44,962 nt of DNA from Deltaproteobacteria bacterium. GTDB taxonomy: Bacteria; Desulfobacterota; DSM-4660; Desulfatiglandales; HGW-15. The notes beneath the pieces are model-generated. The model saw only the letters and a list, made by a program, of their open reading frames with translations. It was not told the origin of the DNA and ran no database searches. The stretch lies in NCBI GenBank assembly GCA_016932115.1, contig JAFGDM010000061.1, forward strand, positions 1-44,962, in the 5' to 3' direction. This document shows positions 1 to 44,962 of the stretch, one piece after another. The position numbers were made by a program, and so were the translations under genes. How positions within the stretch are numbered: position 1 is the first letter of the stretch; each line of letters starts with the position of its first letter.

Positions 1-19
1 ATAACACGGCGATGTGGCT

Positions 20-99
20 TCTTCGTTTTTGAGTTTTAAGAGGGACCCCCATGCTCACAGCTGCCGACTTCAGCATTTCAAACAGCTTAATTGTTACAA
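20..99. repeat. Dispersed intergenic repeat, copy 1 (copy 2 at 22807-22881)
   Basis: 20-55 TCTTCGTTTTTGAGTTTTAAGAGGGACCCCCATGCT matches 22807-22842 at 31/36 nt; 85-99 GCTTAATTGTTACAA matches 22867-22881 at 13/15 nt. Confidence 0.75.
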
Positions 100-137
100 C
101 ACTGCCGTATTTAGGAAGAGAACTTTGAGAGACCGCA

Positions 138-362
138 CTATGGTGGGTCTAGAAATCCACCCATTTGCTTTAGAAGCGTCTCGGCTGTTTGAAGAGCTTT
201 TTCGCCGTGCTTCTGCGTGATCAATTCCCTGCCCGCACTTGATTTCAAGGTAATGCCCAATATTGCCCGCAGCAGAATCCTTTCCTTTTTTCCCAGCATG
301 TAAAGTTCTCCTGTTTCACCCTTAAAACCTATGGATTCACTTTTTTTATTATCCATGTCCAT
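138..362 (-). CDS. Small hypothetical protein
   Basis: 74 aa ORF with helical, protein-like composition (KERILLRAILGITLKS...AETLLKQMGG); no family recognised. Confidence 0.5.
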   Translation of the reverse strand: MDMDNKKSESIGFKGETGELYMLGKKERILLRAILGITLKSSAGRELITQKHGEKALQTAETLLKQMGGFLDPP

Positions 363-635
363 GCCTTTCTAAGAATCTTGACGAAAGGATTTACTCTCGG
401 GCGCCTTCATGTATGATACTGAAAGCTGAATATTCCATAGAGTATGGATAACCAAGCCACACCCCGGTGTCAATCTATTTGAAACTCTTTGGTCTTTTCC
501 AGCTTGTTTACACATGGGATCTTTAAAAATATCGCGCTCTTTCATGTCTTTGTTGCTTTGAAAACGTCGAGACCTCTTTGTTTCAAATCTCGATAGCATA
601 CTCCTCGGGTAGAATATACTGGAAAATGTGCACTA

Positions 636-677
636 AATTGTAAAATAGTTTTACAACTGTAAAATTATTTTACAATT
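636..677. promoter_or_regulatory. Tandem palindromes, putative enhancer (UAS) for a sigma54 activator
   Basis: TTGTAAAA-TAG-TTTTACAA (638-656) directly followed by CTGTAAAA-TTA-TTTTACAA (657-675), about 200 bp upstream of a sigma54 promoter. Confidence 0.6.
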
Positions 678-861
678 CATCCCTATTCACACTCCTCTTT
701 GGTGCTTGAGTTTCAGCTTTGCCCTTTGTTGTCAGCCTCTTTTTTCGCTCGGAATTTAAACGAACAATTTATGTGTTTTCGAATGGATATCGGCTTAATC
801 CTTTCTTTTCTGCCGCTGTTTCGGGAATAAAGTACGCCTCCCTTACAAAGACAAAATTCTC

Positions 862-878
862 TTGGCACTTTTCTTGCT
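862..878 (+). promoter_or_regulatory. sigma54 (RpoN) -24/-12 promoter of the minor pilin operon
   Basis: TTGGCACTTTTCTTGCT: GG at 864-865 and GC at 876-877 separated by exactly 10 nt, matching TGGCAC-N5-TTGC; about 60 nt upstream of the fimT ATG. Confidence 0.8.
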
Positions 879-939
879 CGATCAGCTTGCAAAACCTGGT
901 TATGGAGAAGCAACGCGGTCTTTTTTTGATGGAGTCAAT

Positions 940-1491
940 ATGAAAAGGACACAGGGTTCGCCCGTTTCTGGTTTTACCATGATCGAAGTCTTGGTTGTCA
1001 TAATTATCCTTGCGATTCTCTCAAGCCTTGCCATACCGGGCTTTTCAAGTTGGCTTCCGAATTACCGGCTAAAGGGTGCAGTCCGAGACCTCTACTCAAA
1101 CCTCCAGCTTGCAAAGAGTGGGGCGATAAAAGAGAGAGGTGAATGGGCGATTGTTTTCGACGCGGGGACAAACAGCTATCAGATCGTAAGTGGAGGCGCC
1201 GACAGGGTTTACAGTAACGGAGGTGATGACGTGGAATATAAAACAGTGACCCTTCCGGACTATGGAAGCGAGGTTTCGTTCGGCGCCGGAAGCGCGACGG
1301 CCCCGGTGGGTGAAGGTTCAATAACACCCATTCCTTCAAAACCCATAATTTTTAATTCAAGAGGAATCACTACGGATGAAGAACAGATCTTTGCTTACAT
1401 TACGAACAGCAGAAATACGTCTTATGCTGTAGGGGCCTGGGCATCCGGGTCGGTGATCCTCAGAAAATGGAATGGGTCGGATTGGCAATGA
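940..1491 (+). CDS. fimT: Type IV minor pilin FimT/FimU (GspH family)
   Basis: Prepilin motif SG|FTMIEVLVVIIILAIL with E5, then LQLAKSGAIK; start moved to ATG 940 (GGAG SD at 931-934) because TTG 862 lies inside the sigma54 promoter. Confidence 0.85.
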   Translation: MKRTQGSPVSGFTMIEVLVVIIILAILSSLAIPGFSSWLPNYRLKGAVRDLYSNLQLAKSGAIKERGEWAIVFDAGTNSYQIVSGGADRVYSNGGDDVEYKTVTLPDYGSEVSFGAGSATAPVGEGSITPIPSKPIIFNSRGITTDEEQIFAYITNSRNTSYAVGAWASGSVILRKWNGSDWQ

Positions 1492-1545
1492 TAATGCTCA
1501 CCATGAAATCCAAAATTTCACGATGGTTTGTTCAGCAGTCAAGGC

Positions 1546-1600
1546 TGACGAAGTTGTAAAAAGTCAGAAACCACCCTTTTTGTCATTTCCGCGAAGGGGA
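1546..1600. repeat. Degenerate REP-like/MITE remnant
   Basis: TGACGAAGTTGTAAAAAGTCA...TGTCATTTCCGCGAAGGGG resembles the GTCATTCCCGCGAAGGCGGGAATCC-type repeats recalled from deltaproteobacteria; only one arm is present. Confidence 0.35.
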
Positions 1601-1683
1601 AAAAGAGGAGCATTTTCATGCTTTCAGGTGACACAAATCCGGTTGGGAGCGTTAAGAAACGCATCCATAAAGAGGAAAGAGAG

Positions 1684-2607
1684 ATGAAACGAAAAGCCGA
1701 ATCCGGGTTCACCCTTGTCGAACTCCTGGTGGCCATCGCCCTGGGGATTGTCATCCTGGCCGGGCTCTACCAGACTTTCCGGACCCAACACGACAGCTAC
1801 ATCGTTCAAGACCAGGTAGCAGCCATGCAGCAAAACCTGAGGGCCGCCATGTATATGATCACCCGGGACCTCCAGATGGCCGGCTGGTACAGCAACTTTG
1901 ACAGAAGCAATCACAGTATAGACCCCGCAGGACTGAATATGAACGGAAAACCTCTAATTTTCTCAACGCCGCCTGGTACTGCAGGCAACATAAAGGACGG
2001 CACAGACGCTCTCGCAATTGTAAAGGCAGGAGACGGGCCGAGAGAACTTGCAGCAGGGGAGTGGGCAAGGGGAACAACTCTCAGTTTTGATCTGAGTGCC
2101 AGCGGGCTGAACACAGGGAGCAGAAAATACGGGCTTCTGGTAAAAAATGATCTTCGCACCGGCGACTTTTTCGACGTGACACAACCAAACCTGAGTGAAA
2201 ATTACGTTGCGCCCGACGATATGGTTTTTAGAGCGGACGTCATCATTTACAAAATCAGCAACGATGCGACAACCGGTCAGCCGATTCTCTACAGAAAAAA
2301 TTTAGGAAACGACAACGGATATCAGCCTGTGGCGGAAAACATCGACAATATGCAGGTGAGCTATCAGATTCTCAATCCCAAGACAAAAAATCTGGAATGG
2401 GTAAACACGTTGGACGCCAAGAACCAGGGCCAGGTCAGATCCGTGGAAGTGGTTCTCGTGGGTAGAACGGCGCATCGTCAGAGAGGCTACACTGACACGA
2501 ACACCTATGCTTTCCCTAATGACCCGGATGCAAACTACACTCCTAATGACCATTACCGAAGAAAAACTTTCAGCACAATCGTGAAGACGAGAAATGTGGG
2601 GCTATAA
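1684..2607 (+). CDS. pilW: Type IV minor pilin PilW
   Basis: SG|FTLVELLVAIALGIVIL, QQNLRAAMYMITRDLQMAG, AENIDNMQVSY and a C-terminal VKTRN; start at ATG 1684 after GAGGAAAGAGAG. Confidence 0.85.
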   Translation: MKRKAESGFTLVELLVAIALGIVILAGLYQTFRTQHDSYIVQDQVAAMQQNLRAAMYMITRDLQMAGWYSNFDRSNHSIDPAGLNMNGKPLIFSTPPGTAGNIKDGTDALAIVKAGDGPRELAAGEWARGTTLSFDLSASGLNTGSRKYGLLVKNDLRTGDFFDVTQPNLSENYVAPDDMVFRADVIIYKISNDATTGQPILYRKNLGNDNGYQPVAENIDNMQVSYQILNPKTKNLEWVNTLDAKNQGQVRSVEVVLVGRTAHRQRGYTDTNTYAFPNDPDANYTPNDHYRRKTFSTIVKTRNVGL

Positions 2608-2609
2608 CC

Positions 2610-3071
2610 ATGAATAGACAAATGCTTAAAGATTGGCGGTTTTCTCTCTTCAATCGAAAAGACCGGGGGGATAGGAAATTCTCTACGCGAAACCAGGAAG
2701 GATGGACGCTTATAGAAATCCTAGTGGCCGTCGTCATTCTCACGGTGGGACTTCTGGGTGTGGGAACCATGCAGATCAGCGCCATCCGAGGGAATTTCAT
2801 GGGCGGGAACACCAGTATTGCCCTTACTCTTGCAAGCCAGAAGATGGAAGACTTGCTGAACCGCGACTTCGATGATGATGTTCTTGCCGCCGAAGAGCAT
2901 GAAGAAAACGTGGATGACAGCGGGGTTATAAGCGCAGAAGGCTTCTATCACAGGACCTGGAACATCGAGGACACAGCCGATCCATGGCCTACCATGAAAG
3001 AGATCACCGTGATCGTATCCTGGGAGAACGACCGACACCGAGTCACCCTATCCAGCATGAGGAGACCATGA
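2610..3071 (+). CDS. pilV: Type IV minor pilin PilV
   Basis: EG|WTLIEILVAVVILTVGLLGVGTMQISAI, ASQKMEDL and KEITVIVSW; gene order between pilW and pilX. Confidence 0.85.
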   Translation: MNRQMLKDWRFSLFNRKDRGDRKFSTRNQEGWTLIEILVAVVILTVGLLGVGTMQISAIRGNFMGGNTSIALTLASQKMEDLLNRDFDDDVLAAEEHEENVDDSGVISAEGFYHRTWNIEDTADPWPTMKEITVIVSWENDRHRVTLSSMRRP

Positions 3072-3592
3072 AGAGCTCAAAAAACCAAAAAATGAAAATA
3101 GCTTGCCGCAGACTGGGAAACGAGGAAGGCAACGTGCTGATAACTGCATTTATTTTCCTGGTTATTCTGACACTGATCGGAATTTTCGCGACGCGCACCG
3201 CGCAAATGGACCTGCAGATTGCTTCCAATGAGATCCCATACAAGCGCAATTTCTATATTGCGGAAGGCGGGCTTTACCGGGAAGCGGCAGAGCTCGGACG
3301 AGGCAACTATCCTGTAAATCCGGTAACGCCCAACAACCCGCTCGCTCGGCGCGGTTACAGCCAGGATCCGGTCGGCGAGCTTCCTGAGCCCACTGTGGTG
3401 GTCTCCTCAGTGAAACACCATAGCGTTTTTGACGAGACATACGATTTCACCGTGAATTATCTAGGGGCGTTTCTTCCGCCCGCCGGGTATTCGGCCATTC
3501 ATTTCGTGCGCTATGACTATAACGTAGACGCCACGGCCAATAATGTTTTAGTGGATTCAAGGCTCTATAAAATAGGACCAAAAGCAGAATGA
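3068..3592 (+). CDS. pilX: Type IV minor pilin PilX
   Basis: EEG|NVLITAFIFLVILTLIG (no E5, typical of PilX) and NFYIAEGG; ATGA overlap with the pilV stop. Confidence 0.8.
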   Translation: MKSSKNQKMKIACRRLGNEEGNVLITAFIFLVILTLIGIFATRTAQMDLQIASNEIPYKRNFYIAEGGLYREAAELGRGNYPVNPVTPNNPLARRGYSQDPVGELPEPTVVVSSVKHHSVFDETYDFTVNYLGAFLPPAGYSAIHFVRYDYNVDATANNVLVDSRLYKIGPKAE

Positions 3593-3606
3593 TAAGGGGT
3601 GCAGAC

Positions 3607-3954
3607 ATGAAGGTGAACCGTCACATAAAGATTATTATGATGGTGGTATTGGGAGGCTTTCTTTTGGCGGCCTCATGGAATTTCGCATCAGGGCGCGGCC
3701 TCAAGGCGTCGTGGGAAAGAGGCGAGGTTACAAAGGCGCCCTGGTCGGATCCTTCAAAGAACCTCCACATTGAGGTGGACGGCTATACATACACTTTTGT
3801 GTCTCCTAATGTCAGGCTTGAGCGGCATGTGAGGACGTCTGCGAATGAATGGTATGTTCGTGGTTTAACCATGCCGGAAATCCGGACAGGGGACCAGGTT
3901 CTCATCCGTGTTGCAGGACCCCACATCTACTACTTCGTCCTTGAAGAGAAGTAG
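3607..3954 (+). CDS. Small exported protein, possibly PilY2-like
   Basis: Signal peptide (MKVNRHIKIIMMVVLGGFLLAASW), beta-rich body with IEVDGYTY and IRTGDQVLIRV; lies inside the pil operon; alternative start 3589. Confidence 0.6.
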   Translation: MKVNRHIKIIMMVVLGGFLLAASWNFASGRGLKASWERGEVTKAPWSDPSKNLHIEVDGYTYTFVSPNVRLERHVRTSANEWYVRGLTMPEIRTGDQVLIRVAGPHIYYFVLEEK

Positions 3955-4067
3955 AGGAAAAATGTGAGATGGTCAAAGCATTTTTAACCAATGAAACTTA
4001 CCGGGCTCAAAAACCCATGTACCATAAAGCGACACCCTAGAGAGGGGGTATGGGAGGAGAGATAACC

Positions 4068-7000
4068 ATGATACCTAACATTAAGGAAGGGATCGTGAAC
4101 AAGAATAGCAAACCGAGAAGATATGGAAGACTAGTCGCGTATCTTCTTTTTAGCGTGTTTCCTACATTTTTCTGCTTGGGTAAAGCTACATACGCTCATG
4201 CGTCTTATTCTGTTGTCGTTTCCTCTCCGGGTGCCGGATTTGGCGGCACAACAGATAAGGAGGGCGTCAATACAGTGGAAGAAGGAGGCTCGATCACAAT
4301 TGCCCCGACGGCCGACTCAGGTTACGTATTTTCGGGCTGGACAGGGGACATCTCTAATGGCGATAACCCATTGACCATTAGTCCGGTAACGCGAGACTAT
4401 ACTCTTAACGCAAATTTCCAGAAGATCAATTACACTCTGACAATATCTGTGGGCACCGGGAGCGGCTCTGTGGCCCCTTCATCAGGGACGACCTACGTGT
4501 ACGATCAGGGTCTTTCGGTGAACGCGACGCCTGCGGCAGGATGGAAGTTCGTGAACTGGACGGGGGACACAGAGAACCTGCTTGATCCCAACTCTCCCAG
4601 CACCTCCATGAAAAATCCGACCATGGCTGATACAACTATTAAGGCCAACTTCAGTCTTATCGAGTATACTCTTTCTGTCACATCTGCCGGGGGCACCGGT
4701 GGGGCTGCGGACAGGGTCAGCGTGGTTCCGAGTCAGGCGACCTATCACTACGGTGACACGGTGCAGCTCACGGCAAACCCTCAAACGGGTGAATCCTTCG
4801 GTTCGTGGAGCGGGGATCTCACGGGGAGCACCAACCCTAATTCCATAATTATCAACGGCAACAAGAGCGTCACTGCCAATTTCGCTTATATCGAATACGC
4901 CCTAGATGTTAAGATGATAGGAAGTGGAAACGGAGCAGTGACAAAGTCTCCCAACCAAACAACATACCATTACGGTGACATCGTTTCCCTCTCTGCCGTT
5001 GCGTCTGCCGATTCGGTTTTCATCGGGTTTGACGGAGACTTAAGCGGGATCACCCCGATTCAACTCACAATCGATTCAAACAAAAGTGTGAGTGCCTTAT
5101 TTCAAGCGCTGCGAACAGTGACGATCACCAATCCCGGCTCCGGTACAGGTACGATTAATGTTTCCGTCATTCCGTCCAACCTTACAGGCGGTTCCAAGAC
5201 TATTCCGGCAATTGGTGGTCTCATCATAAACGTGGCTGAAGGAGACAATGTTAGCCTGAGCGGCAGGACGGCTGCCGGGGGCTCGGTGTTTATCGCAGCA
5301 GGCAGTGACCTTGCAGATCCTGACAGTTTTGTTATTTCCAGCAGCAATGTGACCCGTACCGCCATCTTCCAGTTGACCAGAACCCTGGTTATCACCAATC
5401 CCGGCAGCGGCAGCGGCACAGTGGATGTGGCAGTGTCTCCCTCGGGGCTTTCAATAGGGGCGGGGCAGAGTGTGCCTGCAGGTGGAAGTATGTCCCTGAC
5501 GGTGGCCGATGGCGACACGGTGGATGTTACCAATCCTACTGGTGCGGGCGGATCCGTATTCGTCGCTGCGAGCAGCGGCGTGCCGGCAAAAATCGTGATC
5601 AGCGGTGATCCTGATTCAAGAGCCGCCGTTTTTGAATTGAGGCGCACCATCACTGTAACCAACCCCGGTTTGGGAAGCGGTACGGTTTCGGTCGATTCCT
5701 GCGACCCTTCCGGGCTTGAAGCAGGAAAGAGCTTGGCCATCGGGCCCGGGGGAAGCATTGTTTTCAATGTTGCCCAAAACGACACGGTTTCGCTCAGCGC
5801 AGCTCCGGCCGGTACGGATGATTATTTTGAAGGATTTAACGGTGACTTGATGGGAAGATCGCCTATTGCCCCCTCTATCGAGGTAGACGGGAATGAGAAC
5901 GTTACGGCGACCTTCAAGAAAGGGCTTGTCCTGACTATTGAGTGGGTAGGGATCGGTACCGGCACCGTTACAGCCGGCGACAAGGGTGGAATTTTGCCCT
6001 TATCGCCGTTTGATGGAGGTTCTTCTTCGGGCACTAAGGGCACTACGGTGTCTTATGTGTGCCTCGAAGGGGATGTTATTCACCTGGAGGCAACCGATTC
6101 CTATATTACCGACCCTCCTACATCAGGTTCACTATTTAAAAGCTGGGGTGGTGATGCCGGCGGTTCGGGCTACGGCATCGACATCACCATGAACGGGGAC
6201 AAGAGGGTTACAGTCGATTTCAACGCTACATATACTCTTGTTGTCGGCAAGGGTGGAACAGGAGCGGGCCGGGGCACTGTGAACCCCGAGCCGGGCACAT
6301 ATCTATATGAGGCCGGGGAGGAGATTTCTCTTTCCGCTGCCGACATAGACCCCACAGCGGACAGTACAGGGTGCGAATTCGAGAACTGGACCGTCAACGG
6401 TGTGTTCCATTCCGGAGAAAAGGTTACCTCCCTGAGCATCTCCGGAAACCTGTCCGTAATAGGAAATTTTATCGGCAAATACATGATCACATCCCTTGCC
6501 AGGGATGGAGGGAGCATCACTCCAAGCGGGGCTACAGTTAAGGTTTACGGCGAGAGCCAGAGCTACACCATCACTCCAAACACGGGTTACGTAATCTCAG
6601 ATGTGGTTATAGATGGTTTTTCTCAGGGCTCAATGGCCGGATACACATTCAACAATCTCAGCGCCAATCACAAAATCGTGGCCGTCTTCGTGCTGGAGAG
6701 CGACTACATAAACGATGTAAACGCCGGAGACGACCAGATCTACGCAACCAGTGTGCCGCCCCTTGTTCTGATGGTCATGGGCCGAAACCACAAACTATAC
6801 TACGAAGCGTACAACGATGCATCCGACTTGAATGGCGACGGCACACTGGACGTGGGGTACAACCCCACCATCGACTACTACGGGTATTTCGACTCCTACA
6901 AAGTCTACAAGTATGATACGGTGAACAATCGCTTCCATCCTTACAAATACACTAGCAACAAGAAGGTTGATCCGAATGCAACGGATGAGTGGAGCGGGGA

Positions 7001-10000
7001 TTTCCTCAACTATGTAACCATGTCCAGAATTGATGTGTTGAGAAAGGTGCTCTACGGCGGGTATCGTTCCGTGGACACGGCCGGTGAGACGGAGCTTATG
7101 AGGTCTTACATCCCGCAGGATGCCCACTCCTGGGGCAAGGAGTATGAAAGCATCGATCGCGATAAATATGACATCCGGGAGTACACTCCTTACGGTCTGC
7201 CGGTGAACGGCACAAGGCACCTTTTTGCCAATACCACGCTGCCGGTGGACCCCAATGTTAACGATCCCCAGCCGAATCTCAATCGTCCCATGCTGCGGGT
7301 GCTCAATGACAGCAAATATCGTATTTGGGAGTGGGTTTCAATTGAGCGGCCCGTTGCCGGAGACAAATGCGTCGACGGTACAATCGGGCCTAATTGCGCA
7401 ACTGAGGCCGTGGCCGCAGGATTACATCCCGGCCACCCGGCCAATGCTCTTGAATTCCAGGCTCTAGTGAATGAGTACGCGGTCCCGGAAAAACAAGATC
7501 CTACTAAGCCCGGGTATGGAACAACCAGCGCTTCGCTCATCGACGGGGAGGGGAATCCCTCAGGGGATAATTATGACCCTTATGACGCAGATGCAAGTGA
7601 TCAAAAAAATTATCTTACCGTATTCAGGGGTTATCTCGCGCCGACGACGGCGGGGAATTATTATTTTGCCGTGGACGGCGGAAATGCCGTGGAAGTCCTC
7701 ATAAACGGCGCTGTTGTGGCCGGCAAGTATGGGAGCAGCGGTAGGGCCGATGATCCGAAAATGCCTTATTCGAGCAGCAAAGTCCCCCTCTTCGCGGAAG
7801 CCAATACCGTGGAGTTCCGCCACGAAGTCGGCACCGGAGGCGGCAGCTACACCCTTTACTGGAAGGGGCCTGATTCCAAAAATTGGCAGGTGATCCCGGC
7901 AGAAAAGTTTACAGGCCTCGAACAATCCACCTATGAACTCCTCACTGAAGAGACGCCTGAGTCCATGATGACGGATTACGTCGTCAAGGTCTTGGTTTGC
8001 GATCCAAGCCTCCCTGAATCCAACAGCAAAAAGTATCCCTCGGGTGTCTCCAAACCCATTGGTCTCCTACAAAAATTCGGAGAGCCGGGGAAAATGTTCT
8101 TCGGCCTCCTGACAGGCACTTACGCAAACAATATTTCCGGCGGTGTTTTGCGGAAAAGAATGGGCACTGTGACGGATGAGATCGATACGAACACCGGAAG
8201 GTTCAGGTATAAATACGACGGCACCTACAGCAACGTTAATGGAGATATCATCAAAACGATTGATGGATTCCGGATAGCCGACTACTCGTACAAGTACTAT
8301 GCCTATGGGAATCCGGACACCGCCGCCTGGGCCACATCACGCAACGTGATGTCCGAGGGCGATTCCCCGGATTGGGGCAACCCCATTGCAGAGATGATGT
8401 ATGAGGGGCTCCGGTACTTTGCGGGCAAAAAGGCTCCTACGGGAGTATTCAATTACACTGAAGTATCGGGACCCGACACTCGGCTTGGACTTTCGAAGCC
8501 CGACTGGGACGATCCTTATGAGAGCAACCTGTGGTGCGCAAAACCTTTTATGCTGGTCCTTTCGGATATTAACCCCAATTTTGATTCGGACCAGTTGCCG
8601 GGTGCTGATGCCAATTTCATCGCTTCGAACTTCAGTGGAACGCTGGCATCATCCGATGCAACTCCCGAGAATCTAAATGTGGAGACGGTTGCAAATGACA
8701 TCACCGAGGCGGAAGGAGGACTTGACAGCCATTACATCGGCCAGGCAGGCGCGATTTTTGACAGCTCTTGCAGCCCCAAGGATTTGAGCGCCGATGGATT
8801 CGGCGCGATCCGTGGCCTGTGCCCTGAGGAGCCCACAAAACAGGGGAGTTATTACTCGGGGGCCGTGGCCTATTTCGGCCGGTTCCATGACATAAACCCT
8901 ATCATGGAAGAGCAGAGCGTGATCACCTACACGGTGGCCATGGCTTCGCCCCTTCCTCGAATCGAGATCCCTGTGGGCGGCAAAACCATCACCCTTGTTC
9001 CCTTTGGAAACTCTGTCCATGGTTGTCTTGGAGTCAACCCTACAGGAGGATATAACCCGGCGATCACGATTGTTGACTTCTACATCGAAGCCCTTTCCCC
9101 TACGAACGGAATTATAAGGATTAATTTCGCCGACATAGAACACGGCGGCTATCATGACCTGGACGCCATAGTTATTTATAGCTATCAGGTCTTGGACGCA
9201 CAGGGTGAACCGACAAACGTTCCGGATTCAGGTGAGTCCGTTCGCATCAGCCTACAGTCCGAATACGGTTCATCCTGCCTCACCATGCACGTAGGATACA
9301 TTATTTCCGGCACGACAGCGGACGGTACATATCTGGAGGTCAGGAGCATCAGCGTCCCGGATACGGAGGATATGGATTACTTCCTCGACACGCCCCCCGA
9401 TGGCTACACGCCCGGTTTGCCTCTCAGCACAACAAGGGTTTTCTATCCCGGAGAGACGGACGCAGCCACGCTGCTGAACGATCCTCTGTGGTATGCGGCC
9501 AAGTGGGGCGGGTTTACGGACTTGAACGACAACAAAATGCCCGACCTGGTAAGCGAATGGAGCCAGGACAGCGACGGTGTGCCGGACACCTATTTCTATG
9601 TGGTGAACCCTCTCAAGCTCGAACAGCAACTGACGAGGGCCTTTGTGGACATTTTGAGCCGGGGAGTCTCCCATGTGGCGCCGGCCGTCTCGGTCGACGA
9701 GCGTAACAGGATACAGAGCGGCGACAAGCTCTACATGGCCTTCTTCAAGCCGATCTCGGACAATTACTGGCGTGGAAACCTTAAAAAGTACGGGCTCGAG
9801 CTCCTTGAAAGATCCGATTGCGACCGGCCTGATAGGGAGTGGACGGTTGTGGATCAGGACGGCCTCATTGCAGGAGAATGCGATGGACTATTTAAGAGCA
9901 CCAGCCGTTCCTTCTGGTCGGAGGAAATGGACGGTGGGTATGTAGACCGGGGCGGCGCGGGAGGTAGGCTTCGGGATTCAATGCCGGGCTCCGACTCCGT

Positions 10001-11951
10001 ACAACCTCCCTCAACCGGCCCATACTGGGATTTCCGGAACATCTATACATATAAGGGATCCGAGGATGGATCCATGGTCCGGTTTATCCATGAAAATATT
10101 ACGAATGCCGATCTCGACCTGGAAGATGAGGATGATTATGCTCGCTACAGGATCATCAATTTCATGTACGGCTACACCTATGATTCCCGATCCGTAACGG
10201 AGCCTGAACCCAAGGAGAAAAGGCCATGGATTCTCGGGGACATCATTCACTGCGAGCCAAAGCTCCTTGACTACGTGAACCCCTCAACCGGATACCTGGA
10301 TTACCGCTATGTTGTTGTGGGCGCAAATGACGGGATGGTTCACGTGTTCGATGATGAAACGGGGGATGAAATCTTCGCCTTCATCCCCGGTGACCTTCTG
10401 CCGAGGCTTAAGGAGTTTGCCAGTCCAAGCCCTCATATCCATATGGTCGACGGGTCTATACAGATCGTGACCGTCAGGGATTCTGAAACAGGGAGCTACG
10501 AGAAAATCCTGATTTTCTGCGAAAGAAGAGGTGGAAGAAGTTACTGGGCTTTGGACGTCACGGATCCGAACCCTCTTAACTGGAGAGTGAAATGGTCCAT
10601 TAGGGGAGGCACCACCGGTTTCGAGGAATTGGGTCAAAGTTGGAGCAAGCCTTTTTTCACAAAAATAAGGACGGACTCGAGCAGCGTACGAAACGCCTTT
10701 GTCTTTGCCGGAGGCTATGACATTCAAGAAGACGAGTTTCCCGAGGCCTTCAGCGATTTCAATGAAAACGGCATTCGAGACAGTGAAGAACCCCACTCTG
10801 TAACCATCGGGGGGACTGAAGCGTACGACAAGTTCAATCCCGGCAAAAACGAATACGGCCGGGGAATATTCGTGGTGGATGCCGATACAGGCAGCCCCCT
10901 TTTCAAGGCAACTTTCGGTGAAGCAGAGGTGAAGACCGGGATTGACCAGAAGTTTACGGACATGAAGTTCTGTTTTCCTGCCGACATCTCTCTCATCCCT
11001 CTTTCGGACACCGAAATCCTGATGTATGCCGCGGATGTTTACGGCGAGATTTGGAAAGTAAAGTATAATTACTTTTCGGAAGACGAGGGAGTTAGTTATA
11101 GTGCATCCAGCTCTAAAAGATGGAAGGTGCAAAGGATTTTCAACTCGAACCCCGGCTCGATTGCGCCTACGGGAGATCCCGAAGCTTTCGCTTACGCAAG
11201 CCTGGATTCTGCTGACGCGGGCAGGAAGACATTCTATTCGCCCGACATCTCCCTGGGAGGAAACGACTGGACTGCAAAACCCGTTCTCTTTTTCGGCACC
11301 GGTGACCGGGAACACCCGAGATACGCGATGGTTTCGAACCGCTTCTATGTTGTGGCGGATACCGGCGAACTGATCGATGAGACAAACCTTCTCAATTTGA
11401 CCTGCAACGAGCTGGATGAGGATTCGGATGCAAATGGAGACGGCACAGTAAACTCCGTTGATTTGGATCTGAAATCAGACCTATCGGACCTTCTTTACGA
11501 CGGCTCTGCCTTTGGTTTCTACAGAGTGCTTGATAAGCAGGGGAATTGCATTGATGACACAGTCGATCACACGGGCGAACACATCCTGAGCCAACCGACG
11601 CTATTCTTCAAGAACGTTTATTTCACCAGTTATCAGCCCACGTTCGGCGACGAGTGCAATCCTCTTGGAAACGCCTTTATCTATGCCCTGGATTACTCCT
11701 TCGGCACATCCGCGCTCAACTACAACGTCGACAATGACACCACTGAGGTCCAGGTCAGAAACATCACGGATACTTATCGCATGATTGCCGGTACATCCAT
11801 TCCTTCAGGGGTTGAAATCGTCATCAGGGATGGTCAATACGCAGGTTTCGTAAGCGTCGGTGGCGCTCTTGTAGGAGTGGGGGAAGGCGGCTCCAGCAGC
11901 ATACCCGGACCCCCAAGCGGTGTGACGCCCCTTGTGTGGGCGACGGAGTAG
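4068..11951 (+). CDS. pilY1: Giant PilY1/PilC tip adhesin with N-terminal InlB-B-like beta repeats, a PA14-like insert and a C-terminal beta-propeller
   Basis: C-terminal PilC motifs (LGDIIH, VVVGANDGMVHVFD, GQSWSKP, FAGGYD, FFGTGDRE); KLYYEAYNDASDLNGDG; repeated GYVFSGWTGD/GWKFVNWTGD/FGSWSGD...VTANF units; signal peptide; SD GGAGGAG 8 nt before ATG 4068 (track start 4050). Confidence 0.9.
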   Translation: MIPNIKEGIVNKNSKPRRYGRLVAYLLFSVFPTFFCLGKATYAHASYSVVVSSPGAGFGGTTDKEGVNTVEEGGSITIAPTADSGYVFSGWTGDISNGDNPLTISPVTRDYTLNANFQKINYTLTISVGTGSGSVAPSSGTTYVYDQGLSVNATPAAGWKFVNWTGDTENLLDPNSPSTSMKNPTMADTTIKANFSLIEYTLSVTSAGGTGGAADRVSVVPSQATYHYGDTVQLTANPQTGESFGSWSGDLTGSTNPNSIIINGNKSVTANFAYIEYALDVKMIGSGNGAVTKSPNQTTYHYGDIVSLSAVASADSVFIGFDGDLSGITPIQLTIDSNKSVSALFQALRTVTITNPGSGTGTINVSVIPSNLTGGSKTIPAIGGLIINVAEGDNVSLSGRTAAGGSVFIAAGSDLADPDSFVISSSNVTRTAIFQLTRTLVITNPGSGSGTVDVAVSPSGLSIGAGQSVPAGGSMSLTVADGDTVDVTNPTGAGGSVFVAASSGVPAKIVISGDPDSRAAVFELRRTITVTNPGLGSGTVSVDSCDPSGLEAGKSLAIGPGGSIVFNVAQNDTVSLSAAPAGTDDYFEGFNGDLMGRSPIAPSIEVDGNENVTATFKKGLVLTIEWVGIGTGTVTAGDKGGILPLSPFDGGSSSGTKGTTVSYVCLEGDVIHLEATDSYITDPPTSGSLFKSWGGDAGGSGYGIDITMNGDKRVTVDFNATYTLVVGKGGTGAGRGTVNPEPGTYLYEAGEEISLSAADIDPTADSTGCEFENWTVNGVFHSGEKVTSLSISGNLSVIGNFIGKYMITSLARDGGSITPSGATVKVYGESQSYTITPNTGYVISDVVIDGFSQGSMAGYTFNNLSANHKIVAVFVLESDYINDVNAGDDQIYATSVPPLVLMVMGRNHKLYYEAYNDASDLNGDGTLDVGYNPTIDYYGYFDSYKVYKYDTVNNRFHPYKYTSNKKVDPNATDEWSGDFLNYVTMSRIDVLRKVLYGGYRSVDTAGETELMRSYIPQDAHSWGKEYESIDRDKYDIREYTPYGLPVNGTRHLFANTTLPVDPNVNDPQPNLNRPMLRVLNDSKYRIWEWVSIERPVAGDKCVDGTIGPNCATEAVAAGLHPGHPANALEFQALVNEYAVPEKQDPTKPGYGTTSASLIDGEGNPSGDNYDPYDADASDQKNYLTVFRGYLAPTTAGNYYFAVDGGNAVEVLINGAVVAGKYGSSGRADDPKMPYSSSKVPLFAEANTVEFRHEVGTGGGSYTLYWKGPDSKNWQVIPAEKFTGLEQSTYELLTEETPESMMTDYVVKVLVCDPSLPESNSKKYPSGVSKPIGLLQKFGEPGKMFFGLLTGTYANNISGGVLRKRMGTVTDEIDTNTGRFRYKYDGTYSNVNGDIIKTIDGFRIADYSYKYYAYGNPDTAAWATSRNVMSEGDSPDWGNPIAEMMYEGLRYFAGKKAPTGVFNYTEVSGPDTRLGLSKPDWDDPYESNLWCAKPFMLVLSDINPNFDSDQLPGADANFIASNFSGTLASSDATPENLNVETVANDITEAEGGLDSHYIGQAGAIFDSSCSPKDLSADGFGAIRGLCPEEPTKQGSYYSGAVAYFGRFHDINPIMEEQSVITYTVAMASPLPRIEIPVGGKTITLVPFGNSVHGCLGVNPTGGYNPAITIVDFYIEALSPTNGIIRINFADIEHGGYHDLDAIVIYSYQVLDAQGEPTNVPDSGESVRISLQSEYGSSCLTMHVGYIISGTTADGTYLEVRSISVPDTEDMDYFLDTPPDGYTPGLPLSTTRVFYPGETDAATLLNDPLWYAAKWGGFTDLNDNKMPDLVSEWSQDSDGVPDTYFYVVNPLKLEQQLTRAFVDILSRGVSHVAPAVSVDERNRIQSGDKLYMAFFKPISDNYWRGNLKKYGLELLERSDCDRPDREWTVVDQDGLIAGECDGLFKSTSRSFWSEEMDGGYVDRGGAGGRLRDSMPGSDSVQPPSTGPYWDFRNIYTYKGSEDGSMVRFIHENITNADLDLEDEDDYARYRIINFMYGYTYDSRSVTEPEPKEKRPWILGDIIHCEPKLLDYVNPSTGYLDYRYVVVGANDGMVHVFDDETGDEIFAFIPGDLLPRLKEFASPSPHIHMVDGSIQIVTVRDSETGSYEKILIFCERRGGRSYWALDVTDPNPLNWRVKWSIRGGTTGFEELGQSWSKPFFTKIRTDSSSVRNAFVFAGGYDIQEDEFPEAFSDFNENGIRDSEEPHSVTIGGTEAYDKFNPGKNEYGRGIFVVDADTGSPLFKATFGEAEVKTGIDQKFTDMKFCFPADISLIPLSDTEILMYAADVYGEIWKVKYNYFSEDEGVSYSASSSKRWKVQRIFNSNPGSIAPTGDPEAFAYASLDSADAGRKTFYSPDISLGGNDWTAKPVLFFGTGDREHPRYAMVSNRFYVVADTGELIDETNLLNLTCNELDEDSDANGDGTVNSVDLDLKSDLSDLLYDGSAFGFYRVLDKQGNCIDDTVDHTGEHILSQPTLFFKNVYFTSYQPTFGDECNPLGNAFIYALDYSFGTSALNYNVDNDTTEVQVRNITDTYRMIAGTSIPSGVEIVIRDGQYAGFVSVGGALVGVGEGGSSSIPGPPSGVTPLVWATE

Positions 11952-12059
11952 AAAAGGCACTATTCCCCATGAAATACGGGGAGATGTTCTAGTCTTAGTG
12001 CGGATAAAGTGACCGGCCGTCGGATCACAATGCGGTTCAACAAGCTTTAAGAGGATGAG

Positions 12060-12275
12060 ATGACGATTGAGGTTCGTGACAAGCGTTTCGGCGTTGTGGC
12101 GGTAGAGAAGGGATTCATTACCAAGGAGCAGCTTTTTGACGCCCTGAGAATACAGGTTGAGGAAAATCTGTCGGACAGGCCCCATCGCCTTATCGGCCAT
12201 ATACTCATAAGGCTGGGACACCTTAGCCATGAGCAGGCCGATGAAGTTCTCATCGCCATGCGAAAAAAAGATTAG
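12060..12275 (+). CDS. Stand-alone MshEN-like (putative c-di-GMP-binding) protein
   Basis: RFGVVAVEKGFITKEQLFDALRIQ and LIGHILIRLGHLSHEQADEVL fit the tandem RLGxxLLxxGLVxxxxLxxxLxxQ motif; SD AGAGGA. Confidence 0.75.
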   Translation: MTIEVRDKRFGVVAVEKGFITKEQLFDALRIQVEENLSDRPHRLIGHILIRLGHLSHEQADEVLIAMRKKD

Positions 12276-12370
12276 CCTTTGCGTTTTCGACCGGATTATA
12301 TAAGGATCATGATCCAGGTGCCGGCCATTCCCTAGATGGATCTCCAAGGGAAGACCCGGCTAATCGAACG

Positions 12371-13909
12371 ATGCGCAAGGGCAATATAATCGAACTTAAG
12401 ATCGACCGCATAGCCCAGGGCGGCCGTGGAGTGGGCCGTTCACAAGGGCTTGTCGTGTTTGTCGAAGGCGCCATTCCCGGTGATACCGTCAGGGCCCTGC
12501 TCAAGACAAAGAAAAAAGACTTTGCCGAAGCCGGGGTGGTGGAAATTATTCTGAGCTCTCCGGATCGGGTCCAAGCGGCCTGCCCCTACTTCGGCTACTG
12601 CGGCGGGTGCCGGTGGCAGCACGTGACTTATGAGCGCCAGCTTGAGTACAAGAAAAGCCTTGTAATGGAGGCCATGTGCCGAATCGGAGGACTTGACGAT
12701 ATTCTCATTCATGAGCCGATGGGGTCGGAAAGGATTTATGGGTATCGCAACAAAATGGAGTTTTCCTTTTCAGACAAGCCGTGGGTGATAGACCGACCCT
12801 CTTCCCTCCTTTCTCCTGCCATATCCCCGTCTCCCGCCCCTCCATCCGGAGGGAAAGGACCTATTCCCTCCCCCTTGGAAAAAAAGAATGGAGAAAGATT
12901 TGCCGAGGGGGGCAGGGGCGATTCTCTAAGAGCGTTGGTTTTGGGACTTCATGTGCCTGGGACATTCAACAAAGTCATAGATGTGGAATCCTGCCTGCTC
13001 CAGGAGGAGCGAGGGAATGAAATCCTGCGGGCGGTCAAGCGCTTTGCCTGGGAATCCGGCCTTGCGCCTTACAATCTCAAAACCCACGGGGGATTCTGGC
13101 GCTTCCTTACTCTCCGCAGTTCCAGGTTTCTTAAGGAATGGATGGTCAACGTGATCACATCTGAATACCGAAAAGACCTTGCCGAAAATCTGGGCCGCCA
13201 TATCACCTCAACATTCCCTGATGTCAAAACGGTGGTGAACAATGTGACTGCCCGACGGGCAGGTGTTGCCGTGGGCGAATGGGAGTCCGTCGTCTCGGGG
13301 CCTGGATTTATCGAAGACCGTATCGGAGCCTATGCATTCCAAATCTCTGCGAACTCCTTTTTCCAGACCAACACAGCGGGTGCAGAAAAGCTCTACCTCA
13401 AGGTGGCGGAGTTTGCTGAACTGACGGGCTCGGAAAACGTGGTGGACCTTTATAGCGGAACAGGGACAATCTCTATTTTTCTGGCCTCCAGGAGCAAGCG
13501 AGTCATAGGGATGGAAATCAGTGGAACCGCTTTGGAAGATGCAGAAAAGAATTGCAGAACCAATAGGATAGAAAAGTGCCGGTTCATCCTCGGGGATATT
13601 CGCGCAGCCCTCCCATCCCTCTCCTTCAAGCCCGATGTTCTCATCATTGACCCGCCTAGGGCCGGAATGCACAAGGATGTAACAGCCAAAATTCTGGAGC
13701 TTGGCACGGAGAAAATAATCTACATTTCTTGTAATCCGGTTACAATGGCAAGAGATCTAGGTGAAATGAAGGATTATTACGAGGTGGTGGAAATCCAGCC
13801 TATAGACATGTTCCCCCACACCCACCATGTGGAGTCCGTAGCGAAATTGAGAAAAAGAAAAATGGTCCGGGCAGTACGGCCCCACGGCACACCCGAAGAT
13901 TTTTGTTGA
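12371..13909 (+). CDS. rlmD: 23S rRNA (uracil-1939-C5)-methyltransferase RlmD
   Basis: TRAM domain, CPYFGYCGGC Fe-S motif, YRNKMEF, SFFQTN, DLYSGTG, IDPPRAG, YISCNP, DMFPHTHHVE. Confidence 0.95.
   Translation: MRKGNIIELKIDRIAQGGRGVGRSQGLVVFVEGAIPGDTVRALLKTKKKDFAEAGVVEIILSSPDRVQAACPYFGYCGGCRWQHVTYERQLEYKKSLVMEAMCRIGGLDDILIHEPMGSERIYGYRNKMEFSFSDKPWVIDRPSSLLSPAISPSPAPPSGGKGPIPSPLEKKNGERFAEGGRGDSLRALVLGLHVPGTFNKVIDVESCLLQEERGNEILRAVKRFAWESGLAPYNLKTHGGFWRFLTLRSSRFLKEWMVNVITSEYRKDLAENLGRHITSTFPDVKTVVNNVTARRAGVAVGEWESVVSGPGFIEDRIGAYAFQISANSFFQTNTAGAEKLYLKVAEFAELTGSENVVDLYSGTGTISIFLASRSKRVIGMEISGTALEDAEKNCRTNRIEKCRFILGDIRAALPSLSFKPDVLIIDPPRAGMHKDVTAKILELGTEKIIYISCNPVTMARDLGEMKDYYEVVEIQPIDMFPHTHHVESVAKLRKRKMVRAVRPHGTPEDFC
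12797..12924. repeat. Palindromic C-rich/G-rich element inserted in frame in rlmD
   Basis: CCCTCC-ATCC-GGAGGG (12838-12853); CCCCCTTGG (12870-12878) pairs with CCGAGGGGG (12903-12911); encodes a Pro/Ser/Gly-rich loop. Confidence 0.55.
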
Positions 13910-13935
13910 CACACCCTGCAAATTACGTGTATAAG
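13906..13935 (+). promoter_or_regulatory. sigma70 promoter upstream of the rpsU leader
   Basis: TTGACA (13906-13911), 18 nt spacer, TATAAG (13930-13935). Confidence 0.65.
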
Positions 13936-14012
13936 CCATCCTTTCGAAATGACTCCGCCGAAAACACGGGCTTGATCGTCGTGAAACGGGGGTTAAAAGG
14001 GGGGTGATTTAA

Positions 14013-14126
14013 ATTAGAATTTCATGCACCTTTTCCGTTAAGCCTATGATCAGGGACAACGGATGCTCCCTTGCCTTCGATATGTCGGCGTCCTACACCA
14101 ATGCCGCGAGGAGACTGGACGTGTAA
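14013..14126 (+). CDS. Putative 37 aa leader peptide with ATT start codon (MRISCTFSVKPMIRDNGCSLAFDMSASYTNAARRLDV)
   Basis: Extended SD AAGGGGGGTGAT (13997-14008) at optimal spacing before ATT; frame open to TAA 14124-14126; absent from the ORF track. Confidence 0.55.
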   Translation: MRISCTFSVKPMIRDNGCSLAFDMSASYTNAARRLDV

Positions 14127-14157
14127 CTCCAGCCCAAAACTCTGGTATGAGGCCGGG

Positions 14158-14196
14158 AAAAGCATCCCTCTAAAGTTTGGGGTGCTTTTTTATTTT
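14158..14196 (+). terminator. Intrinsic terminator/attenuator upstream of rpsU
   Basis: AAAAGCATCCC (14158-14168) pairs with GGGGTGCTTTT (14179-14189), followed by TTATTTT. Confidence 0.75.
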
Positions 14197-14234
14197 AATG
14201 CTGGATGGAACCTTTAGAAGAAAGAGAAGAAACT

Positions 14235-14423
14235 ATGAAAGTTGTTGTTCAGGATAATCAAATAGAGAAAGCCATCAGGGATCTCAAAAAAAAACTGACT
14301 AAGGAGGGGTTTTTCTCCGAGATCAAGGACCGTCGTTTTTACGATAAGCCAAGTGTTCAAAAAAAGAAAAAAGCGGCCAAGGCGGCGAAAAGGCGGCGAA
14401 AGAGGATGAGAAAGTTCAACTGA
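14235..14423 (+). CDS. rpsU: 30S ribosomal protein bS21
   Basis: MKVVVQDNQIEKAIRDLKKKLTKEGFFSEIKDRRFYDKPSVQKKKK with the typical RxFYxKPS motif and basic C-terminus. Confidence 0.92.
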   Translation: MKVVVQDNQIEKAIRDLKKKLTKEGFFSEIKDRRFYDKPSVQKKKKAAKAAKRRRKRMRKFN

Positions 14424-14452
14424 TTATTCAAACCCTTGAGTGGGCTTTTTCC

Positions 14453-14481
14453 TTGACAAGAAAGGGATAAGAAGGTAAAAA
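14453..14481 (+). promoter_or_regulatory. Possible sigma70 promoter of the qrc operon
   Basis: TTGACA (14453-14458), 17 nt spacer, TAAAAA (weak -10). Confidence 0.4.
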
Positions 14482-14656
14482 GCCACCGTCTGTGCTTCAA
14501 GTATCTTTCCCAATGCAGGCCTTTGGTGCGATCCTATCAAATCTGCCCTGTCGGGTTCCATAGGGAATCCGATTTTACCTCAGAGGCCTCGCCATAGGTC
14601 GGCAGGATGGAACTTCGCCGCGGGTACAAGAATTTATTTGAGTAAGGATCTGCCCC

Positions 14657-15382
14657 ATGGAAAACCAAGCGCATTCCTCGCAAAAGCCCCTCAAAAAGGG
14701 ATGGTTTATATCCCTCATCGACGTCGTGCTTTCTTACTATTCTTATCTGATTTCCCAGCCTTTCCGGAGCGGCCTGGTTTATTTTCTTGCCGGATTGATT
14801 CCTTCGCTGGCATTGGGGTGGCTTATTTTTCCGGCGCTTCTTTATTCCAAACAGCCCCAGCCCCTGCAATTCAACCATGCGATTCACACCCATCCCCAAA
14901 TCGGCATTGAGGGGAAAACAGAGGAGGAACGTTGCTTACAGTGCCACGGTTTCCGGGAAGACGGCACCTTTACGGGCATACCCAATCTTGCAACCTGCAT
15001 GAAGTGCCACGATGATCCGGAATCAACCCTGGGAGAGACGCCCGAGGAAGAGAAATTCAACGAGGAGTATGTGGCTCTCGGAAAAGAGGTGCCATGGCTC
15101 CTTTATCACCGGCAACCGGATTGTGTCTACTTTTCCCACATTGCCCATGTGAAAATGGGTAAGCAGGAATGCAGGACTTGCCATGGCGATCATGGACGGA
15201 GCGAAAAGCTTCCCCTACACCAGAGAAACCGCATCAGCACCTATAGCAGGAACATATGGGGTTATAATATTGCCGGGTATGTTCGTAACCCTTGGGAACG
15301 CATGAAGATGGACAACTGTGCCGATTGCCACACCAAGACAGGCCATGAGGAAAATAATGCATGCTTTGTTTGTCATAAGTGA
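14657..15382 (+). CDS. qrcA: Menaquinone reductase multiheme cytochrome c subunit QrcA
   Basis: N-terminal TM anchor, QPLQFNHAIH, five CxxCH motifs (CLQCH, CMKCH, CRTCH, CADCH, CFVCH), RQPDCVYFSH and a C-terminal ACFVCHK. Confidence 0.9.
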   Translation: MENQAHSSQKPLKKGWFISLIDVVLSYYSYLISQPFRSGLVYFLAGLIPSLALGWLIFPALLYSKQPQPLQFNHAIHTHPQIGIEGKTEEERCLQCHGFREDGTFTGIPNLATCMKCHDDPESTLGETPEEEKFNEEYVALGKEVPWLLYHRQPDCVYFSHIAHVKMGKQECRTCHGDHGRSEKLPLHQRNRISTYSRNIWGYNIAGYVRNPWERMKMDNCADCHTKTGHEENNACFVCHK

Positions 15383-15511
15383 AAGAGCGCGCAATGAGGT
15401 ACCGTACGTCTTCAATACTTTCCAAAACAGAAATGTAGGAACTCTGACCTGGAAGAGGGCGTGATTCGAGGATTGCCGGTCAGCCTCAAGGGAGCCGAGA
15501 GGTATAGACAT

Positions 15512-17872
15512 ATGGATTTCAGCGTAAAAAAACTGACGGATCTGGTGGCTTTCAACAGGAGGAATTTCATTAAACTGCTCATCGGCGGAGCGGTGGGCAT
15601 CAATGCGACACCCCTTCCATGGAAGCTGATGGACGACGTGGCCATATGGACACAGAACTGGCCGTGGGTGCCTGTGCCCGCCCGGGGCGCTTTTAATCAC
15701 TCAGAAACTATTTGCACCCTTTGTCCCGGTGGTTGCGGCATTACTGTGAGAAAGGTCGATGGAAGACCTGTGAAAATCGAAGGCCGCGCGGACTATCCGG
15801 TCAACCCCGGAGGCATTTGCCCCCTTGGATCGGGGGGTCTCCAGTTGCTTTACACGGAATCGCTGCGCTTCACCGGACCGATGAAAAGAGTAGGTGCTCG
15901 AGGCACAGGCGATTTTGTGGCCATTTCATGGGACGAGGCCATGCAAACCCTTGCCGATCGCCTCGCCGAGCTAAAGAGAAACGGGAAAAGCGAAGCCCTG
16001 GCCGCCATAGACGGAAACAGGCCGCACTCATCCATGTCCCTTCTAATCCGGAAATTTATGGACGCCATGGGCAGCTCGATGTATGCCAGGATGCCTTCCC
16101 TCGAAGATACCTATGCCACGGTCAACCGTCTCATGTTCGGGATCGATGCACCCATGGCCTACGACCTGGAACATGCGGATCTCATCCTGAGCTTTGGATG
16201 TGGTCTCATCGAAGGCTGGGGGGCGCCGGGCCGCATGTCCAACGCTTGGTCACTCTGGCGAAGCGAGCCTTTGAAAGGAAAGGTCAAGATCATCCAGGTA
16301 GAATCCAGGGCCTCCAACACGGCCTCCAAGGCAGACCAATGGATTGCGGCAAAACCTGGAACAGAGGCGGCTCTTGCTCTGGGTATCGCCCATGTCATGC
16401 TCAAGGACGGCCTTTATGATTCAAACTTTGTCGCGAATCACACCTTCGGCTTTACAGATTGGACTTCGCCGGACGGGAAAAGCCACAGGGGCTTTAAGAA
16501 CATCGCACTCCGAGATTATTCACCGGATGTGGTTTCAAAAACAACCGGTGTCGATGCCGGCCAGATCCTTTCCCTGGCCAGGGCTTTCGCCCGGGCCAGG
16601 GCGCCCATAGCCCTTTGCGGTAAGGGGAAAGGAAGTTTAAACGGAAGCGTTTTTGAATGTCTTGCGGTCCAGAGTCTGAATGCCCTGACAGGGAACATCA
16701 ACAAGCCGGGCGGAGTGCTTGTTCATCAAGATGTCCCCTTGCAGGCCCGTTACTCCGCCGAGGCAAAAGGCCCAGGCGAGCCACTTACGGCCGCCGGGCT
16801 CGGCGAAGCTCTCACGGCCGACAAAATCTCTGTAGAAACGCTTCTTCTTTTTGCCGCCAACCCGGCTCATACCCTGCCGGATGGGGGTGGTTTTAGGAAA
16901 GCTCTCAAAAAGATTCCCTTGATTATAAGTTTTAGCCCCTTCAGAGACGAATCTTCTCTGATGGCCGACCTTATTCTTCCAGATCACACCTATCTCGAAA
17001 AAATGGATGACGTCGTCTGGCCCGTGGGCCTCCAGTACCCTTTTTATGGGCTCACCCAGCCGGTGCTAAAACCCCTTTATGATACTCGTGCCACGGGCGA
17101 TGTGCTTATTCAATTGGCCGAAATCATGGGCGGAAGGGTTACAGAATCTTTGCCCTGGAAGAATTATGAAGAGCTCCTCAAGGAGAGGGCCCTAAACCTG
17201 TTCGAAGCGGAAGGAGGGCTGACCAGTCATGATTCCTCCAGACCCGCGTGGGAACCCTCGGCTTACCGGAAAGTGCTGAAAAGTGACTGCACGTCACCGG
17301 AAGAACTCTGGAAGAAGCTCAAGGCCGGCGGGTTCTGGTACCGTCCGTTCCAACGTTTTGGTTGGCATGAGGAACTTTTCAAGACGGCTTCCGGGAAGTT
17401 CGAATTCTGCACCGACAAACTTGAAAAAGCGGGAGCGGATTTGGCTAAAACTCTCGAAAATGATCGAGACTACCCTGTTGTCATGGCACCCTATGAACTC
17501 ATCAACTTGGCCAGCAGTTGGGCGCCGAGTCCACCCTACCTGTATAAAACCCTTTTCGATTCCCAGATAAGGGGAAAAGACTGTTTTGCAGAAATTAATC
17601 CTCAGACTGCCGGGGAATACAAATTAAAGCAAGGAGATTACGTGATCATCGAGTCGTCTGCGGGAAAGGTGAAAGCTCTTGTCAATATTTTTGCAGGTGC
17701 CATGCCGGGGGTTGTTTATCTAGCTTTCGGGTTCGGGCACACTGGTTACTCAGACTTTCACCTGAACAAGGGTGTAAACCCCAACAGCATTGTGGCAGGC
17801 CCCAGGGATTTCCTGACCGGCATGTCCGCCTGGTGGCGCACACCTGTACGGTTGTCCAAGACAAAGGCGTAG
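15512..17872 (+). CDS. qrcB: Menaquinone reductase molybdopterin-oxidoreductase-like subunit QrcB
   Basis: Tat signal RRNFIK, TPLPWKLMDDVAIWTQNWPW, CTLCPGGC...C cluster, ADLILPDHTYLE; start probably ATG 15512 (track GTG 15461). Confidence 0.9.
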   Translation: MDFSVKKLTDLVAFNRRNFIKLLIGGAVGINATPLPWKLMDDVAIWTQNWPWVPVPARGAFNHSETICTLCPGGCGITVRKVDGRPVKIEGRADYPVNPGGICPLGSGGLQLLYTESLRFTGPMKRVGARGTGDFVAISWDEAMQTLADRLAELKRNGKSEALAAIDGNRPHSSMSLLIRKFMDAMGSSMYARMPSLEDTYATVNRLMFGIDAPMAYDLEHADLILSFGCGLIEGWGAPGRMSNAWSLWRSEPLKGKVKIIQVESRASNTASKADQWIAAKPGTEAALALGIAHVMLKDGLYDSNFVANHTFGFTDWTSPDGKSHRGFKNIALRDYSPDVVSKTTGVDAGQILSLARAFARARAPIALCGKGKGSLNGSVFECLAVQSLNALTGNINKPGGVLVHQDVPLQARYSAEAKGPGEPLTAAGLGEALTADKISVETLLLFAANPAHTLPDGGGFRKALKKIPLIISFSPFRDESSLMADLILPDHTYLEKMDDVVWPVGLQYPFYGLTQPVLKPLYDTRATGDVLIQLAEIMGGRVTESLPWKNYEELLKERALNLFEAEGGLTSHDSSRPAWEPSAYRKVLKSDCTSPEELWKKLKAGGFWYRPFQRFGWHEELFKTASGKFEFCTDKLEKAGADLAKTLENDRDYPVVMAPYELINLASSWAPSPPYLYKTLFDSQIRGKDCFAEINPQTAGEYKLKQGDYVIIESSAGKVKALVNIFAGAMPGVVYLAFGFGHTGYSDFHLNKGVNPNSIVAGPRDFLTGMSAWWRTPVRLSKTKA

Positions 17873-17881
17873 TTGCCGTTT

Positions 17882-17915
17882 ACCCCTCAGGCTCCGGTGA
17901 AGGAGCCGCAGGGGT
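17882..17915 (+). other. GC-rich intergenic hairpin between qrcB and qrcC
   Basis: ACCCCT-CA-GGCTCC / GGAGCC-GC-AGGGGT, followed by TTT. Confidence 0.55.
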
Positions 17916-18015
17916 TTTCCTGATACGGGAGATAGAAGGGGATCGTTTGAAATCCGAATATCGAAATTTTAGAGTAATCAGCTCTGCGGGAAGATTCTCA
18001 CGAAGTACGGAGTAG

Positions 18016-18810
18016 ATGATGAAACAGGAAGAGGGCAAACACAAGTACGGCATGGTTATTGATCTGGATAAATGCATAGGGTGCGGGACCTGTATGGTAG
18101 CCTGCGCCTCGGAAAATAATGTGAGTGTCAGAACGGATGAATCGGACAAGGAGCGCAGCATCGCCTGGATGCAGCTTTTCAAAATCACTAACGGGAAGCC
18201 CTTTCCTCAAACCGAGGTGAGCTATTTTCCAAGACCGTGCATGCACTGTCACAACAACACCCCTTGTGTTTCCGTTTGTCCGGCCTCTGCAACGCATATG
18301 GACTATCACACGGGCATTGTGAGCCAGATCTACACCCGGTGCATCGGGTGCCGGTATTGCCAGGCCGCTTGCCCTTATCATGCCCGGTATTTCAACTGGT
18401 ATGATGGATATGCCTTCATACAGCCGTTTCCTAAGGGCTTGGAACGGCAACTTTCGCCGGAGATTTCCGTGCGCATGAGAGGCGTCGTGGAGAAGTGCTC
18501 TTTCTGCCACCATCGCTTGATGCGGGCCAGAACGCGTGCCTATGCCGAAGGGAGAAGGGAACTGGAAGAACATGAGTATATCACGGCTTGCGCCGAGGCT
18601 TGCCCCACCCAGGCAATTACTTTCGGAGATCTCAACAACCCGAAACACAAAGTGGCCCGGCTCTCCAAAAGCGTCTATGCTTTCCGGCTTCTGGAAAAGC
18701 TGGGCACGGAACCGAAGGTGTATTATCTTTCTACCCGGAATTGGGTAAGAAGGATGGCAGACAACTATCGGCCGGACCAACTCGAGCCGGTAGGCGCTGT
18801 AAAAACGTAA
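18016..18810 (+). CDS. qrcC: Menaquinone reductase Fe-S subunit QrcC
   Basis: DmsB/NrfC-type Cys motifs (CIGCGTCMVAC, CMHC...CVSVCP, CIGCRYCQAACP, CSFC...CAEACP) and GIVSQIYTRC. Confidence 0.92.
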   Translation: MMKQEEGKHKYGMVIDLDKCIGCGTCMVACASENNVSVRTDESDKERSIAWMQLFKITNGKPFPQTEVSYFPRPCMHCHNNTPCVSVCPASATHMDYHTGIVSQIYTRCIGCRYCQAACPYHARYFNWYDGYAFIQPFPKGLERQLSPEISVRMRGVVEKCSFCHHRLMRARTRAYAEGRRELEEHEYITACAEACPTQAITFGDLNNPKHKVARLSKSVYAFRLLEKLGTEPKVYYLSTRNWVRRMADNYRPDQLEPVGAVKT

Positions 18811-18883
18811 TGTTATATGCCATCGTATAAATTTGGTTCTTAGGGGCAGAGATCTTAAGACACGCTGTTAGGAGGGAGAATTC

Positions 18884-20125
18884 ATGGATGCCGCATTGAT
18901 TCCGGACGGATTAAAAAGAACTTCTCCAGGGAAATTTTTCTTGTGGACTTTACCCTGGCTGGGGCTTCTCGCCTGGGGCGGCATAAGCGCCGTGCTCTGT
19001 CTCTTGCTCGGTTTGAACCAGACGAATATGAGCAACATTTTTGCGTTCGCCCTCTGGATCGTTTTTGACCTGGTCGTTATCGCTCTTGGGGCGGGTGCTT
19101 TTTTCACAGGGTTCCTCACGTACATCATAGGAAAAAAGGAACTTAAAGACATCATCAACGCCACGGTCGTCATCGGCTTCATCTGTTATTCGGGAGCCGT
19201 AGCCATGCTTGGTATTGATATCGGTCAGCCTGTCCGCGGATGGTTCATCTTCTGGCATGCCAATGTGCATTCCATGCTCACTGAAGTGTCCTTTTGCATC
19301 ACCGCATACCTGGCCGTTCTTGGTATCGAATATCTTCCTATTCTCCTTGAAAACAGAAAACTTCGGGAAGTCCGGGAGTTCCGCATCTTCGGACACAACC
19401 TGCATCATATCATGGCCGTCTTTGCCGCTACCGGCGTTTTTCTTTCTTTCTTCCACCAGGGATCTCTAGGCGGTATGTTCGGGGTTATGTATGCCAGGCC
19501 TTTTGCGGCCAGGTGGGATTTCTACATCTGGCCTACCACCTTCTTCCTCTTTGTTTTTTCCGCCATTGCAGCAGGTCCCTGCTTCACCATTCTTTGCACC
19601 AAGCTGACGGAAGCAATCAGCCGGAAGAAACTTGTTCCCGACGGGACGATCCAGTTGCTCGCAAAAATCTCAGGATGGCTCTTGGCAGGGTACCTGGTTT
19701 TAAAAATAATCGACACCCTCGGGTGGGTTCACGGCGTCGTTCCCGGCGCAGGGCTCACTTTTATGGATTTCTTTCGGGAAGGCCCTTACGGAGCTTGGCT
19801 GTTGGGATTGGAAATCATTATATGCGGGATCATACCCGTTATCATCCTGATTACGCCACAGGCACGGCAAAACCATGGGCTCCTCATCCTGGCCTGTTTA
19901 CTTAATTGCACGGGAATCGTTCTGAACCGGTTCAATTTCATCGTAGTTAACCTGGCTATCCCGGTCATGCCCTTTGCCAGGTTCTGGAGTTACCTGCCTA
20001 CGTGGCAGGAATGGGGCATCGCTTTGGCCGTTGTCGGTTACGGAATGCTGCTCTTCTCCGCCTCACACCGCTATCTTCCTCTGTTTCCCAGGGAAAAGGA
20101 ATTGAATGCTGCGGTGAGCCGATAA
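18884..20125 (+). CDS. qrcD: Menaquinone reductase NrfD/PsrC-family membrane subunit QrcD
   Basis: About 10 hydrophobic helices, DLVVIALGAGAFFTG, DIGQPVRGWF, SFFHQGSLGG and YLPTWQEW. Confidence 0.92.
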   Translation: MDAALIPDGLKRTSPGKFFLWTLPWLGLLAWGGISAVLCLLLGLNQTNMSNIFAFALWIVFDLVVIALGAGAFFTGFLTYIIGKKELKDIINATVVIGFICYSGAVAMLGIDIGQPVRGWFIFWHANVHSMLTEVSFCITAYLAVLGIEYLPILLENRKLREVREFRIFGHNLHHIMAVFAATGVFLSFFHQGSLGGMFGVMYARPFAARWDFYIWPTTFFLFVFSAIAAGPCFTILCTKLTEAISRKKLVPDGTIQLLAKISGWLLAGYLVLKIIDTLGWVHGVVPGAGLTFMDFFREGPYGAWLLGLEIIICGIIPVIILITPQARQNHGLLILACLLNCTGIVLNRFNFIVVNLAIPVMPFARFWSYLPTWQEWGIALAVVGYGMLLFSASHRYLPLFPREKELNAAVSR

Positions 20126-20185
20126 GATGTTACGAAATTCAGAGTTTTTTGAAGGTTCTGGTGTGAATTATTCCGGAGGTGATGC

Positions 20186-20383
20186 ATGACCCCTCTTTCT
20201 TTTGAATGGCAATGGAACATTGATTACGGAATTTTTATGGGCTTTCTCTACCTGGCCCTCGGTGTGGTTGCATGCGGGCTCCTCGTTGCCCTAGTCAAGA
20301 CATTAATGCATATGCACGGGGAGGATAAGGGCGAAGCCGAGCCGGCACCGATACCTTCTCGATCAAAATATTCCGAATATTAG
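20186..20383 (+). CDS. Small single-pass membrane protein downstream of qrcD
   Basis: Strong SD GGAGGTGAT; one TM helix GIFMGFLYLALGVVACGLLVALV. Confidence 0.7.
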   Translation: MTPLSFEWQWNIDYGIFMGFLYLALGVVACGLLVALVKTLMHMHGEDKGEAEPAPIPSRSKYSEY

Positions 20384-20386
20384 CCA

Positions 20387-21016
20387 TTGAAAACCATTGC
20401 AACCGTAATCTTTGATTGTGACGGCGTTATGTTCGACTCAAGGCAGGCGAACATTCACTTTTATAATCATCTCCTTTCCCGCTTCGGGCTTCCTCCCATG
20501 ACAGAGGACAAGATCGACTATGTGCATATGAGCACGGCGGATGAGTCGGTCCGGCATATCTTTAAGGGAACCCCTTACATCGAAGAAGCCGAGGCATACA
20601 GGTGGGAGCTTGACTACACGCCCTTTATCGGCGACATGATCTTGGAGCCCGATCTGGAAGAAGTGCTGCAAATCTTGAAGCCGGAGTTCGGTCTTGCGGT
20701 GGCGACAAACAGAAGCAACACAATCAAGAAGGTTCTCGCGTCATACGGTCTAGACAAATATTTTGACATTGTGATTTCCTCTCTGGACGTGAAAAACCCC
20801 AAACCTCACCCCGAGTCTTTGTTGAAGATCCTTGAATTCTTCTCCATAGGCCCTGAGCAAGCTCTGTACATCGGCGACTCCCCGGTGGACAGGGAAACCG
20901 CCAGTGCAGCCTCCGTCCCGTTCGCTGCCTACAAAAACAAAAGCTTGGAGGCTGATTTTCACGCCGATAGCATGGCGGATGTCCTAGAAATCGTTCGCTT
21001 TTTTTCTTGCCAATAA
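20387..21016 (+). CDS. HAD-superfamily hydrolase (phosphoglycolate phosphatase-like)
   Basis: Motif I FDCDGVM, VATN, KPHPE and YIGDSPVD; TTG start 3 nt after the upstream stop. Confidence 0.9.
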   Translation: MKTIATVIFDCDGVMFDSRQANIHFYNHLLSRFGLPPMTEDKIDYVHMSTADESVRHIFKGTPYIEEAEAYRWELDYTPFIGDMILEPDLEEVLQILKPEFGLAVATNRSNTIKKVLASYGLDKYFDIVISSLDVKNPKPHPESLLKILEFFSIGPEQALYIGDSPVDRETASAASVPFAAYKNKSLEADFHADSMADVLEIVRFFSCQ

Positions 21017-21130
21017 CCATAATCATTTGGTAATATTTATGCTTTAGGAAGGACCGTAATCCTTCAAGACGCCATTGAAGCGCTTGTCGCAAGGGTCGGC
21101 TTCAAAACCCATCGGGGAGTCAAGCGGCTG

Positions 21131-22654
21131 ATGATAAAGGTTTTCATTGCGAAGGGACCGGAGCAAGGCCGTTCATTTATCCTGAGAGACGACACCGTTC
21201 ATATTGGAAGAGGTGTGGAAAATGAGATTCGAGTGGACGAAAACTCGGTGTCGCGAAAACACGCAAAAATCCACTGGGAAAACGACCGATACTATATCGA
21301 AGATCTTCAGAGCAGAAACGGGACTTGGATTAGAGGATCTCTGATTGAGAGCGGTAGGAAGGTTCAGGTGGAAGTCGGGGTTCCTATTGCCATCGGCAAT
21401 GTGTTGGTGACCCTTGGGCAGAAATGCTCTCAAAAACAACTGCGTTATCTTTATTCCATTAAGATCCGGCCGCAGGGAGAAGCCGATGGGAAAAGGGTCT
21501 CAATCGCTGACAGGAGAGCAAAACAGAAAAAAGAGCTTTCACTGATCTATGACATCTGTATCGGCCTGCTGGGGTCCCTGGAGTTAAAGGAGATTTGCGA
21601 AAAGGTTCTTGAGGCAATTTTCAGTTATTTGAAAAGAATCGACAGCGGGTATGTTTTTCTCCTTGATCCTGAAGGTGAAAAGCTGAAGAAGATTGCGTCC
21701 CGTATTCGAGGATGCCGTGTAACTAAGGCGCCCGCCTACAGTAGAAGCCTGGTCAAGAGCGTGGTGAAAGAAGGCAAAGCCGTCATGATGCCGAATACGG
21801 AAATGGAAAACAAAGCGGATCTTTCCGACAGCATGGAAAAAATCGGGGTCAAGTCGGTGATCTGCTTGCCCCTGGTGAGCAAAATGGGAACCAGGGGGGC
21901 ACTCTATCTCCAATCCTTGAAAATGGTTAATGGGTTCCGAAAAGACGATCTCTTTTTTTTAACCGCTTTAAGCAGCCCTATGGCTCTTGCCATTGAAAAC
22001 GTCCTTCTTTACAGCAGAAGCAAAGAAGCGGAGGAGAAATTGCTAAAAGCCCGTGACGGACTTGAAGTTGAGGTCCTAAACCGCACTGCTGAATTGGTCA
22101 AGGCGAAACATAAATTGGAGAAATTGTCCGTTACGGATGGGCTAACCAGCTTATTCAATTACCGCTACCTGATTCAATCAATCGAATCGGAACTAATGCG
22201 ATCAATCCGCTACAGCAGAAGCCTCACGCTCCTATTGATAGACATTGATTATTTTAAGAATCTAAATGACACTTACGGCCATCTATGCGGGGACTATGTG
22301 ATCAAGACGGTCGCCCAACTTCTCAGACGTAATGTGCGAGGTACGGATATCGTAGCGCGCTATGGAGGCGACGAGTTGGCCGTTCTGCTTATTGAGACCG
22401 ATACGAAGAGCGCTCTTGAGGTTGCTGAGAAGCTTAAAGAGGAAATCGGCAGCCATACTTTTCAGTATCAAATGCAGCGACTGACTGTGAATGTCAGCAT
22501 CGGCTTGGCCACAGCACCAGAAAGGGATATGCAAACCGCATCCGAGCTGGTTGATGCGGCAGACCGGGCCTTGTACCGGGCAAAGAATACAGGAAGGAAC
22601 GCTGTAGTTGTTTTCAGCCCGGAAAAAGGAGAGGGTGACCAGGCAGCAACATGA
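21131..22654 (+). CDS. Diguanylate cyclase with FHA and GAF domains
   Basis: FHA (IGRG...SRKHA...DLQSRNGTW), GAF (SVICLPL...GALYL), coiled coil, TDGLT, DIDYFK, RxxD I-site RGTD and RYGGDEL. Confidence 0.9.
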   Translation: MIKVFIAKGPEQGRSFILRDDTVHIGRGVENEIRVDENSVSRKHAKIHWENDRYYIEDLQSRNGTWIRGSLIESGRKVQVEVGVPIAIGNVLVTLGQKCSQKQLRYLYSIKIRPQGEADGKRVSIADRRAKQKKELSLIYDICIGLLGSLELKEICEKVLEAIFSYLKRIDSGYVFLLDPEGEKLKKIASRIRGCRVTKAPAYSRSLVKSVVKEGKAVMMPNTEMENKADLSDSMEKIGVKSVICLPLVSKMGTRGALYLQSLKMVNGFRKDDLFFLTALSSPMALAIENVLLYSRSKEAEEKLLKARDGLEVEVLNRTAELVKAKHKLEKLSVTDGLTSLFNYRYLIQSIESELMRSIRYSRSLTLLLIDIDYFKNLNDTYGHLCGDYVIKTVAQLLRRNVRGTDIVARYGGDELAVLLIETDTKSALEVAEKLKEEIGSHTFQYQMQRLTVNVSIGLATAPERDMQTASELVDAADRALYRAKNTGRNAVVVFSPEKGEGDQAAT

Positions 22655-22670
22655 AGTCATCCTGAGGAGC

Positions 22671-22790
22671 TCACATTAGGTCCCTGCTAAAAGTGAACAA
22701 GGGAAAAGCCGCATTGCGGGGGTTCTGCTTTGGGCAACGGATGAGGCGGACGTGACTGCGCCCTCCCCTTTTGCCACAAAGTATTTTCAT
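22671..22790 (-). CDS. Possible 39 aa small ORF (MKILCGKRGGRSHVRLIRCPKQNPRNAAFPLFTFSRDLM)
   Basis: Minus-strand GGAGAGGAAC-ATG, directly downstream of repeat copy 2 on that strand; no homology recognised. Confidence 0.25.
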   Translation of the reverse strand: MKILCGKRGGRSHVRLIRCPKQNPRNAAFPLFTFSRDLM

Positions 22791-22806
22791 GTTCCTCTCC
22801 GGATTC

Positions 22807-22881
22807 TCTTCGTTTTTCAGTTTTAAAAAGGATCCCCGTGCTTGATGCTTCTTAAATCTTCATCACGCTGAAATGTTACAA
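22807..22881. repeat. Dispersed intergenic repeat, copy 2 (copy 1 at 20-99)
   Basis: TCTTCGTTTTTCAGTTTTAAAAAGGATCCCCGTGCT ... GCTGAAATGTTACAA, same orientation as copy 1. Confidence 0.75.
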
Positions 22882-22913
22882 TTGATCAGGTTTTAAATCA
22901 AAAAAAAGCATTT

Positions 22914-23732
22914 ATGCTCAAAAATGATAAAATTTATCAAAGCTATCACCTGGTCCACTATGAAGATGGTGCTATGAACAGGTATAAGCAGGATTTTGTG
23001 CGCGAGGAACCTCTGCTGATACACGTGGAAGATAGCCCCTATTTTGTTGTTATGCGGACTCCGGGCGATGAGATTGCGCACGCGGCGGGTTTCTGCCTTT
23101 CGGAGGGATTGGTTGAATGCCCTGAGGATATCGCCTCGATCGGTTTATGCGGCGATTTTGATGAAAACAGCGTAATGGTTAAATTAAATGACGAGAGAAA
23201 AAAGCTGGTCTCCGAAAAGCTTGAGAGAAAGGGTTTTTTCAGCCAGATAGGTTGTGGAATATGCGGAAGGGAGATAATAGAAGATGTAACCCAAAATCTA
23301 AGGGTTTTTACCGAAGAATCCGAGATAAGTTACAGCCAGGTGCTCGAGTGTGTGAAAAAATTTTTCCTGCACCAGGAATACTACGTTAGAACACGGGGAA
23401 CGCATGCTGTCATGCTTTTTGACTCGAGACTGCAAATAATTGTAAAATCGGAGGATGTGGGACGCCACAATGCAATGGACAAGTCGATCGGAGCTCTATT
23501 CCTGGCGAATAGGATGTCCGATATCTATTTGGCAGTACTTTCTTCCAGGATCAGTTTCGAGATGATCCAGAAGGCGGCACGTGCGGGAATTCCTATCTTG
23601 ATAAGCCTATCGAACCCCACTTCAATGGCTGTGGAAATGGGATTGAAACTCAACATGACACTGGTTTGTTTGGACAAGAAATCAGGGTTTATCGTACCAT
23701 GCGGAGAAAAGCGGGTCAGAGCGAAAACATGA
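22914..23732 (+). CDS. fdhD: Formate dehydrogenase accessory sulfurtransferase FdhD
   Basis: EEPLLI, MRTPG, GFCLSEG, CGICG, EDVGRHNAMDK and SSRISFEMIQKA. Confidence 0.92.
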   Translation: MLKNDKIYQSYHLVHYEDGAMNRYKQDFVREEPLLIHVEDSPYFVVMRTPGDEIAHAAGFCLSEGLVECPEDIASIGLCGDFDENSVMVKLNDERKKLVSEKLERKGFFSQIGCGICGREIIEDVTQNLRVFTEESEISYSQVLECVKKFFLHQEYYVRTRGTHAVMLFDSRLQIIVKSEDVGRHNAMDKSIGALFLANRMSDIYLAVLSSRISFEMIQKAARAGIPILISLSNPTSMAVEMGLKLNMTLVCLDKKSGFIVPCGEKRVRAKT

Positions 23733-23894
23733 CGCACTGCCTGCGGCCGATATCGCCATCCGGTCTTTCGTTGTTCCAAAATGATAAACTTCCCAAAAAT
23801 TCCTGCAACCGCTCTTCCCGAGCTTCCTGTGAATCCGGGACGCGCCTTCCTTAATACTTCTTGGTCTTTTTAAATCGTTATTTCAGTTTTTTTC

Positions 23895-23948
23895 TTGACA
23901 TTTACAAGCGCTGTTTGATATTAGAAACACACGTTCTTTATATAGAAC
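23895..23948 (+). promoter_or_regulatory. sigma70 promoter and palindromic operator upstream of the IclR gene
   Basis: TTGACA (23895-23900), TGATATTAG region, palindrome GTTCT-TTATAT-AGAAC (23933-23948). Confidence 0.55.
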
Positions 23949-23963
23949 AATTTTTGGTTTGTT

Positions 23964-24722
23964 ATGCGCCCCTCATTCAAAAGAGTGCCAGCCATAGAAA
24001 AGTGTTTTGCCGTGCTGGATTTGCTTGCCAAATCGAAAGAACCTGTGGGTATCAGTGACATATCCGGAAAGCTGGATTTGAACAAGAGCACGGTGTTCCG
24101 AATCGTGCATACGCTCATGGACCTCAATATCCTTGAAAATCAACGTGACGGCAAATTTGTCTTCGGCACACACTTTTATATCCTTGGAAACATGGCGGGA
24201 AAGCGCTCAAAACTCATACAAACAGTGCATCCTTATTTGGAGAGGATCAACGAAAAAACCAAGCTTTCCGCCTTCTTAGGGTTGCGTTCAGACCGGCAGG
24301 CCATTCTTATCGATAAAGTGGATTCGGCCTACGGCATTAAATTGTCTTCTGAAATCGGCATCCGGATGCCCGCTTTGGCCGGTGCGGGGATCAAAGCGAT
24401 GCTTTCACAGCTCTCGGATGAAGAAATCGATGAAATCCTCGCTCGAACCGAGCTCAAGAGATACACGCCGCAATCCATTGTTGACAAAGCGGCCTACAAA
24501 GAGGAAATCCTTGAGGTTCGCAGACAAGGCGTTGCCTTTGACAGAGAAGAGTACATAGAGGGGATGGTCGCTTATGCAGCACCCATTAATGCAACCGGAA
24601 AAGACCTTCAGGCCGCCATATGGGCTGTCGGCCTGACGCGCCAGGTGCCCAGGGCTTCCATCCCGGAGTTGACACAGTTACTGAAAGGGATCTCCAAAGA
24701 GATTAATTATCGTTTAGTGTAA
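23964..24722 (+). CDS. IclR-family transcriptional regulator
   Basis: VPAIEKCFAVLDLL, HTH ISGKLDLNKSTVFRIVHTL, effector domain with GVAFDREEYIEGMVAYAAPI. Confidence 0.93.
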   Translation: MRPSFKRVPAIEKCFAVLDLLAKSKEPVGISDISGKLDLNKSTVFRIVHTLMDLNILENQRDGKFVFGTHFYILGNMAGKRSKLIQTVHPYLERINEKTKLSAFLGLRSDRQAILIDKVDSAYGIKLSSEIGIRMPALAGAGIKAMLSQLSDEEIDEILARTELKRYTPQSIVDKAAYKEEILEVRRQGVAFDREEYIEGMVAYAAPINATGKDLQAAIWAVGLTRQVPRASIPELTQLLKGISKEINYRLV

Positions 24723-24798
24723 AATGCAAGAAGTGCGGACGACCTGCAACGAACAATAGTTGTGGTTCGGGTGGTAAGTGATTAGAGGAGGGTCAGGC

Positions 24799-25005
24799 AT
24801 GTATTTCAGGGTTTACTGTAATGTAAAGGAGATCGAAGCCCCGGATATGGAGACTGCCGAGCAGATTGTTAAGGATTCGTTGAGAGAGATTATTTGGTTG
24901 CTTCCAGTAACAGAGACGCCTGTAGCGCCTCCAGCGAGAGAACCTAAGAAAGTTGAAGTAAAGGAAAAGAAAGGCGGACATGGTTCCATGACCATGCGCC
25001 ATTAA
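24799..25005 (+). CDS. Small hypothetical protein ahead of bamB-1
   Basis: SD GAGGAGG before ATG 24799; 68 aa MYFRVYCNVKEIEAPDMETAEQIVKD...GGHGSMTMRH. Confidence 0.6.
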   Translation: MYFRVYCNVKEIEAPDMETAEQIVKDSLREIIWLLPVTETPVAPPAREPKKVEVKEKKGGHGSMTMRH

Positions 25006-25042
25006 AAAGTGACGTGGAAGCACTTGAATTATAAACAACCGG

Positions 25043-25064
25043 CGCAGCCTGACATCAGGCTGCG
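25043..25064. other. Perfect inverted repeat upstream of bamB-1
   Basis: CGCAGCCTGA-CA-TCAGGCTGCG, no U-tract. Confidence 0.6.
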
Positions 25065-25088
25065 AAGAGACCTAAAAGGGGTAAAAAC

Positions 25089-27044
25089 ATGAGGTACGCT
25101 GAAACAGGCTTCCAATTGGAAGTGGATTTGTCAAAGGGAAGCATTGATAAGGTGGAGACCGATCCAAGAGATACTGCAATGTATATAGGGGGGCTGGGTA
25201 TGAACTTGAAGTTGCTGTTTGATCGGGTTCCTCCCGGCACCGATCCATGGTCTCCCGACAACCTGCTCATATTCGGTAACGGTCTTCTGAACGGCACATG
25301 CGTTCCCGGTGCAAATCGCGTGTCGGTCGATACGATCGCCCCTTTAAACGGATTTCTGGGGCATTCCCTGATGGGCGGATTTTTCGGGGCGGAAATGAAA
25401 ATGGCCGGTTACGACAGAATAGTCATTCGGGGCGAGGCGCCGGACCTGGTCTACCTGGCAATCCACAACGACAAGGTGGAGATCCGTGATGCCAGGCATC
25501 TTCGCGGGAAACTCATGGATGAAACGCAGACCTTGATCAAGGATGAGTTGAACGACAAAAGAGCCTGGGTGGCTGCGATTGGTCCGGCCGGGGAGAATAG
25601 GGTCATAATGGCTTCAATCGATTGCGGCAACTCGAGCGCTGCTCGAACGGTCGGACCGGTCATGGGGGCCAAAAAGCTGAAGGCGATTGCCGTCCGGGGA
25701 ACAAAGGACGTGTATCTCGCCCACCCCGACAAAGCCTGGGAGATGTGCTCACGCCTGAGGAAGGAGCTTGATGCGAACCCGAATGTCGGGGACTGGATGG
25801 CGACCGATGAGGATGATAGCTTCCATCACAACAACTTCTCTTGGGGCAATGCCCGTGTACGCCGAAAGACCTTCTGGAGCGCGGAGCTCGAAGAGAGATG
25901 GCGGAACCTGAAGTACGACCACATGAGCCGCTGGACAGGTTGCTGGAACTGCCCGAAGGCATGCCACAATCTAATTCAATGGCCGAACCGGCGAAGATTT
26001 TCCTACAAATGCTACGGAAAAGACACCTATCATATGGCCTCCTTCCAGGAGCTCGACTTCACCTTCGAGATACTCCCTATTGCCATGGACTTAGGGTTGG
26101 ACTCATATTCAACGCCGCAGGTTATCGCCTTTGCCCTTGAGCTCTTGGATGCCGGGATTCTGACTGAAAAAGATTTTCCAGGGATGCCCTCCGACGTGAG
26201 GCAAAGGTTTTACTATCTACTTCAGAAAATAGCGTTTAGAGAAGGCATAGGAGATGTTCTCGCTCATGGTACTTCCGGTGCGGCTGCCATAATAGGTAAA
26301 GGCGCCGAGAAATTCGATCACAACACCGTCAAAAAATTCGAACAGTTACCCATCAAGCTGGGCAAACTCAATCCGGCCTATTTCCTTATGATAGCCACAG
26401 GTGAGGAAATGGCTATCACCCAGACTGAAGGCTCCTTCCCGCAGGACCCGATCACTGACCCGGAGCTGAAAGAGGAATTCATCAAGAACTGGATTGCTGT
26501 TCCGGATAAGAAGTTCCATGAGTGGTTCCGGCAGTGGGAAAAACGTGATCAATTGCCCGACGACGCCATGTGCGCTATTTGTGACTGGAACGAGTGCATG
26601 CACTACCTGGATGATTCCTTGGGGCTTTGCGGATTCGTGTCCTCATTCAGAGGCCAGTTCGGCGGCACCACCGGATATCACGTATGGAATATGCCGAAGG
26701 TCATCACCCATGTGGCTGGGATCGAGTTTGACAAAGACAGGCTGTGGGAATTCTTCCAGAGAATCCGGAATCTGGCCAGAGCCCTCAATAACATAAGGGG
26801 CCTGAGAAGACACATGGAGAGGCCGCCGGACGATCACTGGGCGGTAAGGAATGAGGAGTATGAGCAGCAACTACTGACGAAGTATTATGATTTTAAAGGT
26901 TGGACTTTTGATGGGATTCCCACCAAAGAAACTTTGGAAAGACTGAGCCTGGGCTATGTGGCGGAAGAGCTCATAAAAAATGGTGTTCTGACCGGGAATG
27001 AAGTCACTGCCCTCAACGATATCAGGGCCAAGAAGAAGGAGTAA
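25089..27044 (+). CDS. bamB: BamB-like tungsten-pterin aryl-CoA reductase subunit (AOR family), divergent paralog
   Basis: MRYAETG N-terminus, AIGPAGEN, VMGAKKLKAIAV, FSWGNAR, CWNCPKAC, YKCYGK; collinear with 36151-38160; followed by bamC-I. Confidence 0.85.
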   Translation: MRYAETGFQLEVDLSKGSIDKVETDPRDTAMYIGGLGMNLKLLFDRVPPGTDPWSPDNLLIFGNGLLNGTCVPGANRVSVDTIAPLNGFLGHSLMGGFFGAEMKMAGYDRIVIRGEAPDLVYLAIHNDKVEIRDARHLRGKLMDETQTLIKDELNDKRAWVAAIGPAGENRVIMASIDCGNSSAARTVGPVMGAKKLKAIAVRGTKDVYLAHPDKAWEMCSRLRKELDANPNVGDWMATDEDDSFHHNNFSWGNARVRRKTFWSAELEERWRNLKYDHMSRWTGCWNCPKACHNLIQWPNRRRFSYKCYGKDTYHMASFQELDFTFEILPIAMDLGLDSYSTPQVIAFALELLDAGILTEKDFPGMPSDVRQRFYYLLQKIAFREGIGDVLAHGTSGAAAIIGKGAEKFDHNTVKKFEQLPIKLGKLNPAYFLMIATGEEMAITQTEGSFPQDPITDPELKEEFIKNWIAVPDKKFHEWFRQWEKRDQLPDDAMCAICDWNECMHYLDDSLGLCGFVSSFRGQFGGTTGYHVWNMPKVITHVAGIEFDKDRLWEFFQRIRNLARALNNIRGLRRHMERPPDDHWAVRNEEYEQQLLTKYYDFKGWTFDGIPTKETLERLSLGYVAEELIKNGVLTGNEVTALNDIRAKKKE

Positions 27045-27061
27045 AGGAAGGGGGCCTCGCC

Positions 27062-27607
27062 GTGGACAGCAAGCGAAAGAAAACAAAAATAGTAAAAGAA
27101 ATAAAGGTGGATACCAGCAAATGTGTAGGCTGCAGGGCATGTGAGATAGCCTGCTCGGCCTTCCACGCCGTACCGAAATTTAGCTCGGTGAATACCGCAC
27201 GTTCCCGGATCATGGTCGTCATGGACGAATTCCGAGATATATTCGTGCCGATACGGGCCGGTGACTATGCGCAGGCGGAATGTAATGGGAGAAACCGTTA
27301 CGTGATCGACGGCAAGGAGTACGACGCTTGTACCTTCTGCCCGGCCTCCTGCCCTTCAAGGGATGCTTTTAAAGAGCCTGATTCCGGTCTTCCGCTCAAA
27401 TGCGATATGTGCGAGAGTGTCCCGCCCCTGGAAAAGCCAATGTGCGTCGACGCATGCACGTTTGGTGCCTTGACGTATGAGGAAAGGGAAGAGGAAGGGG
27501 CTGAGGAAGAAAAGCCCGGGGATATGGAGATTGTTTTCGAGGCCTTGGTAAAGAAGCATGGAAAGAAGAAAGTCATGGACACCTTCGCCCGATTGTCGAA
27601 GAGCTAA
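27062..27607 (+). CDS. bamC: Class II benzoyl-CoA reductase Fe-S subunit BamC
   Basis: CVGCRACEIACSAFHA, CTFCPASCPSRD and EPDSGLPLKCDMC; GTG start. Confidence 0.88.
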   Translation: MDSKRKKTKIVKEIKVDTSKCVGCRACEIACSAFHAVPKFSSVNTARSRIMVVMDEFRDIFVPIRAGDYAQAECNGRNRYVIDGKEYDACTFCPASCPSRDAFKEPDSGLPLKCDMCESVPPLEKPMCVDACTFGALTYEEREEEGAEEEKPGDMEIVFEALVKKHGKKKVMDTFARLSKS

Positions 27608-27638
27608 CTATCAGGCGGAAAGAAGAGGATAAGATACG

Positions 27639-28790
27639 GTGGAGACTGTAGCCCCATACAAAGAGATTGTAGATGTTATAAAGGCGAGTGGTGGAGAGGC
27701 CTTCAAGAGATGCTTTCAGTGCGGATTGTGTGATGTGGTTTGTCCGTGGAACAGGGTCAGGACATTCAGCATGCGCAAGCTGGTGCGAGAGGCGACGTTT
27801 GGTTTGACGGATATTGAAAGTGAAGACATGTGGCTTTGCACGACCTGTGGAAGATGCCCCCAGCAGTGTCCCAGGGATGTGCAACAAATAGCATCCGGAG
27901 TCGCCCTGCGCAGGATCGCTACTGAATACGGGGTTTTTCCGAAAACCGTGAAGGCCGTGCGGACTGTGGCGGGAAGCCTTGTTGGGGAAGGGAACCCTCT
28001 GAGTGAAGAGCGTTCAAAGAGGGCGAATTGGGCTGAAGGTCTTTCCGTTAACGCCTTTACGGAGGGGATGGAGATTTTGTATTTTCCGGGCTGCTACCCT
28101 AGCTATGATCCGAGACTGAAGAAGGTGGCGAGGGCTACGGCTACTATACTCAAGCGGGCTGGGGTGGATTTTGGGATTCTGGGTGTCAAGGAGAATTGTT
28201 GTGGAGAAAGCATCCGGAAGACGGGCGATGAGGAGTTGTTCAAACGGCTGGCGAGGGAAAATATCAAGGTGTTTATCGACAATGGTGTGAAGAGGATTTT
28301 GGTGTCTTCTCCGCATTGTCTTCATACCTTCAAGAACGAGTATCCTGAATTCAGGGTAAATTTTGAGGTGATCCATATCACGCAGTATTTATATGAGCTT
28401 ATAAGGGAGGGAAGGCTGGAGCTGAAAGGGGAATATGGGAAGACAGTGACGTATCATGACCCGTGCTATCTGGGTCGGCATAACGGCATTTATGATGAGC
28501 CTCGAGAGATTTTGAAGGGGGTGCCCGGTTTAGAGCTGAAGGAGATGCCTGATTTCAGGGTCAACAGTTTGTGTTGCGGAGGTGGAGGGGGCAGGGTATG
28601 GATGGAGACCCAAAAAGGGGAGAGATTTTCCGACCTCAGGATGGAGCAAGCGATGGGGGTTGGGGCCGAGTTGCTGGTGACTGCCTGCCCGTACTGCATT
28701 ACCATGTTTGAGGATAGCCGGCTGACACTCAATATGACTGAGAAGATAGAAGTTAAGGACATCACGGAGATTGTCCAGGAAGTTATTTAG
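27639..28790 (+). CDS. bamD: BamD, HdrD-like (2x[4Fe-4S] plus two CCG domains)
   Basis: CFQCGLCDVVCP, CTTCGRCPQQCP, ENCCG, YHDPCYLGR, LCCGGGGG and TACPYC. Confidence 0.9.
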   Translation: METVAPYKEIVDVIKASGGEAFKRCFQCGLCDVVCPWNRVRTFSMRKLVREATFGLTDIESEDMWLCTTCGRCPQQCPRDVQQIASGVALRRIATEYGVFPKTVKAVRTVAGSLVGEGNPLSEERSKRANWAEGLSVNAFTEGMEILYFPGCYPSYDPRLKKVARATATILKRAGVDFGILGVKENCCGESIRKTGDEELFKRLARENIKVFIDNGVKRILVSSPHCLHTFKNEYPEFRVNFEVIHITQYLYELIREGRLELKGEYGKTVTYHDPCYLGRHNGIYDEPREILKGVPGLELKEMPDFRVNSLCCGGGGGRVWMETQKGERFSDLRMEQAMGVGAELLVTACPYCITMFEDSRLTLNMTEKIEVKDITEIVQEVI

Positions 28791-28822
28791 AGAACCATCC
28801 CATCGGACAAAGGCGGAGAGAA

Positions 28823-31800
28823 GTGGAAAGAGAACCAGTGGAAGAGCAGTTTTTTAGCAGCCCCGAGGGCGGTAATTTTGGAGATGTTATGGTTGTGGGA
28901 GGCGGGATCAGCGGCATTCAAGCGGCTCTTGATCTTGCCACTGCGGAATTCAAGGTTTATCTGGTTGAAAAGGCGCCGACCATTGGCGGGAAGATGGCCC
29001 AACTGGACAAGACCTTTCCCACCAACGATTGCTCCATGTGCATTGAATCCCCCAAGTTCATTGAATGTGCCAGGCATCCCAATATAGAGATCCTGACCTA
29101 TACCGAAGTCGACACCGTAAAAGGGGAAGCGGGGAACTTCAAGGTCAAGCTGATCAAAAAACCCAGATACATTAAGGAGGACAAATGCACAGGCTGCACG
29201 ACTTGTGTTGAATTCTGCCCGGTCAGGGTTCGGGATCCATATAATCAAGACCTGTCTTTGAACAAAGCCATTCATATCTACTTCTCCCAAGCTGTTCCAC
29301 TCGTCACTTATATAGACCCTGAAAGCTGCCTTTATCTTCAAGGCGAGAAATGTTCGATTTGCGCCGGAGTCTGTAAGAATAAAGCCATCGATCTTCATCA
29401 AGAGGAAGAGGAAATAGAAGTAGAGGTGGGGGCGATCATTCTGGCGCCCGGCTACGAGGTATTCGACCCTAAGTTGAAGGGTGACTATGGCTACGGGAAC
29501 TTTGAGAACGTGGTAACAAGTCTTGAGTTTGAAAGGCTTTTGTGTGCCACCGGGCCGTTCGAAGGTGAGATCTTGCGGCCTTCCGACAAGAAACATCCAC
29601 ATAACATAGCTTGGATTCACTGCGTCGGCTCCAGACGGGTGACCCCGGGCGATAACAGCTATTGTTCAGCGGTGTGCTGCACCTATACTCAAAAACAGGT
29701 GATTTTGACAAAGGACCATGACGCCGAGGCAGAGTGTACCGTATTCCATAATGACATCAGGTCCTATGGTAAGGATTTCGAGCGATTCTACCAGAGAGCG
29801 GAGAATTTACCCGGGGTTCGATTTATAAGGAGCTATGTGTCCATAGGAAGAGAGGTCAAGGAGAGCAAAAATTTAACGATAAAATATTCTACTCCGAAGG
29901 ATGGAGTAAAAGAAGAGGAATTCGACCTGGTGGTCCTGTCTGTCGGCTTGAACCCTCCCGCTGATTTTAAGAGCTTGGCAAACAAGTTCGGCATTGAACT
30001 TGATGCTCATGGATTCTGCAAGACCAATCCACTGAATGCCATGGAGACCTCTCGCCGGGGAATTTTTGTAAGCGGAGCGTTTCAGGGTCCTTTAGATATT
30101 CCTGAGTCGGTTGTGACTGCCAGCGGGGCCGGTTCTCTTTGTGGCCAAATCCTTGGTTACCGGCGGGGGAAGCTGGACAAAGAAAGAGAATATCCACCGG
30201 AAAGGACTGTATCAGGAGAGGAACCCAGGGTGGGGGTTTTTGTGTGCCATTGTGGGGCAAATATCGGAAGGGTGGTCAACGTCCCCTCGGTTGTTGAATA
30301 TGCTTCCACCTTGGACAATGTCGTCCACGCCCAGGAGAGCATCTTTGCGTGTTCTACGGACAATGCCCAGCAAATCGCGGACACGATCCGTGAAAAAAGA
30401 CTCAACCGTGTGGTTGTGGCTGCCTGTACGCCTAGGACCCATGAGCCGCTGTTCCGGGACACACTTCGTGAAGGGGGAATCAATCCCTATTTCTTTGAAA
30501 TGGCCAATATTCGGGAACAATGTTCCTGGGTTCACTCCAAAGAAAAGGAAGATGCCACAAGGAAGGCAAAGGAAATCGTGTGCATGTCGGTTGCCAGAAG
30601 CGCGCTCTTGGAGCCTTTACAGGAATTCGAGTTGCCGGTCGACAAGCGGGCATTGGTTGTAGGAGGAGGTTTGGCCGGCATGACCGGTGCTATGAGCCTT
30701 GCTGAGCAGGGATTTGAGGTTTACCTGGTGGAAAAAGATACAAACCTGGGAGGGACGGCACGAAGAATCTATTACACCTTGGAAGGGATGGATGTTCAAG
30801 CTTATTTGCGTGATGTGATCCGGAAGGTTTATCATCATCCCTCCATTCATGTTGTTACAGATGCGACTATCACCGAGGCTTCCGGTTATGTGGGCAATTT
30901 CGTAACCAAGGTGAAGTCCGGGAGAACGGCCAAGGAGATACACCACGGAGTAACCATCATTGCTACCGGCGCTGAAGAATATAAACCGACGGAATATCTT
31001 TATGGGAAAGAGGACGGGGTATTGACTCAGTTGGAGTTGGAGGAGAAGATCAATAAAAGAGAAGAAAAATTGATCAGCTCAAAGACTGTGGTGATGATCC
31101 AGTGTGTAGGCTGCAGACAGCAAGACCGAAACTACTGCAGCCGGGTCTGCTGCAGCCAGGCTATCAAGAACGCCCTGAAACTCAAAGAGATCAACCCTCA
31201 TATGGACCTATACGTCCTCTTCAGGGACATGAGAACGTACGGGTTCAAAGAGGACTATTACCGCGAAGCGTCGGAGAAGGATGTCAAATTCATCCGCTAT
31301 GAGCCGGATGACAAACCCCAGGTAGAAGCGGTTGAGGAGGAAGGTCGCCGCGTTCTAAGGGTTACCGTGACCGACGACATTTTAGGGAAGAAGCTTCAAA
31401 TAGACGCTGACGCCGTCGCTCTGGCGGCCGCCGTTATTCCGTCGGCAGGAACTCAGGAAATATCCCGGTTGTTCAAGGTCGCTTTGAATCCCGATGGTTT
31501 CTTCCAGGAAGCGCACGTAAAACTAAGACCTGTTGACTTTGCTGCGGAAGGCGTTTTCCTTTGTGGGACGGCTCATTATCCCAAGCATATATCGGAGACG
31601 ATCAGCCAAGCATACGGAGCTGCCGGCCGGGCTGTAACGATTCTCACGAAAGATTCAGTCATAGCTTCCGGTGCTATTTGCGAGGTTAATGAGAGTGACT
31701 GTGTATCCTGCGGGGCATGTATTTCAGTTTGTACTTATGGTGCTATAGAATTTGTTGATACACCACGAGGCAAAAAAGCCAGGGTCAACCCTGTTCTCTG

Positions 31801-31951
31801 TAAGGGAGACGGCCTCTGTAATTCAAGATGTCCGACAGGGGCTATTTCACTGAAGCACTTTACTGATGAAGAGGTCTTCTGCGAAATCGACGCGGCGCTT
31901 CACAGCCCTGTGGAATTTCCAGCAATAAACAAAGTCGGCATTGCCGATTGA
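28823..31951 (+). CDS. bamE: BamE, HdrA-like flavin-bifurcating subunit (Cys form)
   Basis: Two FAD motifs ([16 protein letters not shown]), [21 protein letters not shown]-x2-[13 protein letters not shown] and ferredoxin motifs. Confidence 0.92.
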   Translation: MEREPVEEQFFSSPEGGNFGDVMVVGGGISGIQAALDLATAEFKVYLVEKAPTIGGKMAQLDKTFPTNDCSMCIESPKFIECARHPNIEILTYTEVDTVKGEAGNFKVKLIKKPRYIKEDKCTGCTTCVEFCPVRVRDPYNQDLSLNKAIHIYFSQAVPLVTYIDPESCLYLQGEKCSICAGVCKNKAIDLHQEEEEIEVEVGAIILAPGYEVFDPKLKGDYGYGNFENVVTSLEFERLLCATGPFEGEILRPSDKKHPHNIAWIHCVGSRRVTPGDNSYCSAVCCTYTQKQVILTKDHDAEAECTVFHNDIRSYGKDFERFYQRAENLPGVRFIRSYVSIGREVKESKNLTIKYSTPKDGVKEEEFDLVVLSVGLNPPADFKSLANKFGIELDAHGFCKTNPLNAMETSRRGIFVSGAFQGPLDIPESVVTASGAGSLCGQILGYRRGKLDKEREYPPERTVSGEEPRVGVFVCHCGANIGRVVNVPSVVEYASTLDNVVHAQESIFACSTDNAQQIADTIREKRLNRVVVAACTPRTHEPLFRDTLREGGINPYFFEMANIREQCSWVHSKEKEDATRKAKEIVCMSVARSALLEPLQEFELPVDKRALVVGGGLAGMTGAMSLAEQGFEVYLVEKDTNLGGTARRIYYTLEGMDVQAYLRDVIRKVYHHPSIHVVTDATITEASGYVGNFVTKVKSGRTAKEIHHGVTIIATGAEEYKPTEYLYGKEDGVLTQLELEEKINKREEKLISSKTVVMIQCVGCRQQDRNYCSRVCCSQAIKNALKLKEINPHMDLYVLFRDMRTYGFKEDYYREASEKDVKFIRYEPDDKPQVEAVEEEGRRVLRVTVTDDILGKKLQIDADAVALAAAVIPSAGTQEISRLFKVALNPDGFFQEAHVKLRPVDFAAEGVFLCGTAHYPKHISETISQAYGAAGRAVTILTKDSVIASGAICEVNESDCVSCGACISVCTYGAIEFVDTPRGKKARVNPVLCKGDGLCNSRCPTGAISLKHFTDEEVFCEIDAALHSPVEFPAINKVGIAD

Positions 31952-31965
31952 GGAGAGAGATAATA

Positions 31966-32721
31966 ATGGGTGCAGGGGTTGTTTTTAAACCAAGGATCTT
32001 AGGTTTTCTATGCAATTGGTGAGGATACTCGGCTGCTGACCTGGCTGGAGTTTCCAGACTGCAATATACGACTGAAATCAAGCTGATCCGCCTCATGTGC
32101 ACCGGCAGAGTGGATTTGGCGTTCATACTTCGAGCTTTCTCAAATGGAGCAGACGGGGTGTTGGTTGTTGGTTGTTGGCCCGGCGAATGCCATTATCTTA
32201 CTGAGGGAAATTACGGTGCATTGAGCATGACTCATCTGTGTAGAAAATTACTGGATTACATAGGGGTGAACCCCGAGAGATTGGGGCTTGAATGGGTGTC
32301 AGCCTCCGAGGGAAGCCGTTTCGCGGAAGTCGTGAATGACTTTGCGAAAAAGGTAAAGGACTTGGGGCCTTTCGGCAACGCCGAAAATGGATTAAAGATG
32401 AAACTTGAAGCAGTCGACAATTTACTCCCCTACATTAAGCTGGTCGAAAGGGAGAAACTAAGAGTGCGGTTTAAGACAGAAGAAGAATATAACGAATTCT
32501 TCACGAGTGATGAGATAGATAGGATATTTCAAGAAGTAATTGTAAATAAATTGGAAATTAGTCGGATCATGAGACTCCTGCGAGAAAAGCCCCTCTCGAC
32601 CGGGGAAATTTCCGGGCTTTTGGGCGTAACCCCATCTGAAGCATCAAAGCATCTTGGCAGTTTAGCAAGACAAGGATTAATAAGGTTTGACGAAAGCCTG
32701 AAGCGTTTTGTTCCTGCCTAG
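31966..32721 (+). CDS. bamF: BamF, MvhD-like selenoprotein with C-terminal winged-HTH (Sec at TGA 32020-32022)
   Basis: ATG 31966 is in frame with the track ORF at 32095: MGAGVVFKPRILGFLCNW-U-GYSAADLAG...MCTGRV...GCWPGECHY; U occupies the second Cys of the MvhD CxWC motif. Confidence 0.88.
32045..32057 (+). promoter_or_regulatory. Bacterial SECIS hairpin of bamF-1
   Basis: CTGGA-GTT-TCCAG, 22 nt after the UGA, G in the loop; identical sequence in bamF-2. Confidence 0.7.
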
Positions 32722-32775
32722 AGCGAGAGAATTGGAACCAAATTAGGGGAGATGAAAAGGAATAGGACAGCGGCT

Positions 32776-33228
32776 ATGGATAAGGGCAAAATCGATAAGA
32801 TTATAGACAAATATGAGGGCGACGCCGGTTCACTCATTCAGGCATTACTGGAGATTCAGAGCGAAAATCGCTGGCTTCCCAAAGAGGTTTTGGCGAAGGT
32901 AAGCAAGAAATTGAACGTGCCCTTGAGCCGCATACAGCACATCGTGACATTTTATAAGGCCTTTAGTTTAGTTCCTAAAGGGCGTCACGAAGTTCACGTG
33001 TGCACGGGCACGGCCTGTCATGTTCGCGGAGCGCCGCGTCTTCTCGACTCGGTTAAAGACCTGATTGGAATAAGTCCCGGGGAGACGGACATGGATTTAA
33101 AGTATAGCCTGGAGACTGTGAACTGCGTCGGCTGCTGCGCTTTAGGACCGGTGATGGTAATCGATGGTGAATATTACGGAAAGATGTCACCGGCCAAGTC
33201 TGAAGATGTGTTGAAAAACTATGATTAA
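32776..33228 (+). CDS. bamG: BamG, NuoE-like [2Fe-2S] subunit
   Basis: TFYKAF, CTGTACHVRG and NCVGCCALGPV; alternative start 32752. Confidence 0.9.
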   Translation: MDKGKIDKIIDKYEGDAGSLIQALLEIQSENRWLPKEVLAKVSKKLNVPLSRIQHIVTFYKAFSLVPKGRHEVHVCTGTACHVRGAPRLLDSVKDLIGISPGETDMDLKYSLETVNCVGCCALGPVMVIDGEYYGKMSPAKSEDVLKNYD

Positions 33229-33237
33229 GGGAAAATT

Positions 33238-35175
33238 ATGGCAAGGATAAATTCACCTGCTGAATTGGAAGAATTCAGGAAGGACATCATATCAAAGAAA
33301 GATCCAAATAGGCCGTGCATTGCTGTATGCACCGGAACAGGTTGCCTCGCTCTGGGAGCAGCAAATGTGGTTGCCGCCTTCAAAGAGGAGATTGAAAAAC
33401 AGAAACTGCAAAGTAAAGTGGATGTCGTAGATATCAGGGAAACAGGCTGCCCTGGTTTCTGCGAACGAGGGCCTATAATTGTAATTTACCCTGAGGAGAT
33501 ATGTTATCTTCAGGTGCAGCCCGGCGATGCCAAGGAGATCATTTTTGAGACTATACTTGGCAAGAAGATCATTGATAGGTTGCTTTACGTCGATCTCACC
33601 GCCGACAAGAAGGTAGTCCATGAATCCGAGATACCGTTCTATAAGAATCAGAAACGCCTCCTTCTCGGCAATAATATTAAAATCGATCCGAAAAGCATTG
33701 ATGACTATCTTGCACTCGGCGGGTATTCCGCATTGGTTAAAGCCCTTTTTCATCTGACCCCGGAGCAAGTTTTGGAGCTTGTGAAAAATTCGAAATTGAG
33801 AGGGAGGGGAGGAGCCGGATTTCTTACGGGGGTAAAATGGGAATTTGCTCGCAGAAGTCCTGATAAGACAAAGTATGTGATCGTCAACGCCGATGAGGGA
33901 GACCCGGGGGCATTTATGGATAGGGCTCTACTTGAGGGGAATCCCCACGCAGTTCTTGAAGGACTCATTATTGGGGCTTATGCCATCGGATCTCATGAAG
34001 GTTATTTCTATGTTCGTCAGGAATATCCTTTAGCTGTGAAGAATATCGGGATTGCTATCAAACAGGCTGAGGAATATGGTTTTGTTGGTAAAAATATTCT
34101 AGGGTCCGGCTTTGATTTCACAATTAAAGTGCATCAGGGCGCCGGCGCTTTCGTTTGCGGTGAGGAAACGGCTCTTCTAATGTCTCTCGAAGGCAAACCG
34201 GGCGAGCCAAGGCCGAGGCCGCCATATCCGGCCGTGAAAGGGCTCTGGGGCAAACCGACGAACATCAATAATGTGGAAACCTGGGCTAATGTTCCGTTGA
34301 TTATTAAGAATGGGTCTGATTTCCTGACCTCCATAGGCACTGAGGGAAGCAAAGGCACCAAGATCTTTTCATTGGTCGGCAAGGTGAACAATACCGGCCT
34401 CGTGGAAGTGCCGATGGGCATCACCCTGAGAGATATTATCTACAAGGTAGGAGGCGGCATCCCCGGAGGCAAGAAGTTCAAGGCCGTACAGACAGGTGGT
34501 CCATCGGGCGGATGTATCCCTGAAGAATTCTTGGATATACAGGTTGATTTTGACGAACTCGCCAAGGTCGGCGCAATTATGGGTTCAGGCGGCATGATAG
34601 TAATGGATGAAGATACCTGTATGGTTGATGTCGCCAGGTACTTTCTTAATTTCCTAACCGATGAGTCATGCGGCAAATGTACCCCATGCCGTGAAGGCAT
34701 CAGGCAGATGCTTAAAATTCTTACTAATATAAGTAAGGGAAGGGGAAGAGAAGGCGACATTGAGCTTTTGGAAGAGCTAGCCCGGACAACCGGGGATGCT
34801 TCACTTTGTGCCTTAGGTCGCACTGCCCCTAACCCGGTTCTAAGCACGATACGCTACTTCAGAGACGAGTATGAGGCCCATATCAAGGACAAGAGATGCC
34901 CGGCTTATGTCTGCAAGGAGCTGATCTCATACTATATTGATCCGGATAAGTGCCAGGCCTGCATGATTTGCCTCAGGAAATGCCCTGCTGAGGCGATCGA
35001 TGGCGGTAAGAACCGGATCCACATAATTGACCAAAACAAATGCACAAAGTGCGGGACCTGCTTTGAGGTTTGTCCCTCTCGTTTTGGTGCGGTGACCAGG
35101 CTCTCCGGTGAGCCCGTTCCGCCTCCTTTCCCTGAAGAAAAAAGAACTATTGTCAGAAAGAGTAAAGACAAATGA
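33238..35175 (+). CDS. bamH: BamH, NuoF-like NAD(H)/flavin-binding subunit
   Basis: N-terminal thioredoxin-like [2Fe-2S] domain, LRGRGGAGF, NADEGDPG, GAFVCGEET, ESCGKCTPCREG and a C-terminal 2x[4Fe-4S] domain. Confidence 0.92.
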   Translation: MARINSPAELEEFRKDIISKKDPNRPCIAVCTGTGCLALGAANVVAAFKEEIEKQKLQSKVDVVDIRETGCPGFCERGPIIVIYPEEICYLQVQPGDAKEIIFETILGKKIIDRLLYVDLTADKKVVHESEIPFYKNQKRLLLGNNIKIDPKSIDDYLALGGYSALVKALFHLTPEQVLELVKNSKLRGRGGAGFLTGVKWEFARRSPDKTKYVIVNADEGDPGAFMDRALLEGNPHAVLEGLIIGAYAIGSHEGYFYVRQEYPLAVKNIGIAIKQAEEYGFVGKNILGSGFDFTIKVHQGAGAFVCGEETALLMSLEGKPGEPRPRPPYPAVKGLWGKPTNINNVETWANVPLIIKNGSDFLTSIGTEGSKGTKIFSLVGKVNNTGLVEVPMGITLRDIIYKVGGGIPGGKKFKAVQTGGPSGGCIPEEFLDIQVDFDELAKVGAIMGSGGMIVMDEDTCMVDVARYFLNFLTDESCGKCTPCREGIRQMLKILTNISKGRGREGDIELLEELARTTGDASLCALGRTAPNPVLSTIRYFRDEYEAHIKDKRCPAYVCKELISYYIDPDKCQACMICLRKCPAEAIDGGKNRIHIIDQNKCTKCGTCFEVCPSRFGAVTRLSGEPVPPPFPEEKRTIVRKSKDK

Positions 35176-35807
35176 ACGAAATGCTTTTACAGATTGATGG
35201 AAAAGAAGTTAAGGCAAGCGAAGGAATGACCATTCTGGAGGCTGCACGAAGTGTCGGGATATCGATTCCCACACTTTGTCACCACGAGAAATTAAACCCT
35301 TATGGGGCTTGCCGCATTTGCACTGTGGAAGTAGAAGCCGGCGGGAGGACAAATTTTGTTCCTGCCTGCATTTACCCGGCGGCAAGTGGTTTGGTGGTAA
35401 GAACCAGATCTGAGAAAATAGATAAAACCCGCAAAATGATCTTGGAACTGATGCTCTCTCACGCTCCGGATGCCCCGGCATTAAAAGATTTGGCTAAAGA
35501 ATACGGTGCAGACAGAGACCGTTTTGAAAAGGAACCGTCATTTTGCATTCTTTGTGGTCTATGTGTAAGATACTGTGCTGAAGTCAAGAAGAAGAGTGCT
35601 GTCGGATTTATTGACAGAGGACCAAATCGGGAGATAAATTTCATTCCCGAGATCGCATCCAAGGAGTGCTGGAACTGCAAGGAGTGCTTTCCACTCTGCC
35701 CAACATCGTATCTACAGACAGCTTACCATTTAACGGAAGCGCTCGCGTTTCCCTCATCGTCTTTCCTTCGAACTCGCCTCAGAGGGACCCCCATGCTTGG
35801 TGCTTAA
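35172..35807 (+). CDS. bamI: BamI, NuoG N-terminal-like Fe-S subunit
   Basis: IPTLCHH, GACRIC, CILCGLCVRYC and CWNCKECFPLCP; ATGA overlap with bamH. Confidence 0.88.
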   Translation: MNEMLLQIDGKEVKASEGMTILEAARSVGISIPTLCHHEKLNPYGACRICTVEVEAGGRTNFVPACIYPAASGLVVRTRSEKIDKTRKMILELMLSHAPDAPALKDLAKEYGADRDRFEKEPSFCILCGLCVRYCAEVKKKSAVGFIDRGPNREINFIPEIASKECWNCKECFPLCPTSYLQTAYHLTEALAFPSSSFLRTRLRGTPMLGA

Positions 35808-35883
35808 GGTGTTTTCAAAAAGCCGAAGTGTTACGAAATTTCAAATATCTTTGGCTAGCTTTACACATGAGTAGACTTTTTTC

Positions 35884-35939
35884 TTGACACATAGTTATTA
35901 TGTAGCTATATAGTAGTCACGCCGTACCGGATACCGGAC
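35884..35939 (+). promoter_or_regulatory. sigma70 promoter and IclR-type operator for bam cluster 2
   Basis: TTGACA (35884-35889), TATATAGT (35907-35914), imperfect palindrome GTACC-GGATAC-CGGAC (35924-35939). Confidence 0.5.
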
Positions 35940-36150
35940 ATGGCGGATAATCTATTCTTCTGACCGAGGGGGTTTCTTTGACTTACATTGAAAGGCTCAC
36001 TTAACCCTATACTGATGGGATTGATTTTGAAAAAATAAGGATTTCAGGAGATCGAACGGTTTAAAACCTCGCCAAATAAATAAGTGTCTGAAACCAATAA
36101 GGAATCAAAAAGTACGCCGCGGATTCAGGTAAAACGGAAGAGGAGAAAAA

Positions 36151-38160
36151 ATGAGGTACGCAGAGACAGGGTTTAATTTAGAGATTGATCTGTCCCGGGG
36201 AAGCATTGAAAGGGTGGAGACTGACTCAAGATTAACCGAGCTTCATCTTGGGGGGCTGGGCACCAACAGCAAGATATTGTGGGACAGGGTTCCACCTGAG
36301 ACCGAGCCCTTTTCTCCTGATAATTTGTTGATCTTCGGGACGGGTCTCTTGTGCGGCACACCGGCCCCCGGTGCGAATCGGACCATTATTACAACCTATT
36401 CTCCTCAGACCTTGTACATGGGCTATTCCATGATGGGAGGGTTTTTGGCGCCGGAACTGAAGTATGCCGGGTATGACAAAGTGATTTTTCGCGGCAAGTC
36501 TCCCAACATGGTTTACCTGTGGATCAACAATGACAAGGTGGAAATACGGGATGCCTCTCATCTCCGGGGCAAAGGCGCTGTCGAAACTTCGGAGATCATT
36601 CGACGGGAGTTGAAGGACCCCAAAGCCCAGGTCGCTGCCATCGGACTGGCCGGTGAAAACCGGGTGTACATGGCCAGCATAGAGCAAGGCCGGTCCAGCG
36701 CCAGCCGATTGGGCCTGGGCGCCGTCATGGGCGACAAAGGGCTAAAGGCCGTTGCCGTTCGCGGAACGAAGGACATTAACATCGCCCGCCCGGCTGAATT
36801 CATGCAGCTCTGCAACGAGGTGCTACAGTACATCAAAGTCCGGGCCCCCAACCTTATCCCTGAAGTCATGCCGATTTTGGCCGGGCTTGGGTCTCCCCAG
36901 GAGATGGCCCATTACGATGAGAAGTGGCACACCGAGAATTTCATGTGGGGGAATGCCCGGGTCCGGAGAAAAGAATTCTGGAACGACGAGATCGAAAAGA
37001 TGTGGAAGAACACGCTGGAGAGCGTTCGGACTCGGCTTATTAGCTGTTACAACTGCCCGATGAAGTGCGGGGCCATTATTTCCGTCCCCGGAATTTCCAC
37101 CTACATGATGAAATGCTTCACGAAATTGACCTACGCCATGGCGGCCTTTGCCGAGGACTCCGAATTTGGTTTTAAGATCGCGCAGCAGGCCACGGAATAT
37201 GGGGTGGATGGGTTCTCTATGCCGCAAACCATGGCTTTTGCCTTTGAGCTAAAAGAGGCCGGGATCTTGACGGACGCGGACTTTGAAGGATGCCCTACCG
37301 ACAAGGAGGGAAGATTTTATTGGTTGCTGGACCGTATTGTCCGACGGGAAGGAATAGGGGATGTGCTGGCCGACGGCACCTATTGGGCGGCCAAGCAGAT
37401 CGGCAAGGGCGCCGAAGAATATGCTCACAACAATATCAAGAAACACGAACAGCTCCCTCTCAAGCTGGGCATGCTGAACCCTATCTATTTCCTGATGTAT
37501 TGTACCGGGGAGAAGAGTAACATCACACAAATCGAAGGGAATTTCCCCCAAGCGCCTTTTTCCACATTGGAGCTCAAAGAAGCCTTTGTGAAAGACTGGG
37601 TCCAAGCTCCGAATGACAGGTTTAAGCAGTATGTTCTGGACTGGGAATTCCGAGGGGAGCACTCCATGCCCTTCTACCCGCCGCCCGAAGCCTGTTGTGA
37701 AATCGTGGAATGGCAGGAAAAGATGCACCATATCGATGACGCGCTCGGGTTGTGCGCCGGCTTGTCGTCATTTCCCCTGAAACCTCCCTACCATATCCAC
37801 AATCTGCCCCTTTTTATCTCAGCGGCGACAGGTATGGACATGGATGAAGACGGGCTGACGCACATCTTCAACAGAAACCGGAACCTGGTGAGAGCCATCA
37901 ATGTGAGAAGAGGTTTGAGACGGGCCGATGAGAAGCCGCCGGAGGACCATTGGAAGAAGAGATTTCCCGAGCTTGAGACGAAGCTCCTTGATACCTATTA
38001 CGCGTTCAAAGGATGGAATCAGGACGGCATTCCTACCAAGGAGTCATTGCAGGCCCTGGGGTTGGACTATGTCGCTGAGGACTTCCTCAAGAGAGGAATC
38101 TTGACAAACGAGGACAGGGCTTTTTCCAACGAAACTGCGTCGGAAACAGAGGAGAAATAA
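36151..38160 (+). CDS. bamB: Class II benzoyl-CoA reductase tungsten active-site subunit BamB (canonical)
   Basis: SIEQGRSSASR, ILAGLGSPQEM, DEKWHTENF, RLISCYNCPMKC, YMMKCFTKLTY, TQIEG, SSFPLKPPYHIHN; these match Geobacter metallireducens BamB as recalled. Confidence 0.93.
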   Translation: MRYAETGFNLEIDLSRGSIERVETDSRLTELHLGGLGTNSKILWDRVPPETEPFSPDNLLIFGTGLLCGTPAPGANRTIITTYSPQTLYMGYSMMGGFLAPELKYAGYDKVIFRGKSPNMVYLWINNDKVEIRDASHLRGKGAVETSEIIRRELKDPKAQVAAIGLAGENRVYMASIEQGRSSASRLGLGAVMGDKGLKAVAVRGTKDINIARPAEFMQLCNEVLQYIKVRAPNLIPEVMPILAGLGSPQEMAHYDEKWHTENFMWGNARVRRKEFWNDEIEKMWKNTLESVRTRLISCYNCPMKCGAIISVPGISTYMMKCFTKLTYAMAAFAEDSEFGFKIAQQATEYGVDGFSMPQTMAFAFELKEAGILTDADFEGCPTDKEGRFYWLLDRIVRREGIGDVLADGTYWAAKQIGKGAEEYAHNNIKKHEQLPLKLGMLNPIYFLMYCTGEKSNITQIEGNFPQAPFSTLELKEAFVKDWVQAPNDRFKQYVLDWEFRGEHSMPFYPPPEACCEIVEWQEKMHHIDDALGLCAGLSSFPLKPPYHIHNLPLFISAATGMDMDEDGLTHIFNRNRNLVRAINVRRGLRRADEKPPEDHWKKRFPELETKLLDTYYAFKGWNQDGIPTKESLQALGLDYVAEDFLKRGILTNEDRAFSNETASETEEK

Positions 38161-38181
38161 GGTGAAGAGGTGGTAGCCGTC

Positions 38182-38730
38182 ATGGGTGAGAAGAAAAAGA
38201 AGATCGTCAAAACAATCAAAATTGATGTCGATAAATGCAACGGTTGCCGGGCCTGTGAGATGATCTGCTCAGCCTTTCATGCTCAACCGAAATACAGCAG
38301 CAATAATCCCGCAAGGTCTCGCATTCGGGTGATTCACGATCCTCTCCGAGACGTCTATGTCCCCGTATACGCCGGCGAGTATGCGAAGGCCGAATGCATG
38401 GGCAGAGACAAATACGTGATCGACGGAAAGGAGTACGACGAGTGTGCCTTTTGCAGGGCCTCCTGCCCGTCCAGAGATATTTTCAAAGAGCCCGATTCAG
38501 GGCTTCCTCTCAAATGCGATATGTGCGAAGACGATCCCCGGCAGGAGACGCCCTTGTGTGTTCAGTGGTGCTTGAATGATGCCCTGATTTACGAAGAGAG
38601 AGAAGAGGAAATCGAAGAAGAAGTGAAACAGGAGGACATGGAGATCGGATTGGAGTCCATGATCGACAAGTATGGATTGGACAAGATCATGGAGAGCGTG
38701 GCTCGGATTTCCCTTTCAAAAAAAGCTTAA
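38182..38730 (+). CDS. bamC: BamC Fe-S subunit
   Basis: CNGCRACEMICSAFHA, CAFCRASCPSRD and EPDSGLPLKCDMC; SD GAGGTGG. Confidence 0.9.
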   Translation: MGEKKKKIVKTIKIDVDKCNGCRACEMICSAFHAQPKYSSNNPARSRIRVIHDPLRDVYVPVYAGEYAKAECMGRDKYVIDGKEYDECAFCRASCPSRDIFKEPDSGLPLKCDMCEDDPRQETPLCVQWCLNDALIYEEREEEIEEEVKQEDMEIGLESMIDKYGLDKIMESVARISLSKKA

Positions 38731-38765
38731 GCCCTTAGGGCACAAGAAAAGGACGAAGGAAAGCT

Positions 38766-39917
38766 GTGGAGATTGTTGTCCCCTACAAAGAGATCGTTGA
38801 CGTCATCAAGGCGAGCGGCGGAGACGCCTTCAAAAGATGCTTTCAGTGCGGACTGTGCGATGTGGTCTGCCCGTGGAACAGGGTCAGGACCTTTAGCATG
38901 CGCAGGCTGGTCCGGGAGGCAACCTTCGGGTTGACGGACATTGAAAGTGAAGATATGTGGCTTTGCACGACCTGCGGGAGATGCCCCCAGCAGTGCCCCC
39001 GGGACGTGAAACAAATCGAGTCCGGAGTGGCCTTGCGCAGGATTGCCACGGAATACGGCGTTTTCCCCAAATCAGTGACACCGATCCGAACGGTTCGGGG
39101 AAGCCTGGTGGGGGAAGGGAACACCTTGGGGGAGGAACGGGCCAAGCGGGGGGATTGGGCCAAAGGCCTTTCGGTGAACGAGTTTAGCGAGGGTATGGAA
39201 ATTTTGTATTTTCCCGGCTGCTATCCCAGCTATGACCCAAGGTCAAAGAAGCTTGCGGTGGCCACGGCCACGATCCTGAACAAGGCGGGGGTGGATTTTG
39301 GGATTCTGGGCACCAAGGAGAACTGCTGCGGGGAGAGCATCCGCAAGACGGGGGATGAGGAAGTCTTCAAGCGTTTGGCCAGGGAGAATATCAAGACCTT
39401 TGTGGATCACGGGGTGAAGAAGATTTTGGTCAGTTCCCCTCATTGTTACCACACGTTCAAGAACGAGTATCCGGATTTTATGGTGAACTTTGAGGTGATT
39501 CACATGTCCCAGTTTTTGTTTGGGCTTATGAAAGAGGGTAAACTGGAGATCGGCAAGGAATATGAGAAGACGGTGACTTATCATGACCCCTGCTACCTGG
39601 GTCGTCACAACGGCATTTTGGAGGAGCCCCGGGAAATTCTGAAGAGAGTACCCGGGCTTACGTTGAACGAGATGCCCGACTGCCGGATGGACAGTCTGTG
39701 TTGCGGAGGGGGAGGAGGCAGGGTTTGGATGGAGACCCAGAAGGGGCAGAGATTTTCCGACCTCAGGCTGGAGCAAGCCGTAGGGGTCGGGGCCGAGGTG
39801 CTGGTGACGGCGTGCCCGTATTGCATAACCATGTTTGAGGATAGCCGGTTGACCCTGAACCTCACGGAGAAGATCAAAGTGAAGGATCTTACGGAAATCA
39901 TCGCGGAGGTGATTTAG
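38766..39917 (+). CDS. bamD: BamD, HdrD-like subunit
   Basis: Same 383 aa length and motifs as 27639-28790. Confidence 0.9.
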   Translation: MEIVVPYKEIVDVIKASGGDAFKRCFQCGLCDVVCPWNRVRTFSMRRLVREATFGLTDIESEDMWLCTTCGRCPQQCPRDVKQIESGVALRRIATEYGVFPKSVTPIRTVRGSLVGEGNTLGEERAKRGDWAKGLSVNEFSEGMEILYFPGCYPSYDPRSKKLAVATATILNKAGVDFGILGTKENCCGESIRKTGDEEVFKRLARENIKTFVDHGVKKILVSSPHCYHTFKNEYPDFMVNFEVIHMSQFLFGLMKEGKLEIGKEYEKTVTYHDPCYLGRHNGILEEPREILKRVPGLTLNEMPDCRMDSLCCGGGGGRVWMETQKGQRFSDLRLEQAVGVGAEVLVTACPYCITMFEDSRLTLNLTEKIKVKDLTEIIAEVI

Positions 39918-39950
39918 GAGAATCATCCCATAGGACAAAGGCGGATCAAA

Positions 39951-42900
39951 GTGGAAAAAGAACTCATCGAACAGTTTCGTAAGAGTGTCTCGGACAAGGA
40001 TTTTGGAGACGTCATGGTGGTGGGGGGAGGGATCAGCGGGATTCAAGCCTCCCTGGACCTGGCCACAGCCGGCTTCAAGGTTTACCTGGTGGAGAAAGCC
40101 CCGAGCATCGGCGGCCGCATGGCGCAGCTGGACAAAACCTTTCCCACCAATGACTGCTCCATGTGAATCCTCGCCCCTAAACTGGTCGAGGTCGGCCGGC
40201 ACCCCAACATCGAAGTTCTGACCTATACGGAAGTTCACCGCGTCGAAGGAGCGGTGGGTGACTTCAACGTGACGCTGATTAAAAAGCCTAGGTATATTCT
40301 GGAGGAAAAGTGCACGGGTTGTACGACCTGTGTTGAATATTGCCCTGCCAAATACCCGGATGAGTACAATCAGGAGATATCGAAGAACAAAGCGGTCCAC
40401 ATCTACTTCGCTCAAGCCATTCCACTGATCGCCTACATTGATGAAAGCTGTCTGTATCTCAAAGAGAACAAATGTCGGATTTGCGAAGGGGTCTGCAAGA
40501 ATAACGCCATCGACCTGAAACAAACGCCGAAGAAAAGAGAAATTACCGTAGGCGCAATCCTCCTGGCGCCCGGCTTTGAGCCCTTTGATCCGAAGACCAA
40601 GGAAGAATATCACTACGGGGAGTTCGCGAATGTGGTCACCAGTATGGACTATGAGCGACTGTTGTGCTCCACAGGACCATACTCAGGGGAGATCCTGCGC
40701 GGTTCCGACATGAAGCATCCCCACAAGGTCGCCTGGATTCAATGCGTGGGCTCCAGGCGGGTCACTCCCGGTGAAAACAGCTATTGTTCGGCTGTGTGCT
40801 GCACCTATACCCAGAAACAGGTCATTCTGACAAAAGATCATCATGCAGAGGCCGAATGTACCGTCTTTCACAACGACATTCGGTCCTACGGGAAGGATTT
40901 TGAGCGCTATTACGAAAGGACGGAACAACTTCCGGGCGTGCGCTTTATCCGAAGCTACGCCTCCATTGTGAGAGAGGACCCGAACACCAAGAATGTCACG
41001 GTACGTTATTCCACCTTTGACGAGGGGGTCAAAGAGGAAGCATTCGATATGGTGGTCCTTTCGGTCGGGTTGAATCCGCCCGTCGATGCTAAGGACGTGG
41101 CGGAAAAATTCGGCATCCAGCTCGATCCGAACAATTTCTGCAAGCTGAACCCCGTCAATCCCATGGAGAGCAACAGGCCCGGAATCTATGTGAGCGGTGC
41201 CTTTCAGGGTCCCATTGATATTCCGGAGTCGGTTTTCAGCGCCAGCGGCGCAGGCTCCCAAATCGGCCAACTCCTTGACTATCGGCGAGGCAATCTTGCC
41301 GAGGAAAGGGTCTATCCAAGTGAAAGGGATGTTTCCAAGGAGGAGCCGAGAATAGGGGTCTTTGTGTGTCACTGCGGGGCCAATATCGGAAGGATCGTCA
41401 ATGTTCCAGAAACAGTCGAGTACTGCAAAACCCTGCCCAGTGTCGTTTACGCTCAGGAACAGCTGTTTTCGTGTGCCACCAACTCCGCCAGAGAAATCAC
41501 GGATGTTACAAAGGAAAAAGGGCTGAATCGAGTGGTCATTGCCGCCTGCTCCCCCAGGACTCTTGAACCGCTGTTCCGCGACACGGTTCGGGAGGCGGGA
41601 ATCAATCAGTATTTCTGTGAGATGGCAAATATCCGGGAGCACGATTCCTGGGTCCACTCCAAAGAAAAGGAAGAGGCCACGGAGAAAGCCAAGGACATCA
41701 TTCGCATGTCCGTGGCCCGAGCCTGTCATTTGGAGCCGCTGCAAGAGTTTGATCTCCCGGTCAACAAAGCGGCGCTTGTAGTAGGCGGAGGGGTGGCAGG
41801 CATGAACTGCGCTCTCTCTATAGCCAACCAGGGGCATGAGGTTCATTTGGTGGAAAAGGCTAAAGAGCTTGGCGGCATGGTAAGAAGGGTCTATTCCACC
41901 CTGGAGGGGCTGGACGTGCAGGCCTATTTACACGATTTGATCGCAAAGGTTTATGGGCACCCGCTCATCCATGTGTATCATGATGCGACCATCACAGAGG
42001 CTACAGGGTATGTCGGCAACTTCGTGACCGTGGTGAAGTCTGAAACGGGAGTCGCCGAGATCAAACACGGGGCAAGCGTCATTACCATTGGAGCTGATCT
42101 CTACACGCCGACCGAATATCTATACGGACAAGATGAACGAGTCATGACCCATCTGGATCTGGAAGGCCGAATCGCCGAGAGGGATGAAAAGATCGTAAAC
42201 GCAAAAAGCCTTGTGATGATTCATTGCGTGGGCTGTAGAAATGAAGACAGAAACTACTGCAGCCGGATTTGTTGCAGCCAGTCGGTAAAGAACGCTTTGA
42301 GGCTCAAAGAGATCAACCCTCAGATGGATATCACCATTCTTTTCAGGGATATGAGGACCTATGGGTTCAAAGAGGATTTTTACCGGGAAGCCTCCAACAA
42401 AGATGTCAAATTCATTCGCTATGAACCTCAAGAGCCGCCTCAGGTGGAAGCGGGCGAGTCGGACGAGGGTCGGCCCGTACTGAAGGTTACTGCGCCGGAC
42501 TATGTTATGGGGAAAAAGCTGGTCATTGATGCTGATATCCTTGCTTTGGCGGCCGCCGTCATTCCCTCTGCGGCAACGAATGAAGTGGCCGCACTGTTCA
42601 AGGTCACGTTGAGCCCGGACGGCTTTTTCAAAGAAGCCCACGTTAAACTCAGACCGGTTGAGTTTGGTACGGAAGGAGTGTATCTGTGCGGACTCGCTCA
42701 CTACCCCAAGTTCATGCAGGAAACGATCAACCAGGCTTATGGAGCGGCAGGCCGGGTTTTAACCCTTCTTTCTCATGACACGGTCGTCGCCTCCGGATCT
42801 GTGGCCCAGGTCAACGAGAGCCGGTGTATAGGGTGCGGGGCCTGTGTTTCCGCGTGTACTTATGGGGCTTTGGACCTCCGAGACACGAAACAGGGGAAAA

Positions 42901-43076
42901 AAGCCATGGTGAACCCCGTTCTGTGCAAAGGAGACGGTCTCTGCAATTCAAAGTGTCCCACGGGGGCGATTCAGTTGAAGCATTATACCGATCAAGAGCT
43001 TTTGAGTGAAATTGATGCCATGGCAACGGAGGAAGAGATCTTGCCGGAGATGGATGCTGCGGTTGGAGATGTGTAG
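39951..43076 (+). CDS. bamE: BamE, HdrA-like selenoprotein (Sec at TGA 40164-40166), 1041 aa
   Basis: Track ORFs 39951-40166 and 40254-43076 are one frame; the read-through [22 protein letters not shown] aligns to NDCSM-C-IESPKFIECARHPNIE in bamE-1. Confidence 0.92.
40182..40199 (+). promoter_or_regulatory. Bacterial SECIS hairpin of bamE-2
   Basis: CTGGTCG-AGGT-CGGCCGG, a 7 bp stem with G-U pairs 15 nt after the UGA; absent from the Cys paralog. Confidence 0.75.
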
Positions 43077-43202
43077 CAGGTTGTTTAAAGACATTGGATG
43101 AAAGGCGCGCGTTTTGGGTGCGAGTGACGAGATAAAAGCACGAACTTGTCACTTCCCTGTGAAGAGAAAGCCGTAACCACGGAAAGAAGAGGGAAAAACT
43201 AG

Positions 43203-44042
43203 ATGAGTGCAAGACCTAAATTCAAGCCTAAATTGTTGGGTTTCGTGTGCCATTGGTGAGCGTACGGGGCTGCTGATCTGGCTGGAGTTTCCAGACTTCA
43301 ATACACGACTGAAATGAGGCTGATCCGCGTCATGTGCTCCGGCAGAGTGGATATGTCCTTTGTCCTCAGAGCCTTTTTGAACGGAATCGATGGGGTCTTC
43401 ATTGGGGCCTGCCGCTTGAATGAATGCAATTATGTGACTCAGGGAAATTATCATGCCCTCAACATGGTGCTTTTGTCGAAAAGAGTCCTCGAACACATGG
43501 GGCTGAACCCGGAACGATTAAAAATCGAATTCATGTCGGCCGCCGACGCCAACATTTTTGCGGAAGGCGTCAATGCTTTTGTCAAGAAGGTGAAATCGTT
43601 GGGGCCCCTTGGGGAAGGCGAGGGAATCAATCGACATGAACTCAAGTCCAGGCTTGTAGAGATCTCTAAACTCGTCCCCTACTTTAAGATGGCTAACCAG
43701 GAGAAACTGGCCTCCCACCTCAAAACACCGGAGGAGTACGATGGGCTATTCACGAAAGAGGAGATCGACAGGCTCTTTACTGAAATGGTCTCCTACTATA
43801 TCGATCCGGAGAAGTGCCAGGCCTGTATGACTTGCCTGAGAAGGTGTCCTGTAGAGGCGATTGTCGGGGGCAAGAACAGGATCCACGTCATTGACCAGGA
43901 TAAATGCATCAAATGCGGAACCTGTTTTGAAGCCTGCCCTCCTCGCTTCGGCGCGGTGAAAAAAATTTCCGGCGAGCCTGTTCCGGCCCCTATTCCCGAA
44001 GAAAAAAGAACGATAGTGAGAAAGAGTAAAGAAGCGAGTTAA
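43203..44042 (+). CDS. bamF: BamF, MvhD-like selenoprotein with C-terminal 2x[4Fe-4S] domain (Sec at TGA 43257-43259)
   Basis: MSARPKFKPKLLGFVCHW-U-AYGAADLAG is in frame with the track ORF at 43314; MCSGRV, GACRLNECNY, CQACMTCLRRCP and CIKCGTCFEACP. Confidence 0.9.
43282..43294 (+). promoter_or_regulatory. Bacterial SECIS hairpin of bamF-2
   Basis: CTGGA-GTT-TCCAG, 22 nt after the UGA, as in bamF-1. Confidence 0.7.
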
Positions 44043-44962
44043 TCCTCCTTCAGGACCTCCAAGAGCATTTTTTCGAGTTTGTCTTCGGCGTTCTCGTCTG
44101 CATACCGGGGTCTTTGAACGTCAGGGAAGAAGCTGAAGAGGCCTTTCATAATCACTTCAGCATGGGGCGGACAGCCGGGCAGATGTTTTCCCATCCCTGC
44201 ATGGTGCTGCTGGCAGATGCCCATGAAGACGTTCGTCTCTTCCGGGTTTGGTGTCACGTCCGTGTCGGGCCCTAGAAATACATTCACCCTTTTTTCGAAG
44301 GGTCGATCAATGAGAAGTCTCTCAGGGTTTTTCGGATCAGGCCGTCTCAGTTTATGCAAAACATAGTGCAAATAGCCTCTGCAACCCCCACAGGCGCGGC
44401 CGTCATGAATTAGAAAGTTTTGCCCGCCGCTCACAACGACCTCCGCTTCTTTGAAGGCGTCCCTCACCTCCTCCACAGAGGCGCCGACGATGTGAATCTT
44501 CTCCGCCTCGATGGGCCCCAGTCCTTGCATATAGGCGAACATTACCGGAGGGGAAAGAGCAGGCTCGAAGCCCATGATCCTCATGGTCACGGCGTCAACG
44601 GCCACGGGATTGGTTCCGCCGATAAGCAGATTCATGGGTTTCGGCTTTCCGTAGACCGGCCCGAAATCCTCCTGAGCCGTGAGGCCGTCCACGATAACGA
44701 GATTTGATTTTACGAGATGATGGATATTGACTAGATTTTGCCAGAGCCCGAAGAAATGGCTCATATATTTCTCGATAGGAGGGACGGCACCCTGCAGGTT
44801 CTTGATGCTCAAAGATACGAGAGCGGCGAAATGGGTCTTCATGACCGGAAGGTTTATGATGACATCCGCCTGCTCCAAGGTGACCGGAATCTCTCGTGAG
44901 AGCATCCTTTTCCCGTTAGGGACCCTTTTTCTAATCAAACTGTCCGTGTTGAGGTCCACAAG
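44039..44962 (-). CDS. DUF362-domain Fe-S protein (5' end outside the window)
   Basis: ADVIINLPVMKTH...LSIKNLQG, IVDGL, NPVAVDA, and C-terminal ACGGC...GIC...LPGCPP; stop overlaps the bamF-2 stop (TTAA). Confidence 0.8.
   Translation of the reverse strand, partial: LVDLNTDSLIRKRVPNGKRMLSREIPVTLEQADVIINLPVMKTHFAALVSLSIKNLQGAVPPIEKYMSHFFGLWQNLVNIHHLVKSNLVIVDGLTAQEDFGPVYGKPKPMNLLIGGTNPVAVDAVTMRIMGFEPALSPPVMFAYMQGLGPIEAEKIHIVGASVEEVRDAFKEAEVVVSGGQNFLIHDGRACGGCRGYLHYVLHKLRRPDPKNPERLLIDRPFEKRVNVFLGPDTDVTPNPEETNVFMGICQQHHAGMGKHLPGCPPHAEVIMKGLFSFFPDVQRPRYADENAEDKLEKMLLEVLKED

Follow-up and report, generated by a model that had tools for sequence, protein, structure and literature searches.

Ahead of rpsU, the gene for ribosomal protein bS21, lies a conserved leader of about 250 bases that probably lets the bacteria match S21 output to the efficiency with which their ribosomes initiate translation. 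It was found in a window of 44,962 nt, the whole stretch of DNA analysed here. On a balance that we judge to be even, this leader is a leader-translation-dependent transcription attenuator of rpsU, in which ribosomes on the leader block the antiterminator. The preliminary description of this DNA had already proposed an attenuator with a leader open reading frame (ORF), and comparison with related genomes backs that proposal on four counts: the ORF is kept open, the antiterminator covaries, rpsU has no promoter of its own, and no Rfam family accounts for the region.

The promoter, the extended Shine-Dalgarno (SD) box, the ATT-led frame of 37 codons, the intrinsic terminator and rpsU, all named in the preliminary description, were re-read from the window sequence (Table 1). 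The −35 box of the promoter shares bases with the TGA (13907-09) that ends the RNA methyltransferase gene upstream. A consensus scanner lists neither this promoter nor the terminator, because the −10 box lacks its final T and the 10-nt loop exceeds the scanner's limit of 8. Within ORF1, an in-frame TAA (14010-12) directly precedes the ATT at 14013, and the predicted peptide ends in ...SYTNAARRLDV; an alternative start, the in-frame ATG at 14046, has no SD. The local hairpin around SD1 is weak by itself (−9.3 kcal/mol, z = −0.88), and represents the window's short version of an SD:anti-SD-like helix, P0. Box2 pairs with 14149-14167 in the predicted fold of 14056-14172. The start-stop that follows SD2 shares its stop codon with ORF1. 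The terminator stem (predicted fold −17.8 kcal/mol, z = −2.64) is followed by UUUUUUAUUUU, and its 3' arm, GGGGTGCTTTT, is SD-like too. (A further 5' hairpin, placed earlier at about 13951-13994, has to be given up: it folds no better than shuffles, with z = 0.00, and its position is not conserved. Among relatives, the promoter-to-SD distance ranges from 58 to 155 nt.)

Table 1. Features of the rpsU leader, in window coordinates.
Feature	Position	Strand	Basis
Promoter, sigma-70-type: TTGACA (13906-13911), 18-nt spacer, TATAAG (13930-13935)	13906..13935	+	Read from sequence
Local hairpin predicted to sequester SD1 (AAAAGG:CCUUUU and GUGA:UCAU), ATT in loop	13995..14036	+	Predicted fold
SD1, extended Shine-Dalgarno box AAAAGGGGGGTGAT	13996..14009	+	Read from sequence
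Leader ORF1: ATT start, 37 codons, TAA stop (14124-26)	14013..14126	+	
Box2, putative antiterminator 5' strand (GGATGCTCCCTTGCCTTC), within ORF1	14061..14078	+	Predicted fold and family covariation
SD2, GAGGAG (14108-13), then 7 nt, GTG-TAA (14121-26)	14108..14126	+	Read from sequence
Region 3, putative antiterminator 3' strand, overlapping terminator 5' arm	14149..14168	+	Predicted fold and family covariation
Intrinsic terminator: 13-bp stem (14156-68/14179-91), 10-nt loop, U-tract	14156..14196	+	
rpsU, ribosomal protein bS21, 62 aa	14235..14423	+	Pfam PF01165 Ribosomal_S21, E = 1.4e-15

The arrangement upstream of rpsU is more than chance, for it recurs in relatives. Of 100 related loci, 77 (66 of them distinct) have the motif GG[AG]GGTG[AG] at 200-650 nt ahead of rpsU, and the SD box, AAGGGGGTGAT, is nearly invariant across the 66 distinct leaders (alignments A1 and A4). 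Plain DNA similarity aligns the leader in the sister species G002 only, and reaches other relatives over rpsU only; this being too limited, the family was found through motifs and a covariance model. That model, R1, covers the 3' half of the leader, from box2 to the terminator. It matches the window at 14055-14197 (67.4 bits), and identifies a single site per genome in 80/151 genomes of an order draw and 92/151 of a class draw. In 13 of 14 fetched in-class loci rpsU lies directly downstream of the match; the fourteenth stops at a contig end. These comparisons place the window's leader in a family that occurs in a single Desulfobacterota class (Desulfatiglandales-type MAGs). No member was found beyond this class: the six R1 matches there (E = 3.2e-5 to 0.009) are read as terminator-like noise because none has rpsU in its locus.

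Individual members depart from the full anatomy. An ORF of 25 codons is missing in 6 of the 66 leaders, and the mini-ORF in 14 of 60; the U-tract terminator was not seen in some GC-rich relatives; and one family, f4, misses the whole 3' domain. The window's genus, together with compact forms of families f2 and f5, lacks P1 and a separate anti-SD box and retains SD1, the ORF, box2, SD2, and the terminator.

An Rfam scan, which the preliminary description had recommended, returned no match at gathering scores for the Rfam 15 covariance models over the whole window. With E allowed up to 10, the best match within 13700-14700 was a generic, terminator-like hit to ctRNA_p42d, at 17.5 bits against a gathering score of 50 bits. 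A literature search in abstracts and main texts found no description of a leader of this kind upstream of rpsU, and the main text of an r-leader paper (PMC7247131) mentions neither S21 nor rpsU.

The leader ORF is kept open in the family far beyond chance, and its translation, from a start codon spaced 4-9 nt from the strong SD, is predicted. With a start 3-10 nt past the SD, ORFs of at least 25, 35, and 40 codons occur in 60, 53, and 48 of the 66 leaders, respectively; dinucleotide shuffles (200) gave means of 18.2, 11.7, and 9.6, with a maximum of 20 for the 40-codon class. Displaced windows gave 3-14, and the reverse complement 9. The preliminary description had leaned on conservation both of the frame and of its ATT start. 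The open frame holds; the ATT does not. At the homologous position the start codon is ATG, TTG, or GTG in 44 of 60 leaders and ATA, ATT, ATC, or ACG in the other 16, and because canonical starts are this frequent, the sensing of IF3 through ATT is no feature of the family.

The encoded peptide is almost unconstrained (pN/pS = 0.84, pooled over eight close pairs). Box2 lies inside the ORF in all 41 scorable leaders, and is read in phase 1, 0, and 2 in 31, 8, and 2 of them. In 51 of 60 leader peptides no homopolymer run is longer than 2; no conserved C-terminus is present, and neither a conserved arrest peptide nor regulatory codons were seen; and five of the peptides matched no Pfam family. An unannotated small protein, offered earlier as the alternative to a regulatory ORF, is unlikely in view of the pN/pS value, the conserved box in differing frames, and the lack of a Pfam match. 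In every case the stop codon falls past box2, by a median of 53 nt, and it precedes the region 3 centre by a median of 46 nt. The spacer between box2 and region 3 also contains an SD, a start, up to six codons, and a stop in 46 of 60 leaders, versus 3.0 ± 1.6 in shuffles. Pairing of SD2 with box2, the anti-SD box, or region 3 showed no cognate advantage.

Box2 and region 3 are the candidate strands of a covarying antiterminator that would be mutually exclusive with the terminator, and whose 5' strand lies in the translating ribosome's reach. For box2:region 3 the mean duplex energy is −19.8 kcal/mol in cognate pairs and −15.8 after partners are swapped, and for the terminator −17.7 and −16.5; for each, none of 2000 permutations was as good. 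In the model-fitted alignment, 77.2% of box2:region 3 cells are paired, versus 42-54% when the strands are slid. The covariation score is 0.183 versus 0.150 (0 of 500 shuffles), which is moderate covariation among related sequences, and fixed-register pair counts leave 23-29% of cells unpaired. In predicted MFE folds of the ribosome-free nascent RNA, at least eight antiterminator pairs form in 40 of 45 leaders (median 15). RNAalifold recovers the terminator helix across 45 leaders.

Presumably rpsU depends on read-through, because a promoter of its own is lacking. Sites that fit a stricter promoter pattern lie in the 160 nt ahead of the SD box in 39 of 59 related leaders, inside the leader in 2, and between the terminator and rpsU in 1. 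The preliminary description had named a promoter past the terminator as evidence that would tell against an attenuator; 58 of the 59 relatives have no promoter-like site there. The gap from the terminator to the rpsU ATG has a median of 56 nt, and reaches 360-370 nt in a few relatives. Two metatranscriptome runs, from a study that may be the source of this DNA, gave no coverage of the stretch, a result that counts neither for nor against expression.

The duplex of SD1 with the 16S tail GAUCACCUCCUUUCU is predicted at −18.6 kcal/mol in the window; the family median is −18.9, against −8.8 at rpsU's own initiation region. (The tail, which is canonical, was taken from five relatives because the 16S 3' end is unassembled in the window's own genome.) The SD of rpsU itself, described earlier as weak, is indeed weaker than that of the leader, but only moderately weak at −6.5 kcal/mol in the window, and not consistently so in the family, where a 5-mer core is present in 17 of 60. 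The host genome uses SDs normally: SD-like 5-mers precede 33% of crude gene starts versus 10% of internal controls, and GGAGGTGA-type SDs lie upstream of many genes. According to section 2.10 of one review (PMC10931766), bS21 in E. coli provides for pairing between the 16S 3' end and the SD. This dependence of SD use on bS21 is stated for E. coli, and is carried over to the window's lineage by analogy.

Comparison among relatives supports the conserved anatomy, the open ORF, the alternative of antiterminator and terminator, and the dependence of rpsU on read-through; the model of an attenuator driven by leader translation joins them as follows. Transcription would begin at the leader's own promoter, and the nascent RNA would expose SD1 before an ORF of 25-52 codons, for which being translated would matter and the encoded sequence would not. 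With no ribosome on the leader, box2 would pair with region 3 as region 3 emerges. The antiterminator so formed would consume the terminator 5' arm, and RNA polymerase would therefore read through into rpsU. Ribosomes loaded at SD1 and occupying the ORF would cover box2, whereupon the terminator would form and transcription would stop about 40 nt before rpsU. Ribosomes held or queued at SD2 and the start-stop near the ORF end may add to termination. Since the ORF extends some 53 nt past box2, a single ribosome in close coupling with RNA polymerase would be clear of box2 by the time region 3 emerges, so that lag, dense loading, or queueing is required for the model to work.

We infer the sign of this switch, with translation favouring termination. 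The quantity sensed would presumably be the pool of SD-competent 30S subunits, dependent on bS21 as in E. coli. If so, the leader would exert negative feedback on bS21 synthesis; it may thus report bS21-dependent SD recognition, or bS21 status, as the preliminary description had it. One specific form of the model, which we put forward tentatively and with some doubt, makes the leader a co-transcriptional gauge that converts the density of SD-competent (bS21-loaded) 30S subunits into a probability of termination before rpsU. Its parts might be one of the genome's strongest SDs, a sequence-indifferent frame, and a start-stop parking site at the frame end.

Alternatively, though we consider it unlikely, free bS21 or another factor would bind the leader, for example at P0, and shift the balance between antiterminator and terminator; P0 would imitate the SD-ASD duplex beside bS21 on the 30S subunit, and translation of the ORF would be secondary, for example anti-Rho. 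Mimicry of rRNA is the rule for r-protein leaders, and the B. subtilis rplJL leader comprises an anti-antiterminator, antiterminator, and terminator along with a leader peptide (PMC4538822). In many leaders an anti-SD box that resembles a copy (ATCACCCCTT or GCCCCTT) is placed to pair with SD1; P0 is present in many members and 76.5% paired in relatives; and in the sole clade member whose SD1 is GGAGG, the CCCCC of its relatives is replaced by CCTCC. However, P0 does not overlap box2, so that a stabilised P0 would block leader translation and, by the predicted folds, favour read-through: feedback of the wrong sign, unless further elements take part. P0 offers no testable covariation (392 of 2000 permutations) because SD1 is invariant, and for pairing of SD1 with box2, region 3, or the anti-SD box the same invariance leaves no usable cognate signal. 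Moreover, the window's genus and the compact f2 and f5 forms do without P1 and a separate anti-SD box while retaining the other parts, and protein binding leaves the open ORF unexplained.

Another explanation keeps the ribosome and reverses its effect. A ribosome at SD1 or SD2 would promote read-through because it releases box2 from SD1, keeps Rho from loading, or is closely coupled, and rpsU transcription would be coupled positively to translation capacity, or to IF3 at near-cognate starts. The RNAalifold consensus does include a G-U-rich SD1:box2 helix that could reverse the switch logic, and the MFE folds of the window are ambiguous, since SD1 pairs with box2 (CUCCCUU) or with region 3 too. 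A tightly coupled lead ribosome would stand at the stop or SD2, off box2; near-cognate starts occur in 16 of 60 leaders; and in B. subtilis expression rises when the rplJL leader peptide is translated (PMC4538822). Still, half of the pairs in the SD1:box2 helix are G-U, no covariation is seen in it (570 of 2000 permutations), and at −7.1 it is weaker than SD1:anti-SD box at −10.3. The ribosome-free nascent RNA is predicted to form the antiterminator in 40 of 45 leaders, so ribosomes would be unneeded for read-through, and positive coupling alone gives no bS21 homeostasis; we regard this explanation as improbable. Very improbable indeed is an independent small RNA or small protein gene that merely adjoins rpsU. 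It would suit the leader's own promoter and efficient-looking terminator, the conserved ORF length, and the 360-370-nt gap to rpsU in a few relatives. It is at odds with rpsU linkage in every in-class locus with enough flank, one copy per genome, the 58 of 59 relatives with no rpsU promoter-like site and the median gap of 56 nt, and a nearly neutral peptide (pN/pS 0.84); and a covarying antiterminator would be purposeless in a stand-alone gene.

The bS21 protein binds late to the 30S subunit, exchanges readily, and is often substoichiometric, and so contributes to ribosome heterogeneity. To our knowledge, control of its level is known for Bacteroidota only. If the attenuator model is true, control of rpsU by the ribosome's ability to read SDs evolved more than once, here in another phylum and by another route, with an SD-led leader ORF in place of the gene's own SD. 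If the gauge reading is also true, homeostasis of ribosome composition would be exerted at the level of transcription, in a manner that differs in mechanism from the translational bS21 circuit of Bacteroidota and has the opposite sign. On the attenuator model the leader would also be a compact natural device that sets termination by leader translation and not by the supply of amino acids, with unusual parts: an extreme SD, tolerance of near-cognate starts, and a start-stop that is conserved. Alignments A1-A4 and model R1 define the family well enough for curation.

In the trp, his, and pyrBI attenuators, the position of the ribosome on a promoter-proximal short ORF decides termination. The rpsU leader resembles this type in its promoter-proximal short ORF, and in an exclusive antiterminator and terminator with one strand in or beside that ORF. 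It differs in having neither regulatory codons nor codon runs, in an ORF that continues about 53 nt past the antiterminator strand, and in its extreme SD, its tolerance of near-cognate starts, and the start-stop that follows a second SD. As the target is a ribosomal protein gene, the leader probably responds to initiation capacity and not to tRNA charging. Expression of infC, which encodes IF3, is autoregulated through an AUU start. The ATT start of ORF1 in the window and the near-cognate starts in 16 of 60 relatives recall that system; however, the family does not conserve such a start (44 of 60 leaders have a canonical one), and the controlled gene is rpsU, not infC.

The rpsU gene of Flavobacterium johnsoniae is autoregulated via an extended SD, and Bacteroidota ribosomes otherwise ignore SDs (PMC9976891, PMC13000453). 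The likeness is twofold: an unusually long SD complementary to the 16S 3' tail serves to control rpsU, and the presumed sensor is the ribosome itself, whether with bS21 or without it. In Bacteroidota, rpsU itself initiates at the SD and is controlled at translation, whereas here the SD serves ORF1 and control would act through transcription termination. Indeed, no extended SD is present at rpsU's own start in the window, where SD1 serves ORF1 and sits 226 nt ahead of the rpsU ATG; nor are the host's genes SD-poor, a trait of Bacteroidota, whose anti-SD is sequestered, as the 33% of starts with SD-like 5-mers (10% in controls) indicates. Because this genome uses SDs normally, the effect of bS21 is expected to be opposite in sign to that in Bacteroidota.

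Two Bacillus r-protein leaders act by transcription attenuation: L20/infC (PMC1865079) and L10(L12)4/rplJL (PMC4538822). They are likewise about 200 nt long, with a competing antiterminator and terminator before an r-protein gene, and rplJL has a translated leader peptide, too (PMC4538822). The Bacillus leaders are switched by direct r-protein binding at an rRNA-like site, whereas in the rpsU leader a conserved ORF, predicted to be translated, overlaps the antiterminator strand.

The rpsU leader in the window may be an attenuator, a reading whose chances we put at about even. Ribosomes would load at an extended Shine-Dalgarno box (SD1), move through a leader reading frame (ORF1), and cover an element inside it, box2, while a downstream element, region 3, is synthesized; with box2 covered, the terminator would form. 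In an unoccupied leader, box2 and region 3 (which overlaps the terminator 5' arm) would pair as an antiterminator, and rpsU would be transcribed.

The sequence of 13500-14900 bears out the parts named in the preliminary description: promoter, SD, ATT-led 37-codon frame, terminator, and rpsU. The 5' hairpin also described there is as stable as shuffled sequence (z = 0.00). No Rfam family, sought as a competing account, explains the leader region. A consensus scan listed neither promoter nor terminator, because the -10 box lacks its final T and the terminator loop exceeds 8 nt. Upstream lies a TRAM/U5-methyltransferase gene (Pfam), whose stop codon falls within the promoter. In predicted folds, a local hairpin occludes SD1 and places ATT in its loop, and segment 14056-14172 forms the antiterminator.

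Features of the rpsU leader and its surroundings in the window
Feature	Position	Strand	Details
Large ORF	4050-11951	+	2633 codons; many repeated Ig-like-looking segments, long C-terminal region; by far the largest among ORFs listed over 11500-17500
Promoter	13906-13911, 13930-13935	+	TTGACA, 18 nt, TATAAG (sequence)
SD1	13996-14009	+	AAAAGGGGGGTGAT (sequence)
ORF1 frame	TAA 14010-14012; ATT 14013; TAA 14124-14126	+	In-frame TAA, then 37 open codons from ATT (sequence)
SD2 (second SD)	14108-14113	+	GAGGAG, 7 nt, GTG-TAA; stop common to ORF1
Intrinsic terminator	14156-14168/14179-14191	+	13-bp stem, 10-nt loop, U-tract; -17.8 kcal/mol, z = -2.64
rpsU	14235-14423	+	PF01165, 1.4e-15
Multihaem cytochrome c7/c3-like protein	14657-15382	+	Pfam; downstream of rpsU
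ORF after cytochrome gene	15461-17872	+	803 codons

A DNA search of 41 relatives aligned the leader in the sister species only, and rpsU alone elsewhere. Nevertheless, when 450 nt ahead of rpsU were compared in 20 loci, nearly all showed one set of boxes in a common order. With 80 loci added from named MAGs (Desulfatiglandales, Desulfatiglans, 'Desulfobacteraceae', HGW-15), GG[AG]GGTG[AG] lies 200-650 nt upstream of rpsU in 77 of 100 loci, representing 66 distinct leaders. R1, a covariance model built on the leader 3' half, scores strongly at a single site in the window's genome; it matches 80 of 151 genomes drawn from the order and 92 of 151 from the class, nearly always once per genome. By genome family, the order draw gives f1, 27/53; f3, 47/54; f5, 3/5; f6, 1/1; f4, 1/34; and f2, 0/3. 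rpsU directly follows the R1 site in 13 of 14 in-class loci, and the 14th stops at a contig end. A 151-genome draw across the phylum yielded six out-of-class matches, all weak (E 3.2e-5 to 0.009), and rpsU is absent from all six loci.

Alignments A1, A2, and A4 give the order of parts: promoter; SD1 (AAGGGGGTGAT); a start codon 4-9 nt past SD1; directly after it, in long forms only, hairpin P1 (RCCGGAAG...CTTCCGGY); an anti-SD-like box (GCCCCTT or ATCACCCCTT) able to pair with SD1 as helix P0; box2 (GAGTGCTTCCnnACCTTCA), mostly 85 nt past the start; SD2 (GAGGTG), with a start 4-10 nt on and 0-6 codons; the ORF1 stop; region 3 (TTGAAGGnnnGGAAAAGCATCTC); and the terminator 3' arm (GAGGTGCTTTTTT), with rpsU a median 56 nt beyond. 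The window's genus has a shortened leader without P1; f2 and f5 leaders are even more compact and retain SD1, ORF, box2, SD2 with its start-stop, and terminator. Four loci (L007, L071, L096, and L091) carry 200-370 nt inserted between terminator and rpsU, and some of these inserts include a short ORF and repeats of GAACC/GGTTC type. Locus L128 (G033, f5) has no leader: about 90 nt after the promoter, an ordinary SD (AAAGGGTGAGACTATG) serves rpsU directly.

Sister leaders in f4 (L026-L057, e.g. L056 and L042; L123-L126; genomes G027, G032, G036, and G039) lack the ORF and terminator. Their promoter matches the consensus, and an orphan SD of the extended type (GG[AG]GGTGA) stands 24-68 nt ahead of the rpsU ATG, too distant for rpsU initiation. 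No start codon recurs consistently after this SD, and in most cases a hairpin (GCTAAG...CTTAGC) separates it from rpsU. Such an arrangement may exert the same SD-based control at the level of translation.

Conservation of the leader frame, proposed earlier as a check, is borne out. Counting starts 3-10 nt after SD1, ORFs of at least 25, 35, and 40 codons occur in 60, 53, and 48 of 66 leaders (median 44.5 codons), against means of 18.2, 11.7, and 9.6 in dinucleotide shuffles (maximum 20 for the 40-codon class); displaced windows give 3-14, and reverse complements 9. The ATT start is no family hallmark but one of several tolerated near-cognate starts. Choosing a canonical start if its ORF has at least 25 codons, and otherwise the longest ORF, gives ATG 21, TTG 18, GTG 5, ATA 8, ATT 4, ATC 2, and ACG 2; the A1 start column (41 lettered rows) has ATG 13, TTG 9, GTG 4, ATA 8, CTG 2, ACG 1, ATT 1, and non-start 3. 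The ORF1 peptides have a pooled pN/pS of 0.84 (8 close pairs of equal length; 9 of 17 tried were dropped for unequal length), box2 is read in three phases (31, 8, and 2 of 41 leaders), the peptides revealed no codon runs or conserved C-terminus, and five matched no Pfam family. An open frame kept without a conserved product argues that translation matters, not the peptide.

In each leader, the best region 3 duplex with upstream sequence falls on box2, at a near-constant position. Own antiterminator strands pair better than swapped ones (-19.8 versus -15.8 kcal/mol), as do those of the terminator (-17.7 versus -16.5) and P1 (-8.5 versus -5.8), with 0 of 2000 permutations as good in each case; own strands have no such advantage in negative controls or in any pairing that involves SD1 or SD2. 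Pairing in fixed register agrees but is moderate. For the antiterminator it is 71.3% (versus 39-54% slid) in the MAFFT alignment, and 77.2% (versus 42-54%), with covariation 0.183 versus 0.150 (0/500), in a model-fitted alignment of 61 matches, which favors structure and takes in three reverse-strand terminator-only matches; P0 and P1 together are 68.3% paired (36-58% slid), with covariation 0.260 versus 0.219 (3/500). The RNAalifold consensus contains the terminator as well as a putative helix between SD1 and box2 that is rich in G-U pairs. When ribosome-free nascent RNA is folded to the end of region 3, 40 of 45 leaders have 8 or more antiterminator pairs (median 15), whereas the terminator prevails in 39 of 45 full-length folds; by this modeling, the default of an untranslated leader would be readthrough by kinetic trapping.

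The terminator 3' arm (14179-14191 in the window) is conserved as GAGGTGCTTTT even at the cost of a U-G pair with the 5' arm; one terminator pair is UG in 20 leaders, UA in 16, and CG in 9. Thus SD1, SD2, and the 3' arm are all SD-like, and the 5' arm is anti-SD-like.

A promoter for rpsU downstream of the terminator would undercut attenuation, but such a site (at least 5/6 and 4/6 box matches) occurs there in only 1 of 59 leaders; 39 of the 59 have a promoter-like site in the 160 nt preceding SD1, and 2 have one within the leader itself. From these patterns, rpsU transcription is predicted to depend on readthrough. (TTGACA at about 14452 may be the promoter of the cytochrome gene and 803-codon ORF, which appear unrelated to the rpsU unit.)

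The 16S tail is canonical (GGAUCACCUCCUUUCU) in five relatives; the region is missing from the window's own genome. SD1 forms 12 pairs with this tail, one G-U (-18.6 kcal/mol), equaling the strongest of 1477 crude gene starts in the genome. SD-type 5-mers lie upstream of 33% of crude gene starts versus 10% of internal controls, and GGAGGTGA-type SDs precede many genes. The genome uses SDs normally, so the 'blind ribosome' logic, which PMC9976891 assigns to Bacteroidota, is inapplicable here. In E. coli, according to a review (PMC10931766), bS21 promotes SD-ASD pairing; by analogy, it is expected to do so in other normally SD-using organisms. Loading at SD1, a structured site sometimes with a near-cognate start, may rely heavily on SD-ASD pairing and, through it, on bS21, in which case bS21 would be under negative feedback.

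Two points weigh against the attenuator as drawn. ORF1 extends about 53 nt beyond box2, which complicates timing; and in the window, once the 5' part is added to the fold, SD1 becomes a rival partner for box2 or region 3. Between box2 and region 3, 46 of 60 leaders contain an SD, a start 4-10 nt on, at most 6 codons, and a stop (shuffles, 3.0 +/- 1.6, maximum 8); of these, 12 consist of a start and stop alone, and 16 include a single codon. We suggest that such an SD2 start-stop would detain ribosomes at termination, causing those behind to queue over box2.

That bS21 itself binds the SD:anti-SD-like helix is unlikely, though a contender. Slightly less probably still, the same parts might work with opposite sign or answer another signal. 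That ORF1 is an unrelated small gene is very improbable.

Neither the literature (without supplements) nor Rfam 15 yielded a description of this rpsU leader, which, judged from sequence, appears to combine a known kind of attenuator with new features. Leader-peptide attenuators would share its working principle, but it lacks regulatory codons. Bacillus r-protein attenuators have a similar layout, but here no binding site for a protein is apparent. The Bacteroidota circuit likewise centers on rpsU and an extended SD of this kind, but in the present leader that SD belongs to a separate ORF, and control would act through transcription termination.

Follow-up and report, generated by a model that had tools for sequence, protein, structure and literature searches.

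The window, by which we mean the whole stretch of DNA analysed, comprised 44,962 nt of the genome of a Deltaproteobacteria bacterium (GCA_016932115.1, contig JAFGDM010000061.1, positions 1–44,962, forward strand). It carried two gene modules related to the Bam-type tungsten complexes, which are used by anaerobes to break the aromaticity of benzene rings. Proteins of the divergent module are marked with a prime; P0001 denotes the divergent BamB', P0002 the canonical BamB copy in the window and P0277 the product of a 68-aa gene. The features were as follows.

23964..24722, + strand: IclR-family regulator, directly 5' of the divergent module (Pfam HTH_IclR and IclR_C)
24799..25005, + strand: 68-aa gene (P0277) between the regulator and BamB', without known family
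25089..27044, + strand: divergent BamB' (P0001, 651 aa), tungsten-pterin catalytic subunit of the short-loop clade
27062..27607, + strand: BamC', partner with 3 x [4Fe-4S] (214 bits against 4z3w_E, Cys pattern aligned)
27639..28790, + strand: BamD', HdrBC/HdrD-like with CCG domains (Pfam CCG x2 and Fer4)
28823..31951, + strand: BamE', fused double HdrA-like flavoprotein (Pfam; HdrA structures, 655 bits)
31966..32721, + strand: BamF', MvhD-like adaptor with Sec and a C-terminal winged-helix domain (FlpD and HTH_5/HTH_20)
32752..33228, + strand: BamG, thioredoxin-like [2Fe-2S] protein (Pfam 2Fe-2S_thioredx, E 3e-50)
33238..35175, + strand: BamH, NuoF/HydB-like FMN subunit with a C-terminal ferredoxin domain (Pfam Complex1_51K, NADH_4Fe-4S and Fer4)
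35172..35807, + strand: BamI (Pfam Fer2_4 and Fer4)
36151..38160, + strand: canonical BamB (P0002, 669 aa), long loop with ILAGLGSPQEM (1127 bits against 4z3w_A)
38170..38730, + strand: canonical BamC (284 bits against 4z3w_E)
38766..39917, + strand: canonical BamD (Pfam CCG and Fer4)
39951..43076, + strand: canonical BamE, Sec in the CxxC pair (NDCSMUILAPK)
43203..44042, + strand: BamF of the canonical module, Sec at codon 19 and a C-terminal 2 x [4Fe-4S] domain

Divergent and canonical proteins were 51% (B'/B), 64% (C'/C), 84% (D'/D) and 70% (E'/E) identical, the modules thus differing chiefly in their catalytic pair. As a preliminary description of this DNA had stated, the divergent copy has a full BamC–I set of its own, with C', D', E', F', G, H and I directly 3' of BamB', and the parts of the class II benzoyl-CoA reductase holo-complex were found there (HdrA-like E', HdrBC-like D', MvhD-like F', HydBC-like GH, and I). 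No tungsten enzyme other than class II benzoyl-CoA reductase is known to reduce an aromatic ring, and all of the mechanistic work on it that we know of rests on one Geobacter protein.

P0002 is the orthologue of the crystallised Geobacter metallireducens BamB (4z3w_A), and P0001 was identical to P0002 at 341 of 672 positions (51%) by BLASTP. All motifs previously quoted for the two proteins were found, namely YKCYGK, SFHHNNF, DCGNSSAAR and SSFRGQFGG in P0001, and MKCFTK, KWHTENF, ILAGLGSPQEM, EQGRSSASR and SSFPLKPP in P0002. The BLASTP alignment likewise bore out the claim that the segment before the catalytic His is 13 residues shorter in P0001 (gaps of 5 and 8), placed a 4-residue insertion at the FRGQFGG site, and revealed a further 6-residue deletion (canonical 505–510) that the description had not listed. 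Both proteins contained the Pfam domains AFOR_N and AFOR_C (E 2e-62 and 4e-50 for P0001), and phmmer scored P0001 at 695 bits against 4z3w_A and 206 bits against 1aor. The tungsten-ligand Cys, the catalytic His, the EG motif and the Fe-S cysteines are kept in P0001, as had been claimed: the corresponding columns (C308, H246, E447-G448, C285, C288, C292 and C514 in P0001 numbering) were invariant in 47/47 aligned sequences. C308 aligned with Cys322 and H246 with His260 of the Geobacter protein (4z3w), while C285, C288, C292 and C514 are, by analogy with the family, presumably the [4Fe-4S] ligands. Excerpts of a review describe Cys322 as a ligand to tungsten in Geobacter BamB that AORs and other AOR/WOR members lack, except YdhV (PMC12096430); the residue roles in catalysis used here follow excerpts of the same review and of a second paper (PMC11971306).

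The preliminary description had proposed comparing an AlphaFold model with the BamBC crystal structure. The AF2 model of P0001 (pLDDT 89.4, pTM 0.92) had the BamB fold, with 4z3w_A as its top structural match (TM 0.94, rmsd 1.8 Å, 50% identity), and AOR, FOR and WOR structures reached TM 0.74–0.80 (0.77–0.80 for the next-best AORs). P0001 shares the superfamily and the domain pair with AOR, FOR, WOR5 and AOR_Aa but is only 22–27% identical to them, and the model supports its assignment as a true BamB-type protein rather than a generic aldehyde oxidoreductase. The rebuilt segments were the least confident parts of this model, with block pLDDT values of 61–78 at residues 231–260 and 67 at residues 521–530.

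To place P0001 among its relatives, 77 non-canonical BamB relatives at least 55% identical to it were collected from 80 public genome loci, and a quick IQ-TREE maximum-likelihood search (LG+G4) was run on 90 rows. The tree separated a canonical clade of 8 rows that included P0002 (SH-aLRT 100) from a short-loop sister clade of 78 rows (SH-aLRT 99). P0001 fell outside the canonical clade, within a 29-row subclade (A; stem 0.28, support 100), and did not group with the one characterised enzyme, as the reading in the preliminary description would require. The 13-residue shorter loop and the FRGQFGG insertion were present in 77/77 locus-derived relatives, and the long loop in 6/6 canonical rows. 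The idea of a rebuilt pocket as a trait of this particular gene did not survive this comparison, as the same features occurred in all 77 short-loop relatives; what is being contrasted is therefore a pair of old clades rather than a normal gene and a remodelled copy of it. The 77 came from Desulfobacterales, Geotalea, Burkholderiales, Thermincola, Dehalococcoidia, Acidobacteriota and others, and short-loop BamB is a large, widely distributed sister clade of the known enzyme.

Members of subclade A carried the taxon labels Syntrophorhabdus, Desulfatiglandales or Desulfobacteraceae, were 81–94% identical to P0001 across several orders, and had an intact frame in 29/29 full-length rows. A canonical BamB, 76–79% identical to P0002, was present alongside subclade A in 5/5 other genomes, and a second BamB copy in 8/9 subclade-A genomes of a 401-genome phylum sample that included the window's own; overall, subclade A co-occurred with canonical BamB in 13 of the 14 genomes examined. 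Clade B was arranged differently. The B'C' pair stood alone after a canonical-type BamB–I set in L066, and the same order was seen in L044 and L051, where BamB itself lay outside the sequence stretch examined; in L048, L050, L052, L053, L056 and L058 the pair was head-to-head with canonical BamB.

A total of 99 alignment columns were conserved in subclade A yet conserved as other residues in canonical BamB. These included E251→W, T261→H, W259→F, M319/M320→S/Y and L326→D beside the Cys ligand (neighbourhood FSYKCYGKD in P0001, YMMKCFTKL in the canonical protein), and G307/A308→H/N beside the Fe-S motif. In clades A and B the proton-donor His is immediately followed by another His, a position taken by Thr in canonical BamB and by Val in clade C.

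Glu251, His255, Glu257 and His260 of BamB form a Zn/proton-relay site that is called invariant in excerpts of a review (PMC12096430). This feature was not recovered in P0001, where the loop is 13 residues shorter and His255 has no counterpart in the MAFFT alignment, which placed W236 under Glu251 and D243 under Glu257. HMMER instead placed E241, part of an acidic run (TDEDD), under Glu251, so a substitute carboxylate is possible from the sequence, and this run just before the catalytic His may stand in for Glu251. The proposed loss of the Glu251 loop therefore carries a hedge: the ILAGLGSPQEM segment is gone and MAFFT puts W236 at the position of Glu251, but HMMER puts E241 there. Of the 8 canonical rows, 5 lack His255 as well (Tyr in P0002; Val in L048, L050, L056 and L058).

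Compared to BamB of the G. metallireducens Bam[(BC)2DEFGHI]2 complex (PDB 4Z3W–4Z40), P0001 is alike in fold at ~50% identity, and the Cys tungsten ligand, the His donor, the Fe4S4 cysteines and the BamC partner are common to both, as are the D–I gene order and the BamE Cys-x-x-Cys pair at the level of the operon. It differs in its 13-residue shorter loop, in which Glu251 and His255 lack a clear counterpart, in HH for HT and FSYKCYGKD for YMMKCFTKL, in the FRGQFGG insertion and the 6-residue deletion (canonical 505–510), and in its separate clade; the divergent module further has an IclR regulator of its own and the 68-aa gene. Published BamB paralogues, present as second BamB(C) copies in strict anaerobes that degrade aromatics and in some cases benzoate-induced, comprise, in the excerpts of the three papers concerned, Gmet_1802 (66% identical to Gmet_2087), BamB1 of D. 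multivorans (64%) and bamB1-4 of G. daltonii (PMC1924859, PMC5109826, PMC13119186). At about 50%, P0001 is more remote than these paralogues (64–66%). A 2026 classification of tungsten oxidoreductases contains WOR clades 62 and 63, and the excerpts of that paper do not describe the loop, Zn-site and operon differences reported here (PMC13328260).

The operon of subclade A is kept in the order regulator, 68-aa gene, BamB'C'D'E'F'GHI. An IclR-family gene 50–84% identical to that of the window directly preceded the small ORF and BamB' in 19 of the 31 subclade-A loci, L015 had an FdhA-like gene between IclR and BamB', an IclR-family gene of 26–28% identity lay on the opposite strand in two more (L011 and L022), and a TetR gene plus an FdhA-like gene replaced it in six; three of the 31 had too little upstream sequence for this count. 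Every NCBIfam match of the window's IclR regulator (23964..24722) was below its cut-off.

The 68-aa gene between the regulator and BamB' had previously gone unnoticed. It has AGGAGG 8 nt before its ATG and was intact in the window and in 29/31 subclade-A loci, the two misses having <210 nt of upstream sequence, and it was found in 0/49 other loci at E ≤ 0.01. Per-site differences came to 0.145, 0.119 and 0.354 for the first, second and third codon positions (276 pairs), which is a coding pattern. P0277 was without match in Pfam and NCBIfam, and a database search returned 355 clusters, of which the named ones among the 120 listed were all 'hypothetical protein'. Its model (pLDDT 55.9, one helix) was too poor for fold comparison, and a complex prediction with BamB' scored 0.01 (mark 0.32), which is evidence neither for nor against binding. 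A conserved 'antisense ORF' upstream of BamB' was considered and rejected as merely the shadow of the real + strand 68-aa gene. Rfam matched no riboswitch or known RNA upstream of BamB' (whole window searched).

We give an even chance to the reading that P0001 is the catalytic subunit of a second, complete, separately regulated class II aryl-CoA ring reductase, whose substrate range or protonation geometry differs. Family, fold, conserved catalytic residues, subunit set, clade structure and co-occurrence are shown by the results above. We infer the reaction type: since BamB' keeps the Cys ligand, the His donor and the Fe-S cysteines along with a BamC partner, Birch-type reduction of an aryl-CoA ring is well supported. 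That the substrate itself differs from that of canonical BamB is a plausible conjecture. The complex would consist of BamB'C', its own HdrA-type bifurcating core D'E'F', and GHI as an NADH plus ferredoxin confurcating input, and its mechanism is most likely that of the Geobacter enzyme. An aromatic ring activated as a thioester would bind above the W(IV)-OH2 centre, which has Cys308 as a ligand, and gain a hydrogen atom and then an electron, plus a proton from His246, with low-potential electrons reaching BamB' via BamC'. In the short-loop clade, the loop with Glu251 and the Zn site is 13 residues shorter, the residues next to the Cys ligand and next to the His are replaced, and the FRGQFGG insertion is fixed. 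The presence of this subunit in genomes that also have canonical BamB suggests that it differs in substrate range or in protonation geometry; and because other lineages have only B'C' beside canonical BCDEFGHI, a substituted benzoyl-CoA analogue, or benzoyl-CoA plus analogues, seems a better candidate than a plain duplicate.

A bolder form, that subclade A is a distinct tungsten aryl-CoA reductase whose physiological substrate is not benzoyl-CoA, is plausible, though we lean against it. If true, the enzyme would act on a ring-substituted or otherwise modified aryl-CoA, or its chemistry would be changed via a rebuilt proton path (a His-His pair, and Trp or a relocated Glu for Glu251). BamB-type tungsten enzymes would then have a second known reaction type, with the 68-aa protein serving as a subunit or maturation factor specific to the clade. 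Literature searches turned up neither biochemical nor proteomic or transcript data on any short-loop BamB.

Gene neighbourhoods gave no pointer to a particular alternative substrate (substituted, heteroaromatic or polycyclic aryl-CoA). No conserved peripheral-pathway gene (CoA ligase, decarboxylase or hydratase) lay beside the operon in the window or the 31 subclade-A loci, where the recurrent neighbours were regulators, an FdhA-like Mo/W enzyme, transporters, MoeA and FdhD. Further neighbours included a TAXI-TRAP transporter, an Iso_dh-family dehydrogenase, MoeA-PBP, an ABC transporter, PhoU and DUF362, and no neighbour gene recurred across the whole of subclade A. The genome contained one Oah ring hydrolase above cut-off and one UbiD, so a product with its own downstream pathway is not indicated. 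4-Hydroxybenzoyl-CoA reductase as a profile partner had a match above cut-off in only 1/5 genomes, which is uninformative. No RNA data set was listed as covering 24799–34798. Two RNA libraries of the study to which this DNA belongs gave three exact contigs, on canonical BamB (37061–37223 and 37451–37634) and canonical BamF (43776–43931); elsewhere in the window they gave just short partial matches to conserved BamE/BamH motifs, and the lack of cover on BamB' does not count as evidence.

Electron input is a further difference between the two modules. The sole BamGHI set of the locus follows the divergent module, the canonical module comprising BamCDEF only besides BamB, and GHI followed F' in the window and, among the 10 subclade-A loci whose downstream sequence reached far enough, in all but L019 (9/10). 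BamE' has a CxxC pair with Cys (NDCSMCIESPK), whereas in canonical BamE a Sec (TGA at 40164–40166) replaces the second Cys. In Geobacter, BamF has Sec19 and its winged helix docks BamI (preprint 10.64898/2026.04.10.717634). BamF' is alike in both respects, with an in-frame TGA (Sec) at 32020–32022, i.e. codon 19. BamF of the canonical module has a 2 x [4Fe-4S] domain in place of the C-terminal winged helix, with no GHI after it, and over its last 84 residues it shares 79% identity with the ferredoxin domain at the C-terminus of BamH from the same window, a domain that in Geobacter accepts external reduced ferredoxin (preprint 10.64898/2026.04.10.717634). It had been missed before that the single GHI set is part of the divergent module and that the unusual electron input is found in the canonical one.

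These differences bear on the main rival reading, which we hold to be somewhat unlikely: BamB'–I would be an isoenzyme that also reduces benzoyl-CoA, built like the Geobacter complex with NADH plus reduced ferredoxin confurcation through GHI, the substrate being the same and the energy coupling different. Canonical BamBCDEF would then be GHI-less and draw electrons from ferredoxin via the domain fused to BamF, and both would be kept for different redox regimes, e.g. syntrophic versus respiratory growth. The position of the sole GHI set and its recurrence after F' in 9/10 loci, the 79% match of the canonical BamF domain to the ferredoxin-accepting domain of BamH, the Sec in the CxxC pair of canonical BamE, the catalytic Cys and His retained in BamB', and a genome with one Oah only are all consistent with it, and the differing electron input alone could explain why both modules are kept. 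However, it does not account for the distinct conservation around the Cys ligand and the His throughout an entire old clade, or for the addition of only B'C' to canonical BCDEFGHI in clade B; moreover, three other BamH-like genes (50–56% identical) elsewhere in the genome could serve the canonical module. Two electron-input designs stand side by side here, GHI confurcation and a ferredoxin domain grafted on BamF, which bears on low-potential generation in energy-limited syntrophs and sulfate reducers.

We consider it quite unlikely that BamB' has departed from the favoured aryl-CoA ring reduction to a related chemistry with a different reaction, such as a ring reduction that goes deeper (four electrons) or takes place at other ring carbons, reductive loss of a ring substituent (hydroxyl, amino or halogen) from an aryl-CoA, or operation mainly in the aromatising direction. 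BamBC is reportedly able to use 4-hydroxybenzoyl-CoA and to disproportionate dienoyl-CoA (Kung et al. 2009). The HH after the proton-donor position in clades A and B and the rebuilt carboxylate-bearing loop would fit such a change, as product selectivity rests, according to excerpts of one study, on proton donors that reach only C3 and C4 (PMC11971306). Against this, there are no specific neighbour genes, and the cofactor and partner set are the same as in the dearomatising enzyme. That BamB' is a decaying or functionless paralogue is highly improbable: exact RNA contigs of one library do fall on canonical BamB and BamF only, where missing cover is again no evidence, but the frame is intact here and in 29/29 full-length subclade rows, the subclade is 81–94% identical to P0001 across several orders, the catalytic residues are invariant, and the operon is conserved together with a 68-aa gene that shows a coding pattern of change.

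The sister clade keeps the Cys-W-OH2/His core without the Zn/Glu251 loop that the review calls invariant. It may therefore be regarded as a natural experiment on which active-site parts Birch-type chemistry needs, and it offers concrete candidates for the role of the 'extra' BamB copies in strict anaerobes. A 65%-identical paralogue from a Syntrophorhabdus genome bin was long-loop, so at least three BamB types exist, and bamB marker counts in environmental surveys probably pool at least three enzyme types.

The divergent BamB gene of the window (BamB', encoding P0001) and the canonical copy (P0002) lie in a single continuous plus-strand array that runs from FdhD through a regulator, a 68-aa ORF and the divergent Bam set (subunits marked with primes) to the canonical Bam set:

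22914-23732, plus strand, FdhD
23964-24722, plus strand, IclR-family regulator
24799-25005, plus strand, 68-aa ORF
25089-27044, plus strand, divergent BamB' (P0001, 651 aa)
from 27062, plus strand, BamC'
from 27639, plus strand, BamD'
28823-31951, plus strand, BamE'
from 31966, plus strand, BamF', with an in-frame TGA at codon 19
from 32752, plus strand, BamG
33238-35175, plus strand, BamH
from 35172, plus strand, BamI
36151-38160, plus strand, canonical BamB (P0002, 669 aa)
from 38170, plus strand, canonical BamC
from 38766, plus strand, canonical BamD
39951-43076, plus strand, canonical BamE, with an in-frame TGA at 40164-40166
43203-44042, plus strand, canonical BamF, with an in-frame TGA at codon 19
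after the canonical set, minus (opposite) strand, DUF362 gene

The genome bin comprises 3.73 Mb on 323 contigs (95% complete; the window is contig C54). A search of it with P0001 returned, beyond P0001 and P0002, 13 further matches (best 33% identical) representing ~10 other AOR-family genes.

P0001 and P0002 were 51% identical, and every motif string cited in the preliminary description was found in their translations. The residues it described as kept occupied columns that were invariant across all clades in a 47-sequence alignment, namely the aligned counterparts of Cys322 (the tungsten ligand) and His260, one E-G pair and the four Cys of the Fe-S positions. The segment before the catalytic His was indeed shorter, with P0001 gaps of 5 and 8 residues relative to P0002; a 4-residue insertion at FRGQFGG and an additional 6-residue deletion were also present. 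These results therefore confirm the original observation. P0002 is closely related to the BamB of G. metallireducens that was crystallised (chain 4z3w_A; 1127 bits, cf. 695 bits for P0001). An AlphaFold2 model of P0001 built from the 47-sequence alignment (mean pLDDT 89.4, pTM 0.92) had 4z3w_A as its best PDB match (TM 0.94, rmsd 1.8 Å), ahead of AOR, FOR and WOR5 structures (TM 0.74–0.80). Its lowest-confidence blocks were residues 231–260, 411–430, 441–450 and 521–530, the first and last of which contain the shortened loop and the FRGQFGG insertion.

In the described BamB mechanism, the W ion is bound by four dithiolene sulfurs, Cys322 and one water, and the ring of benzoyl-CoA occupies a hydrophobic pocket whose only hydrophilic residues are His260 and Glu251; reduction begins when W(IV)-OH2 passes a hydrogen atom to C4 and finishes with electron transfer and protonation from His260, while Glu251, His255, Glu257 and His260 bind Zn when substrate is absent and form a proton conduit (PMC12096430, PMC11971306). 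With the Cys and His kept, the core chemistry is available to P0001. The Zn site of Geobacter BamB, as so described, is not retained in it. The residue placed under Glu251 depended on the aligner (Trp236 with MAFFT; Glu241 of the acidic run TDEDD with HMMER), and "loss of Glu251" thus means that the loop is lost, the carboxylate not certainly so. His255 of this site, termed invariant (PMC12096430), is replaced by Tyr in P0002, where residue 254 is His, and by Val in four canonical copies (loci L048, L050, L056 and L058). At 99 alignment columns the group of P0001 (subclade A) and the canonical clade each had a conserved residue, but not the same one; many of these columns adjoined catalytic elements. 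Changes from canonical to subclade A occurred near the catalytic His (E251 to W, W259 to F and T261 to H), around the Cys ligand (Y318/M319/M320 to F/S/Y and L326 to D) and after the Fe-S motif (G307/A308 to H/N), and those unique to subclade A (canonical numbering) were Q179 to C, Y300 to W, Y350 to L, Y411 to S, K455 to D, H550 to W and D593 to M.

Comparison with its relatives showed that P0001 is not a single remodelled copy. Scanning species-representative genomes with P0001 gave 80 loci, from which 83 BamB-like ORFs were taken. All 77 rows at least 55% identical to P0001 lacked the IL.GLGSPQEM stretch and carried a FRGQFGG-type insertion (with small variations in L054, L064 and L086, and an unrelated additional insertion earlier in the segment in L068–L070), whereas all six rows at 50–52% identity had the long loop and FPLKPP, as in P0002. 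A maximum likelihood tree (IQ-TREE quick search, LG+G4) was computed for 90 rows with 600 aa or more, and four more distant AOR-family representatives served as its root. It resolved a canonical clade of 8 rows (SH-aLRT 100) and a short-loop clade of 78 rows (SH-aLRT 99). On this phylogeny P0001 is placed as a member of an old, widespread sister clade of canonical BamB. Within it, clade C (~55–60% identical to P0001; motif HEDDEEWHV) carried the labels Desulfobacterales, Geotalea, Thermoleophilia and Bacillota, and clade B (61–72%; motif DWMA.DEDDSFHH) the labels Burkholderiales, Thermincola, Dehalococcoidia, Acidobacteriota, Deferrisomatales and others. Subclade A (29 rows, 81–94% identical; labels Syntrophorhabdus, Desulfatiglandales, Desulfobacteraceae and 'Deltaproteobacteria') was set apart by a stem 0.28 substitutions per site long (support 100); it is fast-evolved and has a regulator of its own as well as a small gene restricted to it. 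In P0128, a clade C representative of a 50%-identity cluster, Asn replaces the tungsten-ligand Cys (YFLKNYSRL).

Subclade A had a conserved gene order, in which the regulator and then the 68-aa gene precede B'C'D'E'F'GHI; of the 10 loci extending far enough, 9 had GHI after F' (exception L019), as did the window. The 68-aa ORF has a good ribosome-binding site. It was intact in 29 of 31 subclade A loci, the other two having <210 nt of upstream sequence, as well as in the window, and was found in none of the 49 other loci. Differences per site at codon positions 1, 2 and 3 were 0.145, 0.119 and 0.354 (24 ungapped sequences), which is a coding pattern of substitution. The protein matched no family in Pfam or NCBIfam, and a profile search returned 355 clusters, of which the 120 listed were 68–69 aa and, where named, 'hypothetical protein' only, as in the protein atlas. 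Cys7, EIEA at 11–14, Trp33 and a C-terminal G-x-G-S-M-T-x-R-H were invariant, and the fold was predicted with low confidence. Because the gene is confined to subclade A, its product may serve this enzyme as a subunit or as a maturation factor.

The preliminary description credited BamB' with its own full BamC-I electron supply, and C', D', E', F', G, H and I do follow it in the window. In the Geobacter complex, as described in a cryo-EM preprint, BamF, an MvhD-like adaptor, contains Sec19 and docks BamI through a winged helix, BamH takes external reduced ferredoxin through a C-terminal ferredoxin domain, and BamE has a Cys59-Cys62 pair beside the bifurcating FAD (10.64898/2026.04.10.717634). 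The divergent module shares this design (Sec19, winged helix, Cys-x-x-Cys and GHI). In the canonical module, in contrast, the second position of the BamE pair is Sec (NDCSMU), where BamE' has Cys like Geobacter; this module is without GHI, and its BamF ends with a 2 x [4Fe-4S] domain. The last 84 residues of canonical BamF were 79% identical to the ferredoxin domain of the window's BamH, far exceeding the 51% between F' and F, and so this domain looks like a recent graft giving a GHI-less electron input; we infer that the canonical module draws electrons directly from ferredoxin. Three more BamH-like genes (50–56% identical) occur elsewhere in the genome, and a GHI set remote from the canonical module may therefore exist. 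Identities between the two modules were 51% for B'/B, 64% for C'/C, 84% for D'/D, 70% for E'/E and 51% for F'/F; judged by sequence, the divergence of the catalytic pair is old and that of the electron core recent. In the subclade A loci L028, L029 and L037 the BamE' frame was interrupted near the pair site, resembling the TGA break of canonical BamE.

The canonical module adjoined the subclade A operon in several arrangements, lying downstream in the window and L019, with canonical E and F (L013 and L017) or F (L077) upstream of the regulator elsewhere. In clade B, a lone B'C' pair followed a canonical-type BamB-I set in L066, the same B'C' order occurred in L044 and L051 (their BamB outside the fetched stretch), and the pair stood head-to-head with canonical BamB in L048, L050, L052, L053, L056 and L058. 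These layouts suggest that one electron core serves interchangeable catalytic modules. All five other subclade A genomes reached through the loci carried canonical BamB (76–79% identical to P0002). Two of them (labelled Syntrophorhabdus) also had a third, long-loop copy (65–66%), in one with its own C, D, E and F and in the other on a 3-kb contig with BamC only. In the Syntrophorhabdus-labelled bin of L091 (G001:C7:29000-48900), which held canonical BamB (79%) and a long-loop paralogue (65%, own C, D, E and F), subclade A was the third BamB type, on a separate contig. An even sample of the phylum (401 genomes, three candidates scored per genome, possibly overlapping the five) gave BamB-like matches at E ≤ 1e-150 in 117; nine of these, including the window's genome and spanning three families, matched P0001 at 82% identity or more. 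A second copy at 53–55% was listed in eight of the nine, and G161 had one match among the three candidates scored. Subclade A therefore adds to canonical BamB and does not replace it.

The P0001 gene is real, intact and strongly conserved, and its product is predicted to be a BamB-type tungsten subunit that has everything the known mechanism needs, within a complete Bam complex. The proposed class II reductase stands as to its Bam-type subunit with catalytic Cys and His and its full subunit set; the rebuilt features belong to the whole clade and not to this gene alone. In the full-text literature we found no description of a BamB clade without the Glu251/Zn loop, nor an assay of such a protein; reported BamB paralogues are 64–66% identical to Geobacter BamB (PMC1924859, PMC5109826), G. 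daltonii copies were tracked by qRT-PCR only (PMC13119186), and a 2026 WOR classification mentions BCR-type clades 62 and 63, with GmBCR as the sole WOR having non-aldehyde activity (PMC13328260). A different substrate range or proton path has, in our estimate, an even chance of being correct. That the module is a benzoyl-CoA isoenzyme differing in electron coupling is possible but less likely, and that it catalyses another reaction is improbable. The genome holds a single UbiD-family gene and a single Oah (BamA) ring hydrolase that passes its curated cut-off (551 bits), a mild argument for a shared lower pathway.

With respect to a different substrate range, no CoA ligase, decarboxylase or ring-pathway gene was conserved beside the subclade A operon. 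A TetR gene and a cytoplasmic FdhA-like Mo/W oxidoreductase lay directly upstream of BamB' in six loci (L029, L030 and L034–L037), and FdhA-like genes occurred in 10 loci in total (nearby in L012, L015, L018 and L019) and were absent from the window; the neighbour is of Mo/W-bisPGD type, ~690 aa, and scored 394 bits as Fdh-alpha, below the cut-off of 666. A TAXI-TRAP transporter occurred in four loci, with an Iso_dh-family dehydrogenase in three of these. In four loci labelled Syntrophorhabdus (L023, L024, L027 and L033) the stretch before the regulator held a pair each of MoeA, ABC ATPase and permease genes together with PhoU, one of the MoeA genes being a fusion with a periplasmic-binding-like domain; this block may supply an oxyanion or cofactor. 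The FdhD-family sulfurtransferase recurred in or beside bam clusters of all types (also at L011, L040, L068, L070, L073, L075, L079, L082, L083 and L088), and an FdhD 'chaperone' is reported within the expressed bam cluster of the benzene degrader ORM2 (PMC13101534); FdhD may act in maturing the W cofactor or a neighbouring FdhA-like enzyme. Two subclade A genomes (G002 and G003) each matched the alpha-subunit family of 4-hydroxybenzoyl-CoA reductase 34 times, almost always below cut-off, which marks a large expansion of xanthine-dehydrogenase-family Mo enzymes.

Elsewhere in the window, type IV pilin-like genes (N_methyl, PilW and PilX) followed by a 2633-aa ORF (4050-11951) occupied 862-11951. 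A QrcABCD-like menaquinone reductase cluster, of a type typical of sulfate reducers, lay at 14657-20125; its QrcB scored 498 bits, which exceeds the NCBIfam cut-off, and its other members were a cytochrome c7-like protein, a 4Fe-4S protein and an NrfD-like membrane protein.

Follow-up and report, generated by a model that had tools for sequence, protein, structure and literature searches.

Two side-by-side, separately evolved class II benzoyl-CoA reductase gene clusters, probably with different electron inputs

The window analyzed here, a contig stretch of 44,962 nucleotides, carries two class II benzoyl-CoA reductase (Bam) clusters in tandem, with 13 bam genes, all on the + strand, identified from the open reading frame list and Pfam domains. 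We favor, with moderate confidence, the reading that these are two complete, separately evolved systems and that they most likely form two separate enzymes differing in electron input. Cluster 1 (25089-35807) has the organization B'CDE(Cys)F(Sec, wHTH)GHI, and cluster 2 (36151-44042) has the organization BCDE(Sec)F(Sec, 2x[4Fe-4S]) without GHI. The gene orders proposed in an earlier note on this DNA were thereby borne out, all 13 genes lying where they had been placed and having the expected Pfam domains. The features of the locus are as follows.

22914..23732, + strand: FdhD/NarQ-family gene, 5' of cluster 1 (Pfam PF02634, 4.6e-59)
23964..24722, + strand: IclR-family regulator (Pfam IclR_C and HTH_IclR)
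24799..25005, + strand: small conserved ORF of 68 codons between IclR and B1, read from the sequence
25043..25064, no strand: perfect palindrome with a 9-bp stem, just 5' of the B1 ribosome site, from the sequence
25089..27044, + strand: bamB' (B1), divergent tungsten catalytic subunit, 651 aa (AFOR_N/AFOR_C; E=9e-208 to 4Z3W)
27062..27607, + strand: bamC (C1) (Fer4 matches; 64% identity with C2)
27639..28790, + strand: bamD (D1), HdrD-like, 383 aa (two CCG and dicluster domains; 84% with D2)
28823..31951, + strand: bamE (E1), double HdrA-like, Cys70-x-x-Cys73, Lys291 (domains, alignment)
31966..32721, + strand: bamF (F1), MvhD-like, Sec19, C-terminal wHTH (FlpD and HTH_5)
32020-32022, + strand: TGA of F1 Sec19, with a hairpin at 32042-32061 (hairpin conservation)
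32752..33228, + strand: bamG, NuoE/HydC-like (PF01257, 2Fe-2S_thioredx, 2.9e-50)
33238..35175, + strand: bamH (H1), NuoF/HydB-like (Complex1_51K/NADH_4Fe-4S/Fer4)
34918-35169, + strand: C-terminal 2x[4Fe-4S] domain of bamH (79% protein identity with F2 residues 194-277)
35172..35807, + strand: bamI, NuoG N-terminal-like (Fer2_4 and Fer4)
35808..36150, + strand: intergenic gap with a sigma-70-like match (TTGACA at 35885; listed match 35872-35901; consensus match only)
36151..38160, + strand: bamB (B2), canonical catalytic subunit, 669 aa (AFOR_N/AFOR_C; 4Z3W E=0, 1127 bits, residues 1-652)
38170..38730, + strand: bamC (C2) (4Fe-4S domains, Pfam)
38766..39917, + strand: bamD (D2), 383 aa (two CCG and dicluster domains, Pfam)
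39951..43076, + strand: bamE (E2), double HdrA-like, Cys69-x-x-Sec72, Lys290 (TGA 40164-40166; hairpin 40182-40199)
43203..44042, + strand: bamF-Fd (F2), MvhD-like, Sec19, without wHTH (FlpD; TGA 43257-43259; hairpin 43279-43298)
43782-44033, + strand: fused 2x[4Fe-4S] domain of F2, homologous to the BamH C-terminus (Pfam, alignment)

Identity between the clusters varies by subunit (B, 51%; C, 64%; D, 84%; E, 70%; F N-domain, 51%). The strong divergence of the BamB copies and the existence of two different catalytic heads, both suggested earlier, held up: B2 is canonical, and B1 falls in a separate clade of BamB paralogues. B2 is ~78% identical to the Geobacter BamB structure 4Z3W and B1 is ~50% identical (695 bits, versus 1127 for B2), and the BamB tree places B1 within a B' clade of 13 rows versus 89 canonical rows (SH-like support of 100). 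Two indels, a 12-residue deletion and an RGQFGG insertion, are common to the B' clade. In passages of a review (PMC12096430), BamB is described as having its W coordinated by a protein cysteine (Cys322) and as containing four FeS cysteines, and the Zn/proton-relay residues Glu251, His255, Glu257, and His260 are termed invariant. The active-site motif is complete in B2, with Glu251, His254/255, Glu257, His260, and Cys322 all present. In B1 and the whole B' clade, the stretch containing Glu251 and His254/255 is replaced, with the 12-residue deletion just upstream, and position 257 of B1 is Asp, leaving the "invariant" relay set incomplete. As B1 retains the W ligand Cys322, His260, and the FeS cysteines Cys299, Cys302, and Cys306, it may still reduce benzoyl-CoA itself.

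The sequence comparisons indicate that the pair consists of old, separately evolved versions and effectively rule out a recent tandem duplication. In such a scenario, an in-frame deletion of GHI would have left bamF joined with the 3' end of bamH while the other bamB diverged fast, which would explain the equal gene order in both clusters and the 79% identity of the F2 ferredoxin (Fd) domain with the H1 C-terminus, C-terminal tail included. However, we regard it as extremely improbable. A clade uniting E1 and E2 was rejected (lnL lower by 364; AU p=4e-7); in the BamE tree, E1 is sister to BamE of the eight-gene B' cluster of genome G021 (support of 98-99). Further, B1 and B2 belong to different deep clades, the nearest kin of F2 and of its Fd domain are F-Fd genes from many other lineages rather than F1/H1, and synonymous sites are near saturation in every pair (dS between clusters: B, 2.27; C, 2.23; D, 1.32; E, 2.05; F, 1.42). 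The comparison of F2 with the H1 C-terminus is likewise saturated (dS of 2.30), so their shared ancestry is old. Misassembly at the cluster junction was also ruled out: the same two cluster types are neighbors in G016, where bamI is followed by canonical bamB as in this window, and in G009, where F-Fd is followed by IclR, the small ORF, and B1, which shows that the junction did not arise in the assembly of this bin.

The five-gene form with F-Fd was found in 27 of the 48 informative loci elsewhere (those reaching bamF), and G, H, and I were absent from all 25 other short-form loci with at least 1.8 kb of sequence 3' of F. In a tree of the Fd domain (84 columns) that also includes 22 BamH C-termini, the 29 F-fused domains fall into a single group (1 change; SH-aLRT of 85), and 27 of the 29 F-Fd N-domains form one clade (support of 98), the exceptions (L032 and L044) having N-domains that place with F1 and Geobacter. 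By these trees and counts, the short form is a widespread lineage of its own, and the bamF-Fd fusion was most likely a single event, long predating this genome. In a genome of the same genus (G002, 99% complete), a five-gene cluster is the only Bam cluster found, with no B1-type gene (≥89% identity) and no H match above 58%. In the assembly studied here, which is 95% complete, no second bamGHI was found; its other NuoF-like genes are 48-56% identical, and NuoEFG-like sets occur in other operons. The gene 3' of cluster 2 is a convergent DUF362 gene, and no match to G, H, or I was found 3' of cluster 2, including on contig C270, which overlaps the window end (28/28 residues identical). The type of input module changed at least six times on the BamE tree; as judged from this tree, module swapping is real over evolutionary time.

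What the domain swap would mean for electron flow can be read against the Geobacter enzyme, for which excerpts of a cryo-EM preprint (10.64898/2026.04.10.717634) report that the C-terminal Fd domain of BamH takes electrons from external reduced ferredoxin, that the BamF wHTH contacts BamI, and that BamD hands electrons to ETF; six ETF gene pairs (12 matches) are present in our genome. The same excerpts describe Sec19 in BamF, a Cys-x-x-Cys relay (Cys59-Cys62) in BamE, and a BamE Lys at the bifurcating FAD, and E1 Cys70/Cys73 and Lys291 align with these in Geobacter sp. BamE, the E1 relay being of the "CSMCIESP" type found in Geobacter. Ring reduction is proposed in the preprint to require that a confurcation of NADH and ferredoxin, in BamGH, be coupled to a subsequent bifurcation in BamE. 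In our clusters, HTH_5 is found at residues 200-239 of F1 and not in F2, and two Fer4 domains are found at residues ~198-250 of F2 and not in F1. Since F2 lacks the BamI-docking wHTH and has its own ferredoxin-accepting domain, cluster 2 is probably fed by reduced ferredoxin directly, without borrowing the GHI of cluster 1. Between the two options offered earlier, a shared NAD(H) module and different electron partners, the latter therefore fits better and the former less well, GHI being absent in 25 of 25 loci. Cluster 1 encodes a full Geobacter-type eight-subunit machine with a divergent catalytic paralogue and a rebuilt proton-relay/Zn motif. In cluster 2, BamF has the ferredoxin-accepting 2x[4Fe-4S] domain of BamH instead of the BamI-docking winged helix; we infer that BamF/BamE would receive electrons from reduced ferredoxin alone and that canonical BamB would be driven by a single bifurcation of the HdrA type. 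By analogy with that one Geobacter preprint, the two enzymes most likely assemble separately.

Alternatively, the two BamBC heads and two DEF cores might combine freely in the cell, with cluster 2 borrowing the GHI of cluster 1. BamD is the best-conserved subunit (84%), and its likeness had been read in the earlier note as a sign of interchangeable modules. The copies are indeed equal in length (383 aa each) and the most alike of all subunits, but they are not near-identical in sequence: they differ at 62 of 383 residues, are 79% identical in DNA, and share no identical run longer than 23 nt. Nor is interchange in this cell supported by the likeness, BamD being the slowest-evolving subunit (dN of 0.098; dS of 1.32, near saturation) and D1 being no closer to D2 than to the L046 BamD, which comes from an unrelated organism (84%). 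A PMSF tree places D1 beside D2 and the same-genus orthologue of D2 (SH-aLRT of 96), which speaks for free mixing; this grouping loses support under LG+G4, however, and the alternative of D1 with the G021 BamD was not rejected (AU p=0.30). The bamD dS argues against any recent conversion at this locus. Other points in favor of mixing come from relatives: bamD of the B1-type cluster in G024 is reduced to a 55-codon remnant with two in-frame stops, the two bamD copies in G009 are identical over ~97 nt at their 5' ends (at contig breaks), lone B' genes without C-F neighbors occur in G001 and G017, and Desulfococcus multivorans offers a precedent (PMC5109826, in part). Considering also the absence of the wHTH from F2, the Fd domain that F2 has of its own, the 25 GHI-free loci, and G002 with its lone five-gene form, we regard free mixing as improbable. 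Only slightly better are the chances of a related possibility, in which the BamDE core, BamD above all, would be a common socket, either core would accept B'C' or BC heads and input modules of different kinds, hybrid reductases would form in vivo, and the locus would be a toolkit for substrate range and electron donor; such a socket would tune the donor to ferredoxin only or to ferredoxin plus NADH. Hints of such a socket are the bamD and lone B' cases just listed in relatives and, among B1-type clusters, a BamH that has lost the ferredoxin domain in G009 and G007 and one that is fused to a GltD-like domain in G016.

Returning to two separate enzymes, the clusters also differ in selenocysteine use. 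In-frame TGA codons occur at F1 codon 19 (32020), E2 codon 72 (40164), and F2 codon 19 (43257), so that cluster 2 has Sec in both E and F, and the E1 position homologous to E2 Sec is TGC (29039), encoding Cys. BamE has Sec (TGA) in all 27 short-form loci elsewhere. Support for reading TGA as Sec comes from a tRNA-SeC gene carried by contig C241 of the assembly and from conserved hairpins 3' of TGA, with 381 of 392 cells paired for BamF (49 Sec-type sequences) versus 10 of 32 (4 Cys-type) and 378 of 378 for BamE (54 Sec-type) versus 51 of 70 (10 Cys-type); single-sequence folds of these hairpins were no better than shuffles.

This difference raises the possibility of redundant isoenzymes that act on the same substrate, with selenium supply or redox state deciding which of them is used: cluster 1, having one Sec and an input of both NADH and ferredoxin, would spare selenium and ferredoxin, and cluster 2 (two Sec, ferredoxin only) would be the default. 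The Cys of E1 at the Sec position of E2, the W-ligand Cys, His260, and FeS cysteines kept in B1, and the different input modules are all compatible with this. Exact RNA contigs matching B2 and F2 in the same-study metatranscriptome also fit, although this is weak evidence, being contigs only with no silent-stretch control and with possible DNA carry-over. However, BamF of cluster 1 still requires Sec, B1 is only ~50% identical to characterized BamB and lacks part of the "invariant" motif, and having an IclR regulator of its own suggests that the cluster responds to a specific inducer. We therefore consider redundancy unlikely, though less so than either mixing scheme.

IclR homologues lie directly 5' of B1-type genes in five loci (L012, 83%; L011, 77%; L001, 52%; L013, 50%; L005, 49%), and a stretch of the 68-codon ORF, which has no NCBIfam match, is conserved at the DNA level 5' of B1 in L012 and L001. 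From the divergence of B1 and its own IclR regulator, we infer that induction of cluster 1 is probably separate and that the cluster serves a benzoyl-CoA analogue or provides a conditional isoenzyme. A separate promoter for each cluster, as once proposed, is plausible given the 343-nt gap with its TTGACA-type match, and yet an excess over chance is unclear (23 promoter-like matches in the region versus 15.8 in shuffles; standard deviation of 4.0); no terminator-like site was found on the + strand of the gap. FdhD-like genes adjoin bam genes in 17 other loci, and an "FdhD-like insertase" is named in a Bam cluster in a preprint passage. The Qrc neighborhood is not conserved.

If this reading is right, many anaerobes omit the NADH plus ferredoxin confurcation and keep its ferredoxin-docking domain on BamF. 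Having both forms side by side provides a natural comparison between a textbook catalytic subunit and a variant subunit with its own regulator. Such an organism could tell whether the NADH module is energetically indispensable or an economy that can be done without, and could reveal the role of the widespread BamB paralogues. In practical terms, genes for the anaerobic breakdown of aromatic compounds in sediments and aquifers could be annotated better.

Counterparts of both cluster versions have been described or observed elsewhere. Cluster 1 matches the Geobacter metallireducens Bam[(BC)2DEFGHI]2 complex (4Z3W-4Z40 and the Geobacter preprint, as excerpted) in all eight genes and in their order, and it likewise has BamE Cys-x-x-Cys, BamF with Sec19 and wHTH, and a BamH whose FMN core is preceded by a 2Fe-2S domain and followed by a 2x[4Fe-4S] domain at the C-terminus. 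Unlike in Geobacter, its catalytic subunit is of the B' type (~50% identical, with the Glu251/His255 region rebuilt), and the canonical BamB sits in the GHI-less cluster 2; alignment column 227 is Cys in both D1 and D2 and Ser in Geobacter sp. BamD. BamGHI are described as BfuCBA homologues of HydABC-type bifurcating enzymes (PMC9304861, in part), and the fused domain of F2 corresponds to the BfuB/HydB-type C-terminal ferredoxin domain, although in cluster 2 it is detached from the FMN/NADH core and joined to an MvhD-type adaptor. Multiple copies have precedents: Desulfotomaculum gibsoniae (PMC4148979) has six bamB along with two or more bamCDEFGHI sets next to each other, and D. multivorans has two bamB-D copies in one bam cluster, both detected as protein (PMC5109826). 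As here, one D. multivorans BamB is near that of Geobacter and one is divergent (66% to each other); however, only B-D are doubled there and the rest must be shared, whereas here both sets are complete and their input modules differ. The closest parallels to cluster 2 are the short BamB-F forms of Syntrophorhabdus aromaticivorans UI (L037) and culture BzS1 (PMC13416013), which likewise have five genes, F-Fd, Sec in E and F, and no GHI. In the excerpts of published accounts of BamB-F clusters (e.g., PMC13416013), the fused domain and its BamH origin are not described. Unlike in UI and BzS1, the short form here adjoins a full eight-gene cluster.

The window is contig C54 in its entirety, from a metagenome bin of 3.73 Mb (323 contigs, 95% complete) whose nearest named relatives are uncultured "delta proteobacterium" and Syntrophaceae bins. 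Positions 25089 to 44042 are filled by 13 co-oriented genes, which form two clusters of class II benzoyl-CoA reductase (bam) genes. Pfam agrees with the domain content claimed in the earlier note and assigns an ArsR-type winged helix to the C-terminus of F1 (HTH_5, residues 200 to 239) and, in its place in F2, two 4Fe-4S motifs. NCBIfam holds no Bam-specific model, and all its matches fell under cut-off except the generic NuoF model NF010120, which H1 passed. In the Rfam scan of 24000 to 44962, the sole match, to ilvB-OMG, was at chance level, with 17 bits where the gathering score is 95.9.

Features of the two bam clusters and their surroundings (B to I, bamB to bamI; 1 and 2, cluster)
14657-20125, Qrc-like set: cytochrome c7-type protein, molybdopterin subunit with Fe4S4 domain, 4Fe-4S protein, NrfD-type membrane protein
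25089-27044, B1, cluster 1
27062-27607, C1, cluster 1
27639-28790, D1, cluster 1
28823-31951, E1, cluster 1
31966-32721, F1, cluster 1
32752-33228, G1, cluster 1
33238-35175, H1, cluster 1
35172-35807, I1, cluster 1
343 nt, gap between I1 and B2
36151-38160, B2, cluster 2
38170-38730, C2, cluster 2
38766-39917, D2, cluster 2
39951-43076, E2, cluster 2
43203-44042, F2, cluster 2
directly 3' of cluster 2, convergent, DUF362 gene

The window end (44876 to 44962) overlaps positions 7021 to 7104 of another contig of the genome, C270, with 28/28 DUF362 residues identical; past the overlap, C270 encodes a molybdopterin oxidoreductase-like protein and a further IclR-like protein.

The catalytic heads of the two clusters belong to different lineages. 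Against the crystallised Geobacter BamB (4Z3W), B2 aligned along its full length with a score of 1127 bits, and B1 scored 695 bits. In a FastTree phylogeny of 102 BamB sequences, B1 falls in a 13-member clade (B') apart from 89 canonical sequences (support 100), and this clade, which includes extra BamB paralogues of Geobacter bins, is marked by an RGQFGG insertion and by the loss of 12 residues immediately ahead of the Zn/proton-relay motif. PMC12096430 describes four residues (Glu251, His255, Glu257, and His260) as invariant and Cys322 as binding W. All five are present in B2, whereas B1 retains Cys322, His260, the FeS cysteines, and an Asp at 257 but lacks Glu251 and His254/255. In the BamE tree, E1 is sister to BamE of an eight-gene B' cluster in the relative G021 (support 98 to 99), among "CSMCIESP" Cys-type lineages that include Geobacter, and E2 is nested deep within the Sec-type clade; a tree constrained to join E1 with E2 was worse by 364 log-likelihood units (AU p = 4e-7). 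Therefore, the per-gene trees proposed earlier as a test of duplication contradict a recent tandem duplication. Misassembly of two strains, a further concern of the earlier note, is likewise contradicted, since the clusters differ far more than strain variants would and the same neighbourhood recurs in two relatives: G016 has E1, F1, G, H, and I and then, 140 nt on, a canonical bamB, in the same order as the window, and G009 has the reverse order, with E2 and F2 followed by an IclR gene, a small ORF, and B1, C1, and D1.

Protein identity between the clusters is 51% for B, 64% for C, 84% for D, 70% for E, and 51% for the N-terminal domain of F. The two BamD copies, described earlier as near-identical in length and sequence, are indeed equally long (383 amino acids each) but differ at 62 residues. 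Nei-Gojobori dS between clusters is 2.27 for B, 2.23 for C, 1.32 for D, 2.05 for E, and 1.42 for F, and dN is 0.098 for D versus 0.21 to 0.43 for the other subunits, the lowest value indicating that the BamD copies are alike because of strong constraint. The BamD of an unrelated bin (L046) is likewise 84% identical to D1. With a dS of 1.32 and a longest identical run of 23 nt, recent conversion between the bamD copies of this genome was rejected. In a PMSF tree, D1 groups with D2 and the same-genus D2 orthologue (SH-aLRT 96), but this support vanishes under LG+G4, and the AU test did not reject the alternative of D1 with BamD of G021 (p = 0.30). bamD may have been exchanged long ago.

The layout of cluster 2 recurs widely. 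Among 80 bam loci fetched by BamB alignment, with one genome per species, 32 are cut before bamF and 48 are informative. A BamF fused to a 2x[4Fe-4S] ferredoxin (Fd) domain occurs in 27 of the 80, including Syntrophorhabdus aromaticivorans UI and the same-genus genome G002; 25 of these 27 have no bamG, bamH, or bamI match in at least 1.8 kb downstream, and the remaining two reach a contig edge. BamF with a winged helix is followed by bamG (and bamHI) in 20 of the 80 loci and lacks bamGHI in one. BamE carries selenocysteine (Sec) in all 27 short-form clusters, and in the 21 winged-helix clusters it carries Sec in 14 and Cys in 7. F1 and F2 can be aligned to about residue 186/190 and diverge exactly where the winged helix or Fd domain starts. 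Identity between the fused domain of F2 and the C-terminus of H1, including the tail, is 79%, with saturated dS. When 29 fused domains were analysed together with 22 BamH C-termini, the tree grouped all fused domains together (one change; SH-aLRT 85, from 84 columns only), and 27 of 29 N-terminal domains of the fused BamF proteins fall in one clade (support 98). The simplest history would be a single ancient fusion that lost the winged helix, bamG, and the part of bamH upstream of its C-terminal Fd domain, namely, the N-terminal 2Fe-2S domain, FMN core, and linker. On the BamE tree, however, the two BamF types require seven changes, at least six of them forced by well-supported branches, indicating that input modules have repeatedly been re-paired with BCDE cores. 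We did not find the fusion or its BamH origin described in the literature, although subscription papers and supplements may cover both.

These differences bear on electron input. According to 10.64898/2026.04.10.717634, Geobacter BamGH is a HydBC-type confurcating input, the BamH C-terminal Fd domain (FeS clusters H1/H2) takes external reduced ferredoxin, the BamF winged helix contacts BamI, BamF Sec19 lies close to the BamF [2Fe-2S] cluster, BamE Cys59-Cys62 is the electron relay at the bifurcating FAD (Lys280), and BamD passes the high-potential electron to ETF. The relay equivalents are Cys70/Cys73/Lys291 in E1 and Cys69/Sec72/Lys290 in E2. By analogy, cluster 1 could build the full Geobacter-type path. 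Cluster 2 would have neither an NADH site nor a BamI dock and would retain the ferredoxin acceptor on BamF, pointing to ferredoxin as its only input and hence to a single bifurcation. The potentials quoted for ferredoxin (-500 mV), the W cofactor (-650 mV), and menaquinone (-70 mV) in PMC12096430 and for ETF (about +16 mV) in 10.64898/2026.04.10.717634 make such a path feasible. Of the two options raised in the earlier note, different electron inputs are favored, and sharing of GHI is unlikely given the absent BamI dock and the cluster's own ferredoxin acceptor. A second bamGHI that might serve cluster 2 was not found in the genome: the other NuoEFG-like sets (contigs C7, C101, and C112) are only 28 to 56% identical to G1, H1, and I1, with NuoF-like proteins at 48 to 56% to H1, and no BamB-type (>50%) gene lies beside them. 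The genome has six ETF gene pairs. On contig C320 (33 to 4230), a BamC-like gene (44%) and a BamD-like gene (37%) precede an ETF beta/alpha pair; this arrangement may encode a D-ETF link away from the two clusters.

In-frame TGA occurs at codon 19 of F1, codon 72 of E2, and codon 19 of F2, and the homologous place in E1 is TGC. A tRNA-SeC gene on contig C241, the presence of TGA at these places in sequences of other loci (49 distinct for BamF and 54 for BamE), and hairpins 18 to 22 nt 3' of the TGA support reading these codons as Sec. As single-sequence SECIS folds were not above shuffles (z = -0.68, 0.51, and 1.31), comparative pair counts were used in their place. The hairpins are retained in Sec but not in Cys versions, with paired cells of 381/392 versus 10/32 for BamF and 378/378 versus 51/70 for BamE, the latter with a few compensatory changes. 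In four loci (L077, L070, L092, and L005), BamE and BamF both carry Cys, making these variants selenium-free; in L077, moreover, bamC is absent, bamD is truncated, and no GHI lies within 5.7 kb.

Upstream of B1 lie an IclR gene and a 68-codon ORF, with homologues upstream of B1-type genes in relatives. The tungsten in BamB is bound by Cys and water, and FdhD/NarQ is a sulfur-transferase-type maturase; an FdhD/NarQ-family gene lies at 22914 to 23732, and 17 other loci likewise have FdhD-like genes next to bam clusters, often just 3' of bamF or bamI. The Qrc-like set, previously suggested as a menaquinone link, is separated from cluster 1 by four unrelated genes and was absent from the vicinity of bam genes in all other loci examined, so a conserved partnership was rejected and its position is most likely coincidental. 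Farther upstream, 4050 to 11951 is one 2,633-codon ORF, preceded at 1618 to 3592 by type IV pilus minor-pilin-like genes (PilW and PilX_N domains).

Six relatives (G007, G009, G012, G013, G016, and G024) have B1 orthologues (89 to 94% identity). Contigs break at or just within bamD in G009, G013, and G007. Two G009 loci (L001 on C61 and L002 on C31) both end within the first 36 bamD codons, with about 97 nt identical, and L001 begins in a bamD 3' end; the two copies are probably a near-identical repeat. The B1-type cluster of G024 (L012, C135, about 2181 to 2342) has, directly 5' of bamE, a bamD remnant of about 55 codons with two in-frame stops. In the B1-type cluster of G009, a BamH-like ORF of 542 amino acids (L105, C87, 4933 to 6561) ends before the C-terminal Fd domain, and in that of G007 (L106, C169, 6090 to 7748) the BamH match ends at query residue 556/645, the Fd domain being apparently absent; both proteins are only 59% identical to H1, though B1 is 89% conserved. 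In G016 (L108, C340, 2991 to 5659), BamH of the B1-type cluster is apparently fused to a GltD/NfnB-like FAD/NAD(P)H domain, a provisional reading given masked bases and a frame break. Lone B'-clade bamB genes with no bamC to bamF match downstream occur in G001 (L008, C243, 5739 to 7679) and G017 (L007, C690, 11387 to 13339), the latter directly after an Fd-fused bamF. PMC5109826 reports that one bam cluster of Desulfococcus multivorans contains two sets of bamB-D and that each BamB was detected as a protein. These hints, all from outside this genome, suggest that parts can be shared between bam clusters.

Metatranscriptome contigs of run X2 contain three exact pieces on B2 and F2, and both metatranscriptome runs gave only 30- to 43-nt pieces on the conserved N-termini of E1 and E2, in each case with no silent stretch as control. 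The I1 stop was unbridged by the DNA contig pieces listed, from a run that may be the source sample.

The eight-gene form is already in print, as is the short form in the guise of "BamB-F" annotations. What is new here is the full-input B' form directly beside the short canonical form, together with the evidence that both are old, separate lineages.
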